A stretch of DNA of 37,222 nt from an uncultured virus (IMG/VR IMGVR_UViG_2049941000_000876). Its lineage: Duplodnaviria > Heunggongvirae > Uroviricota > Caudoviricetes. The stretch lies in the IMG/VR virus record IMGVR_UViG_2049941000_000876. One strand, written 5' to 3'. Positions 1 to 37,222 of this stretch are shown here, piece after piece. The position numbers and the translations under genes are program-made. Numbering within the stretch: position 1 is the first letter of the stretch; every line of letters begins with the position of its first letter. The notes under the pieces were generated by a model. That model did no database searches. It was not told the DNA's origin and saw nothing but the letters and a program-made list of their open reading frames with translations.

Positions 1-864
1 ATGGATAATGGTAATAATATGTATATGCCAGTAGCTCCAGCATATGGTTACGGAAACTCAGGTTTCGGTGGCAGTTGGGGCGGAGATGGCTGGTGGATTA
101 TACTCTTCCTCTTTGCTCTTATAGGCAATGGTTTTGGAGGATGGGGTGGATTCGGAGGAGCAGGAAGTGCTCAACTCGGATATGATTTCCCTTGGCTCTT
201 AAATGGTCAGCAAGGTATCAATAATAATGTTTCTGATGGATTTAGAGATGCACAGCTCTCTAATCAGATTTCAGGTATTCAGAGCGCAATAACAAGCGGA
301 TTTGGTGATACAGCTCTTGGTATTGCAGGCATCAATCAGAATATCTGTCAGACAGGTAATGCTATTACATCAGCAGTATCAAATGGCTTCGCTAATGCAG
401 AGGCTTCTGATAATGCTAGACAGATTGCTAATATGCAGAGCTTGTTTGGTATTCAGTCAGCTTTACAGAACTGTTGCTGTGAGAATAGGGCTGCAACAGC
501 AGACCTTAAATACACAGTTGCCACAGAGGCTTGCGCTGATAGGTCAGCTATCTCAGATGGTATCAGAGATGTTATCACAAATCAGACAGCTACAACTCAG
601 TCTATCCTTGATAAGCTGTGTCAGCTTGAACTTGATAACTACAAGCGTGAAAATGATAATCTTAGAAGTCAGCTTAATATGGCTACTCTCAGAGAATCAC
701 AGACAGCACAGAACGCATTTATTCAGCAGGGCTTCTCAGATGAGGTTGACCAGCTTTATAATCGTCTTTCTAACTGTCCTGTTCCTTCAACTCCTGTGTA
801 TGGCAGAACTCCTATATTCACTTGCAATAATAATGGCTGTGGATGTGGCTGCGGAATTGCATAA
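1..864 (+). CDS. Gly-rich N-terminal, Cys-rich conserved phage protein with one hydrophobic segment
   Basis: 287-aa ORF; GG-rich N-terminus, WWIILFLFALIG hydrophobic stretch, NCCCENR motif, coiled-coil-like segment, CGCGCG C-terminus; start lies at the window edge. Confidence 0.8.
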   Translation: MDNGNNMYMPVAPAYGYGNSGFGGSWGGDGWWIILFLFALIGNGFGGWGGFGGAGSAQLGYDFPWLLNGQQGINNNVSDGFRDAQLSNQISGIQSAITSGFGDTALGIAGINQNICQTGNAITSAVSNGFANAEASDNARQIANMQSLFGIQSALQNCCCENRAATADLKYTVATEACADRSAISDGIRDVITNQTATTQSILDKLCQLELDNYKRENDNLRSQLNMATLRESQTAQNAFIQQGFSDEVDQLYNRLSNCPVPSTPVYGRTPIFTCNNNGCGCGCGIA

Positions 865-875
865 AGGAGGTAGCT

Positions 876-1334
876 ATGGCAGAGTTTACCTATAATCCTG
901 TGCAAGTAGTTAATCCGAATCAACCAATTGTTTTAAATAATAGTATCACTTGTCCAAAGGGCTATGTTTTTCATAGAAATGAATCAGGAATTGTAACTCT
1001 TCGTGGTGTAGTAAATAATCAATACAGTTGTTTTGCAAGATATCAGGTAACTTTCAATGGAAACATTGCAGTACCTGAAGGTGGAACACCTGGACCAGTA
1101 GCTGTAGCACTTACTGTTGGTGGTGAACCTATACTTACTAGCAGAGCAATAGTTACTCCAGCAGCCGCTGATGATTATTTTAATGTCACCTCAACAGCAA
1201 TTATCACAGTGCCAAAAGGATGTTGTTTCAATGTTTCAGTAGATAATATTTCTGAATCTACGGATCCGGCAACTATTCCTGCACCTCAGATAAGCGTTCA
1301 AAATGCTAATCTCACTATTAGCCGCATAGCGTAA
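876..1334 (+). CDS. Beta-rich protein, BclA C-terminal-domain-like
   Basis: AAAGGAGG SD at 863-870 before ATG 876; beta-strand pattern YQVTFNGNIAV ... VQNANLTISRIA. Confidence 0.55.
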   Translation: MAEFTYNPVQVVNPNQPIVLNNSITCPKGYVFHRNESGIVTLRGVVNNQYSCFARYQVTFNGNIAVPEGGTPGPVAVALTVGGEPILTSRAIVTPAAADDYFNVTSTAIITVPKGCCFNVSVDNISESTDPATIPAPQISVQNANLTISRIA

Positions 1335-1349
1335 GAAAGGAGATAAACT

Positions 1350-1817
1350 ATGTCAAAGAAATTAGAAAGTCTCCGTGATACACTTTGCGGAGAATTAGAA
1401 AAGGTAGCAAGAAAAGAAGAGATAAATATGTCTGACCTTGATGTTATAGACAAGCTTACCCATTCTATTAAAAATCTCGATAAAGTAATGCTTGGTAATG
1501 AAATGATTGACCAATATGGTTATGACTTTCCCAATTACAGCGGAGCTAGAAGAGGTAGAGATGGAGATAGTGATGGGAGATATAACGAAAGCTCAAGACG
1601 AGGTCGTGGACGAGGAAGAAGTCGTGACAGCTACGATGGAAGCTATGAGTCCAGTTATGACAGAAGCTATGATGGAAGTTATGAACGTGGAAGAAGCTAT
1701 AACGATGGAAGAAGCTACGAAAGAGATTATTCCAGAGAAAGAGGTTATAGCGGACACGAACAAGCAGACATTGACAGATTTAAACACATGATGCAGGATG
1801 CAGTTAATCAACTATAA
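1350..1817 (+). CDS. Hypothetical protein with RG-rich and SY[D/E/N]x low-complexity repeats
   Basis: AAGGAG SD; 155-aa ORF followed by a terminator. Confidence 0.8.
   Translation: MSKKLESLRDTLCGELEKVARKEEINMSDLDVIDKLTHSIKNLDKVMLGNEMIDQYGYDFPNYSGARRGRDGDSDGRYNESSRRGRGRGRSRDSYDGSYESSYDRSYDGSYERGRSYNDGRSYERDYSRERGYSGHEQADIDRFKHMMQDAVNQL
1629..1730 (+). repeat. Degenerate ~12-bp tandem coding repeat (AGCTAYGAnnnn)
   Basis: Encodes SYDG-SYES-SYDR-SYDG-SYER-GR-SYND-GR-SYER. Confidence 0.75.
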
Positions 1818-1835
1818 TTAAATAAGAAGTTACAC

Positions 1836-1868
1836 AGAGCCGTCTAAAAGTAGACGGCTCTTTCTTTT
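1836..1868 (+). terminator. Intrinsic terminator
   Basis: AGAGCCGTCTA-aaag-TAGACGGCTCT 11-bp stem followed by TTCTTTT. Confidence 0.9.
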
Positions 1869-1874
1869 GCAGTA

Positions 1875-1903
1875 TTGACAAGCAAATAAATATGTTATAG
1901 AAT
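1875..1903 (+). promoter_or_regulatory. Sigma-A-type promoter
   Basis: TTGACA-17 nt-TAGAAT directly after the terminator and upstream of the SNF2 gene. Confidence 0.8.
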
Positions 1904-1930
1904 GTTTATCAGAAAGTGAGATAAACTACA

Positions 1931-3622
1931 ATGATAACAGTACGAATTAAAAAATCTAAATTTATGCCCGAAGATTATTCAGCTTATCTCTCTTTTCCAT
2001 TTAATCAAGATGTGATTGATACAATTAAAGAACTGAGAAACAGAAGCTGGATAAAAGGGTCAAAAGAGTGGGAAATAAGAATCGAAGATTTACCACATAT
2101 ATTTGAAACATTTCCAAATATGGATTTTGATGTAAGTGGTAGATATGTAGAACTTAATCCTACTCTTAATTTCAGTCTTGATGATTATAAATTTAAGACT
2201 GATTGTTTTAAGCATCAAAAAGAAGGCTTTAAATATGGAATGATGCACGAACGTTGGTTACTTGGTGATGAGATGGGACTTGGTAAGACTAAACAAGTAA
2301 TTGACATAGCTGTAGCTAAGAAGCAGTTTTATAATTTCTCCCACTGTCTTATAGTCTGTGGAGTAAATGGATTAAAGTGGAATTGGCAAAATGAGATTGC
2401 TAAACACTCTAATGAAACAGGCTATATTTTAGGTCAAAGAGTGAGAAAAAGAACAGGCGAAGTATATATCGGAAGTAACAAAGACAAATTAGACGATATA
2501 ATGCGCCTGGATGAGATTGATAGTTATTTCATTATAACTAATATAGAAACTCTTAGAGATGACGATATAACTGACCAGATTGTTAAATGGCTACATTCTG
2601 AAAGCTCATGTAAGATAAATATGATAGCGGCTGATGAAGCACATAAAATGAAGAATCCATCTTCTCAGCAAGGTAAAGCATTTATCAAACTAGATTCTGA
2701 TGTAAGAATAGCATTGACTGGTACACCTCTTATGAACTCGCCACTTGATTTATATATCATTCTTAGATGGCTTGGATATGAGAAACACGCTTATTATTCA
2801 TTTAGAAATTATTATGCAATATATGGCGGATATGGTGGATATCAAGTGGTTGGATATAAACATCTAAATGAATTAGAAGAACAGTTGCAATCAATAATGC
2901 TTAGACGATTAAAGAAGAATGTTCTTGATTTGCCAGAGAAAACTTATATTGATGAGTATGTAGATATGCTACCTAAACAAGCTGTCATATATAAAGAGAT
3001 TAAAGCAGAAATTAAATCTAACATTGATATGATTTCTGTTTCGCCAAATCCTCTTGCAGAAATGATTAGATTAAGACAAGCAACCGGATATACAGGAATA
3101 CTTTCTAGTACAGTTCAGTGTTCGGCAAAACTAGACAGAATGATGGAGCTGATAGAAGATGCAAGAGAGAATGGTCAGCAAGTAATAGTCTTTAGTAACT
3201 GGTCACAGATAATAGATGAAGTATGTAACAGACTTCAAGGTAAATATCTTCATGTACGCATAACTGGTGATACTAAAGATTATGAGAGACAAGAAAATGT
3301 GGAAGCATTCCAAGATGGACGAGCAGAGATTATAGTTGGAACAGCAGGAGCAATGGGGGTCGGGATGACTTTATCTGCCGCAAGCGTAGTAATCTTTTTA
3401 GACCATCCGTGGAATCGGGCAAATTATGACCAGTGTGTTGACAGATGTCATAGAATCAGTCAGAACAAAAATGTTACTGTATACAATCTTATTTGTAAAA
3501 ATACTATAGATGAGCGTGTGTGGGAATTAGTTAAGCGCAAAGGAGAAATAAGTGATAAGATTGTAGACCAATCGGGTAAAGTGATGACAAATAAAGATAT
3601 AGCAGAGTATTTATTATCTTAA
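1931..3622 (+). CDS. SNF2-family helicase/translocase
   Basis: GDEMGLGKT (motif I), DEAH (II), LTGTP (III), GVGMTL (V), QCVDRCHRISQ (VI). Confidence 0.92.
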   Translation: MITVRIKKSKFMPEDYSAYLSFPFNQDVIDTIKELRNRSWIKGSKEWEIRIEDLPHIFETFPNMDFDVSGRYVELNPTLNFSLDDYKFKTDCFKHQKEGFKYGMMHERWLLGDEMGLGKTKQVIDIAVAKKQFYNFSHCLIVCGVNGLKWNWQNEIAKHSNETGYILGQRVRKRTGEVYIGSNKDKLDDIMRLDEIDSYFIITNIETLRDDDITDQIVKWLHSESSCKINMIAADEAHKMKNPSSQQGKAFIKLDSDVRIALTGTPLMNSPLDLYIILRWLGYEKHAYYSFRNYYAIYGGYGGYQVVGYKHLNELEEQLQSIMLRRLKKNVLDLPEKTYIDEYVDMLPKQAVIYKEIKAEIKSNIDMISVSPNPLAEMIRLRQATGYTGILSSTVQCSAKLDRMMELIEDARENGQQVIVFSNWSQIIDEVCNRLQGKYLHVRITGDTKDYERQENVEAFQDGRAEIIVGTAGAMGVGMTLSAASVVIFLDHPWNRANYDQCVDRCHRISQNKNVTVYNLICKNTIDERVWELVKRKGEISDKIVDQSGKVMTNKDIAEYLLS

Positions 3623-3645
3623 TATTTAGTTTAGAGGTAAATATT

Positions 3646-4362
3646 ATGTATGGGTATATTTATAAAACTACAAATCTGTATAATGGCAAAATTTATATTG
3701 GTCAACATAGAAACTCTAAATTTAATCCTGATTACTATGGTAGCGGCATAAGACTTAATAATATAATTGCTAAATATGGCATTGAAAATTTTTGTGTTGA
3801 AATGCTGGAACCGTGTGAAACTGAGAAAGAATTAAATATTAAAGAGCAGTATTGGATAGCAAAACTAAATTCAATGGATAGGAATATAGGATATAATCTT
3901 ATGTCAGGCGGCTATAAAGTTAGAGGCATAAAATTATCAGAGCAGTCCAAACAAAGTATTAGTTCTACACTAAAAGAATACTTTAAAACGCATGATAACC
4001 CTAGAAAAGGTGTACATCTTACAGACACAACAAAAGAGAAGTTAAGACAGGCTAATCTCGGTAAAAAGTATTCAGACGAAGTAAGGGCAAAGCACAGAGG
4101 AAAAGTTGCTTGGAATAAAGGAACTCATCTTACAGATAAACAAAAGCAACATTTAAGAGAAGTTAATCTTGGTAAAATTGCCCATGATAAAAGGTCCCAT
4201 ATAATCTATCAATTAGATTTTAATGGTAATATAGTAAACTCATTTCCGTCTTTACGACAGGCATCAATAAATACTGGATTTAGCAGTATTTGTATTCGTA
4301 GAGTTTGCGAAGGAGTTAGAAAACAATCACATGGGTTTATATGGAAATATGATAAACCATAA
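3646..4362 (+). CDS. Free-standing GIY-YIG homing endonuclease with NUMOD3/NUMOD1-like modules
   Basis: GYIYKTTN...IYIGQH, YYGSG, EQYWI, GYN; repeated HLTDxxK..LR.. units; C-terminal FPSLRQAS...GFIWKY. Confidence 0.9.
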   Translation: MYGYIYKTTNLYNGKIYIGQHRNSKFNPDYYGSGIRLNNIIAKYGIENFCVEMLEPCETEKELNIKEQYWIAKLNSMDRNIGYNLMSGGYKVRGIKLSEQSKQSISSTLKEYFKTHDNPRKGVHLTDTTKEKLRQANLGKKYSDEVRAKHRGKVAWNKGTHLTDKQKQHLREVNLGKIAHDKRSHIIYQLDFNGNIVNSFPSLRQASINTGFSSICIRRVCEGVRKQSHGFIWKYDKP

Positions 4363-4378
4363 ATTTAAAGGAGGTAAT

Positions 4379-4639
4379 ATGGAAGGATATATTAAAATAG
4401 AGGAACTTGCTATGCGCATTGATTCTTCGGTGCAAACAATTAACAACTGGTATAAATGGAAAAGAGAAAATCCTGAACATGAACTTGCATCTCTTTTACC
4501 CGACTATACACAAGAAGGAAATAGGCAGACAAGATATTGGAGTACAAAAGATATATGGAAGCTTATTGAGTTTAAAACTGCTGTTGTACATGGTAGAAAC
4601 GGAATTATGGGCTCATCTAAAAGAAAGGAGAAAATTTGA
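4379..4639 (+). CDS. Small HTH DNA-binding protein
   Basis: AAGGAGG SD before ATG 4379; IEELAMRIDSSVQTINNWY helix-turn-helix pattern. Confidence 0.65.
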   Translation: MEGYIKIEELAMRIDSSVQTINNWYKWKRENPEHELASLLPDYTQEGNRQTRYWSTKDIWKLIEFKTAVVHGRNGIMGSSKRKEKI

Positions 4640-5070
4640 TGAGAAAGACTATTGATAATCCACAAAGCAACACATTTACAGAAACAGAGATACAAGACAA
4701 GCTCACGCATTTAATCAATGATTATATTATAAATAAAGAGCATGAGAAAGAATTTAAAGATGCCGCATCTGTTCAGAACACACAGATTAAAGTTATTATG
4801 TCAGAAATGAATCTTAGTGAATTTGAAACATCTACTGGCAAAGTTATTTTATCTGACAGAAAGACAGAAGATTTTAATGAGGAGAAACTTATTCAGTATC
4901 TTAAAGAAAGAGGTATTGAAAATGATATAGTCAAGACTAAAGAATATGTTGATTTTGATGCTCTTGAATCCGCTATTTATCACGAAAGAATTACAGGTGA
5001 TAATCTGAAAGATATGGAATCATGTAAGGTTGTTAAAGTAACACAGGTTCTTAGAATAAATAAGAAGTGA
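4636..5070 (+). CDS. Hypothetical protein
   Basis: 144-aa ORF overlapping the previous stop, AAAGGAG SD. Confidence 0.75.
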   Translation: MMRKTIDNPQSNTFTETEIQDKLTHLINDYIINKEHEKEFKDAASVQNTQIKVIMSEMNLSEFETSTGKVILSDRKTEDFNEEKLIQYLKERGIENDIVKTKEYVDFDALESAIYHERITGDNLKDMESCKVVKVTQVLRINKK

Positions 5071-5080
5071 GGTGATTTAT

Positions 5081-5188
5081 ATGTATTTGAATCCATTTGT
5101 AGCAGGTGTATTGTGCACAATTTTTACAGAAATGGGAATTGTTATTCTCTACGCAGTATTAAAGACAATAACAGGAGGTAAAAACTAA
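5081..5188 (+). CDS. Small membrane peptide (35 aa)
   Basis: GAGGTG SD; MYLNPFVAGVLCTIFTEMGIVILYAVLKTITGGKN; stop overlaps next ATG; below ORF-track cutoff. Confidence 0.7.
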   Translation: MYLNPFVAGVLCTIFTEMGIVILYAVLKTITGGKN

Positions 5189-5421
5189 TGGCTTATGAAG
5201 TAAAAGGTAAGACTACAAAAATAAATGCTGTATCAAGATGCGCAATTTCTGTACATAATAAAGGAACAGGAAAAGATAATTATTATACCATAGAATTATC
5301 AGAAGAAAGAGTGTTGCCGGAAGACGCCAATTTTGATTTAAATAAAGAATATGAAGCATTATTCAATTCAATCAATGGAGAAGTAGATAGGCAGATGGAA
5401 GATATAATTTCACAGCTATAA
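5188..5421 (+). CDS. Hypothetical protein
   Basis: AGGAGG SD; 77-aa ORF. Confidence 0.75.
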   Translation: MAYEVKGKTTKINAVSRCAISVHNKGTGKDNYYTIELSEERVLPEDANFDLNKEYEALFNSINGEVDRQMEDIISQL

Positions 5422-5432
5422 AATAACTCCTG

Positions 5433-5461
5433 TTTACAGATTACTATAATCATGTTATAGT
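5433..5461 (+). promoter_or_regulatory. Sigma-A-type promoter with extended -10
   Basis: TTTACA-17 nt-TATAGT with TG at 5453-5454. Confidence 0.75.
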
Positions 5462-5467
5462 ATGATT

Positions 5468-5557
5468 GTAAGTTGAATCTTGTCTTATTCATTCTTACAT
5501 CTCTTTTCAAATAGTGTGTTGTTTAGAAAAGCCATAGATAAAAGTCTATGGCTTTTC
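5468..5557 (+). ncRNA. Candidate trans-acting antisense sRNA
   Basis: Lies between promoter 5433-5461 and hairpin 5526-5557 with no plus-strand ORF; body is complementary to the AACAC...TTGAAAGGAG...ATG leaders elsewhere in the window; 5' end estimated. Confidence 0.6.
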
Positions 5558-5562
5558 ACTTT
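5526..5562 (+). terminator. Intrinsic terminator (possibly bidirectional)
   Basis: GAAAAGCCATAGA-taaaag-TCTATGGCTTTTC 13-bp inverted repeat. Confidence 0.85.
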
Positions 5563-5566
5563 CTAG

Positions 5567-5595
5567 TTTACAAAATTTTTATAATATGTTATAGT
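5567..5595 (+). promoter_or_regulatory. Sigma-A-type promoter with extended -10 for the replication operon
   Basis: TTTACA-17 nt-TATAGT with TG one base upstream of the -10. Confidence 0.78.
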
Positions 5596-5600
5596 ATATT

Positions 5601-5776
5601 CAGTCAATAAAACGACTTGCACATAATAAAAGGAGTAGCTACCTTCAATAAGATGTGCTATAATAACAATAAGTCAGTCGATGTAGTAGGACATCAACTG
5701 ATGCTCTTAACTGAATATCGACTGACAAGAAGTCCCTTACAAAGATGCCTACTCATCTGCGTATAGGGGCTTTCTT
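5601..5776 (+). promoter_or_regulatory. Structured 5' leader RNA of the replication operon
   Basis: Three hairpins, including the 12-bp stem 5673-5684/5715-5726; loop CCTACT complementary to AGTAGG and AGTAG upstream. Confidence 0.55.
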
Positions 5777-5806
5777 ATTTACAAAAAGAAGTGATGGAGA
5801 GAAAAT

Positions 5807-5956
5807 ATGTATAAAGATGTTTTAAGAATCAAAGCAGATGAAAATAATAACATAGCATTAGTAATTTATAGGGAACATCCAGATAATATTAGAGTGTTCA
5901 AAGAAGTTATAAAAGAATTGTCAAATTATATTAGAGAGCATAAGGAGAATAGATAA
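5807..5956 (+). CDS. Small hypothetical protein (49 aa) abutting the initiator gene
   Basis: GGAG SD; MYKDVLRIKA...HKENR; TAA immediately followed by ATG 5957. Confidence 0.6.
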   Translation: MYKDVLRIKADENNNIALVIYREHPDNIRVFKEVIKELSNYIREHKENR

Positions 5957-6847
5957 ATGGGGATTATAAGAGTTGCTAAAACTGATAATTACACTGTTAT
6001 GTCCAATTATCATCTTAGGGATAAATCACTTACACTAAAAGCTAAAGGATTGTTATCTTTAATGTTATCATTACCAGATGATTGGGATTACTCAATAGCT
6101 GGATTAGTTACACAAGTTAAAGAGGGAAGAACAGCAGTAACCTCAGCACTAGATGAACTAATAGAAAATAACTATGTTATTAGAGAAGCCGTTAGAAAAA
6201 ATGGTAGAATTTCAGATTGGAATTATACTGTATATGAGATGCCTACTGAGTTTGTTCTACCTTCAGAAAATCTGAAAGTAGAAAATCTAATAGTAGAAAA
6301 TCAAGTAGTAGAAAATATGCAACAACTAAATACTGATATAAACAAAATAAAGAATAACAAAATAAAGAATAACAAAAGCACCGGAACCGGTGCGCTTACT
6401 AAACATCCTAGAAATTTCTCCAAAGAAAGACTTGTAGATGATTTAAAGAGTGGTGAAATTATAGATGAGCAGAAAAAAGAAAAAAAGAAAATTTCTGAAT
6501 ACGATAAATGTTTAGCTGAGATAGATAATAGATATGAGGATCCGAATGTTTATATGTCCTTAGTGAATCATTTAGAGTGGTCATATAATAGTAAAGACCC
6601 TAAGAGAATCAAGTCTGCAAAGATATATAGTAAGAGGCTTGATGAGCTTGATAAACTTACAGGCGATAAAGTAAAGATTGTCCAGCAGAGTATAGATAAA
6701 CAGTGGCATTGTTTCTATGAATTGCAGACTACAGAGAAGAGATATGGCAACACGATAGATAATTCAGTTATCAAAGGTCAGACGTTATCAAGAGAAGAGG
6801 CAAAACAAAGATTAGCTGAGTATGCAGAGAGGAATGGTGTGATATGA
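5957..6847 (+). CDS. Phage replication initiator (N-terminal winged HTH)
   Basis: NYTVMSN..LRDKSLTLKAKGLL..MLSLPDDW N-terminus; internal iterons; adjacent to a DnaC-like gene. Confidence 0.85.
   Translation: MGIIRVAKTDNYTVMSNYHLRDKSLTLKAKGLLSLMLSLPDDWDYSIAGLVTQVKEGRTAVTSALDELIENNYVIREAVRKNGRISDWNYTVYEMPTEFVLPSENLKVENLIVENQVVENMQQLNTDINKIKNNKIKNNKSTGTGALTKHPRNFSKERLVDDLKSGEIIDEQKKEKKKISEYDKCLAEIDNRYEDPNVYMSLVNHLEWSYNSKDPKRIKSAKIYSKRLDELDKLTGDKVKIVQQSIDKQWHCFYELQTTEKRYGNTIDNSVIKGQTLSREEAKQRLAEYAERNGVI
6265..6393 (+). repeat. Putative replication origin: iterons, A-rich repeats and palindrome
   Basis: Four AGAAAAT units at 15-bp period (6265, 6280, 6295, 6310); AACAAAATAAAGAAT x2.5 (6341-6377); GCACCGG-aa-CCGGTGC (6378-6393). 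Confidence 0.7.
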
Positions 6848-7497
6848 CAGATGAGAAGAAGCGTGAGTTAAGAAGTGCCGCACAGTTAGAGATATTAGAG
6901 TTAAGCAATATCCCAGAGATTTATTGGGATGAGATAAAGATGTTTGTGCCTGATAATGATAAACAGGCATATATGAGACTAGATGAAATAAAGAATAACA
7001 TTATAGAGCTTAGTGAGCCTAGAATGGATATACAGAATCTTCTCATATGTAGTGATAAGACAGGTAATGGTAAAACATCGTGGGCATTAAAGATACTGCA
7101 ATACTTTGCCTTTAAATCAGCACAACAATTATACTACCAGCATGATGAAGATGACTGTTGGTGCTTCTTTGTTACTGTAGCTGATTATGTTGCATTAAGC
7201 AAAGAGTATGATTCCAAGCGGAGAGTAAAATTCTTTCATATGCAAGATATGATAGAGAAAGCAAGGATTGTTGTCTTTGATGATGTAGCAGTCGGAGAGT
7301 ATTCAAGAGCAGAATATATGGCACTATATAATGCAATTGATAAGCGTGTACTGAATAAACAGTTTTGTATCTTCACATCCAATTTTGTTGATAGAGATGA
7401 TTCAGTATTATCCAATAGACTAGGTACAAGACTTGTTGATAGAATTTATGATACATCAGAAAAAATAGTTCTTAATGGTGAGGGGGTAAGACATTGA
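6844..7497 (+). CDS. DnaC/IstB-like AAA+ helicase loader
   Basis: Walker A variant SDKTGNGKT, Walker B VVFDD, IFTSN, RLVDRI. Confidence 0.85.
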   Translation: MTDEKKRELRSAAQLEILELSNIPEIYWDEIKMFVPDNDKQAYMRLDEIKNNIIELSEPRMDIQNLLICSDKTGNGKTSWALKILQYFAFKSAQQLYYQHDEDDCWCFFVTVADYVALSKEYDSKRRVKFFHMQDMIEKARIVVFDDVAVGEYSRAEYMALYNAIDKRVLNKQFCIFTSNFVDRDDSVLSNRLGTRLVDRIYDTSEKIVLNGEGVRH

Positions 7498-8849
7498 TTG
7501 TTGAATTACAAATAATTTCAAAGATACTAGATACAAAAGATTTTTCGTTTATTGAAGCTAGTGAAGAGGAAATAACCTCAGAATATTTTGATGCCTATGT
7601 TGAAGAGTTTGAGTTTATACAAGCTCATTATAAACAGTATGGTAATGTTCCAGATGTAGAGACTTTTATAAACAAATTTCCCGATATAGAATTAGTGGAA
7701 GTAAACGAAGATAACAACTATCTTTTAGATGAGCTTAAACACGAATATATATATAAAAAGTTATTGCCAGTGCTTAAACAAGGGGTGTCTCTATTTGAGC
7801 AGGGCAAGCTTATTGAAGCCTGTGATTATCTCATATCAGATATTCCTAAAGCAAAAGAACTGGCTGTAAAATCAAAAGATGTTGGTGTGATAGAGAGTGT
7901 AGATGAGCGTGTACACGATTATGAGTTTGTAAATCAAAATATAACCGCAAATTTTATACCAACTGGTTTTGCTGAAATGGATGCTGATATAGTTGGATGG
8001 AAACGAGGGGAGGAGCTTGTTGTTATTTACGCAAGGACTAACCAAGGTAAATCATGGATATTAGAAGCATTTTGTACAAATGCTGTAGAACAAGGATATA
8101 ACGTAGGATATTTTTCTCCTGAGATGAGTGATAAGAGTGTAGGTTATAGATTTGATACATTACATGGTAATCTTTCAAATTCAGCTATGACATTTGGAAA
8201 AGTCACAGATACTTTTAACTTAGATATTTATAAATTATATAGTGATGAACTTAAAAAGTTGAGTGGTGAAATGTATGTAAGAACTCCTGCAGATTTTAAC
8301 AGACGAGTTACAGTAACTAAATTAAGAGAGTGGATAGAGAGCAGACAATTAGATATTATTGCATTAGATGGTATTACATATCTTACTGATGAGCGATTTA
8401 AAAAAGGTGATAGTAAAACAATATCATTAACAAATATCAGTGAGGACTTGATGGAACTATCAGTTGAGATGAAAGTCCCTATTCTTGTTGTTGTGCAAGC
8501 TAATAGAGGCGGAGTAGTTGATAAACAATCACTTGATACACCAGAGTTAGAGAATATCAGAGATAGTGATGGTATAGCTATGAATGCCAGTAAAGTATAT
8601 GCTGTTCGTCAAATAAAGAATAATGATAATGTTACTCTTCTTATTGATAATAAAAAAATGAGAGGAGGAGAAATGGGGCAGTCTTATAGTTATACATGGG
8701 ATATTGATATAGGAAGATTTGAGTATGTTGATAAATCAACTTTAGATATAAATGAAGATAAGTATGAAGCGCCAACAAGAGAAAAGAAAGAAGTAACTGG
8801 TGGTGCTAAGAGAAGTCAAAGAACAAGAGTAAATGAGGATGATTTCTAA
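7494..8849 (+). CDS. dnaB: DnaB-like replicative helicase
   Basis: TTG start overlapping previous stop; IPTGF, ARTNQGKS, FSPEM, VQANR, IRDSDGI motifs. Confidence 0.9.
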   Translation: MIVELQIISKILDTKDFSFIEASEEEITSEYFDAYVEEFEFIQAHYKQYGNVPDVETFINKFPDIELVEVNEDNNYLLDELKHEYIYKKLLPVLKQGVSLFEQGKLIEACDYLISDIPKAKELAVKSKDVGVIESVDERVHDYEFVNQNITANFIPTGFAEMDADIVGWKRGEELVVIYARTNQGKSWILEAFCTNAVEQGYNVGYFSPEMSDKSVGYRFDTLHGNLSNSAMTFGKVTDTFNLDIYKLYSDELKKLSGEMYVRTPADFNRRVTVTKLREWIESRQLDIIALDGITYLTDERFKKGDSKTISLTNISEDLMELSVEMKVPILVVVQANRGGVVDKQSLDTPELENIRDSDGIAMNASKVYAVRQIKNNDNVTLLIDNKKMRGGEMGQSYSYTWDIDIGRFEYVDKSTLDINEDKYEAPTREKKEVTGGAKRSQRTRVNEDDF

Positions 8850-9811
8850 TGATTGTAGATAATATAGAATACTATATTGATGCCATTGATATAATCAATC
8901 TTCTCCGCTCAGATTTAGCCGCACATAATATACAGCTATTAGAAAAAGAGCCAAGAGAATCTGGCGAGAATATTCAGATACAATGTCCTTATCACAGCAA
9001 TGGACAGGAAAGAAAACCATCAGCTGGAATAAGAAAGTCAGATGGAATCTTTCATTGTTTTAGTTGTGGTGAAACTCATTCATTACCTGAAGTTATCTCA
9101 TATTGTTTTGGTCATGAAGATAAAGGCGCATATGGTAGAAGATGGCTAATCACACATATTCCAGACCACAGACAGACATTTGGTAAATCTCATTATCACG
9201 AAAAGAAAAAAGAGGAAACAATAACTCAATTTGTTTCCGAAGAAGAGCTTGATAACTACAGATGGACACATCCATATTGGGCTGAAAGAGGAATAGTCAA
9301 TGAAAAGATTGTAGAATACTTTGATTTAGGATATGATAGAGAAAAGCAGATGATAACTTTTCCTGTCAGAGATATAAACGGTAATTGTGAGTTTGTAGCT
9401 AAACGAAGTGTAAAGACGAAATTCTTTCAATATCCATCTGGTGTTAGCAAGCCACTATACGGGTTGTATGAATTAAACTTAGCATTAGAGCTTGGCGAAG
9501 AAGTGAAAGAGGTAATAGTCTGTGAATCAATGATAGACTGTATTCTTTTATGGCAAGCAGGATATTATAGTGTAGCACTTAATGGACTTGGTAATGAACG
9601 GCAGTTTAAGCAGTTAAATAAATTGCCGATTAAGAATCTGATACTTGCTACAGATAATGATAAAGCTGGTAAAGATGCTCGACAGCGATTAAGAAAGAAT
9701 CTGAATAATAAGTGGATAACTGAGATAGAGTTCCCAAAAGGTATAAAAGATATTGGTGAATGTACTAAAGAGCAGGTGATTAACATTCTTGATTGGAGAA
9801 AGTGGTTATGA
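8849..9811 (+). CDS. dnaG: DNA primase (CHC2 zinc finger + TOPRIM)
   Basis: CPYH...FHCFSC; VCESMID; ATDNDKAG; KDIGE. Confidence 0.9.
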   Translation: MIVDNIEYYIDAIDIINLLRSDLAAHNIQLLEKEPRESGENIQIQCPYHSNGQERKPSAGIRKSDGIFHCFSCGETHSLPEVISYCFGHEDKGAYGRRWLITHIPDHRQTFGKSHYHEKKKEETITQFVSEEELDNYRWTHPYWAERGIVNEKIVEYFDLGYDREKQMITFPVRDINGNCEFVAKRSVKTKFFQYPSGVSKPLYGLYELNLALELGEEVKEVIVCESMIDCILLWQAGYYSVALNGLGNERQFKQLNKLPIKNLILATDNDKAGKDARQRLRKNLNNKWITEIEFPKGIKDIGECTKEQVINILDWRKWL

Positions 9812-10470
9812 CAAAATATCTAATACATAGTTGTGAGAAAAGAAAGTGGTATGTAGACCAATATCTTGTACCGTCAATGGTTGAACAAGGAATAGATAGA
9901 GATAATATCTTGGTTTATAATGATGCCGCAAAGCAAGGAAATCTAAAATCATTTATAGCATCAGCAGATTTAGTAAAGGATGCAAGTTATGGTACATGGC
10001 ATCTACAAGATGATATAATCATCAGCTCAAGCTTCAAGGAGTTTACAGAAGAGTATGATAATGGATTAGTGTGTGGATTCTGTAATACATATAGTAGTGA
10101 GATGCCTATAGGCATATGTCTTACAAGAAATATGTGGTATTCATTTCCCTGCATAAGAATACCTAATTATATCTTAAAAGACTTTATAAATTGGATAGCA
10201 ACCGCGGAGATACAGAATAAATATAAAGCATATATAGAAGCTAATAAGTTTGATGATACATTGTTCCGATTCTTTATGATGGCTAAATATCCAAACATGA
10301 TAGTGCATAATCTTTGTCCAAACATAGTGGATAATGTAGATTATCTATTAGGTGGCTCACTGATAAATTATAGAAAGAAAGATTGTAATGTTAATTCTTT
10401 GTATTTTGCAGAGCCGGAGTTAGTTGAAGAATTATCTGGGAAATTACACAAAACCAATTTACAGAAATAA
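9808..10470 (+). CDS. Putative GT-A fold glycosyltransferase
   Basis: ATGA overlap with primase stop, GGAG SD; WHLQDDII DxD-like motif, SFPCIRIP, FDD, PNIVD. Confidence 0.5.
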   Translation: MTKYLIHSCEKRKWYVDQYLVPSMVEQGIDRDNILVYNDAAKQGNLKSFIASADLVKDASYGTWHLQDDIIISSSFKEFTEEYDNGLVCGFCNTYSSEMPIGICLTRNMWYSFPCIRIPNYILKDFINWIATAEIQNKYKAYIEANKFDDTLFRFFMMAKYPNMIVHNLCPNIVDNVDYLLGGSLINYRKKDCNVNSLYFAEPELVEELSGKLHKTNLQK

Positions 10471-10486
10471 ATAAATATGTTATAGT
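10458..10486 (+). promoter_or_regulatory. Sigma-A-type promoter with extended -10
   Basis: TTTACA-17 nt-TATAGT with TG one base upstream of the -10. Confidence 0.78.
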
Positions 10487-10547
10487 ATATTTGTAGTCAA
10501 GAAACACAAAACGTTTTAAACGAAAGAAAGGTTAAAAGGTAAAAACG

Positions 10548-11252
10548 ATGAGTAAGACAAACGTAGCAACTAATAGTGAGCCTGGTATTATCGGGCAGAT
10601 GTATGAGGACAGAAAGTCCAAGAAACGAGGTGTATTAGAGAGTAGAGAGACAAAGTATAAAACTCTAATGTTTAGAGCAGACGATGGCAGTTCATTTAAT
10701 ATTACATATGCTACATTCAGAAGCAATTGGAGGAAGTATGTTGGGGATGAGATTATACAGACATCTACTCAGGTTGAAGAACAAAAGACAGAAGAAAAGA
10801 AGAGAGAACAGACAGCTAAAAAGACTGTTGAAAGCAAGTCAGAAGTGGTGAAGATGACTACAGAAGAGAAAGTTAAGAAAGTCAGAGCCATTGATGAACT
10901 TGTAATCTCAAAGATTAAGAATATCGGAACAGACCTTATAAAGACAACAAGAACAAGCAGAGGCTGTGTGATTGTTCAGTATAAGAAGAAAACTCTTTTT
11001 GAAATCTGGACTAAGTTTGGTCTTGATAAGTTTGATATCTGTGTGCTTGATGATGTAGCCGCATCAGATGAAAAGAAGTTTAAGGCTATTATTGCAAAGA
11101 CAGATTATACAAACAAAGAGAAGTGGCATCTTCCTCATCTATTTAGAATTGGTGTTGATGCTTTTGATGGAAAAGTAGATGCTCTTTTGGAGCTTGCTAA
11201 TAATTATGCTAGTGCGAAAGCAGAGGCTACTAAAAAGAAGGAGGAGAAGTAA
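10548..11252 (+). CDS. Hypothetical two-domain Lys-rich protein
   Basis: 234-aa ORF downstream of a promoter. Confidence 0.8.
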   Translation: MSKTNVATNSEPGIIGQMYEDRKSKKRGVLESRETKYKTLMFRADDGSSFNITYATFRSNWRKYVGDEIIQTSTQVEEQKTEEKKREQTAKKTVESKSEVVKMTTEEKVKKVRAIDELVISKIKNIGTDLIKTTRTSRGCVIVQYKKKTLFEIWTKFGLDKFDICVLDDVAASDEKKFKAIIAKTDYTNKEKWHLPHLFRIGVDAFDGKVDALLELANNYASAKAEATKKKEEK

Positions 11253-11923
11253 TGCGATTTAGTTTTGAGGACGCAGATAAGTATGGTTCAACAGGTGGTA
11301 GTAAGACAAATTTCTTTTCATTGAAGGATGATGGAGATAAAGCATATGTTCATCTTTTAGGAGATGATATGAATGATTTTCCTGGATATGCAGTGCATAG
11401 AGTTCCTGTAGGAGATGGTCATAGATATGTAAACTGTCTTAGAGAAGCAGGAGCACCTGTTACAGATTGTCCTTTCTGTGCATTGGGAAAGAGTGATCCA
11501 GAGATTAGTAAGGTTCATGCAAAGCTCTTTATTCCGCTTTATGACTGTGATACTGATGAGGTAAAGATATGGGAGAGAGGAAAGCAGTTCTTTGGTGAGC
11601 TTGCAAGTTTCTGTTCACATAATCCTGAGGCATCTAAAGTTATCACAGAGATTGAGAGAAGAGGAAAGAAAGGCGATACAAATACCTCTTACAGACTGTA
11701 TGAAACTAAAGAGAATGATGATTTTGATATGCAGAATGTTATAGATGATGTTCCACAGATTCTTGGAGATATTATTCTTGATAAGACAAAAGCAGAGATG
11801 GAGCAGTATCTAAAGACAGGAAAGTTTGAAGATTCTCAGCAAGATACAGGAGTAGTAAGAAGAGGAAATACAGAAAGACGTACTCCATCAAGAAGAGAAA
11901 GAACAAACGAAGATGATTATTGA
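11252..11923 (+). CDS. Single-stranded DNA-binding protein (gp32-like)
   Basis: FFSLKDDGD, H..YVNC..CPFC zinc ligands, VKIWERG, ERRGKKGDTNTSY, acidic/aromatic tail NEDDY. Confidence 0.75.
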   Translation: MRFSFEDADKYGSTGGSKTNFFSLKDDGDKAYVHLLGDDMNDFPGYAVHRVPVGDGHRYVNCLREAGAPVTDCPFCALGKSDPEISKVHAKLFIPLYDCDTDEVKIWERGKQFFGELASFCSHNPEASKVITEIERRGKKGDTNTSYRLYETKENDDFDMQNVIDDVPQILGDIILDKTKAEMEQYLKTGKFEDSQQDTGVVRRGNTERRTPSRRERTNEDDY

Positions 11924-12020
11924 TTGAGTTTCATTATGCCCTTGGAAGTTTACGGACTGACCATGAAAGCTTATTCTTGACCCCATCCCTCAAGAGTGTG
12001 AGAAAGGCAACTCCCCAAAA

Positions 12021-12093
12021 TGCGCCGTAGTACAAATGGTTAGTACATAGCACTTTGACTGCTAGAATAAGAGTTCGATTCTCTTCGGTGTAG
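12021..12093 (+). tRNA. tRNA-Gln (UUG), CCA not encoded
   Basis: Acceptor TGCGCCG/CGGTGTA; D stem GTAC/GTAC; anticodon arm TAGCA-CTTTGAC-TGCTA; T arm AAGAG-TTCGATT-CTCTT. Confidence 0.9.
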
Positions 12094-12096
12094 TTA

Positions 12097-12274
12097 TCGA
12101 CAAGACGAGGGTAAATCGAAAAAACGTTGAGTAGATTTATTCAGAGCCAACCTACATGAAAAGGTCATGCAGATGAGGTCGCAGATAAAATCAGACGTTG
12201 ATAGTTCGCAACTATCTGATATCCACTAGCTAGAAAAATCGTAGAAACGTGCTGGTGTGAAAAGGCAAAGTCGA
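12097..12274 (+). ncRNA. Multi-stem structured RNA of unknown class
   Basis: Closing TCGAC/GTCGA plus four internal hairpins; lies between tRNA-Gln and tRNA-like element A. Confidence 0.45.
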
Positions 12275-12278
12275 GAAA

Positions 12279-12372
12279 CAGTGTGTGGCGGAATAGGTAG
12301 ACGTTAATCAGATGCGGTAGTGCTAAAGCAATATCAATGCGTCATGTAAGGTGCAAATCCTTACCACACTGA
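12279..12372 (+). ncRNA. tRNA-like element A (no anticodon arm)
   Basis: CAGTGTG/CACACTG acceptor; TGGCGGAATAGGTAGACGT D arm; GTAAGG-TGCAAAT-CCTTAC T arm. Confidence 0.75.
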
Positions 12373-12426
12373 TTGACAAGTGTTCTTCTTTTCTTGTCAT
12401 AGGGTTTTCTCCATTGTCATAAGAGT

Positions 12427-12517
12427 GATGCAGTGGCGGAATAGGTAGACGCAGGGTATAGAAAGTAGTTGACGAACTAGCCTCGTTATTATAGAGTGCA
12501 AATCTCTATCTGCATCA
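12427..12517 (+). ncRNA. tRNA-like element B (no anticodon arm)
   Basis: GATGCAG/CTGCATC acceptor; same D arm as element A; ATAGAG-TGCAAAT-CTCTAT T arm. Confidence 0.75.
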
Positions 12518-12571
12518 TCCCCTATATGGGGCTGAAATTTTTTTCATTGCTTTATCCTTAACCAGGATGGT

Positions 12572-12654
12572 AGCTTGTTAGCTCAATTGGAAGAGCACCG
12601 TGCGCACATAAAAACAACGAGAGGTGTATAGAGGTTCGAATCCTCTACAAGCTG
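12572..12654 (+). ncRNA. tRNA-like element C (degenerate anticodon arm)
   Basis: AGCTTGT/ACAAGCT acceptor; GCTC-AATTGGAA-GAGC D arm; AGAGG-TTCGAAT-CCTCT T arm; unpaired oversized anticodon region. Confidence 0.75.
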
Positions 12655-12673
12655 TTCCCTTAGTGAGATGAGG

Positions 12674-12889
12674 GATGTATGTACCTAACCCGTTGGTATT
12701 ATTAAACGATATGATTAACGCCAACAATAAAAACTTGTAGCGGATGCTACTTACATATCGAAGTAGCATTGGAACAATTAGTTGATGTTTACCCTAAACA
12801 CAATCACAATAGGTATGTTTTTTCTTTTTGCAACCGCTACATACATCGGAAGTTTAATGTTAAGCAGTACGGTCACTGCGACAAGGGTT
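12674..12889 (+). ncRNA. Structured, possibly pseudoknotted RNA upstream of the polymerase operon
   Basis: GATGTATGTA/TACATACATC, TGTAGCGG/CCGCTACA, ATGCTACTT/AAGTAGCAT and TACCTA/TAGGTA complementarities. Confidence 0.5.
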
Positions 12890-12916
12890 TATAAGATGAT
12901 AAAGAGGTAATTAGAT

Positions 12917-13132
12917 ATGAAATGTACACACAATGATTGTTTCACTTGTCCATATCCAGATTGTATAGCTGGTGCAAAAACAGTTCCTAATAAGTCTGTA
13001 GTAAAGAAGGACAAAGCAAAGATATATAAATCTGAATATGATAGACAGAGATATCAAAAGAACAAAGATAAAATATTAGCTAAGTATCGTAAACGAAGGG
13101 ATGAGGAAAAGAGAAATGCAACCACTATTTGA
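12917..13132 (+). CDS. Small Cys4 zinc-binding basic protein
   Basis: GAGG SD; CTHNDCFTCPYPDC then basic helix; paralog at 24784. Confidence 0.7.
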   Translation: MKCTHNDCFTCPYPDCIAGAKTVPNKSVVKKDKAKIYKSEYDRQRYQKNKDKILAKYRKRRDEEKRNATTI

Positions 13133-15386
13133 GATAAAGAACACTAAAAGTAATGACATTGATATTTTACAGAAATCAAAAATGAGAAATAAAATTGTTA
13201 CCACTACAAATAAAAGTAGTGGTAATATTGCTAATAGAATAAAAATAATCGTGGCTAAAGTAGAGACCGCACTTGGTAAATATAAAGATGAAACTTTACT
13301 CATTCAAGATGAGCAAGTGCTCCATGATTATATTGATAAGTGTATTGCTAATGGAATATATGGAATAGATACAGAGACAACAGGACTTAATCCTTTATTA
13401 GATGAGTTGGTTGGTGTAAGTATTTATACACCTGGAGAGAAAACAGCTTATATACCTATAAATCATGTATCGTATGTTACTGGACAAAAAGTAAAGAATC
13501 AGTTATCATTAGAAGTAGTAGGAAAAGAACTTGCAAGATTACTTGGTATAAATTGTGATATGTTCAATGCCCCATTTGATATCAGATTTATCAAGAATCA
13601 TACAGGTACAAGATTAAAATGTACATGGGACGCATCTATAGCTTCAAGATGTTTAAATGAGAATGAGCCAAATAAGGGCTTAAAGAAGTTACATCAGAAA
13701 TATGTATTAAAGGGTCAGGAAGATGCTTTTAAGTTTGATGACCTATTTAAGGGTATAAGCTTTGCACTTATTCCTATCAAGACAGCTTCATTATATGCAG
13801 CCCATGATGCAAAGATTACATATGAGTATGCAGAATATCAGAGAAAATATCTTAGATTAGACCACGAAAGAGAAGATATGCGAAACATAGCTTGGGTATT
13901 TCATAACATAGAGATGCCTATAGTGGATGTTGTAATAGATATGGAAGACACTGGCATAGAGTTTGACATGGAATATAATAAAGAGCTTAAAGAAAAGTAT
14001 CATGCCTTGTTGAATGAGAAAGAAGAGAACTTCCATAAGCTATGCGAGATGTATAGAGAAGAGATTGATAATTATGATGGAAAAGTAAAGCTAGATGACC
14101 CAATAAATATTCAGTCTGTACCTCAGTTGCAAGTGTTACTTTATGATATTGCAAAATTACCTTTGTTCTTTGACAAGAGGCAGAAAAAAGAAACAAGAAG
14201 TACAGCAGAAGAAGCACTAAAGAAATTAAAGAATCCTATCGCAGATGCCGTATTAGAGTATCGTTCATTCTCAACATTAGTAAGTACATTTATAGATAAA
14301 CTTCCAGAGTGTGTCAATCCTAATGATGGACGTATTCATTGTAAGTTTAATCAATATGGAGCAGACACAGGAAGATTTTCTAGTCAGGATCCAAATATGC
14401 AGAATATCCCATCCCATGATAAAAATATCAGAAAGATGTTCAGAGCTAGTAAAGGATATGTAATGATGTCCGCAGACTTCTCACAGCAAGAGGTTAAAGG
14501 TATGGCTCAGATGTGCGGAGATGAAACAATGGCAGAAGCTTTTAGACAAGGCAAAGATTTCTACGCACAGATAGCAAGTGTGGCATTTAATTATCCATAT
14601 GAAGATTGTTTAGAGTTCAGACCAGATGGCACAACTAATCCAGAGGGTAAAGAGAGAAGAAGTCAAGCAAAGTCTATTCTGTTGGGTATAAACTATGGAC
14701 GTGGGGCTGCAAGTATCGCTGAACAGCTGGGATGTACAAAAGAGAAAGCAGAACAAATAAAAGAAGATGTATTTTTAGGATTTCCAGCTATAGCTAAGTT
14801 TGAACAAGATAGTTTTGAGATGGCAGAGACATTAGGTTATGTAACTACACTTTGGGGCAGAAAAAGAAGATTGCCAGATATGATGTTGCCAGATTATGAG
14901 TTTCAATGGGCAGATAAATCTGCATCAGATGATCCACTTGATTTTGACAGCGAGTTGCCAGAAGAAGTGCCTGATGAGATTATCAATAAATATCTTAGAA
15001 AACTATCCAAATGTTGGGGCGCTCAGAAGCGAAAGATATTTGAAGAGGCTAATGCAGAGGGTGTGTGGATTATAGATAACACCAAGAAGAAAGCAGATGC
15101 TAGTAGGCAGTGTGTTAATGCTCGTATTCAAGGCACAGCCGCTGACCAAGCTAAGTTAGCTATGATTGCATTACATGATGATGAAAGATTGAAAGAATTA
15201 GGCTTTAGAATACTCATTCCTGTACACGATGAAGTTATAGCAGAATGCCCTAAGGAAAATGCAAAAGAAGTGGCAGAAAGATTCGCTTATATAATGTCTC
15301 ATTCAAGCGGTGAGAAGTTTACAATTCCCATTTCATGTGACGTTGCCATTTCAGAACAGTGGTATGGAGAGGAAATAAAACTATGA
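13116..15386 (+). CDS. polA: Family A DNA polymerase (3'-5' exonuclease + polymerase; no 5'-3' exonuclease domain)
   Basis: DTETTG, FNAPFD, YAAHDA exonuclease motifs; TGRFSS..PNMQNIP; ADFSQQE (A); KSILLGINYG (B); VHDE (C); start 13116 chosen from GAGG spacing (13101 is the alternative). Confidence 0.95.
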   Translation: MQPLFEIKNTKSNDIDILQKSKMRNKIVTTTNKSSGNIANRIKIIVAKVETALGKYKDETLLIQDEQVLHDYIDKCIANGIYGIDTETTGLNPLLDELVGVSIYTPGEKTAYIPINHVSYVTGQKVKNQLSLEVVGKELARLLGINCDMFNAPFDIRFIKNHTGTRLKCTWDASIASRCLNENEPNKGLKKLHQKYVLKGQEDAFKFDDLFKGISFALIPIKTASLYAAHDAKITYEYAEYQRKYLRLDHEREDMRNIAWVFHNIEMPIVDVVIDMEDTGIEFDMEYNKELKEKYHALLNEKEENFHKLCEMYREEIDNYDGKVKLDDPINIQSVPQLQVLLYDIAKLPLFFDKRQKKETRSTAEEALKKLKNPIADAVLEYRSFSTLVSTFIDKLPECVNPNDGRIHCKFNQYGADTGRFSSQDPNMQNIPSHDKNIRKMFRASKGYVMMSADFSQQEVKGMAQMCGDETMAEAFRQGKDFYAQIASVAFNYPYEDCLEFRPDGTTNPEGKERRSQAKSILLGINYGRGAASIAEQLGCTKEKAEQIKEDVFLGFPAIAKFEQDSFEMAETLGYVTTLWGRKRRLPDMMLPDYEFQWADKSASDDPLDFDSELPEEVPDEIINKYLRKLSKCWGAQKRKIFEEANAEGVWIIDNTKKKADASRQCVNARIQGTAADQAKLAMIALHDDERLKELGFRILIPVHDEVIAECPKENAKEVAERFAYIMSHSSGEKFTIPISCDVAISEQWYGEEIKL

Positions 15387-16228
15387 ACACAGCAGTATTC
15401 ATATGTACACATGGAAGACCAAATTCACAACATACATTACATCTATTGAGAAATAGTGGATATACTGGTAAAATATATTTGATAGTAGATGATGAGGACA
15501 ATACACTTCAAGAGTTAATGTTAAAGACTTATGGGCAAGCTCAGATAGTAGAATTTTGTAAGCAAGAATATATAACTAAATCTGACACCGGAACGAATGA
15601 AAATCAGCGTAAGTGTATTTTATACGCTAAGAATTTTTGCGAAGACCTGGCGCAAAATATGAAGCTGGACGCATATGTTATAGCTGATGATGATATATTA
15701 AATTTTAGATTTAGATATCCTGAAGATGGTAGTTTGAAAAGTCAGAAAGTATTGACAACAATGGATGAAGTAATGGATGCTTATTATCAGGTCATGATTG
15801 ACTGTGATATGGTAGCAACAGGCTTTGGATTTACTCAATTCTATTTCTCAGGTTCAGAATCATTTGGCAATGAGAATATGCAAAAGTACAGAGTGCCTTA
15901 TAATTTTGTATTTAGAAATGCGAAGCATAGAGTAGATTGGATGAGTTGGTTCGGTGAAGATATAATAACAGCAGTATACTATGGAAGAATAGGTCAGTTG
16001 TGGACAGCACTACCATATGTTCAGCAAGAGATTGTAGCTTTAGCATCAGCAAGTGGTGGAATGAAAGATACTTATGACGGAAACTCTAGTGCAAGATTAG
16101 CTATGCAAAATGTTATGTATCTTCCTGCAGAGCTTAAAGCATATCTATATAAGGGCAAATTTATGGCATCTATAAAGAGAGAGCAAGCTTTTCCAAAGCT
16201 AATCAGTTCCAGTTTTAAGAAGCAATAA
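15383..16228 (+). CDS. Putative DNA glycosyltransferase (TET-associated/GREB1-like GT-A family)
   Basis: ATGA-coupled to polA; ICTHGRP, IVDDED, YAKN, ADDDI, GED, SGGMKDTY, FPKLIS; paralog of 16697..17563. Confidence 0.7.
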   Translation: MNTAVFICTHGRPNSQHTLHLLRNSGYTGKIYLIVDDEDNTLQELMLKTYGQAQIVEFCKQEYITKSDTGTNENQRKCILYAKNFCEDLAQNMKLDAYVIADDDILNFRFRYPEDGSLKSQKVLTTMDEVMDAYYQVMIDCDMVATGFGFTQFYFSGSESFGNENMQKYRVPYNFVFRNAKHRVDWMSWFGEDIITAVYYGRIGQLWTALPYVQQEIVALASASGGMKDTYDGNSSARLAMQNVMYLPAELKAYLYKGKFMASIKREQAFPKLISSSFKKQ

Positions 16229-16272
16229 GATGTTATATAATATTTATAGATATGAAGTTGAAAGGAGATAAT

Positions 16273-16710
16273 ATGAAGCAATTATTCGCAGACGAAAGTG
16301 TTAAAAATAATCCAATGGGAGATGATACAAAGTATTCAAGAGCAATAAGAGTACCTCAGTATGAGCCTAAGAATGAGAAGCCTATACTCGCATCAGTGTA
16401 TGATATCAATAAATATAGCAAGCTAATGGCTAGAATAAATAAATCTAATGTATCAGAAGAAGAGAAGAAATTTCTTAAATTCGCCGCATCAAGACATATC
16501 GTATTTAATTATAGTAAGATAGCAGATTATTATGCCCATGCAAGCGCAGAGATGCAGGAGCTTATGGAAGAATCAGCACTTGTTATTCTTGATATAGATG
16601 ATGCCATAGCTAATGGATATATAGCTCTTTCAGAAAAGATGCAACAACTTATTGAAGAAGAGAAAGCTAGGGCTGCAAAAGCTAAGGAGAATAAAGATGA
16701 GCAAACTTGA
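16273..16710 (+). CDS. Helical accessory protein between the two glycosyltransferases
   Basis: AAAGGAG SD before ATG 16273; PQYEP, RHIVFNYSKIADYYAHA, SALVILDIDDAIANGY. Confidence 0.75.
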   Translation: MKQLFADESVKNNPMGDDTKYSRAIRVPQYEPKNEKPILASVYDINKYSKLMARINKSNVSEEEKKFLKFAASRHIVFNYSKIADYYAHASAEMQELMEESALVILDIDDAIANGYIALSEKMQQLIEEEKARAAKAKENKDEQT

Positions 16711-17563
16711 TGATTTTGCAGTAATGATATTATGTCATGGTAGACCAGACAATACACCAACTTTTGATACACTAAGAAAGTATGGATATACAGGTAGAAT
16801 TATTATAGTTTGTGATGATGAGGATAAAACATTATCTGAGTATCAGAGAATATATCCAGAAGTACAAGTATTCAGTAAGGATTATGTAGCTACATATATG
16901 GACCCTATGGATAATTCTAATGATAGAAGATGTGCAGTATATGCCAGAAATGCTTGTTTCGATATAGCAGAAAGGTTAGGATTAAAATATTTTGCGGAAT
17001 ATGATGACGATTACACTTCACATCCATATAGATGGGAAGAAAATGGTGTTCTCTACAGAAGTTTACTTGCTAACTTGGATGAAGTGTTTAAAGCGTATAT
17101 GGACTTTATGGAGACAAGCGAAGAGATATATTCAATCGCATTCGGACAACCGGGAGACTTTATTGGTGGTTGCGGAAGTAGATTACATAGAGAAAGATAT
17201 AGACGAAAATGTATGAACAGTTGGATATGTAAGACAGATAGACGTTTTACATTTAATGGTAGAATGAATGATGACCAGCTTACATATAGTTTATATGGTA
17301 TGCGTGGAAAGATATTTCTTACATTCGACTTTATGATGATAGACCAGCCTGAAACACAATCAGTAAAGGGCGGAATGACAGATATGTATTTAGGGGCAGG
17401 TACTTATCAGAAAACATTTTTCTCGATTATGTGTTGTCCATCATTTATAAAAGCCGGTATGATGGGAGATAGATATTATAGAATACATCATAAAGTATCA
17501 CATGAAAATGCTTATCCAAAGATAATATCAAGTAAATATAAGAAAAAAGGAGAAGAAGGATGA
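16697..17563 (+). CDS. Putative DNA glycosyltransferase (TET-associated/GREB1-like GT-A family)
   Basis: AAGGAG SD; ILCHGRP, VCDDED, YARN, YDDDY, GRMNDD, KGGMTDMY, RIHH, YPKIIS. Confidence 0.72.
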   Translation: MSKLDDFAVMILCHGRPDNTPTFDTLRKYGYTGRIIIVCDDEDKTLSEYQRIYPEVQVFSKDYVATYMDPMDNSNDRRCAVYARNACFDIAERLGLKYFAEYDDDYTSHPYRWEENGVLYRSLLANLDEVFKAYMDFMETSEEIYSIAFGQPGDFIGGCGSRLHRERYRRKCMNSWICKTDRRFTFNGRMNDDQLTYSLYGMRGKIFLTFDFMMIDQPETQSVKGGMTDMYLGAGTYQKTFFSIMCCPSFIKAGMMGDRYYRIHHKVSHENAYPKIISSKYKKKGEEG

Positions 17564-18693
17564 AGTTTACAATTAACACAGCGCAGTTTCAAAACATGGT
17601 AGCAAAAGCAGTAAAGGGTGCAAGCATGAATAATGATTTATTCATTACTCAGCTTATATCTATTTCATTAAAAGATAATACCCTTACACTTACCACAACA
17701 GATAATAATAATTATCTGTATGTAAAGGCTAACAAGGTAGCAGGAGATGATTTCTCAGTAGTAGTTGGAGTAGATAAGTTTAGTAAACTTATAGCAAAGC
17801 TCACCTGTGAGAATGTAACATTAGAAGTGCCTGATTCAGAAGATGGAGAGTTAGATAAGCTGATTATCAAAGGTAATGGTAAGTATATTATTGAGTTGCC
17901 TTATGATGAGAATGGAGAGCTTATTGAGTTCAGTGATCCACTTGATGCTAGTAATGATAAGTTCTGGAGCAGTGGCACAACTCAGCTTTCAACAATTAAG
18001 CACATTCTCGCCACAGCAAAAGCCTCATTGTTAGTAAATAAGAACGATTCATGCTATGCAAACTATTATGTAGGCAATCGTGTAGTTGCTACAGATACAT
18101 ATAAGATTTGTGGTGTTGACATTAAGATTTTTGATACACCTAAGCTTATATCACCTGAACTTATGGACTTGATTGATGTAATGTCAACGGAGAATATTGA
18201 CATCAGATATAGTGACGATGTTGTAATTTTTGATGGCGCAGATGTAGTAGTTTATGGTGTAGTAGAAGAAGGTATAGAAAATTATCCTATTGATGCTATC
18301 TCGGGATTGCTTGATGAAGAGTTCCCTAGCTCATGTAAGATTGATAAATCAGCACTTATCCAGATGCTTGAAAGACTTACCTTGTTTGTAGATGAGTTTG
18401 ACAAGAACAGTGTATATCTTACATTCACTAAAGAAGGACTTATAGTATCATCTAAGCAAGATAGTGGTTCAGAGACAATTCCTTATTCTGATAGTAAGAA
18501 CTTCAAGGACTATACCTGCTGTCTTGACATCGACTTGTTTAAGACACAGGTTAAAGCATATCAAGATGAAGCTATCGAGATGCTTTATGGTAAAGAGAAC
18601 AGCCTCAAATTTGTAGGTGGAAACACAAAGCAGATTTTAGCTCTTGCTGATGATGATAGAGACACAGAAGAAGCTCCATTTAATGAGGAGTAA
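17560..18693 (+). CDS. dnaN: DNA polymerase III beta-type sliding clamp
   Basis: 377 aa; MKFTIN start, LTLTTTD, VVATDTYKI, NYP, LERL; three-domain length. Confidence 0.85.
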   Translation: MKFTINTAQFQNMVAKAVKGASMNNDLFITQLISISLKDNTLTLTTTDNNNYLYVKANKVAGDDFSVVVGVDKFSKLIAKLTCENVTLEVPDSEDGELDKLIIKGNGKYIIELPYDENGELIEFSDPLDASNDKFWSSGTTQLSTIKHILATAKASLLVNKNDSCYANYYVGNRVVATDTYKICGVDIKIFDTPKLISPELMDLIDVMSTENIDIRYSDDVVIFDGADVVVYGVVEEGIENYPIDAISGLLDEEFPSSCKIDKSALIQMLERLTLFVDEFDKNSVYLTFTKEGLIVSSKQDSGSETIPYSDSKNFKDYTCCLDIDLFKTQVKAYQDEAIEMLYGKENSLKFVGGNTKQILALADDDRDTEEAPFNEE

Positions 18694-18702
18694 TGACAAT
18701 CA

Positions 18703-18732
18703 AAGGGAGAGCTTTTAACTCTCCCTTATTTT
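18703..18732 (+). terminator. Intrinsic terminator
   Basis: AAGGGAGAG-cttttaa-CTCTCCCTT followed by ATTTT. Confidence 0.8.
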
Positions 18733-18746
18733 AACTGGAGAATAAT

Positions 18747-19541
18747 ATGGGACGAGAATCATTAAAAAATGTTAGTCGATTGATTTCAATAGCTAACACA
18801 ACACCATCAATAAGTGAAGCCTTTTTAGAAGATTTTAAAAGAAGTGTGATACTGACAGAAGAAAAGAATAGCGGTCTACCATCAGCCACTTTTAAACCAT
18901 CATCTCTTAATTGTGCAAGAGGATGTTACTATCAGATAATGGGAGTACAACCAGAAGGCGGAAGTGTATCATTTAATATGATTGGCATATGTAATAGTGG
19001 TAGTGATATTCATGTGAGAGTGCAGACCGCAGTAATGCAGATGATAGATAACGGGATAGATTGTGAGTGGATAGATGTAGAGCAGTATATAAAAGAAAAC
19101 AATCTTGATTATCTGATAGTCAGAGAGAAGAAAGGCACAGAGACAAAACTTTATGATACTAGATATGGAACATATATCAGTTTCATGTGTGATGGTATTA
19201 TAAAATATAAAGGAAAATATTACATCTTAGAGATTAAGACAGAGAGTAGCAATAAGTGGTATGGAAGAACAGATGTAGACCCAAAACATCATAAACAAGC
19301 CATTTCTTACTCAAATAGCTTTAAGATAGATACAGTATTATTTTTGTATGTAGAGCGTGATTTGCTCAATATGAAAGCATTTCAGTTCAATGTAACAGAT
19401 GATATGAGAAATGAGCTTGTACATTTCTTTAAGAATGTGCAGGGATATGTAGAGAGAAAGATAGTTCCCCCTAAAGATAATCTGCCAGCATCAGTGTGTA
19501 GATACTGTGGATATTCAGTACAATGCAGAAAGGATGGATAG
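18747..19541 (+). CDS. Cas4-like PD-(D/E)xK exonuclease with Fe-S cysteines
   Basis: PSSLNCAR, GSDIH, CDGII...LEIKT, QAISY, CRYCGYSVQC. Confidence 0.85.
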   Translation: MGRESLKNVSRLISIANTTPSISEAFLEDFKRSVILTEEKNSGLPSATFKPSSLNCARGCYYQIMGVQPEGGSVSFNMIGICNSGSDIHVRVQTAVMQMIDNGIDCEWIDVEQYIKENNLDYLIVREKKGTETKLYDTRYGTYISFMCDGIIKYKGKYYILEIKTESSNKWYGRTDVDPKHHKQAISYSNSFKIDTVLFLYVERDLLNMKAFQFNVTDDMRNELVHFFKNVQGYVERKIVPPKDNLPASVCRYCGYSVQCRKDG

Positions 19542-19542
19542 T

Positions 19543-20010
19543 ATGAATCGAAAAAGTCGTGGTAAGGATTTTGAAGGTATAGTAAGATTAGCTTTTGAGA
19601 AAGTACCTGATACAGCGGTGTATAGATTGCATGATGATATGTCGGGGTTTAAGGGGGTGAAAAATCCATGCGACTTCTTTATTTATCATAAGCCAATTTT
19701 ATATGCTATAGAGTGTAAAGCCACGAATAAACCATCACTTCCATTCAGTAATATCACAGAATATCAGTGGACAGAATTGCTAAGAATGTCAAAGATATCT
19801 GGAGTAGTAGCTGGTATCATGTGTTGGTTCGTCAATGAAGATGCAACACTATTTATACCCATTCAGATTTTAGAGATGTTAAAGCAGAATGGGGCAAAAA
19901 GTATCAGATATGATGCTGATGATTTCGCAATCATACAGATACCAGGCGTGAAAAAGAGAGTTTTTTGGACCTATGATATGTCAGTGTTATTCCAGTCGAT
20001 ACCTATGTGA
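19543..20010 (+). CDS. recU: RecU-like Holliday junction resolvase
   Basis: RGKDFE, PCDF, IECKAT, LPFSNITEYQ; start 19543 from AAGGA SD. Confidence 0.8.
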   Translation: MNRKSRGKDFEGIVRLAFEKVPDTAVYRLHDDMSGFKGVKNPCDFFIYHKPILYAIECKATNKPSLPFSNITEYQWTELLRMSKISGVVAGIMCWFVNEDATLFIPIQILEMLKQNGAKSIRYDADDFAIIQIPGVKKRVFWTYDMSVLFQSIPM

Positions 20011-20051
20011 AATGCGAGTATAATTAAAGAGAAAAAGAAAGTGAGTAGCCG

Positions 20052-20261
20052 ATGGGAGAGATAACAGAATTTTGTGTAGGATGTAGAAGATGTGCAAACT
20101 TAGCAAGAGTAGGAAAGAATACTTATTGTTGTTCAGAAAGAGTGCATATGGATGATACACCAGTAATGCCCATTGTAGATGGAAAACACACAGAAGATTG
20201 GAATGCTTGTGAGGGCGAAGATTATAAGCGAGTAGCAAGAAGTCAATCAAGAACAAGTTAA
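20052..20261 (+). CDS. Small Cys-rich hypothetical protein
   Basis: CVGCRRC...YCC...C; fits operon spacing. Confidence 0.65.
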   Translation: MGEITEFCVGCRRCANLARVGKNTYCCSERVHMDDTPVMPIVDGKHTEDWNACEGEDYKRVARSQSRTS

Positions 20262-20271
20262 GGAGAATAAC

Positions 20272-20769
20272 ATGGTAGACAAAGAAATTTTAGATAAGAT
20301 AGAAGCTAATTCTACAGAGATTGATAAGACAATCAATGATATTATTGAACGATACTCAGGAGAGCTTGATAATTATGTCAACTTCATAAGAGGTATTCTT
20401 AGAAATGATGAACAGCCTCCTACAGATGCAGAGCTTGATGATTTTGCCTTAAATCTTTCTACAATGATTTATTACACAAGTGTTGGCGCAGAACAGATGG
20501 GTATAAGAGATGATTTGTCACATTCTGTATATAAAGAAGCTTACAATTCAGCCCGTTCTTTACAGAAGTCTGGCACAGTAGCAGATAAGAACACACAAGC
20601 AGAGATTGACAGTACGGCAGAAAAGATAGTTAATATAGTCTATAACAAGTCATATAAGATTTTAAAGGCGAAAGTTGATTCCGCTCAAGAATTATTATCA
20701 TCAGTTAAGAAGATAATTAGTAGGCGTATGTCAGAGCAGGAACTATCAATGATGCAAACAAATAAGTGA
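20272..20769 (+). CDS. Helical protein, possible UvsY-like recombination mediator
   Basis: AAGGAG SD; all-helical pattern; directly upstream of recA; function inferred from position. Confidence 0.5.
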   Translation: MVDKEILDKIEANSTEIDKTINDIIERYSGELDNYVNFIRGILRNDEQPPTDAELDDFALNLSTMIYYTSVGAEQMGIRDDLSHSVYKEAYNSARSLQKSGTVADKNTQAEIDSTAEKIVNIVYNKSYKILKAKVDSAQELLSSVKKIISRRMSEQELSMMQTNK

Positions 20770-20779
20770 GGTAAATAAT

Positions 20780-21829
20780 ATGGCTAAAGCAAAGATGAGC
20801 CTTGATGAAGTCATCAAGAGGATAAACAAAGATGCGGGAGCAGATATTGTAGGATATGGTATTCCTAAAAGAGATTATACAAGAATACCATTCACATCTC
20901 CAAGAATGAATTATTGTACATACGGTGGCATTCCTACAGGCAGACTTGTTGAGTTCTTTGGTGAAGAACATGGTGGAAAAACAAGTAGTGCGCTTGATAT
21001 TGTAGCTAATTATCAGCGTATGCAGTTAGAAGAAGAACATCCTAAGAAAGTAGCATATTTTGATAGTGAGATTACACTTGATGTAGAATGGGCAGCAAAG
21101 TTGGGCGTAGATGTAGACGATTTAATATTGTTACAGCCCGAAGAGCAGAGCGCAGAAGATATTTTACAGGATATCCTAGATATGATGAGTACGGGAGAAG
21201 TAGGGTTAGTAATTCTTGATTCTATAGCCGCTATGGTATCAGCACAAGCTATGGATAAAACTGTAGCAGATAAGACATATGCTGGCATCTCAGCTCCATT
21301 AACCACATTTGGTAATAAGGCAGTAATGCTGTGCAAAAGATATAATTGTACAGTAATAGGTATAAATCAGATAAGAGATGATTTAGGGGCTATGTGGGGT
21401 GGAGCAATAAAGACACCTGGTGGAAGAGGATGGAAACATCTATGCTCAGTTCGTATGCAGTTTACAAGAGGCTCATTTATTGATGAAAAGGGTAATGAGA
21501 TTAAACGAAGCTCAGAAAGTCCTGCGGGAAATAAAGTCTTAATGACAATGGTAAAGAACAAGACTTGCCCATCAAATAGAAGAGGTGGTTATTATACTCT
21601 TGATTACGCCAATGGTATAGATTATCTTACAGACTTATTAGAAGTAGCATTAAAATATAATCTTATAGACCAGCATGGCGCATGGTTTTCAATTATCAAT
21701 CCCGATACAGGAGAAATTCTCGCAGATAAGATACAAGGCATGGCGAATGTGAGAGATTTCTTTATGGATGAAGAGAACGAGGCTGTTCTATCATTTGTAG
21801 AACAATATATTGATGATAAGATAGGATAA
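20780..21829 (+). CDS. recA: RecA/UvsX recombinase
   Basis: GGIPTGRLVEFFGEEHGGKT, VILDSIAA, INQIR, TPGGRGWKH, VKNK. Confidence 0.95.
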   Translation: MAKAKMSLDEVIKRINKDAGADIVGYGIPKRDYTRIPFTSPRMNYCTYGGIPTGRLVEFFGEEHGGKTSSALDIVANYQRMQLEEEHPKKVAYFDSEITLDVEWAAKLGVDVDDLILLQPEEQSAEDILQDILDMMSTGEVGLVILDSIAAMVSAQAMDKTVADKTYAGISAPLTTFGNKAVMLCKRYNCTVIGINQIRDDLGAMWGGAIKTPGGRGWKHLCSVRMQFTRGSFIDEKGNEIKRSSESPAGNKVLMTMVKNKTCPSNRRGGYYTLDYANGIDYLTDLLEVALKYNLIDQHGAWFSIINPDTGEILADKIQGMANVRDFFMDEENEAVLSFVEQYIDDKIG

Positions 21830-21836
21830 GTAATTT

Positions 21837-21860
21837 GCGGAACATTATGTGTTCCGCTTT
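21837..21860 (+). terminator. Probable terminator hairpin after recA
   Basis: GCGGAACA-ttatg-TGTTCCGC followed by TTT. Confidence 0.65.
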
Positions 21861-21886
21861 ACTATCTCGTAAATATGTTATATAAT
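21858..21886 (+). promoter_or_regulatory. Sigma-A-type promoter
   Basis: TTTACT-17 nt-TATAAT; includes the AAATATGTTATA segment seen at other promoters. Confidence 0.7.
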
Positions 21887-21925
21887 GTTTACAGAGTTAA
21901 AAATACACTATGAAAGAGAGATGAT

Positions 21926-22081
21926 ATGAGCAAAAATTACAGATGTACTAAATGTGTTCACTTTAAGAAACACTATTCACCGTCACTTCATATGTATATA
22001 AGCACTTGTAAAGCACCAAGACCATTACCAATTGGATGTGTTGGTGTGTACAAGAAGAAAGAGGAGAAAACCAATGGCTAA
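21926..22081 (+). CDS. Small Cys-containing protein (51 aa)
   Basis: MSKNYRCTKC...; first ORF after the promoter; below ORF-track cutoff. Confidence 0.55.
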   Translation: MSKNYRCTKCVHFKKHYSPSLHMYISTCKAPRPLPIGCVGVYKKKEEKTNG

Positions 22082-22244
22082 ATGGATAGAAAAGAAAGTA
22101 TCAGCTTGGCGCACAGATTATATTTGTAGTAACTGTGGTAAGATGGCATTAAGCCCTTCATATTGGGAGGTTGATTTATTAAAAAGTTTATATTGTCCAC
22201 ATTGTGGTGAGCCGATGGATAACGGAGAGGAGGTAGAAGAGTGA
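22074..22244 (+). CDS. Zinc-ribbon small protein
   Basis: GAGGAG SD; MAKWI...CSNCG...YCPHCG. Confidence 0.75.
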   Translation: MAKWIEKKVSAWRTDYICSNCGKMALSPSYWEVDLLKSLYCPHCGEPMDNGEEVEE

Positions 22245-22438
22245 AATTCATAGTTGATAGTCTACCTTATTATGGTGGCCAGTGTCCTTTTTATAATGAC
22301 TGTTATCAAGCAGAATGTCTTGATTGTCCTGCGGGATGGGATAAATATAAGGTGTATGGAGAGTATGGTCAAGAAAATCCAAGACAGTGTGAACACTTAA
22401 TAGAGTATAAGCAGTTTATAAAGGAGCAGAATCAATGA
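22241..22438 (+). CDS. Small Cys-rich hypothetical protein
   Basis: GGAGG SD, GTG start; CPF..C..C..C. Confidence 0.65.
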   Translation: MKFIVDSLPYYGGQCPFYNDCYQAECLDCPAGWDKYKVYGEYGQENPRQCEHLIEYKQFIKEQNQ

Positions 22439-22701
22439 TACACGAATTGAAAATACTTCCCAAATATTTCAAGGACGTAGTATATAAGAAAAAGTGGTTT
22501 GAAATACGCAAGAATGACCGTGATTATCACGTTGGAGATAAGTTGATTCTTAGAGAGTATGAGAACGGTGAATATACGGGTTTCTCTGTTGTTAGATGGG
22601 TTATTTATATCTATCATGGAACAGGCGAATATGGTTTAGAAAAGGGCTATTGTGTATTAGGAATAACTGATAACCCGAATGATGAATACAGACCAACATA
22701 G
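22435..22701 (+). CDS. ASCH/DUF3850-like protein
   Basis: HELKILPKYF...KKWFEIRKNDRDYHVGD.LILRE. Confidence 0.85.
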   Translation: MIHELKILPKYFKDVVYKKKWFEIRKNDRDYHVGDKLILREYENGEYTGFSVVRWVIYIYHGTGEYGLEKGYCVLGITDNPNDEYRPT

Positions 22702-22717
22702 AAAGTGAGGGTAAGAA

Positions 22718-23062
22718 ATGACAAACGGAGAAAAGATACAGACCATTTTAAATATTGATAGAGATTGCACAGAGGTACATGGCGAAAACGGAACAATGAC
22801 TTTTACGGTTACTCAAGATTTTTGGAACGCAGAATATAAGGAGAGTACAAAATCAAAATATGAGGATGGCGCACTATATTTTGACTGCAAGGATGGTGTT
22901 TATGGCATAAATACATCCTCAGATAGAAAGGGTAGATTTTTTCCATTACCGACAGATTCTTTTACTGGTCGGATAGACTATGAATATTTTAAAAAACACT
23001 ATAACAATGTTTATGAATACGTGGGAGAGATTTTAGAAGCAGAAAGTGAGGAAGAGAAATGA
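22718..23062 (+). CDS. Hypothetical modular protein (MTNGE...FWNAEY N-terminus)
   Basis: GAGG SD; 114 aa ending EAESEEEK. Confidence 0.7.
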   Translation: MTNGEKIQTILNIDRDCTEVHGENGTMTFTVTQDFWNAEYKESTKSKYEDGALYFDCKDGVYGINTSSDRKGRFFPLPTDSFTGRIDYEYFKKHYNNVYEYVGEILEAESEEEK

Positions 23063-23340
23063 TAGTAAATATTTGTGGAATCCCTCATAAGATAGTTGAA
23101 TGTGAGGACAATTTTAATGTTGATACCCATTTTGGACAAATAGATTATAAGGCTTGCGAAATCCGCATAAATAAGGATATGACGGAAGAAGCTAAAAAAG
23201 AAACTATTTGCCACGAAATGATTCATGGTATTTTTGTCCATCTTGGATATAACGATTACACAAATGACGAGCAGTTGGTACAGGCTTTAGGCAATGCAAT
23301 TAGCCAAGGATTTGAGATAAGACAAGAGGTTGAGGAATGA
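23059..23340 (+). CDS. Small HExxH zincin-like protein
   Basis: IRINKD...ETICHEMIHG...E. Confidence 0.7.
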   Translation: MIVNICGIPHKIVECEDNFNVDTHFGQIDYKACEIRINKDMTEEAKKETICHEMIHGIFVHLGYNDYTNDEQLVQALGNAISQGFEIRQEVEE

Positions 23341-23549
23341 CAAGAGAAGCAAAGACAATACCCGGCTATCCACACAATAGAGATAGGAGAAAAAGACGCG
23401 GATTGTGTCGACAATGTGGAAACACAGCAAATTTTATTTGTTTTAAATGTAGGTTTTTAAAACAATATTATCAATACGATAAAGGGGAACAGAATGACAA
23501 GAGAAAAAGCAAAAGAGATAATAAGTTATCACAAAATTCTTGTAGATAG
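23337..23549 (+). CDS. Small basic Cys4 protein
   Basis: GAGG upstream; CRQCG...CFKC; overlaps the next ORF. Confidence 0.5.
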   Translation: MTREAKTIPGYPHNRDRRKRRGLCRQCGNTANFICFKCRFLKQYYQYDKGEQNDKRKSKRDNKLSQNSCR

Positions 23550-23826
23550 AGATAAGAGTGGACTTCTTGATAAACAGCTAGAATACCAAGCCATAGATAT
23601 GGCTATCAAAGCATTAGAGCAAGAGCCAAAGAAAGGTCATTGGATTTATCTAAAGCATAATAAAGCAAAATGTTCTGAATGCGATGACGTTGTTTTGATT
23701 GCTCAGACGTATGGAAATGCTAACTATTGTCCGAATTGTGGTGCAAAGATGGCAGAAAGTGAGAAATATGTAAACTTCGCAGATGATTTAATACCTATTA
23801 TGGATGAGGCAGAAAGCGAGAAATAG
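23494..23826 (+). CDS. Modular protein with C-terminal zinc ribbon
   Basis: AIDMAIKALEQEP linker; GHWI..CSEC..NYCPNCGAKM. Confidence 0.75.
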   Translation: MTREKAKEIISYHKILVDRDKSGLLDKQLEYQAIDMAIKALEQEPKKGHWIYLKHNKAKCSECDDVVLIAQTYGNANYCPNCGAKMAESEKYVNFADDLIPIMDEAESEK

Positions 23827-23829
23827 AAA

Positions 23830-24090
23830 ATGGAAATGTCGATTGAAGATATAATACAAGAACTAGAGCGTACAAAAGATTATCCAGCAAATGACCCTGC
23901 AAGTGATGAAGCATTAGATGGTGCAATAGAAATCATACACAAGTATCAGAAGATAGAGCAAATAGTAAAACAATATAAGAAATTTGGAAACATTGACTTT
24001 TCCATGCAGATAATTAGTGGGGTGGTGGAAGATGAGGTAGGAAGTGAGGAAAAGAATGACAGAACAGGAATTTATAGACAAGATAAATAA
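23830..24090 (+). CDS. Hypothetical protein
   Basis: 86-aa ORF, KYQKIEQIV segment. Confidence 0.6.
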   Translation: MEMSIEDIIQELERTKDYPANDPASDEALDGAIEIIHKYQKIEQIVKQYKKFGNIDFSMQIISGVVEDEVGSEEKNDRTGIYRQDK

Positions 24091-24232
24091 AGCAATAAAG
24101 AACTGCCCTTGGAAGGTAGATATGTGTGGTGTAGATGTATGTAGAGGTGATGTTCTACCTTGTCAGGAATGTATAGATTCTGGAAGATGCGACACAATAA
24201 GAACTGTATATAAGGAGATGCAGAATGGCTAA
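24056..24232 (+). CDS. Small Cys-rich hypothetical protein
   Basis: GAGG SD before ATG 24056; several Cys. Confidence 0.6.
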   Translation: MTEQEFIDKINKAIKNCPWKVDMCGVDVCRGDVLPCQECIDSGRCDTIRTVYKEMQNG

Positions 24233-24653
24233 TGATAAATGGATTGATATAGGGAAAAACACGGTAGATACATCAAAGGGTTACACCATCAATTTCGATA
24301 AAGTGTTCAATCGGGAAGATATTGTAAATATGGACATGTATCAAAGTCCTATTACAGCAATGTTTGATGACCTTGAATATAAGATACGAGAGGAACACGA
24401 AAAACAAATCTTTGAGGCTGTTCAGAATGTGAGAATACGTGTAGATAAAGAAGAGTTGATAAAAGCCTTACAGTACGACAGGGACCAATATAGAAAAGGT
24501 TTTGTGGATGCTAAAAGAGAAATACTTGATAAGATAAGAGCCGAAGTAGAAATGCGGTTATCCCTTATGATGTTCGACCAATACGGTAACGAAACACCCG
24601 AACATAAAGAGTTTATATGTATTATAGACGAGATATTGAAGGGAGAAGAATAA
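24225..24653 (+). CDS. Hypothetical protein
   Basis: AAGGAG SD; VDKEELIKALQYDRDQY segment. Confidence 0.7.
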   Translation: MANDKWIDIGKNTVDTSKGYTINFDKVFNREDIVNMDMYQSPITAMFDDLEYKIREEHEKQIFEAVQNVRIRVDKEELIKALQYDRDQYRKGFVDAKREILDKIRAEVEMRLSLMMFDQYGNETPEHKEFICIIDEILKGEE

Positions 24654-24783
24654 ATGAAAGCAATTTTAGAGCAGTGGGATGGTAAATTTAAACTTGATAA
24701 TGAGATACATATAAATCTTGACGATTTTAACCCAAAAGATGGAGATGAGTTTCATATAGAGTTATTATCAAAGAGAAGGAGAC

Positions 24784-25014
24784 TTGATGATGAGGATTTA
24801 TTGTCAGCCGAATGATTGTGATAATTGTCCATACGAAGATTGTATAGGTGAGATAAAGATTAAGAAAAAGCCGGGTAGAAAGAAATTACCTGATGCAATA
24901 GTACATCAACATAGATTAGAATATAATAGAAAGTATCGAGAAGAACATAGAGAACAGATACGAAAACAAAATAGGGAGAATTATTACAAAAATAAGCATG
25001 AAAAGAATAGTTGA
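24784..25014 (+). CDS. Small Cys4 zinc-binding basic protein
   Basis: CQPNDCDNCPYEDC, KKPGRKK, basic helix; paralog of 12917..13132; exact start uncertain. Confidence 0.7.
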   Translation: MMMRIYCQPNDCDNCPYEDCIGEIKIKKKPGRKKLPDAIVHQHRLEYNRKYREEHREQIRKQNRENYYKNKHEKNS

Positions 25015-25540
25015 AATTTTCTTATTATCGTCATTTTTAGCGATTTTTATTCTAACTAATACAAATTATCAAGTTGAACATAAAATAGTTGTTCCGGCTA
25101 AAATTATTGATACAGAGACACAACCTATAAAGTATGTTGAGATAATAACTTTAGAAGAACAGCAAGAAGAGATACGAAACGAGATATATTATGGGGAGTT
25201 AGAAGAGTTAGCCTTATTAGTGCAAGCAGAGTCTGGCAATCAAGATGAGCTTGGTAAACGATATGTGGCTGATTGTGTATTGAATAGGGTTGATGATCCA
25301 GATTTTCCTGACAATATACATGATGTGATATATCAAACTAATCCCACTCAATTTTCTCCTACAACAGATGGTGGAATAGAAAAAGCTGGTTACACAATAA
25401 CAGAAGATGTATTTCAGATTGTGTTAGAAGAAGTAGAACAAAAGACAAATACCGAAGTAGTTTATTTTAGAACACAGAGGTATAGTAGTAGTGGACATCC
25501 AGCATTTAAGCACGGAGACCATTATTTTTCAACGAGGTAA
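24998..25540 (+). CDS. SleB/CwlJ-like (Hydrolase_2) cell wall hydrolase with N-terminal signal anchor
   Basis: LALLVQAESG...VADCVLNRV...FPDNIHDVIYQ...QFSP...GDHYF. Confidence 0.85.
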   Translation: MKRIVEIFLLSSFLAIFILTNTNYQVEHKIVVPAKIIDTETQPIKYVEIITLEEQQEEIRNEIYYGELEELALLVQAESGNQDELGKRYVADCVLNRVDDPDFPDNIHDVIYQTNPTQFSPTTDGGIEKAGYTITEDVFQIVLEEVEQKTNTEVVYFRTQRYSSSGHPAFKHGDHYFSTR

Positions 25541-25545
25541 AAGAT

Positions 25546-25692
25546 ATGATTAAATATGTAGTCATGGATCCTTGCACTGAAAATCATTCTCCTTTTTATT
25601 CAACAAAAGAAGAAGCAGAAAGAGACCTTTATAATGGCATTAGTTTTCAATGGTCATTAGAAGCAGAAATATTAGAAGCCGAGGTACGATGA
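25546..25692 (+). CDS. Small hypothetical protein (48 aa)
   Basis: GAGG SD; fills the gap between flanking genes. Confidence 0.5.
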   Translation: MIKYVVMDPCTENHSPFYSTKEEAERDLYNGISFQWSLEAEILEAEVR

Positions 25693-25887
25693 ATGAAATG
25701 TCCGTTTAGATTAAATATCGAATATGAGTATGGAGATTTAGATAATAAAGGAATTATTGCAGTAATAGAGCAAAGGGAAGTTTTCCCAGATTGTTATGAG
25801 AATGATTGTCCTTGTTGGAAATATGACCATCCAGACGGTTATCATTGTTTAAAAGCGGATGCTTTTGAGGGTATAGATGAAGAATGA
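25693..25887 (+). CDS. Small Cys-rich hypothetical protein
   Basis: MKCPF...FPDCYENDCPCW. Confidence 0.65.
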   Translation: MKCPFRLNIEYEYGDLDNKGIIAVIEQREVFPDCYENDCPCWKYDHPDGYHCLKADAFEGIDEE

Positions 25888-26794
25888 TGTGGCGAAAAAG
25901 ATATTAGATATATTGATAGAACATGAGGGTAGAGATAAGAAGATTTTATTTCTACCCTATAAGATTGAGATGTGGGATAGTATGGAAAGTTTATATTTAG
26001 AGTGTGTAGAGCAGGGTATAACAGTCAGAATACATCCCATACAATATAAAGAATATATATCTAAGCGGTCTTATAAGATAAAGTTTGATGATTGGTTTGA
26101 TAATGAAAACGTGATAAATTATAGAGAGTATATTCAATATAATCCAGATATCATTATTTTTCATTATCCTTTTGATGGTTATAATACTATCACCAGTATA
26201 GATACAACTTATAGGTCAGCTAATTTAAAAAGAGAGAATAGAACATTAGTGTATATACCGTATCATGGTTCATATATGACATCCAGAGAAGCATCTTTAC
26301 CTGCCGTTATATCATCAGATTATGTGTTTGTATCAGATAGTGGCGTAAAGGAGATATGTGAATCAACATGGAGAGCACATAATGTTAATAAATTACCCAA
26401 AATATACGCAACAGGTACACCAAAGTCAGATAGATTGGTGTCTATGGATGAAAATAGTAACACAGTGTTGATAGCAAATTCTTTAGGTCCATTTTTGAAT
26501 GATGTTGATAGAGTATCAAAATATATAACACTGATACTTGATGAGCTGAAAAAGGGCAGAAAAGTGATTTACAGACCTCATCCATTATTATACTCAGCTA
26601 TTCAATCAACTCAAATGGGAAGATTACCTAGTTATGATAAGTTTTTATCGTGGTTGAGATATAATAATGTCGAGATAGATGAGAGCAAAAGCTTTGAGGA
26701 TACCATCAGTAGATGCAGTTACATTTATAGTGATGGAGGAAGTATTTATGATATTTGTAGTAGAGCAGGAATGAAAGTGGGGCATATCATATGA
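25877..26794 (+). CDS. GT-B fold, CDP-glycerol glycerophosphotransferase-like protein
   Basis: ILFLPYK..MWDS, PDIIIFHYPFD, LVYIPY, GTPKSD, IYRPHP, YSDGGS. Confidence 0.6.
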   Translation: MKNDVAKKILDILIEHEGRDKKILFLPYKIEMWDSMESLYLECVEQGITVRIHPIQYKEYISKRSYKIKFDDWFDNENVINYREYIQYNPDIIIFHYPFDGYNTITSIDTTYRSANLKRENRTLVYIPYHGSYMTSREASLPAVISSDYVFVSDSGVKEICESTWRAHNVNKLPKIYATGTPKSDRLVSMDENSNTVLIANSLGPFLNDVDRVSKYITLILDELKKGRKVIYRPHPLLYSAIQSTQMGRLPSYDKFLSWLRYNNVEIDESKSFEDTISRCSYIYSDGGSIYDICSRAGMKVGHII

Positions 26795-27147
26795 CTATAC
26801 AAGAAAAGATACGGCAGAGAAGAAGGCAGATGTTAGTTCATTCTTATATTTATTATGAGCTTGATGATAATATTGTTTCAGATGCACAGTGGGCAAAATG
26901 GGCAAAAGAATTACAAGAGCTACAAGAGAAATACCCAAAAGAATCATCAGAAGTAGAGGATTATGAGCAGTTCAAAGATTGGGACGGATCGAGTGGCGCA
27001 TTTTTAAATTTTTCGGAGGCTATAAAGACCGTGGCAAAAATTCTTCTAGGAATAAAAAGTCCTAGTCTACATCAGATAGAATCAAAAAAGAAAGTACAAG
27101 AGATTCCCAAAAAGAAATTAAAATCAGATACACGGAGTTTGTTCTAA
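26791..27147 (+). CDS. Stand-alone NAD+-dependent DNA ligase subdomain Ia-like protein
   Basis: HSYIYYELDDNIVSDAQW...ELQELQEKYP resembles the LigA N-terminus; no KxDG adenylation domain. Confidence 0.75.
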   Translation: MTIQEKIRQRRRQMLVHSYIYYELDDNIVSDAQWAKWAKELQELQEKYPKESSEVEDYEQFKDWDGSSGAFLNFSEAIKTVAKILLGIKSPSLHQIESKKKVQEIPKKKLKSDTRSLF

Positions 27148-27152
27148 ACGTG

Positions 27153-27180
27153 TTGACATTTACGTTGCATATAGTATAAT
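27153..27180 (+). promoter_or_regulatory. Sigma-A-type promoter
   Basis: TTGACA-16 nt-TATAAT followed by leader AACACATTTTGAAAGGAG. Confidence 0.78.
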
Positions 27181-27223
27181 GATATATGTAAATGATATAT
27201 AACACATTTTGAAAGGAGAAAAG

Positions 27224-27406
27224 ATGAATAAGCCAACGAAAGAACAGTTTGAAGAGTATGTAAGAATCAGAAATAGTGGTATAACTAATATGTGGGATAT
27301 CACATTTATAGTAAGCATCTCTAATACAGGACTCACAGAAGATAATTGTTTTTATATCATGGATTATTTTGATGAGTTAGCAGAAGAGTATGAGGTGGCA
27401 GTATGA
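27224..27406 (+). CDS. Small DUF5049-like protein
   Basis: AAAGGAG SD; IRNSGITNMWD motif. Confidence 0.6.
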   Translation: MNKPTKEQFEEYVRIRNSGITNMWDITFIVSISNTGLTEDNCFYIMDYFDELAEEYEVAV

Positions 27407-27744
27407 CCCGTCCAACACGATTTTATTCATCTCGTCAAGAAAAGAAAGTTGCAAAAGCTATAAATGGTAGACAGACAGCAAACTCTGGTGCAAGTGCATG
27501 GTCAAAGGGAGATGTAACTTCGGATATCATGTTAGTGGAATGTAAAACACACACTGAGTTAAGAGAGCAGTTTACCATTAAAAGAGATTGGATATTAAAG
27601 AATGAAGAAGAAGCATTCCAGATGGGCAAAAGATATTCAGCATTAGCGATAGACTTCGGTGATGGTGAGCAACACTATCTTATAGACCAGAGATTGTTTC
27701 TTGAATTATTAGAGCATTTAAGGGAGGTCAATAATGAAAATTGA
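27403..27744 (+). CDS. Small PD-(D/E)xK nuclease (resolvase-like)
   Basis: QEKKVA...SGA...KGDV...LVECK. Confidence 0.7.
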   Translation: MTRPTRFYSSRQEKKVAKAINGRQTANSGASAWSKGDVTSDIMLVECKTHTELREQFTIKRDWILKNEEEAFQMGKRYSALAIDFGDGEQHYLIDQRLFLELLEHLREVNNEN

Positions 27745-27874
27745 CATTCTTGAATATCTAAAAGAGGAGGAGAAAAAGAAAAGAGAGCGGGAAATACAAT
27801 TACATGAGGAACTAGAGTATATGTATGAATTGGGATTATATAATCCACATGAAGATGCAGGAGATAGAATATGA
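27734..27874 (+). CDS. Small acidic hypothetical protein (46 aa)
   Basis: GGAGG SD; coupled to neighbours. Confidence 0.55.
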   Translation: MKIDILEYLKEEEKKKREREIQLHEELEYMYELGLYNPHEDAGDRI

Positions 27875-28047
27875 CAGGCAGTAATTATAGAGACGATGTA
27901 AATGATATTTTTGACTACATGAAAGATGATTTAGCTACCATTATATCTGAGATTGATACTTTGCTTGATATGGAAGATATTGAGGATATCAAGATACATC
28001 TTTCAGACCTTAAGAATACTGCAATAGATGTGAGGATGAGATTATGA
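27871..28047 (+). CDS. Small acidic hypothetical protein (58 aa)
   Basis: AGGAG SD; ATGA overlaps at both ends. Confidence 0.6.
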   Translation: MTGSNYRDDVNDIFDYMKDDLATIISEIDTLLDMEDIEDIKIHLSDLKNTAIDVRMRL

Positions 28048-28271
28048 ACGAAGAACATTTCAGTAAGCGGGATAAAAGAATATATGACCATCTTGTAGAT
28101 TACGGCAGTATTACAAGTTGGGAAGCTATTAAAGAGTATGGTTGCACCAGACTTTCTGATGCCATTTATCATCTCAGAAAGAAAGGACATAACATTGTCA
28201 ATGAGCAGGAGAGTAGCGTCAACAGATATGGCGAGAAAGTAAGTTATGTGAGGTACGTATTATATGACTAA
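28044..28271 (+). CDS. Winged-HTH small protein
   Basis: GSITSWEAIKEYGCTRLSDAIYHLRKKGHNI. Confidence 0.75.
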   Translation: MNEEHFSKRDKRIYDHLVDYGSITSWEAIKEYGCTRLSDAIYHLRKKGHNIVNEQESSVNRYGEKVSYVRYVLYD

Positions 28272-28842
28272 GAGAGATTTAGTAAAGTGGTTAGAGAAGA
28301 AAAAGCCTGAAGCTATAGCTAAAGCAGATAAGGCTAGAGAGAAAGCAATCCTTGATGCCAAAGAGTTAGAGTATAAAGAGATAGGATTTGATGAGTTTTT
28401 AGAAGATGCGATACCGCATTTACAGAGATTCATCAAGAAGTATGGTGAGTTTATTGACAAGGTCAATGCTCTTGATGGATATTCAATGAGCAGATATAAC
28501 TGGCATTACGGCTATAATGAGTTCGTATCAAGATTTGGAGATATAGTGACAATACGAAAGAATATAGAGGAAGTAATTCATCTTGATACTGAGAGATACA
28601 GGAAAGCAAGGGATAATGCTAATTCCAATAGACGGGAAGTAGAATCGACATATAATACAGTTATAGAGACTGTTAAGAATCTTCCTACAGCTAAAGATGG
28701 ATTAGAGTATCTAAAGAAGCTCGGTTTTGATGTGTCAGAGATTGAGCCTGCAGAGAAGAAAAAACAGTTACCTGCAACCATCAGTGTCAATGTTGATGTG
28801 AAGTATCTACTATTAGATAACAAGGAGAACGATGAGAAATGA
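28264..28842 (+). CDS. Hypothetical helical protein
   Basis: 192-aa ORF coupled to both neighbours. Confidence 0.75.
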   Translation: MTKRDLVKWLEKKKPEAIAKADKAREKAILDAKELEYKEIGFDEFLEDAIPHLQRFIKKYGEFIDKVNALDGYSMSRYNWHYGYNEFVSRFGDIVTIRKNIEEVIHLDTERYRKARDNANSNRREVESTYNTVIETVKNLPTAKDGLEYLKKLGFDVSEIEPAEKKKQLPATISVNVDVKYLLLDNKENDEK

Positions 28843-29378
28843 AGTCATTAGCAGTAAAGTACAGACCTAAGACATTTGATGATGTTCTTGGACAAGATGC
28901 AGTAAAGATTATTTTAAAGCAACAGTTGGAGAGCGGCAATATTCATTCAGCTATGTTATTCTGTGGACCATCTGGTGATGGAAAGACAACCACTGCAAGA
29001 ATCTTTGCAAATGAATTAAATCGTGGTAAAGGTAATCCTATTGAGATGGATGCAGCCAGTCATAATGGTGTAGATGATGTCAGAGAGATTTGTAAAATGG
29101 CAGGTACAAAAGCAATAGATGTAGGACCAGATGGATATAAGATATTCATAATAGATGAAGCACACTCTATTTCCAACACTGGTTGGCAAGCATTTTTAAA
29201 GACGATAGAAGAACCGCCTGCTAGAGTAGTATTTATCTTTTGCACAACGGATCCTCAGCGTATCCCTCCAACTATACTAAGTCGTGTCCAACGGTACAAC
29301 TTTACTAAGGTATCAGAAGGTGATATAAAGAAACGATTGTTGCAAATTTTAGAGACTGAAGGATATACAAGAAAATGA
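28839..29378 (+). CDS. dnaX: Clamp loader gamma/tau-like ATPase, N-terminal fragment
   Basis: LAVKYRPKTFDDVLGQ, GPSGDGKTT, EMDAAS, IIDEAH, LKTIEEPP, TILSRVQ; ends at LETEGYTRK. Confidence 0.92.
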   Translation: MKSLAVKYRPKTFDDVLGQDAVKIILKQQLESGNIHSAMLFCGPSGDGKTTTARIFANELNRGKGNPIEMDAASHNGVDDVREICKMAGTKAIDVGPDGYKIFIIDEAHSISNTGWQAFLKTIEEPPARVVFIFCTTDPQRIPPTILSRVQRYNFTKVSEGDIKKRLLQILETEGYTRK

Positions 29379-30196
29379 GTAGTGTATATTGTATAAGAAA
29401 TGTGATGACGGGTTGTGTATATGTTGGCAGTACCACAAATTTTGATAATCGTATCTCAATTCATATTGATAGGCTGTCTAAACGAAATCATCCGAATAGA
29501 AGTTTACAGAATGATTGGTTATCTTATGGTGAAAATTCATTTGAAATCTTTATTTTAGAGGAAGTTTTAGATGACAGCATACTTATTAGTCGAGAGCAAT
29601 ATTGGATAGACTATTATGGTGGCATAAATTCAGATACGACATATAATATGAGGGATGCAGGTAGTTCTGGAACGTTTTGTGATGAGATTAAAAAGTCCAT
29701 TAGTAATTCTAAATCAGGTGTGCCATTATCAGAAGAACATCGCAGGCATATAAGTGAAAGCGGTAAAGGCAAAGTAATTTCAGAGGAAACACGTTATAAA
29801 ATAAGTGAATCAAATAAGATTACTCATAGTTTACCAGAGTATATTAAACGACAAAGTGAATATACAAAACAGCAGTGGTTAAATCCTGAGTATCGTGAGC
29901 TGATGACAAATCTGTGGAAAGGTCGCAAACATACAGATGAGACCCGTAAAAAGATGTCAAAAAGTGCCAAGCGAAGGGCTAATACAGAAGAATATAAATT
30001 AAAAGTGCAAAAAGAGCATGGTAAACCTGTTGTAAAAATTGACCCGTTTTCGCATGAGATTGTTGCCATTTATCCTTCTGTTTTGTTTGCATCAAAAGAG
30101 AATGGATTAAATCATAACACAATAAGAAATTACTGTGAGAAAAATAAAATATTAGCAGGATATATTTGGAGGTATATAGATGCAAAAAACATATGA
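29375..30196 (+). mobile_element. GIY-YIG homing endonuclease gene inserted in dnaX
   Basis: SVYCI...VYVGS, EQYWID, YN; NUMOD3-like SEEHRRHISES and HTDETRKKMSKS; C-terminal GYIWRY; overlaps both dnaX fragments. Confidence 0.88.
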
Positions 30197-30695
30197 TGAA
30201 GGAGCAGTGTCATATATAGCTAAGTTAGCAGATGGTGGAGTACGATTAGCCATTCAGTATCTTGAGAAATGTCTGGCATATAGTGATGAGCTTACTACAG
30301 AGAATGTTGTTAAGGCACTTAACGTCACAAACTATGATAACTTCATTCATCTTACTGACCTTATTCTTTCTCAGAATAAGTCTGAGCAGATTAAATTTTT
30401 AGATGAAATTTACGCATCCGGAGTTGATTTTAAGCAGTTTTTGAAGCAGTATGTACAATTTATACTTGATGTAAATAAAACGTTGATTTTAGACGATTTA
30501 GACGAAGCATTTAAGTATATCAGTTTGCCTAAAACATCAGAAGTAGAAACATGGTTGATAACGACATTGAAAGATGGAGATTTGGAGACCTATAATAGAC
30601 TGCTCAGCCATTTAATAAAGTTGGATGCAGATTGTAAGTATTCACAGAACCCAAAAGTTGATATAGAGTGTGGAATATTATTATTTGAGGTGTGA
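30180..30695 (+). CDS. dnaX: Clamp loader gamma-like subunit, C-terminal fragment (lid + collar)
   Basis: YDEGAVSYIAKLADGGVRLAIQYLEKC sensor-2 helix; own GGAGG SD at 30168-30172. Confidence 0.85.
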   Translation: MQKTYDEGAVSYIAKLADGGVRLAIQYLEKCLAYSDELTTENVVKALNVTNYDNFIHLTDLILSQNKSEQIKFLDEIYASGVDFKQFLKQYVQFILDVNKTLILDDLDEAFKYISLPKTSEVETWLITTLKDGDLETYNRLLSHLIKLDADCKYSQNPKVDIECGILLFEV

Positions 30696-30955
30696 TTATG
30701 AAGATAATGTGGGACGAAAATCAAGTAAAGAGATACTATGACAACAATGGCGAAGAGATACACGCTGGCAATTATGTTGTATTTGGTTCAGCAGAAGAGG
30801 CAGAAGCACATAATATAGAAAGAAAGCCAGAAAAAGTATATCTTTGTGCCGATGAAGAAACACTTGGTACAGATGCTACTAATCCCAAGTGGTGGTATGG
30901 AATTTATCCATTTAATGAAGCTGATGAAGTATATCTAGTTGAGGTAAAAGAATGA
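30692..30955 (+). CDS. Hypothetical protein
   Basis: GAGGTG SD; YYDNNGEEIHAG resembles a YopX-like segment; exact start uncertain. Confidence 0.6.
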   Translation: MIMKIMWDENQVKRYYDNNGEEIHAGNYVVFGSAEEAEAHNIERKPEKVYLCADEETLGTDATNPKWWYGIYPFNEADEVYLVEVKE

Positions 30956-31755
30956 TTGGACAACAAGCGTTGTTAGATAAGATTGACCGGATGATAGAAA
31001 CGGAAAGATTTCCTAGATTCTCCATTGTAGTTGGAGAAAGGGGGATGGAGCATGAAGATGTGGCAAAATATGTCGCATATAAGATGAAGTGTTCCATTAT
31101 AGTTTTACCTGATGTTAGAGTAGATACTATCAGAGATATGATAGCACAGGCATATAAACTTCATAAGCCAACTGTGTTCTGCATACCTCATGCAGATGAT
31201 ATGTCGGTCAATGCCAAAAATGCTATTTTGAAGGTAGTAGAAGATGCCCCCAATAAAGCATATTTTGTAATGTGTTTAGAGGATATCAACAATACTTTAG
31301 CCACTATTGTAAGTAGGGGTGTAGAGTTAAGAATGATAAGTTGTGGTGCCAAAGATATTTATGATTATGTGAAGAGTTTAAAGCCAGAGCTTAAAGATAT
31401 AGAGCTTTATGTGAATATCTGTGATACACCAGGTGATGTACAATATTTTATGTCACATGATATACATAATTTCTATAACTATGCAAAATATGTAGTTGAG
31501 AATATGACACAGATGTCAGGTGCAGAAGTGTTTAAGCTATCTGAAAAGTTGGCGTTAAAAGATGAGGATGATAAGTTTGACCTCAGATTATTTCTTAAAT
31601 GCCTTCAAATTCTATATATCGAACGAACAGAATATGCACTAGCATATCAGGTAGGAAGATATTTAGAAGATTTAAAAATAAAAGGTATCAATAAGTCTAT
31701 GCTTGTAGACAATATGATACTCCAAGTGAGGAAAGTATGGAAATCACAGAAGTAA
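30952..31755 (+). CDS. holB: Clamp loader delta'-like subunit
   Basis: MIGQ start, degenerate Walker A, VDTIRDMI, ADDMSVNAKNAILKVVEDAP, ATIVSRG. Confidence 0.8.
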   Translation: MIGQQALLDKIDRMIETERFPRFSIVVGERGMEHEDVAKYVAYKMKCSIIVLPDVRVDTIRDMIAQAYKLHKPTVFCIPHADDMSVNAKNAILKVVEDAPNKAYFVMCLEDINNTLATIVSRGVELRMISCGAKDIYDYVKSLKPELKDIELYVNICDTPGDVQYFMSHDIHNFYNYAKYVVENMTQMSGAEVFKLSEKLALKDEDDKFDLRLFLKCLQILYIERTEYALAYQVGRYLEDLKIKGINKSMLVDNMILQVRKVWKSQK

Positions 31756-32648
31756 AAAATCACATTAAGACAGGGCAGTATGATAAGTTTTATATTTTTT
31801 GTGGTGAAGAACATGCCGTGATGAAGATATATCTAAAAATGATGGCAAAAGATAAAGAGCTTACATATGTAGATAATCTTGTGGATTTAATGTCCGGAGT
31901 AAGAACAAAATCATTAGTTCCAGTGCACCATTTATATGTAATAATGAATGATAAAGAGTTTCTGACCAATGAGAAGATGTGGCAGAAATTCAAAGGACTA
32001 AAAGATGATATAGTGGTATTTTATTATACCAATGCAGATAAACGATTAAAGTTTTGGAAACACTTTAAGGATAAAGTGGTGGAGTTTAATAAGCTTGATG
32101 ATAAAATACTGATGAAGTACATTCAAAAAGAGTGTGAATTTAGAGAGGATTTATGCTTGCGACTTATTGAAGCCTGTGACCATAGTTATGGACGAATCCT
32201 TTTAGAGTTAGATAAGGTCCGAATGTACTCCAATTCTGAAAAAGTGACGGCGAACAGTGTGTTAGAGAAATTTCTTGACAGCGGTGTCATATTTAATCAG
32301 CCAAAAGATGCTATATTTGATTTTGTAGCCGCAGTGCTAGAAAGAGTACCATCTAAAGCATATAATCTATTACAACAATCTAAAGCTATTGGAGAAGCTA
32401 ATCTGACACTCCTGGCTGTGCTTTATAACAATATTAAAACACTTTTACAAGTGCAATCATCAAGAGACTATAAGGCGCTAGGGATTAACTTTTGGCAAGC
32501 AAAGAATGTTCTTCCATTTAAGAATAATTATAGTAATGGTGAGTTAGTCAATGCTATGCAGATTATCAGAACTGTGGAAAAAGGAATAAAGACAGGAACA
32601 GTACCTGATGAGTTAAGCGTGGAATATGTATTAGTTCAGATTATGTGA
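31737..32648 (+). CDS. holA: Clamp loader delta-like subunit
   Basis: FYIFCGEE, DKRLKFWK, LELDKV, IFDFVAAV, EKGIKTG. Confidence 0.8.
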   Translation: MEITEVKNHIKTGQYDKFYIFCGEEHAVMKIYLKMMAKDKELTYVDNLVDLMSGVRTKSLVPVHHLYVIMNDKEFLTNEKMWQKFKGLKDDIVVFYYTNADKRLKFWKHFKDKVVEFNKLDDKILMKYIQKECEFREDLCLRLIEACDHSYGRILLELDKVRMYSNSEKVTANSVLEKFLDSGVIFNQPKDAIFDFVAAVLERVPSKAYNLLQQSKAIGEANLTLLAVLYNNIKTLLQVQSSRDYKALGINFWQAKNVLPFKNNYSNGELVNAMQIIRTVEKGIKTGTVPDELSVEYVLVQIM

Positions 32649-32662
32649 AAGGAGGAAAGAGT

Positions 32663-32947
32663 ATGAGATGTCCTAATTGTGGGAGTGACAATCTAGCAGT
32701 AATGGAGACAATCAATCAGCCCGAAACTACATTAAGACAAAGGAAGTGTAGTGATTGTGGTTTTAAGTTTTATACTAAAGAGATTGTGGTGCCTGCTGAT
32801 ACTGTTAAGCCTGTATTTGATGAGTGGATAAGAGAGCGGTCAAGAAAATGCAGAGCGAAGAAGAAAGGGATAAACTATGATGTCAGATTTGAAGATGGAA
32901 GAGAACAACCCGTTACCCCGAAAAAACCTACACAACCTCTGTTTTAG
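32663..32947 (+). CDS. NrdR-N/Ogr-like zinc-ribbon protein
   Basis: AAAGGAGG SD; MRCPNCGS...ET...RQRKCSDCGFKFYTKE; no ATP-cone; ends TQPLF. Confidence 0.75.
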   Translation: MRCPNCGSDNLAVMETINQPETTLRQRKCSDCGFKFYTKEIVVPADTVKPVFDEWIRERSRKCRAKKKGINYDVRFEDGREQPVTPKKPTQPLF

Positions 32948-33058
32948 ATGTGGTCGAAAGCTCAAATCTGAGCAGTCGAAAATACTGGGTATGGGACCCA
33001 CTTGTTATAAGAAGTGGAAGAATGAAAACAATATGAAACCATTGATATAGGAGGGAAT

Positions 33059-33298
33059 ATGGCAGCAGAATTTCCATTAGTTTGTCCATTTTGTGATGAG
33101 TTGGCATACAGAAAAAAGGGTTATCAGCAGATAGTACTTCCTCATAAGATTTATACTCCTCGTATCTGTGCTATGGGTCATGAATTTTATTCCGTAGAAG
33201 AAATACCAGAGGATCAATCGGCGATAGTAAAAGAAATAAGGGAGATAAAGAGGGATGCAATCGAGTGGAAGAAACAACTTAGAAATCCTGAAACATGA
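33059..33298 (+). CDS. Second zinc-ribbon protein
   Basis: AGGAGG SD; CPFC...RICAMGHEFYSVE. Confidence 0.65.
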   Translation: MAAEFPLVCPFCDELAYRKKGYQQIVLPHKIYTPRICAMGHEFYSVEEIPEDQSAIVKEIREIKRDAIEWKKQLRNPET

Positions 33299-33914
33299 TT
33301 TAGATGCACTAATGAAATGGAGAACTATTCCACATCAAGAGACAGTAGATACAGGATATTTAGATTTGTGCAGGAAGTTTAATGCCAGGTATTTAAACTA
33401 CCGGATGCCACTTTTTGAAGAACGCAAATTTGCTCCATTTACTCCAAAAGTAGATTCAGATAAATCATTGTTATTATTTAGTGGTGGTAAAGTAAGTCTT
33501 GCTACAGCCTTGTGGTTGAAAGAAATGGGCAAAGATATTGAGCTTCTATATTTTTATGATAAAGAATATGAGGCTGTACTGGATCTTATGGGCGTGAAAC
33601 AGTTAGGAATACCTTATACTGCAAAATATGTTAAAATCCCGGATAATGAGTTTGCTGGAATGCACATGGTCCATTATGCTCTGGAGTTTGCTTTAGAGAA
33701 ACACTTAAAACCCTCCATTTATATGGGTTACTTTGAGTTTGCCTTGATGGACAATAATCCAAAGCGAAACTGGCGGTATAGCAAAGATTTTATAGAGGCA
33801 TATGCCAACGTGGCAAAGAAGTATATTGAGGGTGTAGAGGTACTTGGGGTATTGCCAAATTATGCTGTTGTCGATGATATATTGTCAAAATATAATTATG
33901 AAGCAATACAGTAA
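33255..33914 (+). CDS. PP-loop (QueC-like) fold protein with variant motif
   Basis: LLLFSGGKVSLATAL resembles SGGxDS; no C-terminal QueC Cys cluster. Confidence 0.55.
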   Translation: MQSSGRNNLEILKHDLDALMKWRTIPHQETVDTGYLDLCRKFNARYLNYRMPLFEERKFAPFTPKVDSDKSLLLFSGGKVSLATALWLKEMGKDIELLYFYDKEYEAVLDLMGVKQLGIPYTAKYVKIPDNEFAGMHMVHYALEFALEKHLKPSIYMGYFEFALMDNNPKRNWRYSKDFIEAYANVAKKYIEGVEVLGVLPNYAVVDDILSKYNYEAIQ

Positions 33915-34017
33915 ATATCTAAGCCGGAGCGATTCCAGGCATCAAAAATTGATTGCGTTTCTACTATATAAAGCAAGCAAAAAGCTATCTCAAAATGAGG
34001 TAGCTTTTATTTTTGCA

Positions 34018-34104
34018 AATATTCCTGTTGAAGTATAGTTATTCCTACTATATATTATGATTATAAACAATAAAACAACACATTCTTGAAAGGAGAATAA
34101 AGAG
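34018..34104 (+). promoter_or_regulatory. Repeated early promoter/leader cassette, copy 1
   Basis: AATATTCCTGTTGAAGT; TTGAAG-17-TATATT; ATAAACAATAA; AACAC; TTGAAAGGAG. Confidence 0.75.
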
Positions 34105-34296
34105 ATGACAGATTTTGAAAAGGTAATGGTACATAGAGACAACATGACTGCTGAGGAAGCTAGAAATGAAAGAATGAGGGCAGCCGAAGAACTTGATTTG
34201 CTTGTAGCTCAAGGAGCAAGCTATGATGAGGTTGAAGATATGTTGATGGATGACTATGGATTAGAAATGGATTATATTTTAGATTTATTACTTTAA
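34105..34296 (+). CDS. Small acidic hypothetical protein
   Basis: AAAGGAG SD; ends YGLEMDYILDLLL. Confidence 0.75.
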   Translation: MTDFEKVMVHRDNMTAEEARNERMRAAEELDLLVAQGASYDEVEDMLMDDYGLEMDYILDLLL

Positions 34297-34311
34297 AAGG
34301 AGGGGCGTAAG

Positions 34312-34512
34312 ATGACTGGAAATACAGTAGCTTTTACAGATAAGCGTGGTGAAGGAAGATATGGTAGAATTGTTAGAGAGTATGGAGCATTTGAGGGCGG
34401 CATAAGATATATTATTCAAGATGAGATCCTTGTGGCTATCAATAGGCTTGGAAATGTGAATATGCAGATGCTTGAGGATTTGCATAAAATCACCAAAGAG
34501 TTGGTAAAATAA
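34312..34512 (+). CDS. Small hypothetical protein
   Basis: AAAGGAGG SD. Confidence 0.7.
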   Translation: MTGNTVAFTDKRGEGRYGRIVREYGAFEGGIRYIIQDEILVAINRLGNVNMQMLEDLHKITKELVK

Positions 34513-34593
34513 TATTCCTGTTGAAGTGTGTTGTTGCCTATGATAATATATAGTCATAAACAATAACACACTTCAATTATGAAAGGAGATATT
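34511..34593 (+). promoter_or_regulatory. Repeated early promoter/leader cassette, copy 2
   Basis: AATATTCCTGTTGAAGT; ATAAACAATAACACAC; TGAAAGGAG. Confidence 0.72.
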
Positions 34594-34902
34594 ATGCAGA
34601 AACAAAAAGACCATACCTATAAGAGAATGATAGTAGGAGATACCGCAAAGTACAGATTGATAGATGTATATAAGGATATCGCTATCTATGAAGAAGTTAC
34701 TCCTTTAGGATATGTACTTCATCAGTCTTGGTTAATGGTTAATCAGCACCTACACATATTTATACCATCTTACAATAATATGTGCAAAGAGGAACTATTG
34801 GACGCTATTGACGATTATAAAGATTGTGGTAAGTTTGGTTTTACAGGTTTTATGAGACTTCAAGGATTTATTATTCATCCAAATGGAAAGGATACATTAT
34901 GA
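34594..34902 (+). CDS. Hypothetical protein
   Basis: AAAGGAG SD before ATG 34594. Confidence 0.7.
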   Translation: MQKQKDHTYKRMIVGDTAKYRLIDVYKDIAIYEEVTPLGYVLHQSWLMVNQHLHIFIPSYNNMCKEELLDAIDDYKDCGKFGFTGFMRLQGFIIHPNGKDTL

Positions 34903-35240
34903 GTTTACATACAATGCAGACAAAGAGCGGTAAAGTATTTACGCCCCTTAATGATTATGATGTGCTGGAAGAGATATATCAGGATATGGGACAAGATGTA
35001 CATGATTGGGTGGCAGAGAGAATCCTTGATATAGATGTAGAGGAGAATATAGCACAGCAGAAGTTCAATTCCGACTACAGAGCCATGGAGTTTGAGTGTG
35101 AGAGTTGGCATGGTTTTGTAGATGACCTATCTGAGGAGATAGAGCAGATAAGGGAGAAGATAGAGGATAACAAGTTAACCAAAGCTCAGATTTCTATTGA
35201 GCTATATAAGGTCTATGAAAAGATGAGAAAGGAGCTATAA
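34899..35240 (+). CDS. Acidic hypothetical protein
   Basis: ATGA-coupled 113-aa ORF. Confidence 0.72.
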   Translation: MSLHTMQTKSGKVFTPLNDYDVLEEIYQDMGQDVHDWVAERILDIDVEENIAQQKFNSDYRAMEFECESWHGFVDDLSEEIEQIREKIEDNKLTKAQISIELYKVYEKMRKEL

Positions 35241-35432
35241 ATGGACGAGTTAAAACTTATGGCAGCCGCTATTGCTGGAACTATTGAAGATGGATTGAGG
35301 GAACTTAATAAGTTGGATGTATTAAAGCAGGAGAAAGAATACACACATAAGCTCGGAGAGATTTCTGCTTATAATGATGTATTTAACATGGTTATTTGGA
35401 GAATAAATCAATTGGAGAAGGAGAAAAATTAA
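35241..35432 (+). CDS. Small hypothetical protein
   Basis: AAAGGAG SD. Confidence 0.68.
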   Translation: MDELKLMAAAIAGTIEDGLRELNKLDVLKQEKEYTHKLGEISAYNDVFNMVIWRINQLEKEKN

Positions 35433-35483
35433 ATATGTGGACATTGATTTTGATTATACTATTCCTTGCTTTTTGTAAATAAC

Positions 35484-35563
35484 TTCCTCTTGAAGTCATT
35501 TAACTCCTAGTATATAGTATAGTTATAAACAATAACACACTACATTATTGAAAGGAGTTAAAT
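35484..35563 (+). promoter_or_regulatory. Repeated early promoter/leader cassette, copy 3
   Basis: TTCCTCTTGAAGT; TTGAAG-17-TATAGT; ATAAACAATAACACAC; TTGAAAGGAG. Confidence 0.75.
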
Positions 35564-35809
35564 ATGACAAAAAAGGAAAAAGAAGTTTATAAGGATAAGA
35601 AGCCAGTTGCTGTATTTGGTATGAGTAACTTTGGCGGGATAGAAGTGATGGATATTCTTTATGGTATCGAAGATTATGTAGTTTACAGATGGAACTTTGG
35701 TACACCAACAGAAGTGCATAAGGCAAAGATTAACTATGGAGCTAATCATCATAGTTTTAGAACATCAGCAGGATATAGTGTTCGATTGGATGAGTGCATG
35801 AGAGTGTAA
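35564..35809 (+). CDS. Small hypothetical protein
   Basis: AAAGGAG SD; 81 aa. Confidence 0.72.
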   Translation: MTKKEKEVYKDKKPVAVFGMSNFGGIEVMDILYGIEDYVVYRWNFGTPTEVHKAKINYGANHHSFRTSAGYSVRLDECMRV

Positions 35810-35878
35810 GGAGGGCAAAATGACTGAGTATATCATAATTGGAGATACTGAAAAATATGAGGGATGCCTTGTAACAGT

Positions 35879-36537
35879 NNNNNNNNNNATTGGATGCCAT
35901 TGACAACTACTACGATAGTAATGAGTACGGATTTAAAGTATTGCAGACCCAGATGGGTGCTCGATATAACTATTGGACAGTACATAGCAGTGGAAAGAAG
36001 GTGATTTAATTGAGCTTACATACAATGACAACTAAAAGCGGTAAAACGTTCACGCCACTTAATTNNNNNNNNNNCAAATGACAAGATACTGATGGAAGGT
36101 CATACCAATCTTAGAATCAAAGATGTGGAAGAAAAAGACCAGTGGTGGAACGATCCGTTCTTAGCAAATTGAAAGGAGAAAGGTTATGAAATACAGAGTT
36201 GTTTTAAAGGTAAGTTACAATGAGGCGTGGTTTGATTTTGACACAATCGAAGAGGCAGGAGAGTTTGCGAAAACAATCTTGGTACATCAGACCAACAGCG
36301 AGGATAGTAGGAAAAAGTCCTCTGTAAAAATAGATGTTATAAATCCTGAAGCAGAGGAGGAAAATGAGGATGACTGATATAGGATATGAGTGCTGTTTGT
36401 GCGGAAAGATATTTACAGATTGGGGCAACGACCCCTATCCTGTAAATGAGGATCCCAATGCTTTGTGTTGTGATTCTTGTAATATGAATATCGTGGTACC
36501 TGCAAGAATGGTGGCTATGAGCAGAAANNNNNNNNNN
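35879..36537. other. Scaffolded region with three 10-N gaps
   Basis: N runs at 35879-35888, 36065-36074 and 36528-36537. Confidence 0.95.
36186..36377 (+). CDS. Small hypothetical protein
   Basis: AAAGGAG upstream; FDTIEEAGEFA. Confidence 0.65.
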   Translation: MKYRVVLKVSYNEAWFDFDTIEEAGEFAKTILVHQTNSEDSRKKSSVKIDVINPEAEEENEDD

Positions 36538-36590
36538 GATACCAGAAGACCAATCGGCGATAGTAAAAGAGATAAGGGAGATAAAGAGAG

Positions 36591-37222
36591 ATGCAATCGA
36601 GTGGAGAAAACAACTTAAAAATTCTGATGAGTGACCTCGATAATCTCAGCAGATATCACACATATCCGGTATCAGTAGATATTGGATATTTAGATTTATG
36701 CCGCAAACTTAATGGACGATATAAGAATTATGAGATGCCACTATTTGAGGAACGAAAGATAGATATTTATAAACCCACTTGTGATGTCAAAGATAAGGCT
36801 TATGTTTTATTTAGCGGTGGAAAAGTAAGTCTTGCTACAGCGTTATGGCTAAGAGAAATGGGTAAAGATGTAGAGTTATTATACCTTACGGATGATATTG
36901 AGACCAGGACTGAGGTGTTAGATTTAGCTGAAAAGTTCCATTTACCTATTACAACTCTTATACGAACGATTCCTGATAATGAATATGCTGGTATGTACAT
37001 GGCGCATTACGCCTTGGATTATGTGGTGTCTGAGCATAATAAACCCTCCATTTATATGGGCTATTTTGAGTTTGCCTTGATGGATCATAATAAGAAAAAG
37101 GATTGGAGATATTGTAAGGAGTTCATTGAATCTTATTCCAATGTGGCTAAGAAGTATATCAAGGATGCAGAAGTGCTTGGTGTGATGCCAGATTATGCCG
37201 TAGTGAATGATATATTATTAAA
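36591..37222 (+). CDS. Second, divergent copy of the PP-loop protein (3' truncated by window)
   Basis: Manual translation MQSSGENNLKIL...YVLFSGGKVSLATALWLREMGKDVE; colinear with 33255..33889. Confidence 0.75.
   Translation, partial: MQSSGENNLKILMSDLDNLSRYHTYPVSVDIGYLDLCRKLNGRYKNYEMPLFEERKIDIYKPTCDVKDKAYVLFSGGKVSLATALWLREMGKDVELLYLTDDIETRTEVLDLAEKFHLPITTLIRTIPDNEYAGMYMAHYALDYVVSEHNKPSIYMGYFEFALMDHNKKKDWRYCKEFIESYSNVAKKYIKDAEVLGVMPDYAVVNDILL

Follow-up and report, generated by a model that had tools for sequence, protein, structure and literature searches.

Known phage antisense RNAs mostly control a single gene and come mostly from temperate coliphages. The sar and OOP RNAs are transcribed opposite the gene that they control and are perfectly complementary to that one target, and the c4 RNA functions in the immunity of temperate phages, shares an operon with icd/ant, its only target, and base-pairs via loops. 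The early transcript of the satellite phage P4 has, in its leader, repeated sites to which the phage's CI RNA is complementary; this RNA arises by processing of the very transcript under its control, whose transcription it terminates prematurely, and its role is in prophage immunity. RsaE/RoxS of the Firmicutes uses an unpaired C/U-rich motif to pair with the Shine-Dalgarno (SD) sequences of several mRNAs and has its own promoter and intrinsic terminator. In phage T4, one factor, RegA or RegB, shuts off many early mRNAs via the translation-initiation region (TIR) or the SD. The accessible part of one source describes c4 of phages P1 and P7 as a phage small RNA that has short complementarity around the ribosome-binding site of its own mRNA and blocks its translation (PMC12197685, which cites Citron and Schuster 1990). 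The same part presents sar of P22 and OOP of λ as short phage antisense RNAs that lower phage gene expression by pairing, and a table there gives OOP as cis and sar as trans (PMC12197685). In a non-exhaustive survey of the literature on phage regulatory RNAs, we found no trans-acting RNA that addresses a whole phage gene family, and none is described in the accessible part of PMC12197685.

Here, we analyze a predicted small RNA (sRNA) encoded in a 37,222-nt stretch of DNA from an uncultured virus, which we call the window. Judged from its sequence, the locus is a real, conserved, and previously undescribed small-RNA gene, and on balance we favor the reading that the predicted RNA is a trans-acting antisense sRNA that would block translation of a regulon of cassettes carried by the same phage. 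The locus has the features of the trans-encoded base-pairing sRNA class: a promoter/terminator unit, no conserved reading frame, a conserved and accessible seed with variable flanks, and complementarity to TIRs. It resembles the P4 CI RNA in being a small phage RNA complementary to leader sites of the phage's own transcripts. RsaE/RoxS differs in being chromosomal and having metabolic targets, and the predicted sRNA has no sequence or Rfam match to it.

Setting and anatomy of the small-RNA unit

All long ORFs in the window, which has a GC content of 35%, lie on the plus strand. The sRNA unit belongs to a replication module that encodes a SNF2 helicase and a GIY-YIG endonuclease; the replication-initiation proteins (HTH initiator, IstB-like loader, DnaB, and primase), directly upstream of whose genes the unit stands; and PolA, two TET-associated glycosyltransferases, a clamp, RecU, and RecA. 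The glycosyltransferase genes (15383–16225 and 16697–17560) match PF20691 (1.3e-23 and 3.3e-28, respectively), which hints at hypermodified DNA bases in the phage. The GIY-YIG gene (3646–4362), between the SNF2 helicase gene and the next gene, is absent from the same place in the related contig G001 and thus fits a mobile homing endonuclease insertion. Elsewhere in the window, a ~219-aa gene with no Pfam match lies in a diverged tandem duplication (33203–33889 and 36539–37222; segments 76–91% identical, 3.33 kb apart), and Rfam reports a second tRNA at 12572–12654 (46 bits); ARAGORN gives only tRNA-Gln at 12021–12093.

The public runs that contain the sequence (n = 14) are all of DNA or unknown type, and the DNA runs are labelled bovine gut; our comparison was made with contigs. 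Named phages gave no DNA match for 4600–6900 in near mode or for 5100–6000 in distant mode, and the closest DnaB proteins of named phages, those of Clostridium phages, share no more than 34.6% identity with that of the window. The phage that carries the locus is a low-GC phage of the rumen and is probably virulent.

An earlier note on this DNA had described a promoter and a terminator enclosing a short unit, and both elements are confirmed by our scans (Table 1). By consensus match, promoter P1 is near-consensus, with a −10 box of TATAGT that carries a TG extension, and it is one of only three sites (5433, 5567, and 10458) that satisfy a stricter promoter pattern when the 37-kb window is scanned on both strands. 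The strong terminator hairpin lies ~65 nt from P1, and a 2-kb scan found three terminator-like sites compared to 0.4 ± 0.6 in shuffled sequences. The predicted sRNA has a folding energy of −27.7 kcal/mol (z = −6.66), and none of 200 shuffles was equally stable. In the window, the seed is unpaired in both the MFE and the centroid folds and has a mean unpaired probability of 0.72, compared to 0.26 for the remainder of the RNA.

The unit lies in ~385 nt of non-coding DNA between the stop codon of a 77-aa gene (5188–5421) and the next coding genes (5807 onward). The earlier note had described it as free of plus-strand ORFs, which is correct only in part: a 28-aa ORF with a TTG start exists (5480–5566), but no SD was seen upstream of it, and it is not kept in G001, which has a different ORF there. 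No protein-coding frame is conserved on either the plus or the minus strand. In Rfam 15, the sRNA falls in no family; the best match within 5300–5900 scored 22.4 bits against a cut-off of 60, and only two hits, both tRNAs, passed across the window.

A second promoter of the same type as P1, here called P2 (5567–5595), is followed by a predicted ~190-nt RNA that extends to 5792 and contains four hairpins, the last of which is a terminator immediately ahead of a 49-aa ORF at 5807, with the replication genes following that ORF. This P2 RNA is kept in five genomes, where 14 of its 57 pairs are changed on both sides and 86.5% of positions are paired, compared to 80.1% in shuffles (0 of 500 as high) and 36–49% with the partners slid. 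It has no Rfam match and could be a second sRNA or a cis-acting leader or attenuator of the replication operon. Between the sRNA and the P2 RNA, the related contig G002 (L037, 1265–1480) carries a third promoter-like unit with a T tract after it; small transcription units thus seem to form a variable island at this locus.

Table 1. Positions in the window of the predicted sRNA unit and of its candidate target leaders.
Feature	Position	Strand	Description
Promoter P1 of the predicted sRNA	5433..5461	+	TTTACA −35, 17-nt spacer, extended −10 TGTTATAGT; 10/12 consensus matches
Predicted sRNA, ~90–95 nt	5468..5562	+	Putative start 6–8 nt past the −10; putative end in the T tract
5′ hairpin, varying between relatives	5468..5498	+	Predicted fold; identity 0.63
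Single-stranded seed	5495..5526	+	Anti-SD stretch ~5500–5510, then leader-box complement ~5514–5526
Intrinsic terminator hairpin	5526..5557	+	14 pairs, loop of 4; A tract before, T-rich tail after
Target cassette 1 (candidate)	34022..34107	+	TTCCTGTTG promoter element, leader box, SD, ATG 34105; repeat family D2; duplex −27.4 kcal/mol, rank 1/71
Target cassette 2 (candidate)	34515..34596	+	ATG 34594; duplex −25.3 kcal/mol, rank 2/71
Target cassette 3 (candidate)	35484..35566	+	ATG 35564; duplex −23.7 kcal/mol, rank 4/71
Candidate target leader	27201..27226	+	Consensus TTGACA-17-TATAAT promoter ahead; ATG 27224; duplex −23.5 kcal/mol, rank 5/71
Candidate target leader	21905..21928	+	ATG 21926; duplex −24.5 kcal/mol, rank 3/71

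Conservation among related phages

A protein-guided search recovered G001, a 75-kb IMG/VR contig that is syntenic with the window and 68.6% identical to it over the sRNA region. A two-sequence-alignment search returned only G001, plus L008 in a metagenome collection, which is probably the same phage, and a single-protein search with the IstB-like loader gave no matches. Searching IMG/VR for the architecture of the target cassettes produced 20 hits on 10 contigs, and three of the five large cassette-bearing contigs contain the sRNA locus (G002, G003, and G004; E = 1.8e-23 to 3.3e-38); cassette-bearing G005 gave no match to the locus, and G006 gave a weak match only (E = 0.134). A scan of IMG/VR with the seed pattern yielded 29 hits, only five of which have the promoter: the already known G001–G004 and one additional contig of 5.6 kb (L057). 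The remaining 24 hits, in which the promoter is absent, look like unrelated antisense views of gene starts and were rejected as sRNA relatives. At the distant replication-protein loci L002–L006, the promoter–terminator–promoter layout was not seen.

The sRNA unit is syntenic in G001–G004 and L057, giving six members with the window. All six share a layout of promoter, 5′ stem-loop, unpaired pyrimidine-/GU-rich stretch, and terminator, in which the sequences of the stem-loop and the terminator differ, and by consensus match both a P1-type promoter and a terminator are kept in every member. Over the 15 pairs, the promoter (0.81) and the seed (0.82) had higher mean pairwise identities than the 5′ part (0.63) and the terminator (0.61); all six members come from one narrow clade, and shared ancestry inflates these apparent levels of conservation. 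In a five-sequence alignment, 8 of the 13 pairs in the terminator helix are changed on both sides, and 80% of the terminator cells are paired, compared to 69% in shuffles (0 of 500 as high) and 53–62% with the partners slid. This profile, with high conservation of promoter and seed and low conservation of the stems, is that expected of a base-pairing sRNA.

Relative to shuffles, fold stability had z values of −4.1 to −6.7 in four of five members and −2.2 in G004. The seed is unpaired in the folds of the window and G001 and partly paired in those of G002, where the anti-SD falls within a small hairpin, and of G003, which has an alternative fold. In run X5, a diverged DNA variant shows none of its listed differences within 5419–5562, although 21 differences plus 18 gaps fall in 5153–5310 and ~12 differences in 5563–5800. 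In the variant of X7, a single base of the −10 box is changed to another good −10 base. The X5 variant also has 106 other letters in place of the 108 nt at 5310–5419, the 3′ end of the 77-aa gene.

Complementarity to cassette leaders

Three 74-nt repeats in the window (starting at 34022, 34515, and 35484; 72–80% alike) each contain a TTCCTGTTG element, a −10-like box, an A/C-rich leader box, and GAAAGGAG ahead of an ATG. The candidate targets, at 21.9, 27.2, and 34–35.6 kb, are on the same strand as the RNA gene; this is not the arrangement of a cis-encoded antisense RNA of the sar/OOP type. By the promoter motif alone, the relatives carry four to eight cassettes each. The genes behind the cassettes are small (n = 6 in the window), and the six cassette proteins of the window matched no family of known function in Pfam or PHROGs.

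The TTCCWGTTG element stands upstream of the cassette −10 boxes (the three window repeats and loci L014–L033) and occurs together with leader and SD at 20 places on 10 IMG/VR contigs. As its distance from the best −10 box varies between phages, this element may serve as a binding site for an activator or an alternative factor and not as an ordinary −35. A search of the relatives detected no sigma factor, leaving the promoter classes without assignment to time classes. Around the −10 box of cassette 2, there is an inverted repeat (34521–34576; 28-nt arms, 82% complementary) whose left arm has the GU-rich run of the sRNA seed. The dyad is shared by the G003 ortholog of this cassette (L020), and at the same place a dyad of other sequence is found in a cassette of G001 (G001rc 4254). 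The cassette 2 repeat could serve as an operator; alternatively, it could act as a cis-antisense element in transcripts that read through it.

The earlier note had read the reverse complement of 5480–5525 as a mirror of five leaders (at 34073, 35534, 34565, 27201, and 21905). All of these strings are present at those positions, and an 11-nt pairing with one G:U that it described is correct as read. It had also pointed to a complement of the start codon (5480–5492) and to a 13-nt pairing, again with one G:U, to the start at 10548. Both are present, but they sit in the 5′ hairpin, which is not conserved and is different in every relative, and they are probably specific to this phage or the product of chance.

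Pairing energies were computed by RNAduplex with target accessibility ignored. When the window seed (5495–5527) was paired with 71 predicted TIRs, the best five were exactly the five leaders named above (−23.5 to −27.4 kcal/mol), and none of 150 dinucleotide shuffles matched either the observed minimum or the top-five mean; in a control set of 176 internal coding windows, the mean was −11.6 and the minimum −22.1 kcal/mol. For G001, 1 of 150 shuffles was as good as the observed minimum and none as good as the top-five mean, and for G002 none of 100 shuffles was as good by either measure. The minimum TIR energies of G003 and G004 were ordinary, with 29 and 20 of 100 shuffles as good, respectively, and their top-five means were equaled by 8 and 3 of 100 shuffles.

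Defining cassettes by the TTCCWGTTG promoter motif alone makes the definition independent of the leader. By this definition, cassettes paired better than other TIRs in all five genomes, by 12.2, 11.1, 11.0, 7.5, and 6.8 kcal/mol, and these advantages were reached by 0, 0, 0, 0, and 1 of 50 shuffles, respectively; in G004, none of the five motif-defined cassettes ranked among the top five TIRs. We also split the RNA. Pairing of the box half with the leader upstream of the SD was equaled by none of 100 shuffles in the window, G001, and G002, by 5 of 100 in G003, and by 16 of 100 in G004. Pairing of the anti-SD half with the SD and start was equaled by 4, 1, 3, 3, and 3 of 100 shuffles in the five genomes, part of this signal being generic, as CU-rich RNAs pair with any strong SD and the anti-SD half also pairs with strong SDs outside the cassettes. 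Both halves of the RNA contribute to pairing. Thus, beyond-chance complementarity to TIRs encoded elsewhere is present in every genome, strong in three and modest in two (G003 and G004), where statistics other than the motif-defined one, among them the unremarkable whole-TIR minima and the box-half pairing, are weaker.

The complement of each RNA resembles a leader of the same phage over the region between about +1 and the SD. Complementarity ends where the leader begins and, in G001 and G002, tracks the phage-specific first bases of the leader. Covariation between the sRNA and the leader boxes, which the earlier note had proposed to look for, holds for part of the set: among the RNAs compared, the cognate one pairs best with the phage's own cassettes in three of five genomes (the window, G001, and G002) but not in G003 or G004. 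With seeds of unequal length, the cognate RNA was the stronger partner for nine of nine G001 leaders and four of six window leaders. At one position of the SD complement, all six RNAs have A, in contrast to the G of the listed cassettes (GAAAAGAG or GAAAGAAG compared to GAAAGGAG). This change keeps the predicted RNA pairing as a G:U but would weaken an SD on the minus strand, and its presence in all six members indicates that the RNA gene has not simply been homogenised with the cassettes.

Alternatives, proposed mechanism, and related systems

The complement of a leader and SD could also be an inverted gene cassette, in which a minus-strand leader, SD, and start codon (TTG at 5510 or ATG at 5492) serve a small protein. 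In five genomes, an ORF does open at the same TTG/ATG inside the anti-SD stretch, three of the products begin MKEV, and the window ORF spans 75 aa (5283–5510). We nevertheless regard this reading as highly improbable. The five ORFs are 75, 16, 14, 35, and 21 aa long, their products are alike in the first few residues only, and these first codons are invariant at the nucleotide level, with no third-position variation. No SD was seen in the 20 nt upstream of each minus-strand start in the five genomes, a hairpin with T-rich sequence after it on both strands stands directly upstream, and the one minus-strand promoter-like site listed in the interval, a weak 9/12 match (5472–5443), is downstream of both candidate starts. 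In the window, moreover, the ORF runs antisense through the well-formed gene at 5188–5421. The combination of minus-strand promoter, SD, and conserved ORF was therefore not found, and the conserved and translated minus-strand ORF from 5492 that the earlier note had named as counting against an sRNA is absent. A constraint on the DNA itself is improbable too, but less so. On this account, the A/C-rich box would be bound as an operator by a phage DNA-binding protein positioned at +1 of the cassette promoters; the copy found in inverted orientation between P1 and P2 would be either a further operator or what is left of an inverted leader, and the transcript would have no function of its own. Inverted boxes in the promoter spacer of one cassette per phage, forming dyads around the −10 box, speak for an operator; they include the cassette 2 dyad (34521–34548 with 34549–34576, 82% complementary), its counterpart in the orthologous G003 cassette, and the dyad of different sequence in G001. 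However, a dyad is present in only one of the three window cassettes and, in G001, in one of the listed cassettes. An operator also leaves unexplained the inverted SD, which is kept in all six members with a G:U-compatible change, and the frame of strong promoter and covarying terminator found in every phage. An inert relic would not be expected to equal the promoter in conservation, as the seed does (0.82, compared to 0.61–0.63 for the stems).

The remaining alternative accepts a real sRNA and places its main job elsewhere: on host mRNAs via the anti-SD, on the downstream replication operon, or in a P1–terminator attenuator that feeds P2 and the replication genes, with the likeness to the leaders secondary. 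The position of the unit directly upstream of the HTH initiator, IstB-like loader, DnaB, and primase genes suits such a job, as do the second promoter and the conserved structured RNA, ending in another terminator, that come next, and the pairing of the anti-SD half with non-cassette SDs. We consider it unlikely, however, as the highest conservation within the RNA is found in the box half, a part dispensable for pairing with a generic SD target, and this half is specifically complementary to cassette leaders (0 of 100 shuffles in three genomes). P2 is a full promoter in its own right, so an attenuator's read-through from P1 is not required. Pairing of the sRNA with the neighboring P2 RNA is ordinary in five genomes (ranks 21/72, 26/120, 100/131, 7/93, and 25/128), and the P2 RNA was rejected as its partner.

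If the RNA is a trans-acting repressor of the cassettes, as we favor, host RNA polymerase would start at P1 and stop at the terminator ~90 nt on, and the product would consist of the variable 5′ hairpin, ~30 nt of conserved unpaired sequence, and the terminator hairpin. This unpaired sequence is a near full-length antisense copy of the cassette 5′ untranslated leader: the 3′ half of the seed would pair with the A/C-rich box at the start of the mRNA, and the 5′ half with the SD (GAAAGGAG). The ribosome would then no longer have access to the SD, and the resulting duplex could be cleaved by a double-strand RNase. Translation of the entire cassette set would then be shut off together, as a timing switch in lytic growth.

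The earlier note had proposed that one RNA silences the cassette regulon, which it assumed to be early, either as a temporal switch or for superinfection immunity. Silencing of the regulon is consistent with a conserved, stand-alone, non-coding unit in six phages and with its complementarity to own-phage leaders and SDs, from which we infer repression. Superinfection immunity is unlikely: neither a tyrosine integrase nor a serine recombinase was found in the four relatives examined, three of which are complete, making a lytic timing role likelier than lysogenic immunity. More tentatively, a single 'master' antisense RNA might be the RNA counterpart of T4 RegA/RegB, recognizing the shared leader of up to ~10 independently promoted small-gene cassettes, pairing all the way from the 5′ end of the mRNA to the SD inclusive, and silencing the whole set at a fixed point of infection; together with the adjoining 190-nt RNA and the third unit of G002, it would form a small-RNA control island heading the replication operon. 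If true, this lytic phage of an uncultured rumen bacterium would possess a compact, programmable timing device, and the uniformity of the cassette leaders would be explained.

Among known systems, the predicted sRNA is closest in logic to c4 of P1/P7 and to RegA and RegB of T4. Compared to c4, the sRNA gene has its own promoter and terminator, lies 16–29 kb from several separately transcribed targets, and occurs in phages in which no integrase was found. Compared to sar and OOP, the predicted sRNA is encoded away from its candidate targets, has imperfect complementarity, and has many of them. RegA and RegB are proteins, a translational repressor and an endoribonuclease, respectively, and do not recognize their mRNAs by base pairing; the logic, in which one factor would act on many mRNAs together, is the same.

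Follow-up and report, generated by a model that had tools for sequence, protein, structure and literature searches.

Terminal Leu-Phe tags on four unrelated phage proteins as candidate docking peptides for a phage-encoded beta sliding clamp

Why do four unrelated proteins of one phage carry Leu-Phe at an extreme end, and what might this shared ending bind? The question arises from a 37,222-nucleotide stretch of DNA from an uncultured virus (IMGVR_UViG_2049941000_000876; hereafter the window). The four proteins are a family-A DNA polymerase (PolA), a solo NAD+-binding domain Ia of NAD-dependent ligase (Nlig-Ia), a zinc-ribbon protein, and a 145-aa protein encoded beside two TET-associated glycosyltransferases (TAGTs). 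The original prediction located a tag at one terminus of each, and the window sequence bears out all four: MQPLF (PolA), MKQLF (145-aa protein), TRSLF (Nlig-Ia) and TQPLF (zinc-ribbon protein). The window also encodes a beta sliding clamp and its loader (Table 1).

Clients of the bacterial beta clamp, among them Pol II, Pol III alpha, Pol IV, UmuC, delta, Hda and MutS, carry a QL[S/D]LF or QxxL(x)F motif, and the binding pentapeptide has the consensus QL[S/D]LF or QxxLF. The window tags fit this consensus only in their x-L-F end, and Q-x-x-L-F has no match in any of the window's 66 ORFs. Because only two or three QL[SD]LF positions are matched in this phage, the tags have a low information content.

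Table 1. Positions of the tagged proteins, their tags, the clamp, the clamp loader and the TAGT glycosyltransferases in the window
Feature	Position	Strand	Basis
Family-A DNA polymerase (3'-5' exonuclease + polymerase)	13116..15386	+	Pfam DNA_pol_A 5.3e-94, DNA_pol_A_exo1 8.2e-11
PolA N-terminal tag MQPLF, residues 1-5	13116-13130	+	sequence
TAGT paralogue 1	15383..16228	+	Pfam PF20691 1.5e-23; start inferred from the ORF's first ATG
145-aa protein, N-terminal MKQLF (16273-16287)	16273..16710	+	AGGAG SD; phrog_620 match
TAGT paralogue 2	16697..17563	+	Pfam PF20691 3.9e-28
Highly divergent beta sliding clamp of bacterial type (377 aa)	17560..18693	+	Pfam DNA_pol3_beta 1.1e-7; PDB 3t0p DnaN E 0.0017
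Solo Nlig-Ia	26791..27147	+	Pfam PF22745 1.3e-27, residues 3-86 of 118
Nlig-Ia C-terminal tag RSLF, in ...SDTRSLF ending	27133-27144	+	sequence
Clamp-loader DnaX, N-terminal fragment (AAA+ domain)	28839..29378	+	Pfam DNA_pol3_delta2, AAA; residues 3-173 of intact orthologues
Clamp-loader DnaX, C-terminal fragment (lid, collar)	30180..30695	+	Pfam DNA_pol3_gamma3; residues ~180-354 of intact orthologues
Clamp-loader delta-prime-like subunit	30952..31755	+	Pfam DNA_pol3_delta2 1.2e-14
Clamp-loader delta (HolA)	31737..32648	+	Pfam DNA_pol3_delta_C 5.1e-13
94-aa NrdR-type zinc-ribbon protein	32663..32947	+	Pfam Zn_ribbon_NrdR (PF22811) 3.2e-8
Zinc-ribbon C-terminal tag QPLF, in PKKPTQPLF ending	32933-32944	+	stop to 32947

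Location and conservation of the tags

QPLF occurs twice in the 11,440 translated residues of the window, against about 0.03 occurrences expected from composition, and both are terminal. Two of the 66 ORFs end in LF (about 0.18 expected). Stricter gene calling gives 73 genes, of which two have LF at the end and two start with M.{0,4}LF. About one to two matches to this N-terminal pattern are expected by chance per 130 genes, so in a single genome the pattern is weak and its weight comes from conservation. In four complete relatives (124-140 genes each), only two to three proteins per genome end in LF, and in every case these include Nlig-Ia and the zinc-ribbon protein.

The tags are kept in all four families, as an orthologue check proposed with the original prediction would have it. 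PolA homologues start M-x(0-4)-LF in 44/44 cases, zinc-ribbon homologues end in LF in 70/71, and Nlig-Ia homologues do so in 119 of the 120 matches listed (of 325 hits); in these three families the tag is conserved while its surroundings vary. MKQLF is present in all five complete relatives of the 145-aa protein. The conserved core is x-L-F, with L-F invariant at the extreme end and a small or basic residue before it. The prevailing orthologue forms are MPLF for PolA (31/44), a PTSPLF ending for the zinc-ribbon protein (66/71) and RSLF for Nlig-Ia (97 of the 120 listed), whereas the QPLF form is peculiar to this phage. The shared motif had been proposed as [Q/R][P/S]LF; with MPLF, SPLF and RSLF in orthologues, the Q/R and P/S positions vary and this wording does not hold. 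The proposed flexibility of the termini does, since the tags lie on variable or predicted-disordered tails in all four proteins, judged by pLDDT from predicted folds for the zinc-ribbon and 145-aa proteins and from sequence for PolA and Nlig-Ia.

In the longest PolA ORF, which starts at 13101 (MRKREMQPLF), AAGGG directly adjoins the ATG. The ATG at 13116 instead lies 8 nt downstream of GAGGA, which places the start at MQPLF, as originally chosen. The tag is followed by a low-complexity Ser/Thr/Lys-rich linker that varies among homologues. A distant homologue starts MQQSLF, in which QQSLF is a canonical clamp-binding motif.

In Nlig-Ia, which also matches phrog_6466 'DNA ligase' (7.8e-30), domain Ia stands without a ligase catalytic module. 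Its basic tail, outside the Pfam domain, differs among homologues in both length and sequence. The tag switches ends on this domain: it is C-terminal here and N-terminal in phiCTP1 (MNLF), MS1 (MAQRTLF) and Dp-1 (MQKSLF, at an internal Met). QKSLF of Dp-1 and QRTLF of MS1 are canonical forms.

Every homologue of the zinc-ribbon protein begins MxCPxC, which places the start in the window at ATG 32663 (94 aa). The ribbon (residues 1-41) is followed by a basic helix (45-67) and a disordered tail (68-94); the AF2 model has a mean pLDDT of 82 overall, with about 60 and no secondary structure in the tail. NrdR is a transcriptional repressor of ribonucleotide reductase genes. The 94-aa protein shares with it the N-terminal four-Cys zinc ribbon, as identified by PF22811 and by Foldseek, whose top matches are NrdR chains. 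The Pfam search gave no ATP-cone hit in the 94-aa protein; in place of this sensor domain stand the basic helix and the LF-tagged tail, and we therefore regard the protein as an NrdR-derived domain and not as an NrdR. Of the earlier label 'NrdR/Ogr-like', the NrdR part stands and the Ogr-like part falls. The protein is also 35% identical, over 68-71 aligned residues, to a 159-aa NrdR-type-ribbon protein (record MT837292.1). It is basic and likely binds DNA; a search of the window with the NrdR-box consensus turned up no similar site.

The 145-aa protein starts at MKQLF, its ATG being preceded by AGGAG at a distance of 5 nt. The protein is 82% conserved overall in the close family, so the invariant N-terminus says little alone. 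The tag opens a conserved yet predicted-disordered region of about 40 aa (residues 1-42, pLDDT ~40). The helical domain behind it matches the end of the ParB-like phrog_620 profile (positions 148-216 of 217, 6.5e-8), a match that leaves out the N-terminal, nucleotide-binding or nuclease-like ParB domain; full-length phrog_620 relatives of 250-290 aa match end to end (positions 5-217) in 7/7 tested. Other stand-alone relatives start MKQLDLF, ..KQLRLF, MKQGNLF or MKQIALF. Across the family, [LMI]F precedes the core in 20 of 30 stand-alone forms versus 16 of 106 ParB-fused forms (p = 1e-7), and Q-x(1-3)-[LMI]F in 9/30 versus 1/106 (p = 4e-6). One member, P0291, is fused to a TAGT glycosyltransferase, which agrees with the proposed glycosyltransferase accessory protein; the identity of the 145-aa protein is refined to a ParB-like C-terminal part with the N-domain replaced by a tag. 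TAGT paralogue 1 has no LF tag of its own. In distant relatives, canonical clamp-binding motifs thus recur as QLDLF, QLRLF, QQSLF and QKSLF.

The phage clamp and its co-occurrence with the tags

The protein at 17560..18693 is of the DnaN type by sequence, three-domain length and the presence of a clamp loader. Its Pfam DNA_pol3_beta match (32.4 bits, cut-off 24.4) covers the N-terminal domain only, and with a best PDB clamp match of E = 0.0017 its divergence is too high for comparing the peptide cleft. In the loader, HolA has a conserved x-K-S-L-V/I loop ahead of a beta strand.

Relatives of the clamp were found in only 7 of 50,697 records, representing five phages: phiCTP1, FA88, Dp-1, MS1 and Flasso. 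These are exactly the phages with the closest PolA relatives, and the clamp is encoded in 5/5 records that carry the zinc-ribbon gene. PolA starts MALF, MAQKGLF or MFQNSLF in the clamp-encoding relatives (FA88 left out), whereas that of CS32, from a single clamp-less lineage, the CS phages, starts MFYTRDN and has no tag. A terminal LF on Nlig-Ia is found in 3/3 clamp-encoding lineages and in 0/7 sampled phages without a clamp hit (Fisher p = 0.008), clamp absence being judged only by tblastn with this phage's clamp. The motif thus tracks clamp-encoding phages, as the original prediction expected: a clamp accompanies the tags, and the tag is lost where no clamp was detected, in a small sample of three to four clamp-encoding lineages, one clamp-less PolA lineage and the seven phages without a clamp hit for Nlig-Ia.

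An independent lineage, G006, encodes a clamp 38% identical to that of the window and a PolA that starts MPLF. Only two of its 98 proteins end exactly in LF, and both match the N6_N4 DNA-methylase family, one strongly (3.4e-21) and one weakly (0.0032, below the cut-off); one of the two is encoded between the PolA and clamp genes. Together with the TAGT fusion in the ParB-like family, these matches in a distant clamp-encoding relative strengthen the proposed link to DNA modification.

DpdA ends in LF in 6/6 sampled phages irrespective of clamp status and so does not discriminate.

Candidate receptors for the tags

The terminal x-L-F tags are probably shortened clamp-binding motifs that dock clients on the phage's own beta clamp. 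Conservation, co-occurrence with the clamp and the canonical motifs of distant relatives favor this part of the original prediction; the [Q/R][P/S] positions and the Ogr-like label do not survive. In the arrangement suggested by the sequences, each x-L-F peptide would cap a flexible tether and insert Leu-Phe into a hydrophobic cleft of the clamp, which would be loaded by the phage DnaX/delta-prime/delta loader and serve several clients as a tool-belt. PolA would gain processivity through its N-terminal tag. The solo Nlig-Ia would be brought to the fork and sit on the clamp instead of working as an unattached NAD+ sensor. The ParB-C-terminal-domain adaptor of the two TAGT glycosyltransferases would likewise be brought to the fork, so that modification could take place on nascent DNA or shortly behind it. 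The small NrdR-derived DNA-binding protein would be tethered to loaded clamps, and replication-coupled transcription through it, suggested by analogy, is speculative.

The peptides might instead be genuine clamp-binding motifs aimed mainly at the host beta clamp, hijacking or sequestering it in the manner of Mu C and of known phage inhibitors. The distant forms QLDLF, QLRLF and QKSLF are indistinguishable from the cellular consensus, the terminal clamp-binding motif of phage Mu C acts through the host (E. coli) beta clamp (PMC12867686), and DpdA also ends in LF in phages outside the clamp comparison. We nevertheless consider a host target unlikely, as the PolA and Nlig-Ia tags track phages with their own clamp and loader, the short x-LF forms are missing both the Q and the first hydrophobic position of the cellular motif, and the phage's own polymerase, clamp and loader offer an obvious internal receptor. 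Docking on another replisome hub (SSB, a DnaB-like helicase or PolA itself) has precedents in SSB C-terminal tails and the T7 gp4/gp2.5 tails. A second terminal-aromatic code is carried by the helicase and SSB of the same phages, with acidic tails ending in F or Y (NEDDF and NEDDY here, TEVF and ADVF in phiCTP1, EELF and TEVF in Flasso, where EELF is the helicase end). These tails indicate that this replisome clearly does dock terminal peptides on partners other than the clamp, and that a terminal F alone is not clamp-specific. However, the LF tags are not acidic but basic or neutral, one of them is on PolA itself, the sequences of distant homologues approach the clamp consensus rather than an SSB-type tail, and the tags co-occur with the clamp gene, which makes such a hub quite unlikely as their receptor.

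It is very improbable that the shared LF is coincidental, that it belongs to the structure of each fold, or that it signals stability or degradation without a common partner. Only two residues are shared, M.{0,4}LF arises at the chance rate given above, and the terminal LF of DpdA may have a structural reason. Set against this are the near-invariance across 44, 71 and 120 (listed) homologues beside variable or disordered linkers, the move from C- to N-terminus on the same Nlig-Ia domain, the loss in relatives without a clamp hit, and the enrichment in stand-alone over ParB-fused forms.

Relation to known clamp systems

Docking on the phage clamp would resemble bacterial clamp systems in several respects. 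A short, L-F-ending hydrophobic peptide stands on a flexible terminus of unrelated DNA-metabolism proteins, a DnaN-type clamp and a DnaX/delta/delta-prime loader are encoded in the same genome, and distant homologues of the tagged phage proteins carry the full consensus. In contrast to the bacterial systems, the phage motif is reduced to x-L-F at the extreme start or end of the protein, mostly without Q, and the clamp is very divergent. The candidate clients are also new to the bacterial list: PolA via its N-terminus, solo Nlig-Ia, an NrdR zinc ribbon and a ParB-C-terminal-domain protein. Clamps as tool-belts have been reviewed (PMC9690074), and one bacterial Pol I is described as having a clamp-binding motif (bioRxiv 10.64898/2026.09.19.751633).

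The phages Ma-LMM01 and RSL1 have the same replisome make-up, with PolA, a polIII-beta homologue and a clamp-loader subunit, and the beta homologue has been suggested as the PolA processivity factor in phages of this type (Kazlauskas and Venclovas 2011, PMC3201878). The excerpted text of that study names no PolA docking motif, whereas the N-terminal PolA tag is conserved here, and the tagged phages form a different group of 56-108-kb Firmicute-type phages. Solo Nlig-Ia domains, likewise stand-alone and without a ligase catalytic module, were reported for 81 phages (Iyer, Burroughs, Aravind and co-workers 2022, PMC9503650); no tag is mentioned in the excerpts of that paper, whereas the Nlig-Ia of clamp-encoding phages carries a terminal LF on a basic tether. 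The helical core of the 145-aa protein resembles the ParB-like activators of phage DNA hypermodification enzymes described in PMC13229309 and phrog_620, from which it differs in having a clamp-binding-type peptide in place of the ParB N-domain.

T4 gp33/gp55 act with the gp45 clamp (PMC7892883; PMC2988020). Like these and Mu C, the basic 94-aa zinc-ribbon protein is small and has a terminal clamp-binding-type peptide; only these two features are held in common, and Pfam, profile and Foldseek searches found no homology of the protein to T4 gp33/gp55 or Mor/C. The clamp here differs in being phage-encoded and of bacterial beta type, and a role in transcription would be an analogy only.

Taken jointly, these proposals would make a private beta clamp, through an x-L-F docking code, the organizing center of the infection, a reading that we regard as doubtful in its entirety. 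If it is true, hypermodification adaptors swapped ParB's CTP-gated DNA-clamp module for a clamp-riding peptide, and new DNA would be glycosylated at the fork. Solo Nlig-Ia would be a clamp-bound NAD+ module for nick sealing at Okazaki fragments. The NrdR-derived zinc-ribbon protein would be a beta-clamp-dependent transcription or regulatory factor, a Firmicute-phage counterpart of T4 gp33 and Mu C that couples expression to replication.

Terminal Leu-Phe tags in the window and its relatives

The window carries a phage replication module of ~35% G+C with its genes on one strand, and gene identities were assigned with Pfam and PHROGs. Four of the encoded proteins have short Leu-Phe tags at their extreme ends, and the termini read in the window sequence match the wording of the original prediction: the family-A polymerase (PolA) starts MQPLF, a 145-aa protein starts MKQLF, a solo Nlig-Ia domain ends TRSLF and a zinc-ribbon protein ends TQPLF. 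A GAGGA Shine–Dalgarno sequence lies 8 nt 5′ of the PolA ATG at 13116, whereas the ATG at 13101 lacks one at a usable distance; AGGAG precedes the ATG of the 145-aa ORF at 16273, and the true zinc-ribbon start is at 32663. The Nlig-Ia tag lies ~30 residues past the end of the Pfam domain. These tags have low information content. QPLF occurs twice among the 11,440 residues of the window, both times terminally, and only 2 of 66 ORFs end in LF.

The relatives comprise six IMG/VR contigs (G001–G004, complete or nearly so at 73–75 kb; G005, a fragment; and G006, more distant, with 38% clamp identity) and the named Clostridium phages phiCTP1 and FA88, Streptococcus phages Dp-1 and MS1 and Bacillus phage Flasso, which share 38–44% PolA identity with the window. 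As predicted, the tags are conserved in orthologs. All 44 database homologs of PolA start M-x(0-4)-L-F, two of them counted as tagged with the tag downstream of an evidently mis-called start; 31 start MPLF and the rest MKALF, MKGLF, MPALF, MQQSLF, MAQALF, MKLF or MGLF, followed by a variable linker rich in Ser, Thr and Lys. The zinc-ribbon protein ends in LF in 70 of 71 homologs (PTSPLF in 66), the exception extending three residues beyond LF. For Nlig-Ia the ending is found in 119 of the 120 homologs listed from 325 matches (RSLF in 97), behind a tail of varying length and sequence. The 145-aa protein starts MKQLF in 5/5 complete relatives and at three further loci (L034, L037 and L039). Whole-genome scans of G001–G004 (124–140 called genes each) returned just 2–3 LF-ending proteins per genome, among which the zinc ribbon and Nlig-Ia were always present. 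The few proteins with an N-terminal LF likewise always included PolA and the 145-aa protein.

A shared [Q/R][P/S]LF motif, as first proposed, did not survive this comparison: both bracketed positions vary between homologs, and what the homologs share is x-L-F at the very end of the protein. In the window phage a Q was gained both by PolA (MQPLF from MPLF) and by the zinc ribbon (QPLF from SPLF), and its copy is the only zinc-ribbon homolog ending in QPLF. Anecdotally, this parallel gain hints at a common partner; clamp residues peculiar to this phage, checked for co-variation with the Q-containing tags, showed conservative changes only.

The tags sit on flexible segments where models are available. 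The AF2 model of the zinc-ribbon protein (mean pLDDT 82) has a three-stranded ribbon (1–41), a basic helix (45–67) and an unstructured tail (68–94, pLDDT ~60). Residues 1–42 of the 145-aa protein are predicted to be disordered; its AF2 model has a pLDDT of 63, below what a fold search needs, and a protein atlas queried with it gave no match. Shortly 3′ of the zinc-ribbon gene, three relatives encode a conserved 105-aa protein starting M-[QE]-[VM]-L-F-[DS]-ERDYEPLK, which may be a fifth tagged protein; none was found among the called genes of the window. The conserved C-terminal GILLFEV of DnaX was rejected as a tag: more residues follow it, and it resembles the hydrophobic end of the last helix.

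Coordinates of the replication module and of features in related phages
Feature	Source	Position	Basis or remark
SNF2 helicase; DnaC-like loader; primase	Window		Pfam/PHROGs
DnaB-like helicase	Window	7494-8849	Pfam/PHROGs
SSB	Window	11252-11923	Pfam/PHROGs
Two tRNA genes	Window	12021-12093; 12572-12654	Between SSB and polymerase genes
Family-A polymerase with 3′-5′ exonuclease domain	Window	13116-15386	Pfam/PHROGs
Two TET-associated glycosyltransferase (TAGT) genes, 145-aa ORF in between	Window		Pfam/PHROGs
Divergent beta clamp	Window	17560-18693	Pfam/PHROGs
Cas4-like nuclease; RecU; RecA	Window		Pfam/PHROGs
Solo Nlig-Ia domain	Window	26791-27147	Pfam/PHROGs
DnaX gene, split by GIY-YIG endonuclease gene	Window	28839-30695	Pfam/PHROGs
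GIY-YIG/NUMOD3 homing-endonuclease gene	Window	29375-30196	Free-standing
Delta-prime	Window		Pfam/PHROGs
Delta (HolA)	Window	31737-32648	Pfam/PHROGs
94-aa NrdR-type zinc-ribbon protein	Window	32663-32947	Immediately 3′ of delta
Paralogous ORF pair	Window	33255-33914; 36591-37220
Three ten-N runs	Window	35879-35888; 36065-36074; 36528-36537
105-aa protein	G001; G003; G004	40964-41281; 5969-6286; 31032-31352	Whole-genome scan coordinates
Apparently split polymerase region	G001	17993-20326
Palindrome pair	G002	63915-63965	Original coordinates
LF-ending proteins of G006 with methylase-family matches	L059; L060	14187-15068; 1661-2626
DpdA, Dp-1	L043	3793-4728
DpdA, Flasso	L031	23341-24237
DpdA, other sampled	L052–L055

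In the window dnaX is present as two ORFs (179 and 171 aa) broken at the AAA+/lid boundary by the endonuclease gene, and Rfam found no intron there. The gene is unsplit in G001, G002, G004 and G005, and the 658-aa DnaX of G003 carries an in-frame insert of ~380 aa that may be an intein. PolA, whole in the window, ends after ~515 residues in G001 and G002; in G001 a GIY-YIG ORF follows the shortened ORF, so the polymerase gene seems to be split by a homing endonuclease there. The paralogous ORF pair, with near-identical ends (MQSSGRNNLEILKHDL..., MQSSGENNLKILMSDL...), gave no family match and no ortholog among five relatives.

Co-occurrence of the tags with a phage clamp

Of 50,697 phage records searched by tblastn with the window clamp, only 7 held a relative: phiCTP1 (twice), FA88, Dp-1 (twice), MS1 and Flasso, which are exactly the nearest PolA relatives. 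Leaving FA88 aside, PolA starts MALF in phiCTP1, MAQKGLF in Dp-1 and MS1 and MFQNSLF in Flasso; in G006 it starts MPLF. The next PolA relatives, the Clostridium CS phages, gave no clamp match and their PolA starts MFYTRDN. The Nlig-Ia tag is N-terminal in phiCTP1 (MNLF), MS1 (MAQRTLF) and Dp-1 (MQKSLF, read from an internal Met of the annotated ORF), next to a basic linker in each, so that the tag switched ends and was kept. Terminal LF is absent from the Nlig-Ia proteins of Paul, CS32, Phives, cd3, SPAsTU, Porthos and C2, giving 3/3 clamp-encoding lineages with the tag versus 0/7 phages without a window-clamp match (Fisher p = 0.008), a comparison with few clamp-less controls in which clamp-less status means tblastn with the window clamp only. 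All five records having a zinc-ribbon gene encode the clamp. The proposal that the tags are limited to clamp-encoding phages is thus borne out for PolA and Nlig-Ia within these few controls, and the terminal x-L-F tags are genuine, conserved and follow the phage clamp in their distribution.

The more distant G006, an independent lineage, shows which clients vary. Neither an Nlig-Ia nor a zinc-ribbon gene was detectable in it, making these two clients accessory. LF is exactly terminal in only 2 of its 98 proteins, both of which match the N6_N4 DNA-methylase family, one strongly and the other weakly (under the Pfam cut-off); the gene for one of them lies between those for PolA and the clamp.

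Terminal residues of this kind also occur elsewhere. The phage DNA 7-deazaguanine transglycosylase DpdA was tried as a clamp-specific test case and does not discriminate, since an LF ending was seen in 6/6 sampled proteins (QRRLF in Dp-1, QGKLF in Flasso, and IQELF, EQRLF, VMELF and IQELF). The gene next to DpdA in Xanthomonas phage DoCa3 is annotated as a replicative clamp, and a processivity factor is encoded two genes 3′ of DpdA in Pseudomonas phage HTN2. Within the module itself, the DnaB-like helicase ends NEDDF and SSB ends NEDDY. These tails are acidic with a last F or Y in every lineage examined, and they co-vary: EDDY/EDDF in close relatives, TEVF/ADVF in phiCTP1, EELF/TEVF in Flasso, VEAF/RGRGF in Dp-1 and EDVF/RDDF in G006. 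They are reminiscent of the tails of T7 gp4 and gp2.5, which bind polymerase, and suggest a second docking code, so a final aromatic residue by itself is not enough to identify the receptor.

For the x-L-F tags, sequence comparison makes it probable that they are a shortened clamp-binding tag common to four clients of the phage clamp. Residues ~55–62 of HolA form a conserved x-K-S-L-V/I loop followed by a β-strand (x-S-L-V/I/F across lineages). This loop, TKSLV in the window, NNSLF in phiCTP1 and QKGLV in Dp-1, resembles the terminal tags of each phage and also the MSLF element with which E. coli delta contacts its clamp. Delta subunits of solved structure yielded no true match when HolA was aligned to them, and the sole PDB match to the clamp (E = 0.0017, profile positions 12–294) was too poor to place peptide-cleft residues.

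The tagged 145-aa and zinc-ribbon proteins

Profile search with the 145-aa protein returned 1,256 relatives. Its domain is widespread and usually forms the C-terminal half of a ParB-like phrog_620 protein: among the best 150 relatives, 106 are longer proteins with the domain in this position and 30 are stand-alone, and the match to phrog_620 ‘ParB-like partition protein’ spans the full length in 7/7 long relatives tested. In the same 150, [LMI]F lies near the N-terminus in 20/30 stand-alone versus 16/106 fused forms (p = 1e-7), and Q-x(1-3)-[LMI]F in 9/30 versus 1/106 (p = 4e-6), including MKQLDLF and ..KQLRLF among the stand-alone forms. A clamp-binding-type peptide therefore occupies the place of the ParB N-domain in stand-alone forms. 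One relative, P0291, is a natural fusion of a TAGT glycosyltransferase and a ParB-like protein, and a 2026 paper shows that ParB-like proteins activate the 5-methylpyrimidine dioxygenases of phage hypermodification pathways (PMC13229309); because of these, the 145-aa protein is likely an adaptor of the two flanking glycosyltransferases. The link of the tag to DNA modification is fairly well supported.

The zinc-ribbon protein, originally described as NrdR/Ogr-like, kept the first half of that label; the Ogr part found no support. It matches Pfam PF22811, its Foldseek top ten are all NrdR chains, and BLASTP aligned 68–71 residues at 35% identity with a 159-aa NrdR-type zinc-ribbon protein (MT837292.1). 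All three agree on a protein that has the DNA-binding ribbon from the N-terminus of NrdR and lacks the ATP-cone. In MT837292.1 (‘Bacteriophage sp.’, locus L061), the 159-aa protein adjoins a 796-aa membrane-protein-like ORF, neighbors by which the record looks like bacterial DNA. A scan of the window for NrdR-box sites (≤3 mismatches to the consensus) found 0 versus 1.9 expected. A possible NrdR-box pair, consisting of AT-rich palindromes spaced by 33 bp, was present in a single relative (G002), in intergenic DNA ahead of packaging genes. T4 gp33/gp55 (PMC7892883) and Mu C (PMC12867686) are precedents that would make a clamp-coupled regulatory role plausible by analogy. The link of the tag to transcription is speculative.

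Implications for the phage replisome

A literature search covering papers other than the Dp-1 two-hybrid study (PMC3019816) found none on these tags in phage PolA, Nlig-Ia or zinc-ribbon proteins, and the main text of the Dp-1/host interactome paper (PMC4840434) contains none of the terms ‘DnaN’, ‘clamp’ and ‘Gp10’, Gp10 being the Dp-1 DnaN. Kazlauskas and Venclovas described a PolA, beta and loader set in two jumbo phages, and the consulted part of their paper names no docking motif for it (PMC3201878). The solo Nlig-Ia domain has been reported in 81 phages with possible sensing of free NAD+ proposed (PMC9503650).

For a family-A phage polymerase that comes with its own beta clamp and loader, the five-residue N-terminal tag is a concrete and testable candidate for the link between polymerase and clamp. 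Solo Nlig-Ia, the truncated NrdR zinc ribbon and the glycosyltransferase partner with a ParB C-terminal domain had unclear roles and gain a proposed place of action, their putative site being the clamp at the fork. Searching for a minimal terminal x-L-F tag could be a purely sequence-based way to predict clamp interactomes in uncultured phages.

Follow-up and report, generated by a model that had tools for sequence, protein, structure and literature searches.

The closest described counterpart of the locus reported here is the nrdA gene of Aeromonas phage Aeh1, which is split by the free-standing gene mobE and treated as one of the 'genes in pieces' in parts of Edgell et al. 2010 (PMC2988022). 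In a section of Crona et al. 2011 (PMC3045599), the insertion-derived tails of the Aeh1 fragments are described as essential interaction domains. Portions of the former article also cover the T4 topoisomerase genes 39 and 60 with mobA, where an enzyme was split at the endonuclease insertion into separate subunits, and DNA polymerase gene 43 of Aeromonas phage 25, divided into 43A and 43B with a seg-like gene, a split that may predate the endonuclease (PMC2988022). Part of Dassa et al. 2009 (PMC2677866) deals with fractured genes in which split inteins accompany a free-standing endonuclease.

Here we describe a locus of the 'genes in pieces' type, already known from Aeh1 nrdA-mobE, in which the interrupted gene encodes a clamp-loader subunit. 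Clamp loaders are a textbook AAA+ machine in which coupling between the ATPase core, the sensor-2 lid and the collar is central. A literature search returned no report of a clamp loader split this way, in line with the original prediction made from this DNA, which knew of none.

Results

A DnaX-like gene divided by a GIY-YIG endonuclease gene

The whole stretch of DNA analysed here (the window) comprises 37,222 nt of IMG/VR record IMGVR_UViG_2049941000_000876, an uncultured member of Caudoviricetes and a cattle-gut phage. The original prediction placed a clamp-loader gene in two open reading frames around a GIY-YIG open reading frame, and every coordinate was confirmed. The relevant features are as follows.

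28839..29378, + strand: clamp-loader (DnaX-like) N fragment, 179 aa (ORF, Pfam/PHROG profile matches, AlphaFold2)
29375..29378, + strand: ATGA overlap of the N-fragment stop (TGA, 29376-29378) with the endonuclease start (ATG, 29375-29377)
29375..30196, + strand: free-standing GIY-YIG homing endonuclease gene (HEG), 273 aa (ORF, profiles)
30168..30172, + strand: GGAGG Shine-Dalgarno sequence of the C fragment, 7 nt 5' of the ATG at 30180
30180..30695, + strand: clamp-loader C fragment, 171 aa, with the remaining lid helices, the sensor-2 arginine (GGVR, R22) and the collar (oligomerisation) domain
29197..30295, + strand: likely co-conversion tract, the HEG with ~180 nt of left and ~100 nt of right flank
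30952..31755, + strand: delta'-like clamp-loader subunit gene, 267 aa (ORF, profiles)
31737..32648, + strand: delta-like clamp-loader subunit gene, 303 aa (ORF, profiles)
17560..18693, + strand: sliding-clamp (processivity factor) gene (phrog_947, 1.3e-26)

The N-fragment translation ends in ...KRLLQILETEGYTRK*, with a tail beyond lid helix 1 of only 5-6 residues (GYTRK), and the C-fragment translation starts with MQKTYDEGAVSYIAKLADGGVR. The HEG protein, which ends in ...GYIWRYIDAKNI, carries a GIY-YIG domain at residues 2-82 and a NUMOD3 motif. The stop codon of the HEG (TGA, 30194-30196) lies within the C fragment, giving a 17-nt overlap. N and C are in the same frame, with start positions that are each multiples of 3, and the HEG start is in frame +2. 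Both overlaps, the GGAGG located inside the HEG and the common frame of two intact fragments had been proposed beforehand; the overlaps and the Shine-Dalgarno sequence were recovered on the sequence, the frames agreed when checked, and both fragments are conserved. Each fragment is thus predicted to have translation signals of its own, the N fragment from its start at 28839 and the C fragment from GGAGG, 7 nt and ATG, and the ATGA overlap looks like translational coupling between the N fragment and the HEG. The sliding clamp, encoded in the same replication module, is presumed to be the client of the split loader. No second intact dnaX was found within the window.

Family assignment rests on profile matches to both fragments. 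The N fragment matched PF13177 (6.7e-24), PF00004 (3.8e-15) and phrog_5846 (6.5e-68, profile positions 3-170 of 380), and the C fragment matched PF12169 (2.1e-5) and the same PHROG at positions 175-286. Together they make up the AAA+ core, lid and collar of a DnaX-like (gamma/tau) protein. The HEG matched PF01541 (GIY-YIG, 1.8e-11), PF07460 (NUMOD3, 6.9e-7) and phrog_314 (2.9e-42), and is a predicted I-TevI/Seg-like endonuclease with a catalytic GIY-YIG domain and a NUMOD DNA-binding region.

In the N chain we found GPSGDGKTT, IIDEAH, TTD and SRV, which we take to be Walker A, Walker B, sensor 1 and the SRC-type arginine finger, respectively. Eleven N-fragment residues (G43, G46, G48, K49, T50, T51, D106, E107, T136, T137 and R149) show no variation across 43 relatives. 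In alignments with E. coli gamma, the N fragment corresponds to residues 6-194, including GKT, DE and SRx, and the C fragment to residues 199-286, with its GGVRLA paired with gamma GSLRDA; the edges of the break, N174 and C6, fall on gamma residues 194 and 199. AlphaFold2 models of the single fragments place the last N helix, the first lid helix, at residues 160-173 followed by coil, and in the C fragment a coil at residues 1-6 followed by a helix at 7-17. In a Foldseek search, the C model matched gamma/tau chains of E. coli (probability 1.00, TMq up to 0.72). The break is therefore located in the variable linker coil that connects lid helices 1 and 2, and the parts are divided so that Walker A/B, sensor 1 and the SRC arginine reside on the N chain and the sensor-2 arginine and collar on the C chain. 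The models and the gamma alignment bear out the predicted position in the loop after the first lid helix, and the alignments and invariant residues do the same for the claim that the Walker motifs and the sensor-2 arginine come from separate polypeptides.

Uninterrupted relatives and support for the junctions

Comparison with uninterrupted alleles had been suggested as a check. Such alleles are present in MS1, phiCTP1 and FA88, and both gp14 of Streptococcus phage MS1, where the matches to N174 and C4 lie 21 nt apart within one ORF, and IMG/VR phages read through the break. The N and C matches are at most 87 nt apart in 74 of 80 IMG/VR loci, and the combined length of the two fragments (350 aa) falls within that of the closest uninterrupted alleles (341-353 aa). 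The gene is contiguous in relatives and here forms two ORFs cut by the endonuclease gene. No split allele was found in GenBank phage records, where all 13 records with both matches listed had them 0-90 nt apart or slightly overlapping. Megablast with 28264-32648 as query found no match among GenBank phages, and a search for related loci with the C fragment returned only three uninterrupted loci, all already found. Among the full-length relatives, four measure 657-670 aa and may contain inserts in frame.

The window is a metagenome contig, and the sole run with a 100% match to it may be the run from which it derives, leaving room for an assembly chimera. Against this, three other studies yielded contigs that cross both junctions at 94.6-96.5% identity (X5, 29197-30295; X9, 29280-30286; X7, 29197-30205), IMG/VR locus L087 shows the same arrangement, and other inserts occur in L019, L028 and L031, so that we consider a chimeric origin next to impossible. 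Lack of support for the junctions had been named as an outcome that would overturn the original prediction; at the contig level, the junctions are supported. The four runs aligned were contigs and not reads, making depth and ends uninformative. No contig joint skipping the HEG was listed among the contigs of the four runs. One X9 contig resembles an uninterrupted allele, with a loose end before 30215.

Absence of splicing elements

Introns, inteins and split inteins are frequent in phage replication genes, and the possible inserts in the 657-670 aa relatives would be compatible with their presence in this family; a single chain could then be restored by an unrecognised intron, translational bypass or protein trans-splicing. 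The locus offers little that would allow this. Since the HEG overlaps both fragments, zero non-coding bases are left, and no Rfam intron family matched the region 28600-30900 of the window at E<=10 or the other split loci L019, L028 and L031 at E<=1. A group I intron carrying the HEG was rejected on these grounds, and an intein was rejected because the HEG shares its frame with neither fragment. These results concur with the earlier claims that an intron core has no space here and that the insert is not an intein, to which the lack of split-intein halves can be added. Intein halves require tens of residues. The tails external to homology amount to ~5 residues per side, too short for such halves, and a split intein was likewise rejected; together with the N+C length of 350 aa against 341-353 aa, this excludes rejoining by trans-splicing. 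The genes found at this site are also unrelated, comprising two GIY-YIG lineages and one methyltransferase, which renders a shared ribozyme implausible, and the stop codon, Shine-Dalgarno sequence and ATG at the junction are marks of separate translation. Restoration of a single chain is thus very improbable.

Recurrence of the break with different inserts

Breaks in this linker were also present in 3 of 80 IMG/VR relatives and, additionally, in L087. The inserts differ: L087 carries an ortholog of the window HEG (47% identity), L028 and L031 a GIY-YIG gene only 22-24% identical to it, and L019 an N6/N4 DNA methyltransferase gene. A metagenome search with the HEG as query returned no close relative apart from the L087 contig.

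The split arrangement itself is common in metagenomes. Among short relatives of the C fragment, 34 of 36 were free-standing (165-180 aa), as were 113 of the best 120 short relatives of the N fragment (174-191 aa), although the protein databases hold called ORFs only and decayed fragments are under-counted in these tallies. The 113 N fragments end 2-20 residues past the Glu at the end of the last helix, with 64 distinct tails.

Signs of mobility

Alleles with and without the HEG both exist, and sequence identity along the locus is strongly uneven. The block 29197-30295 is 94.6-96.5% identical across the three other studies, and the outer clamp-loader DNA 80-90% or less. Identity to the window in split alleles of this class rises from 72-81% over N residues 1-119 to 87-93% over residues 120-179, and in the closest full-length alleles it falls from 82-94% to 69-78% over the same two stretches. 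The switch at about residue 120 coincides with the block edge at nt 29197. The block is likely the co-conversion tract of a mobile element, and the mosaic indicates that the HEG moves or did so until recently.

A predicted restart signal encoded in the endonuclease gene

The GGAGG ahead of the C fragment lies within the W-R-Y codons of the HEG (TGG AGG TAT). The combination of TGGAGGTA, 7 nt and ATG was found in 4/4 endonuclease-split loci examined, and the signal (RBS and ATG) is kept across two endonuclease lineages. A W-R-Y end was present in only 1 of 25 related endonuclease genes, and that one is the L087 gene, located at the split site. In P0116, where the endonuclease has shrunk to a 17-residue remnant, the RBS and ATG appear to be retained.

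Conservation of both halves

Insertion may have killed the ATPase, leaving a dispensable relic in a phage that uses the host DnaX complex or a copy outside of the window, with the insertion being recent or recurring. The N fragment of L087, the one locus with an orthologous HEG, has two frameshifts and one stop across residues ~17-48; it could point this way if it has truly become a pseudogene, though the damage may also be an artefact of assembly. The co-conversion mosaic would also permit recent invasion, and homing with co-conversion implies that divergence among split alleles need not mean long residence in the split state. Finally, the window covers 37 kb of phage, compatible with a second dnaX elsewhere or with a host loader.

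Conservation argues against such a relic. Based on 75 columns conserved in 116 full-length relatives, the 113 intact N fragments from the best 120 short relatives kept 8261 of 8475 cells (97.5%), all catalytic motifs (Walker A/B, sensor 1 and SRC) included. In 38 free-standing C fragments, 38-86% identical to that of the window, G19 and the sensor-2 arginine R22 are invariant. The original prediction proposed dN/dS of both halves as a check; pairwise values of the window against uninterrupted L004-L006 (N, 0.08-0.14; C, 0.11-0.20) lie in the range seen among uninterrupted alleles (0.06-0.26), with dN of the window lineage not raised, but these values are rough because dS (1.1-2.6) is near saturation, and the comparison does not separate out time spent in the split state. 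The restart signal conserved in two endonuclease lineages, apparently also in P0116, and the module's intact delta', delta and clamp genes weigh in the same direction. Overall, we regard the relic as unlikely.

Discussion

We consider it probable that a mobile, free-standing HEG splits a DnaX-like gene and that the two resulting chains assemble non-covalently into a working subunit. With two genes and nothing to splice them, the enzyme is most likely made of two pieces that join, and recurrence together with conservation suggests that the assembled subunit is active. A mobile GIY-YIG HEG sits in the lid linker and, being placed within the gene, would cause one operon to yield two polypeptides in its stead. 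The N chain would terminate at the TGA overlapping the HEG ATG, and the last codons of the HEG, TGG AGG TAT, would supply the ribosome-binding site of the C fragment, whose ATG precedes the HEG stop by 17 nt. The N chain would then contribute the ATPase core and lid helix 1, and the C chain lid helices 2-3, the sensor-2 arginine and the collar. The helical bundle of the lid would most likely be re-formed non-covalently by N and C, and three such pairs with delta' and delta could constitute a working clamp loader.

More tentatively, and with less than even confidence, the break may be a maintained, exchangeable slot. The element would carry a repair kit for its host gene in the HEG coding sequence, consisting of the N-chain stop, the W-R-Y codons serving as Shine-Dalgarno sequence and the C-chain ATG, by which an essential AAA+ subunit could be cut without loss. 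A second GIY-YIG lineage and a DNA methyltransferase gene would later have moved into the slot, which would outlast decay of the endonuclease. The outcome would be a naturally occurring AAA+ protein that takes its sensor-2 arginine from a second chain and may therefore rely on bound ATP for its assembly.

If a two-chain subunit is indeed made, this natural cut between lid helices 1 and 2 is a ready-made test of how far coupling relies on a covalent chain, and the split loader could show whether ATP helps to hold N and C together, with gut and rumen phages offering hundreds of sequence variants for study. With regard to mobile elements, the locus exemplifies a widespread and apparently still active HEG that splits an essential gene and seems to supply the downstream restart signal, at an insertion site re-used by other cargo genes. 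For annotation, many phage-metagenome calls of ~177 aa ('AAA family ATPase') and ~170 aa ('gamma/tau') would be halves of one subunit.

The phage N+C pair shares domain order and motifs with E. coli DnaX gamma/tau (PDB 1jr3, 1xxh, 3glf, 8gj0 and others). In contrast to E. coli DnaX, which is one chain, the phage loader subunit is encoded as two; the zinc-module segment of gamma, ~15 residues between the two aligned stretches, has no counterpart, and the tau extension is absent.

The fractured genes in the part of Dassa et al. cited above have the same order of N fragment, endonuclease gene and C fragment, also in phage replication genes, but contain split inteins, and the locus described here has no intein halves. 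T4 genes 39/60 and gene 43 of phage 25, as outlined in portions of Edgell et al., are replication enzymes split likewise, yet they are different enzymes from a clamp loader. Unlike the case of gene 43, the co-conversion mosaic ties the junctions here to the endonuclease block.

The closest parallel remains Aeh1 nrdA-mobE. Going by the sections of the articles that concern it, in both systems an essential gene is divided into two ORFs by a free-standing HEG, with neither RNA nor protein splicing, and non-covalent assembly with an active site divided over the chains is expected here too. The tails differ, with ~5 residues here and tails acting as essential interaction domains in the section on Aeh1 (PMC3045599). 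The interrupted gene encodes an AAA+ clamp-loader subunit here and ribonucleotide reductase in Aeh1. The endonuclease is of the GIY-YIG type here, whereas mobE is HNH-type. Finally, unlike in Aeh1, the break described here recurs in very many uncultured phages, with differing inserted genes.

Anatomy and setting of the split locus

The phage is uncultured and tailed, and the window is its replication module, with almost all genes on the + strand; the sequencing runs that contain the window are bovine gut metagenomes. PHROG matches include an SNF2 helicase, DnaD-like and DnaC-like loaders, a DnaB-like helicase, a primase, an SSB, a family A polymerase, a sliding clamp (17560..18693), a RecA/UvsX-like recombinase, two Holliday-junction resolvases and a ligase-like protein. 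The nearest named relatives of the clamp-loader gene are found in Streptococcus phages MS1 and Dp-1 and in Clostridium phage phiCTP1 (53-56% protein identity). The gene and its neighbors are arranged as follows:

28839..29378, + strand, N fragment of the DnaX-like clamp-loader ATPase, 179 aa
29375..30196, + strand, middle ORF, 273 aa
30180..30695, + strand, C fragment, 171 aa
30952..31755, delta'
31737..32648, delta

The N fragment matches PF13177, PF00004 and positions 3-170 of phrog_5846, a clamp-loader profile of 380 positions. Positions 175-286 of this profile are covered by the C fragment, which also matches PF12169. Between them, the middle ORF encodes a GIY-YIG and NUMOD3 endonuclease (phrog_314). 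Its start overlaps the N-fragment stop as ATGA, its stop falls 17 nt into the C fragment, and the C-fragment ATG is preceded at 7 nt by GGAGG. Both fragments share one frame and the endonuclease lies in a different one. ORF calls and profile matches thus bear out every coordinate, overlap, Shine-Dalgarno (SD) sequence and frame of the original prediction.

Several other features of the window were recorded. A second GIY-YIG endonuclease gene (3646-4362, +, 238 aa, phrog_314 at 1.4e-41) shares 29% identity with the clamp-loader insert; it immediately follows the SNF2-type helicase gene (1931-3622) and overlaps the next small ORF (4331-4639). A stretch of about 1.1 kb with few ORFs (11923-13100), 5' of the DNA polymerase gene, contains a tRNA-Gln(UUG) (12021-12093, ARAGORN and Rfam) and a second tRNA-like match (12572-12654) found by Rfam (46 bits) and not by ARAGORN. 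Within 15359-17563 (+), two full-length phrog_842 paralogues (15359-16228 and 16652-17563), annotated as beta-glucosyl-HMC alpha-glucosyltransferase, enclose a ParB-like ORF (16252-16710); the pair hints at DNA hypermodification in this phage.

No intron, intein or assembly artefact

Because the endonuclease ORF overlaps both fragments, no non-coding base remains. Rfam detected no intron family in 28600-30900 of the window (E<=10) or in three other split loci (E<=1), and an intron is ruled out by these two results together. An intein is ruled out by the endonuclease frame, which differs from that of the clamp-loader fragments. A split intein is equally ruled out, since the tails past the homologous region measure only about 5 residues per side and leave no room for intein halves of the fractured-gene kind (as outlined in excerpts of PMC2677866). 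An assembly artefact is ruled out by contigs from three other studies that cross the junctions: X5 (6234 nt, covering 29197-30295 with 59 differences), X9 (1896 nt, 29280-30286, 35 differences) and X7 (1273 nt, 29197-30205, 50 differences). Run X2, which shows no difference from the window and may be its source run, was left out as independent support. The predicted junctions are backed by these independent contigs, and the reading of a clamp-loader gene split by an endonuclease without an intron is supported; the feature is real.

The break lies in a lid linker that is continuous in uninterrupted relatives

N residues 60-174 align to E. coli gamma 82-194 (phmmer against PDB sequences) and C residues 6-92 to gamma 199-286, the latter match being weak by sequence (E 0.06) and placing C GGVRLA on gamma GSLRDA. 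The AlphaFold2 model of the C fragment (pLDDT 87.7) matches E. coli gamma/tau chains with a Foldseek probability of 1.00 and TM up to 0.72. In the N model (pLDDT 91.7) the last helix spans 160-173 and is followed by coil, and the C model begins with coil (1-6) and continues with a helix (7-17), so two helices flank the predicted cut, which falls in about 12 residues of coil. This modelled position agrees with the loop after the first lid helix that had been proposed. From the domain limits of E. coli gamma, we take the break to separate lid helix 1 from lid helix 2 (the lid being domain II). The N chain carries Walker A, Walker B, sensor 1 and the SRC arginine, and the C chain carries the sensor-2 arginine and the collar, as expected from the claim that Walker motifs and sensor-2 arginine reside on separate polypeptides.

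Single-ORF clamp loaders, namely MS1 gp14 (342 aa), phiCTP1 gp65 and FA88 ORF66 (364 aa each), match N and C in succession with no sizeable gap between them. The linker tolerates variation, since phiCTP1 has a 21-residue insertion at the break position. Among the best 80 of 217 related IMG/VR loci found with the N fragment as query, N and C matches were at most 87 nt apart in 74, a C match was missing in 3, and the gene was interrupted in 3. The closest of these 80 (L004-L006; 76-80% identity in N, 71-74% in C) have uninterrupted ORFs of 341-353 aa, compared with 350 aa for N plus C in the window. The comparison with uninterrupted alleles suggested alongside the original prediction thus reveals one continuous gene across the break.

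The same linker is broken repeatedly

Other IMG/VR loci are broken in the same linker. L087 carries an ortholog of the window endonuclease between its halves (47% identity, full length), the halves being 48% and 42% identical to those of the window. L028 and L031 carry a GIY-YIG gene that is 22-24% identical to the window endonuclease and gives no tblastn match to it. L019 instead harbors an N6/N4 DNA methyltransferase gene (2681-3364, PF01555 at 2e-41), with overlaps of 17 nt at the N stop and 26 nt at the C start. Of 36 short C relatives in the protein collection, 34 are free-standing proteins (165-180 aa) starting a few residues before the A-x-x-Y-I-A-K-L-A-D-G-G helix. Similarly, among the best 120 of 876 short N relatives (E<=1e-20), 113 have a length of 174-191 aa, and all 113 end 2-20 residues past the glutamate closing the last helix, with 64 distinct tails. 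Full-length relatives number at least 7772 at E<=1e-20, in a search also reaching bacterial DnaX. The breaks recur, yet full-length relatives are commoner, so the split form is a frequent minority state.

L028 (4526-4581) and L031 (4523-4586) have a 56-64 nt spacer between N stop and endonuclease start, with a perfect 17-bp inverted repeat just 5' of a GAGGTG SD in L028 and a TTTACA...TATAAT-like pair in L031; these elements may control expression of the endonuclease itself. In L091 (2810-2932, 3816-4325; also in L122) the clamp-loader gene is uninterrupted; an endonuclease gene, preceded by a duplicate of clamp-loader codons 3-43, lies immediately 5' of it, and another endonuclease-like stretch lies on its 3' side. 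Endonuclease genes likewise flank the clamp-loader gene in L089, L092, L094 and L095. Four close full-length relatives (P0189, P0201, P0230 and P0263; 657-670 aa), about 320 residues longer than others, align at 73-82% identity over no more than 60-66% of the N query and may contain an insertion in frame, for example an intein.

Mobility and constraint

The three foreign contigs share 94.6-96.5% identity with the window over block 29197-30295; outside it, their clamp-loader parts have 80-90% identity or have diverged too far to align at 80%. This pattern is repeated at the protein level around N residue 120 (nt 29196). Split alleles P0038-P0043, which share the GYTRK tail, are 72-81% identical to the window N over residues 1-119 and 87-93% over 120-179, and the closest full-length alleles (P0157-P0169) are 82-94% identical over 1-119 and 69-78% over 120-174. 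Homing that co-converts about 180 nt of left flank and about 100 nt of right flank would be expected to give this mosaic. As judged from these identities, the endonuclease element is mobile, or was so recently, and brings the junctions along.

At 75 columns conserved at >=95% in 116 full-length relatives, the residue is kept in 8261 of 8475 cells (97.5%) across the 113 split N fragments, all catalytic positions included, in counts from called-protein databases, which hide decayed copies. G19 and R22 do not vary among 38 free-standing C fragments. Pairwise dN/dS on both halves, another check suggested at the outset, was 0.08-0.20 between the window and L004-L006, in the same range as among uninterrupted alleles, with dS near saturation. 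These comparisons indicate that both halves stay under constraint. Counting against constraint, the N fragment of L087 (2453-3001; the same contig as L117), the sole locus whose break site holds an orthologous endonuclease, has two frameshifts and one stop at residues ~17-48, around the Walker A approach; the rest of this fragment is undamaged, as are the endonuclease and C. This damage reflects either pseudogene decay or an assembly error.

Restart signal and proposed working

The GGAGG is made by the endonuclease C-terminal W-R-Y codons TGG AGG TAT. The string TGGAGGTA, followed by 7 nt and ATG, is found in 4/4 endonuclease-split loci (window, L087, L028 and L031), which represent two endonuclease lineages; the W-R-Y end occurs in just one of 25 related endonuclease genes (from other sites or L087), namely that of L087. 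A free-standing N fragment, P0116 (191 aa), ends in ...KVGRTAGKLHWRYLDE, where the N tail runs on into the final 17 residues of a GIY-YIG endonuclease of the L028 type. This suggests that the endonuclease was deleted and the gene stayed split with the junction kept.

Within 27000-33500, no strong terminator was predicted and promoter-like matches did not exceed those in shuffles. The operon would be transcribed as a single unit. N would be translated and terminate at ATGA, which probably gives low coupled translation of the endonuclease, and ribosomes would initiate C independently, using its own SD and ATG. On the N chain, lid helix 1 would pack against lid helices 2-3 of the C chain, completing an AAA+ module hanging from the collar, and three N plus C pairs with delta' and delta would load the phage clamp.

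Comparison with known split genes

An endonuclease-split clamp loader without an intein was not found in full-text searches of the main text of open-access papers, in agreement with the original prediction that no such precedent was known. The available portions of two candidate papers (PMC5587285, PMC5434244) have a different subject matter, and those of Rephine.r (PMC8351571) handle such fragment calls generically, with clamp loaders unmentioned. Known 'genes in pieces', as listed in excerpts of the review by Edgell et al. 2010 (PMC2988022), include Aeh1 nrdA split by mobE, T4 topoisomerase genes with mobA and gene 43 of Aeromonas phage 25; the Aeh1 fragments assemble via insertion-derived tails (Crona et al. 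2011, PMC3045599, in excerpt). The split clamp loader belongs to this known kind and is a new case of it, with added interest in the abundance of the split form, the re-use of the break site by other genes and a restart signal embedded in the endonuclease's own codons.
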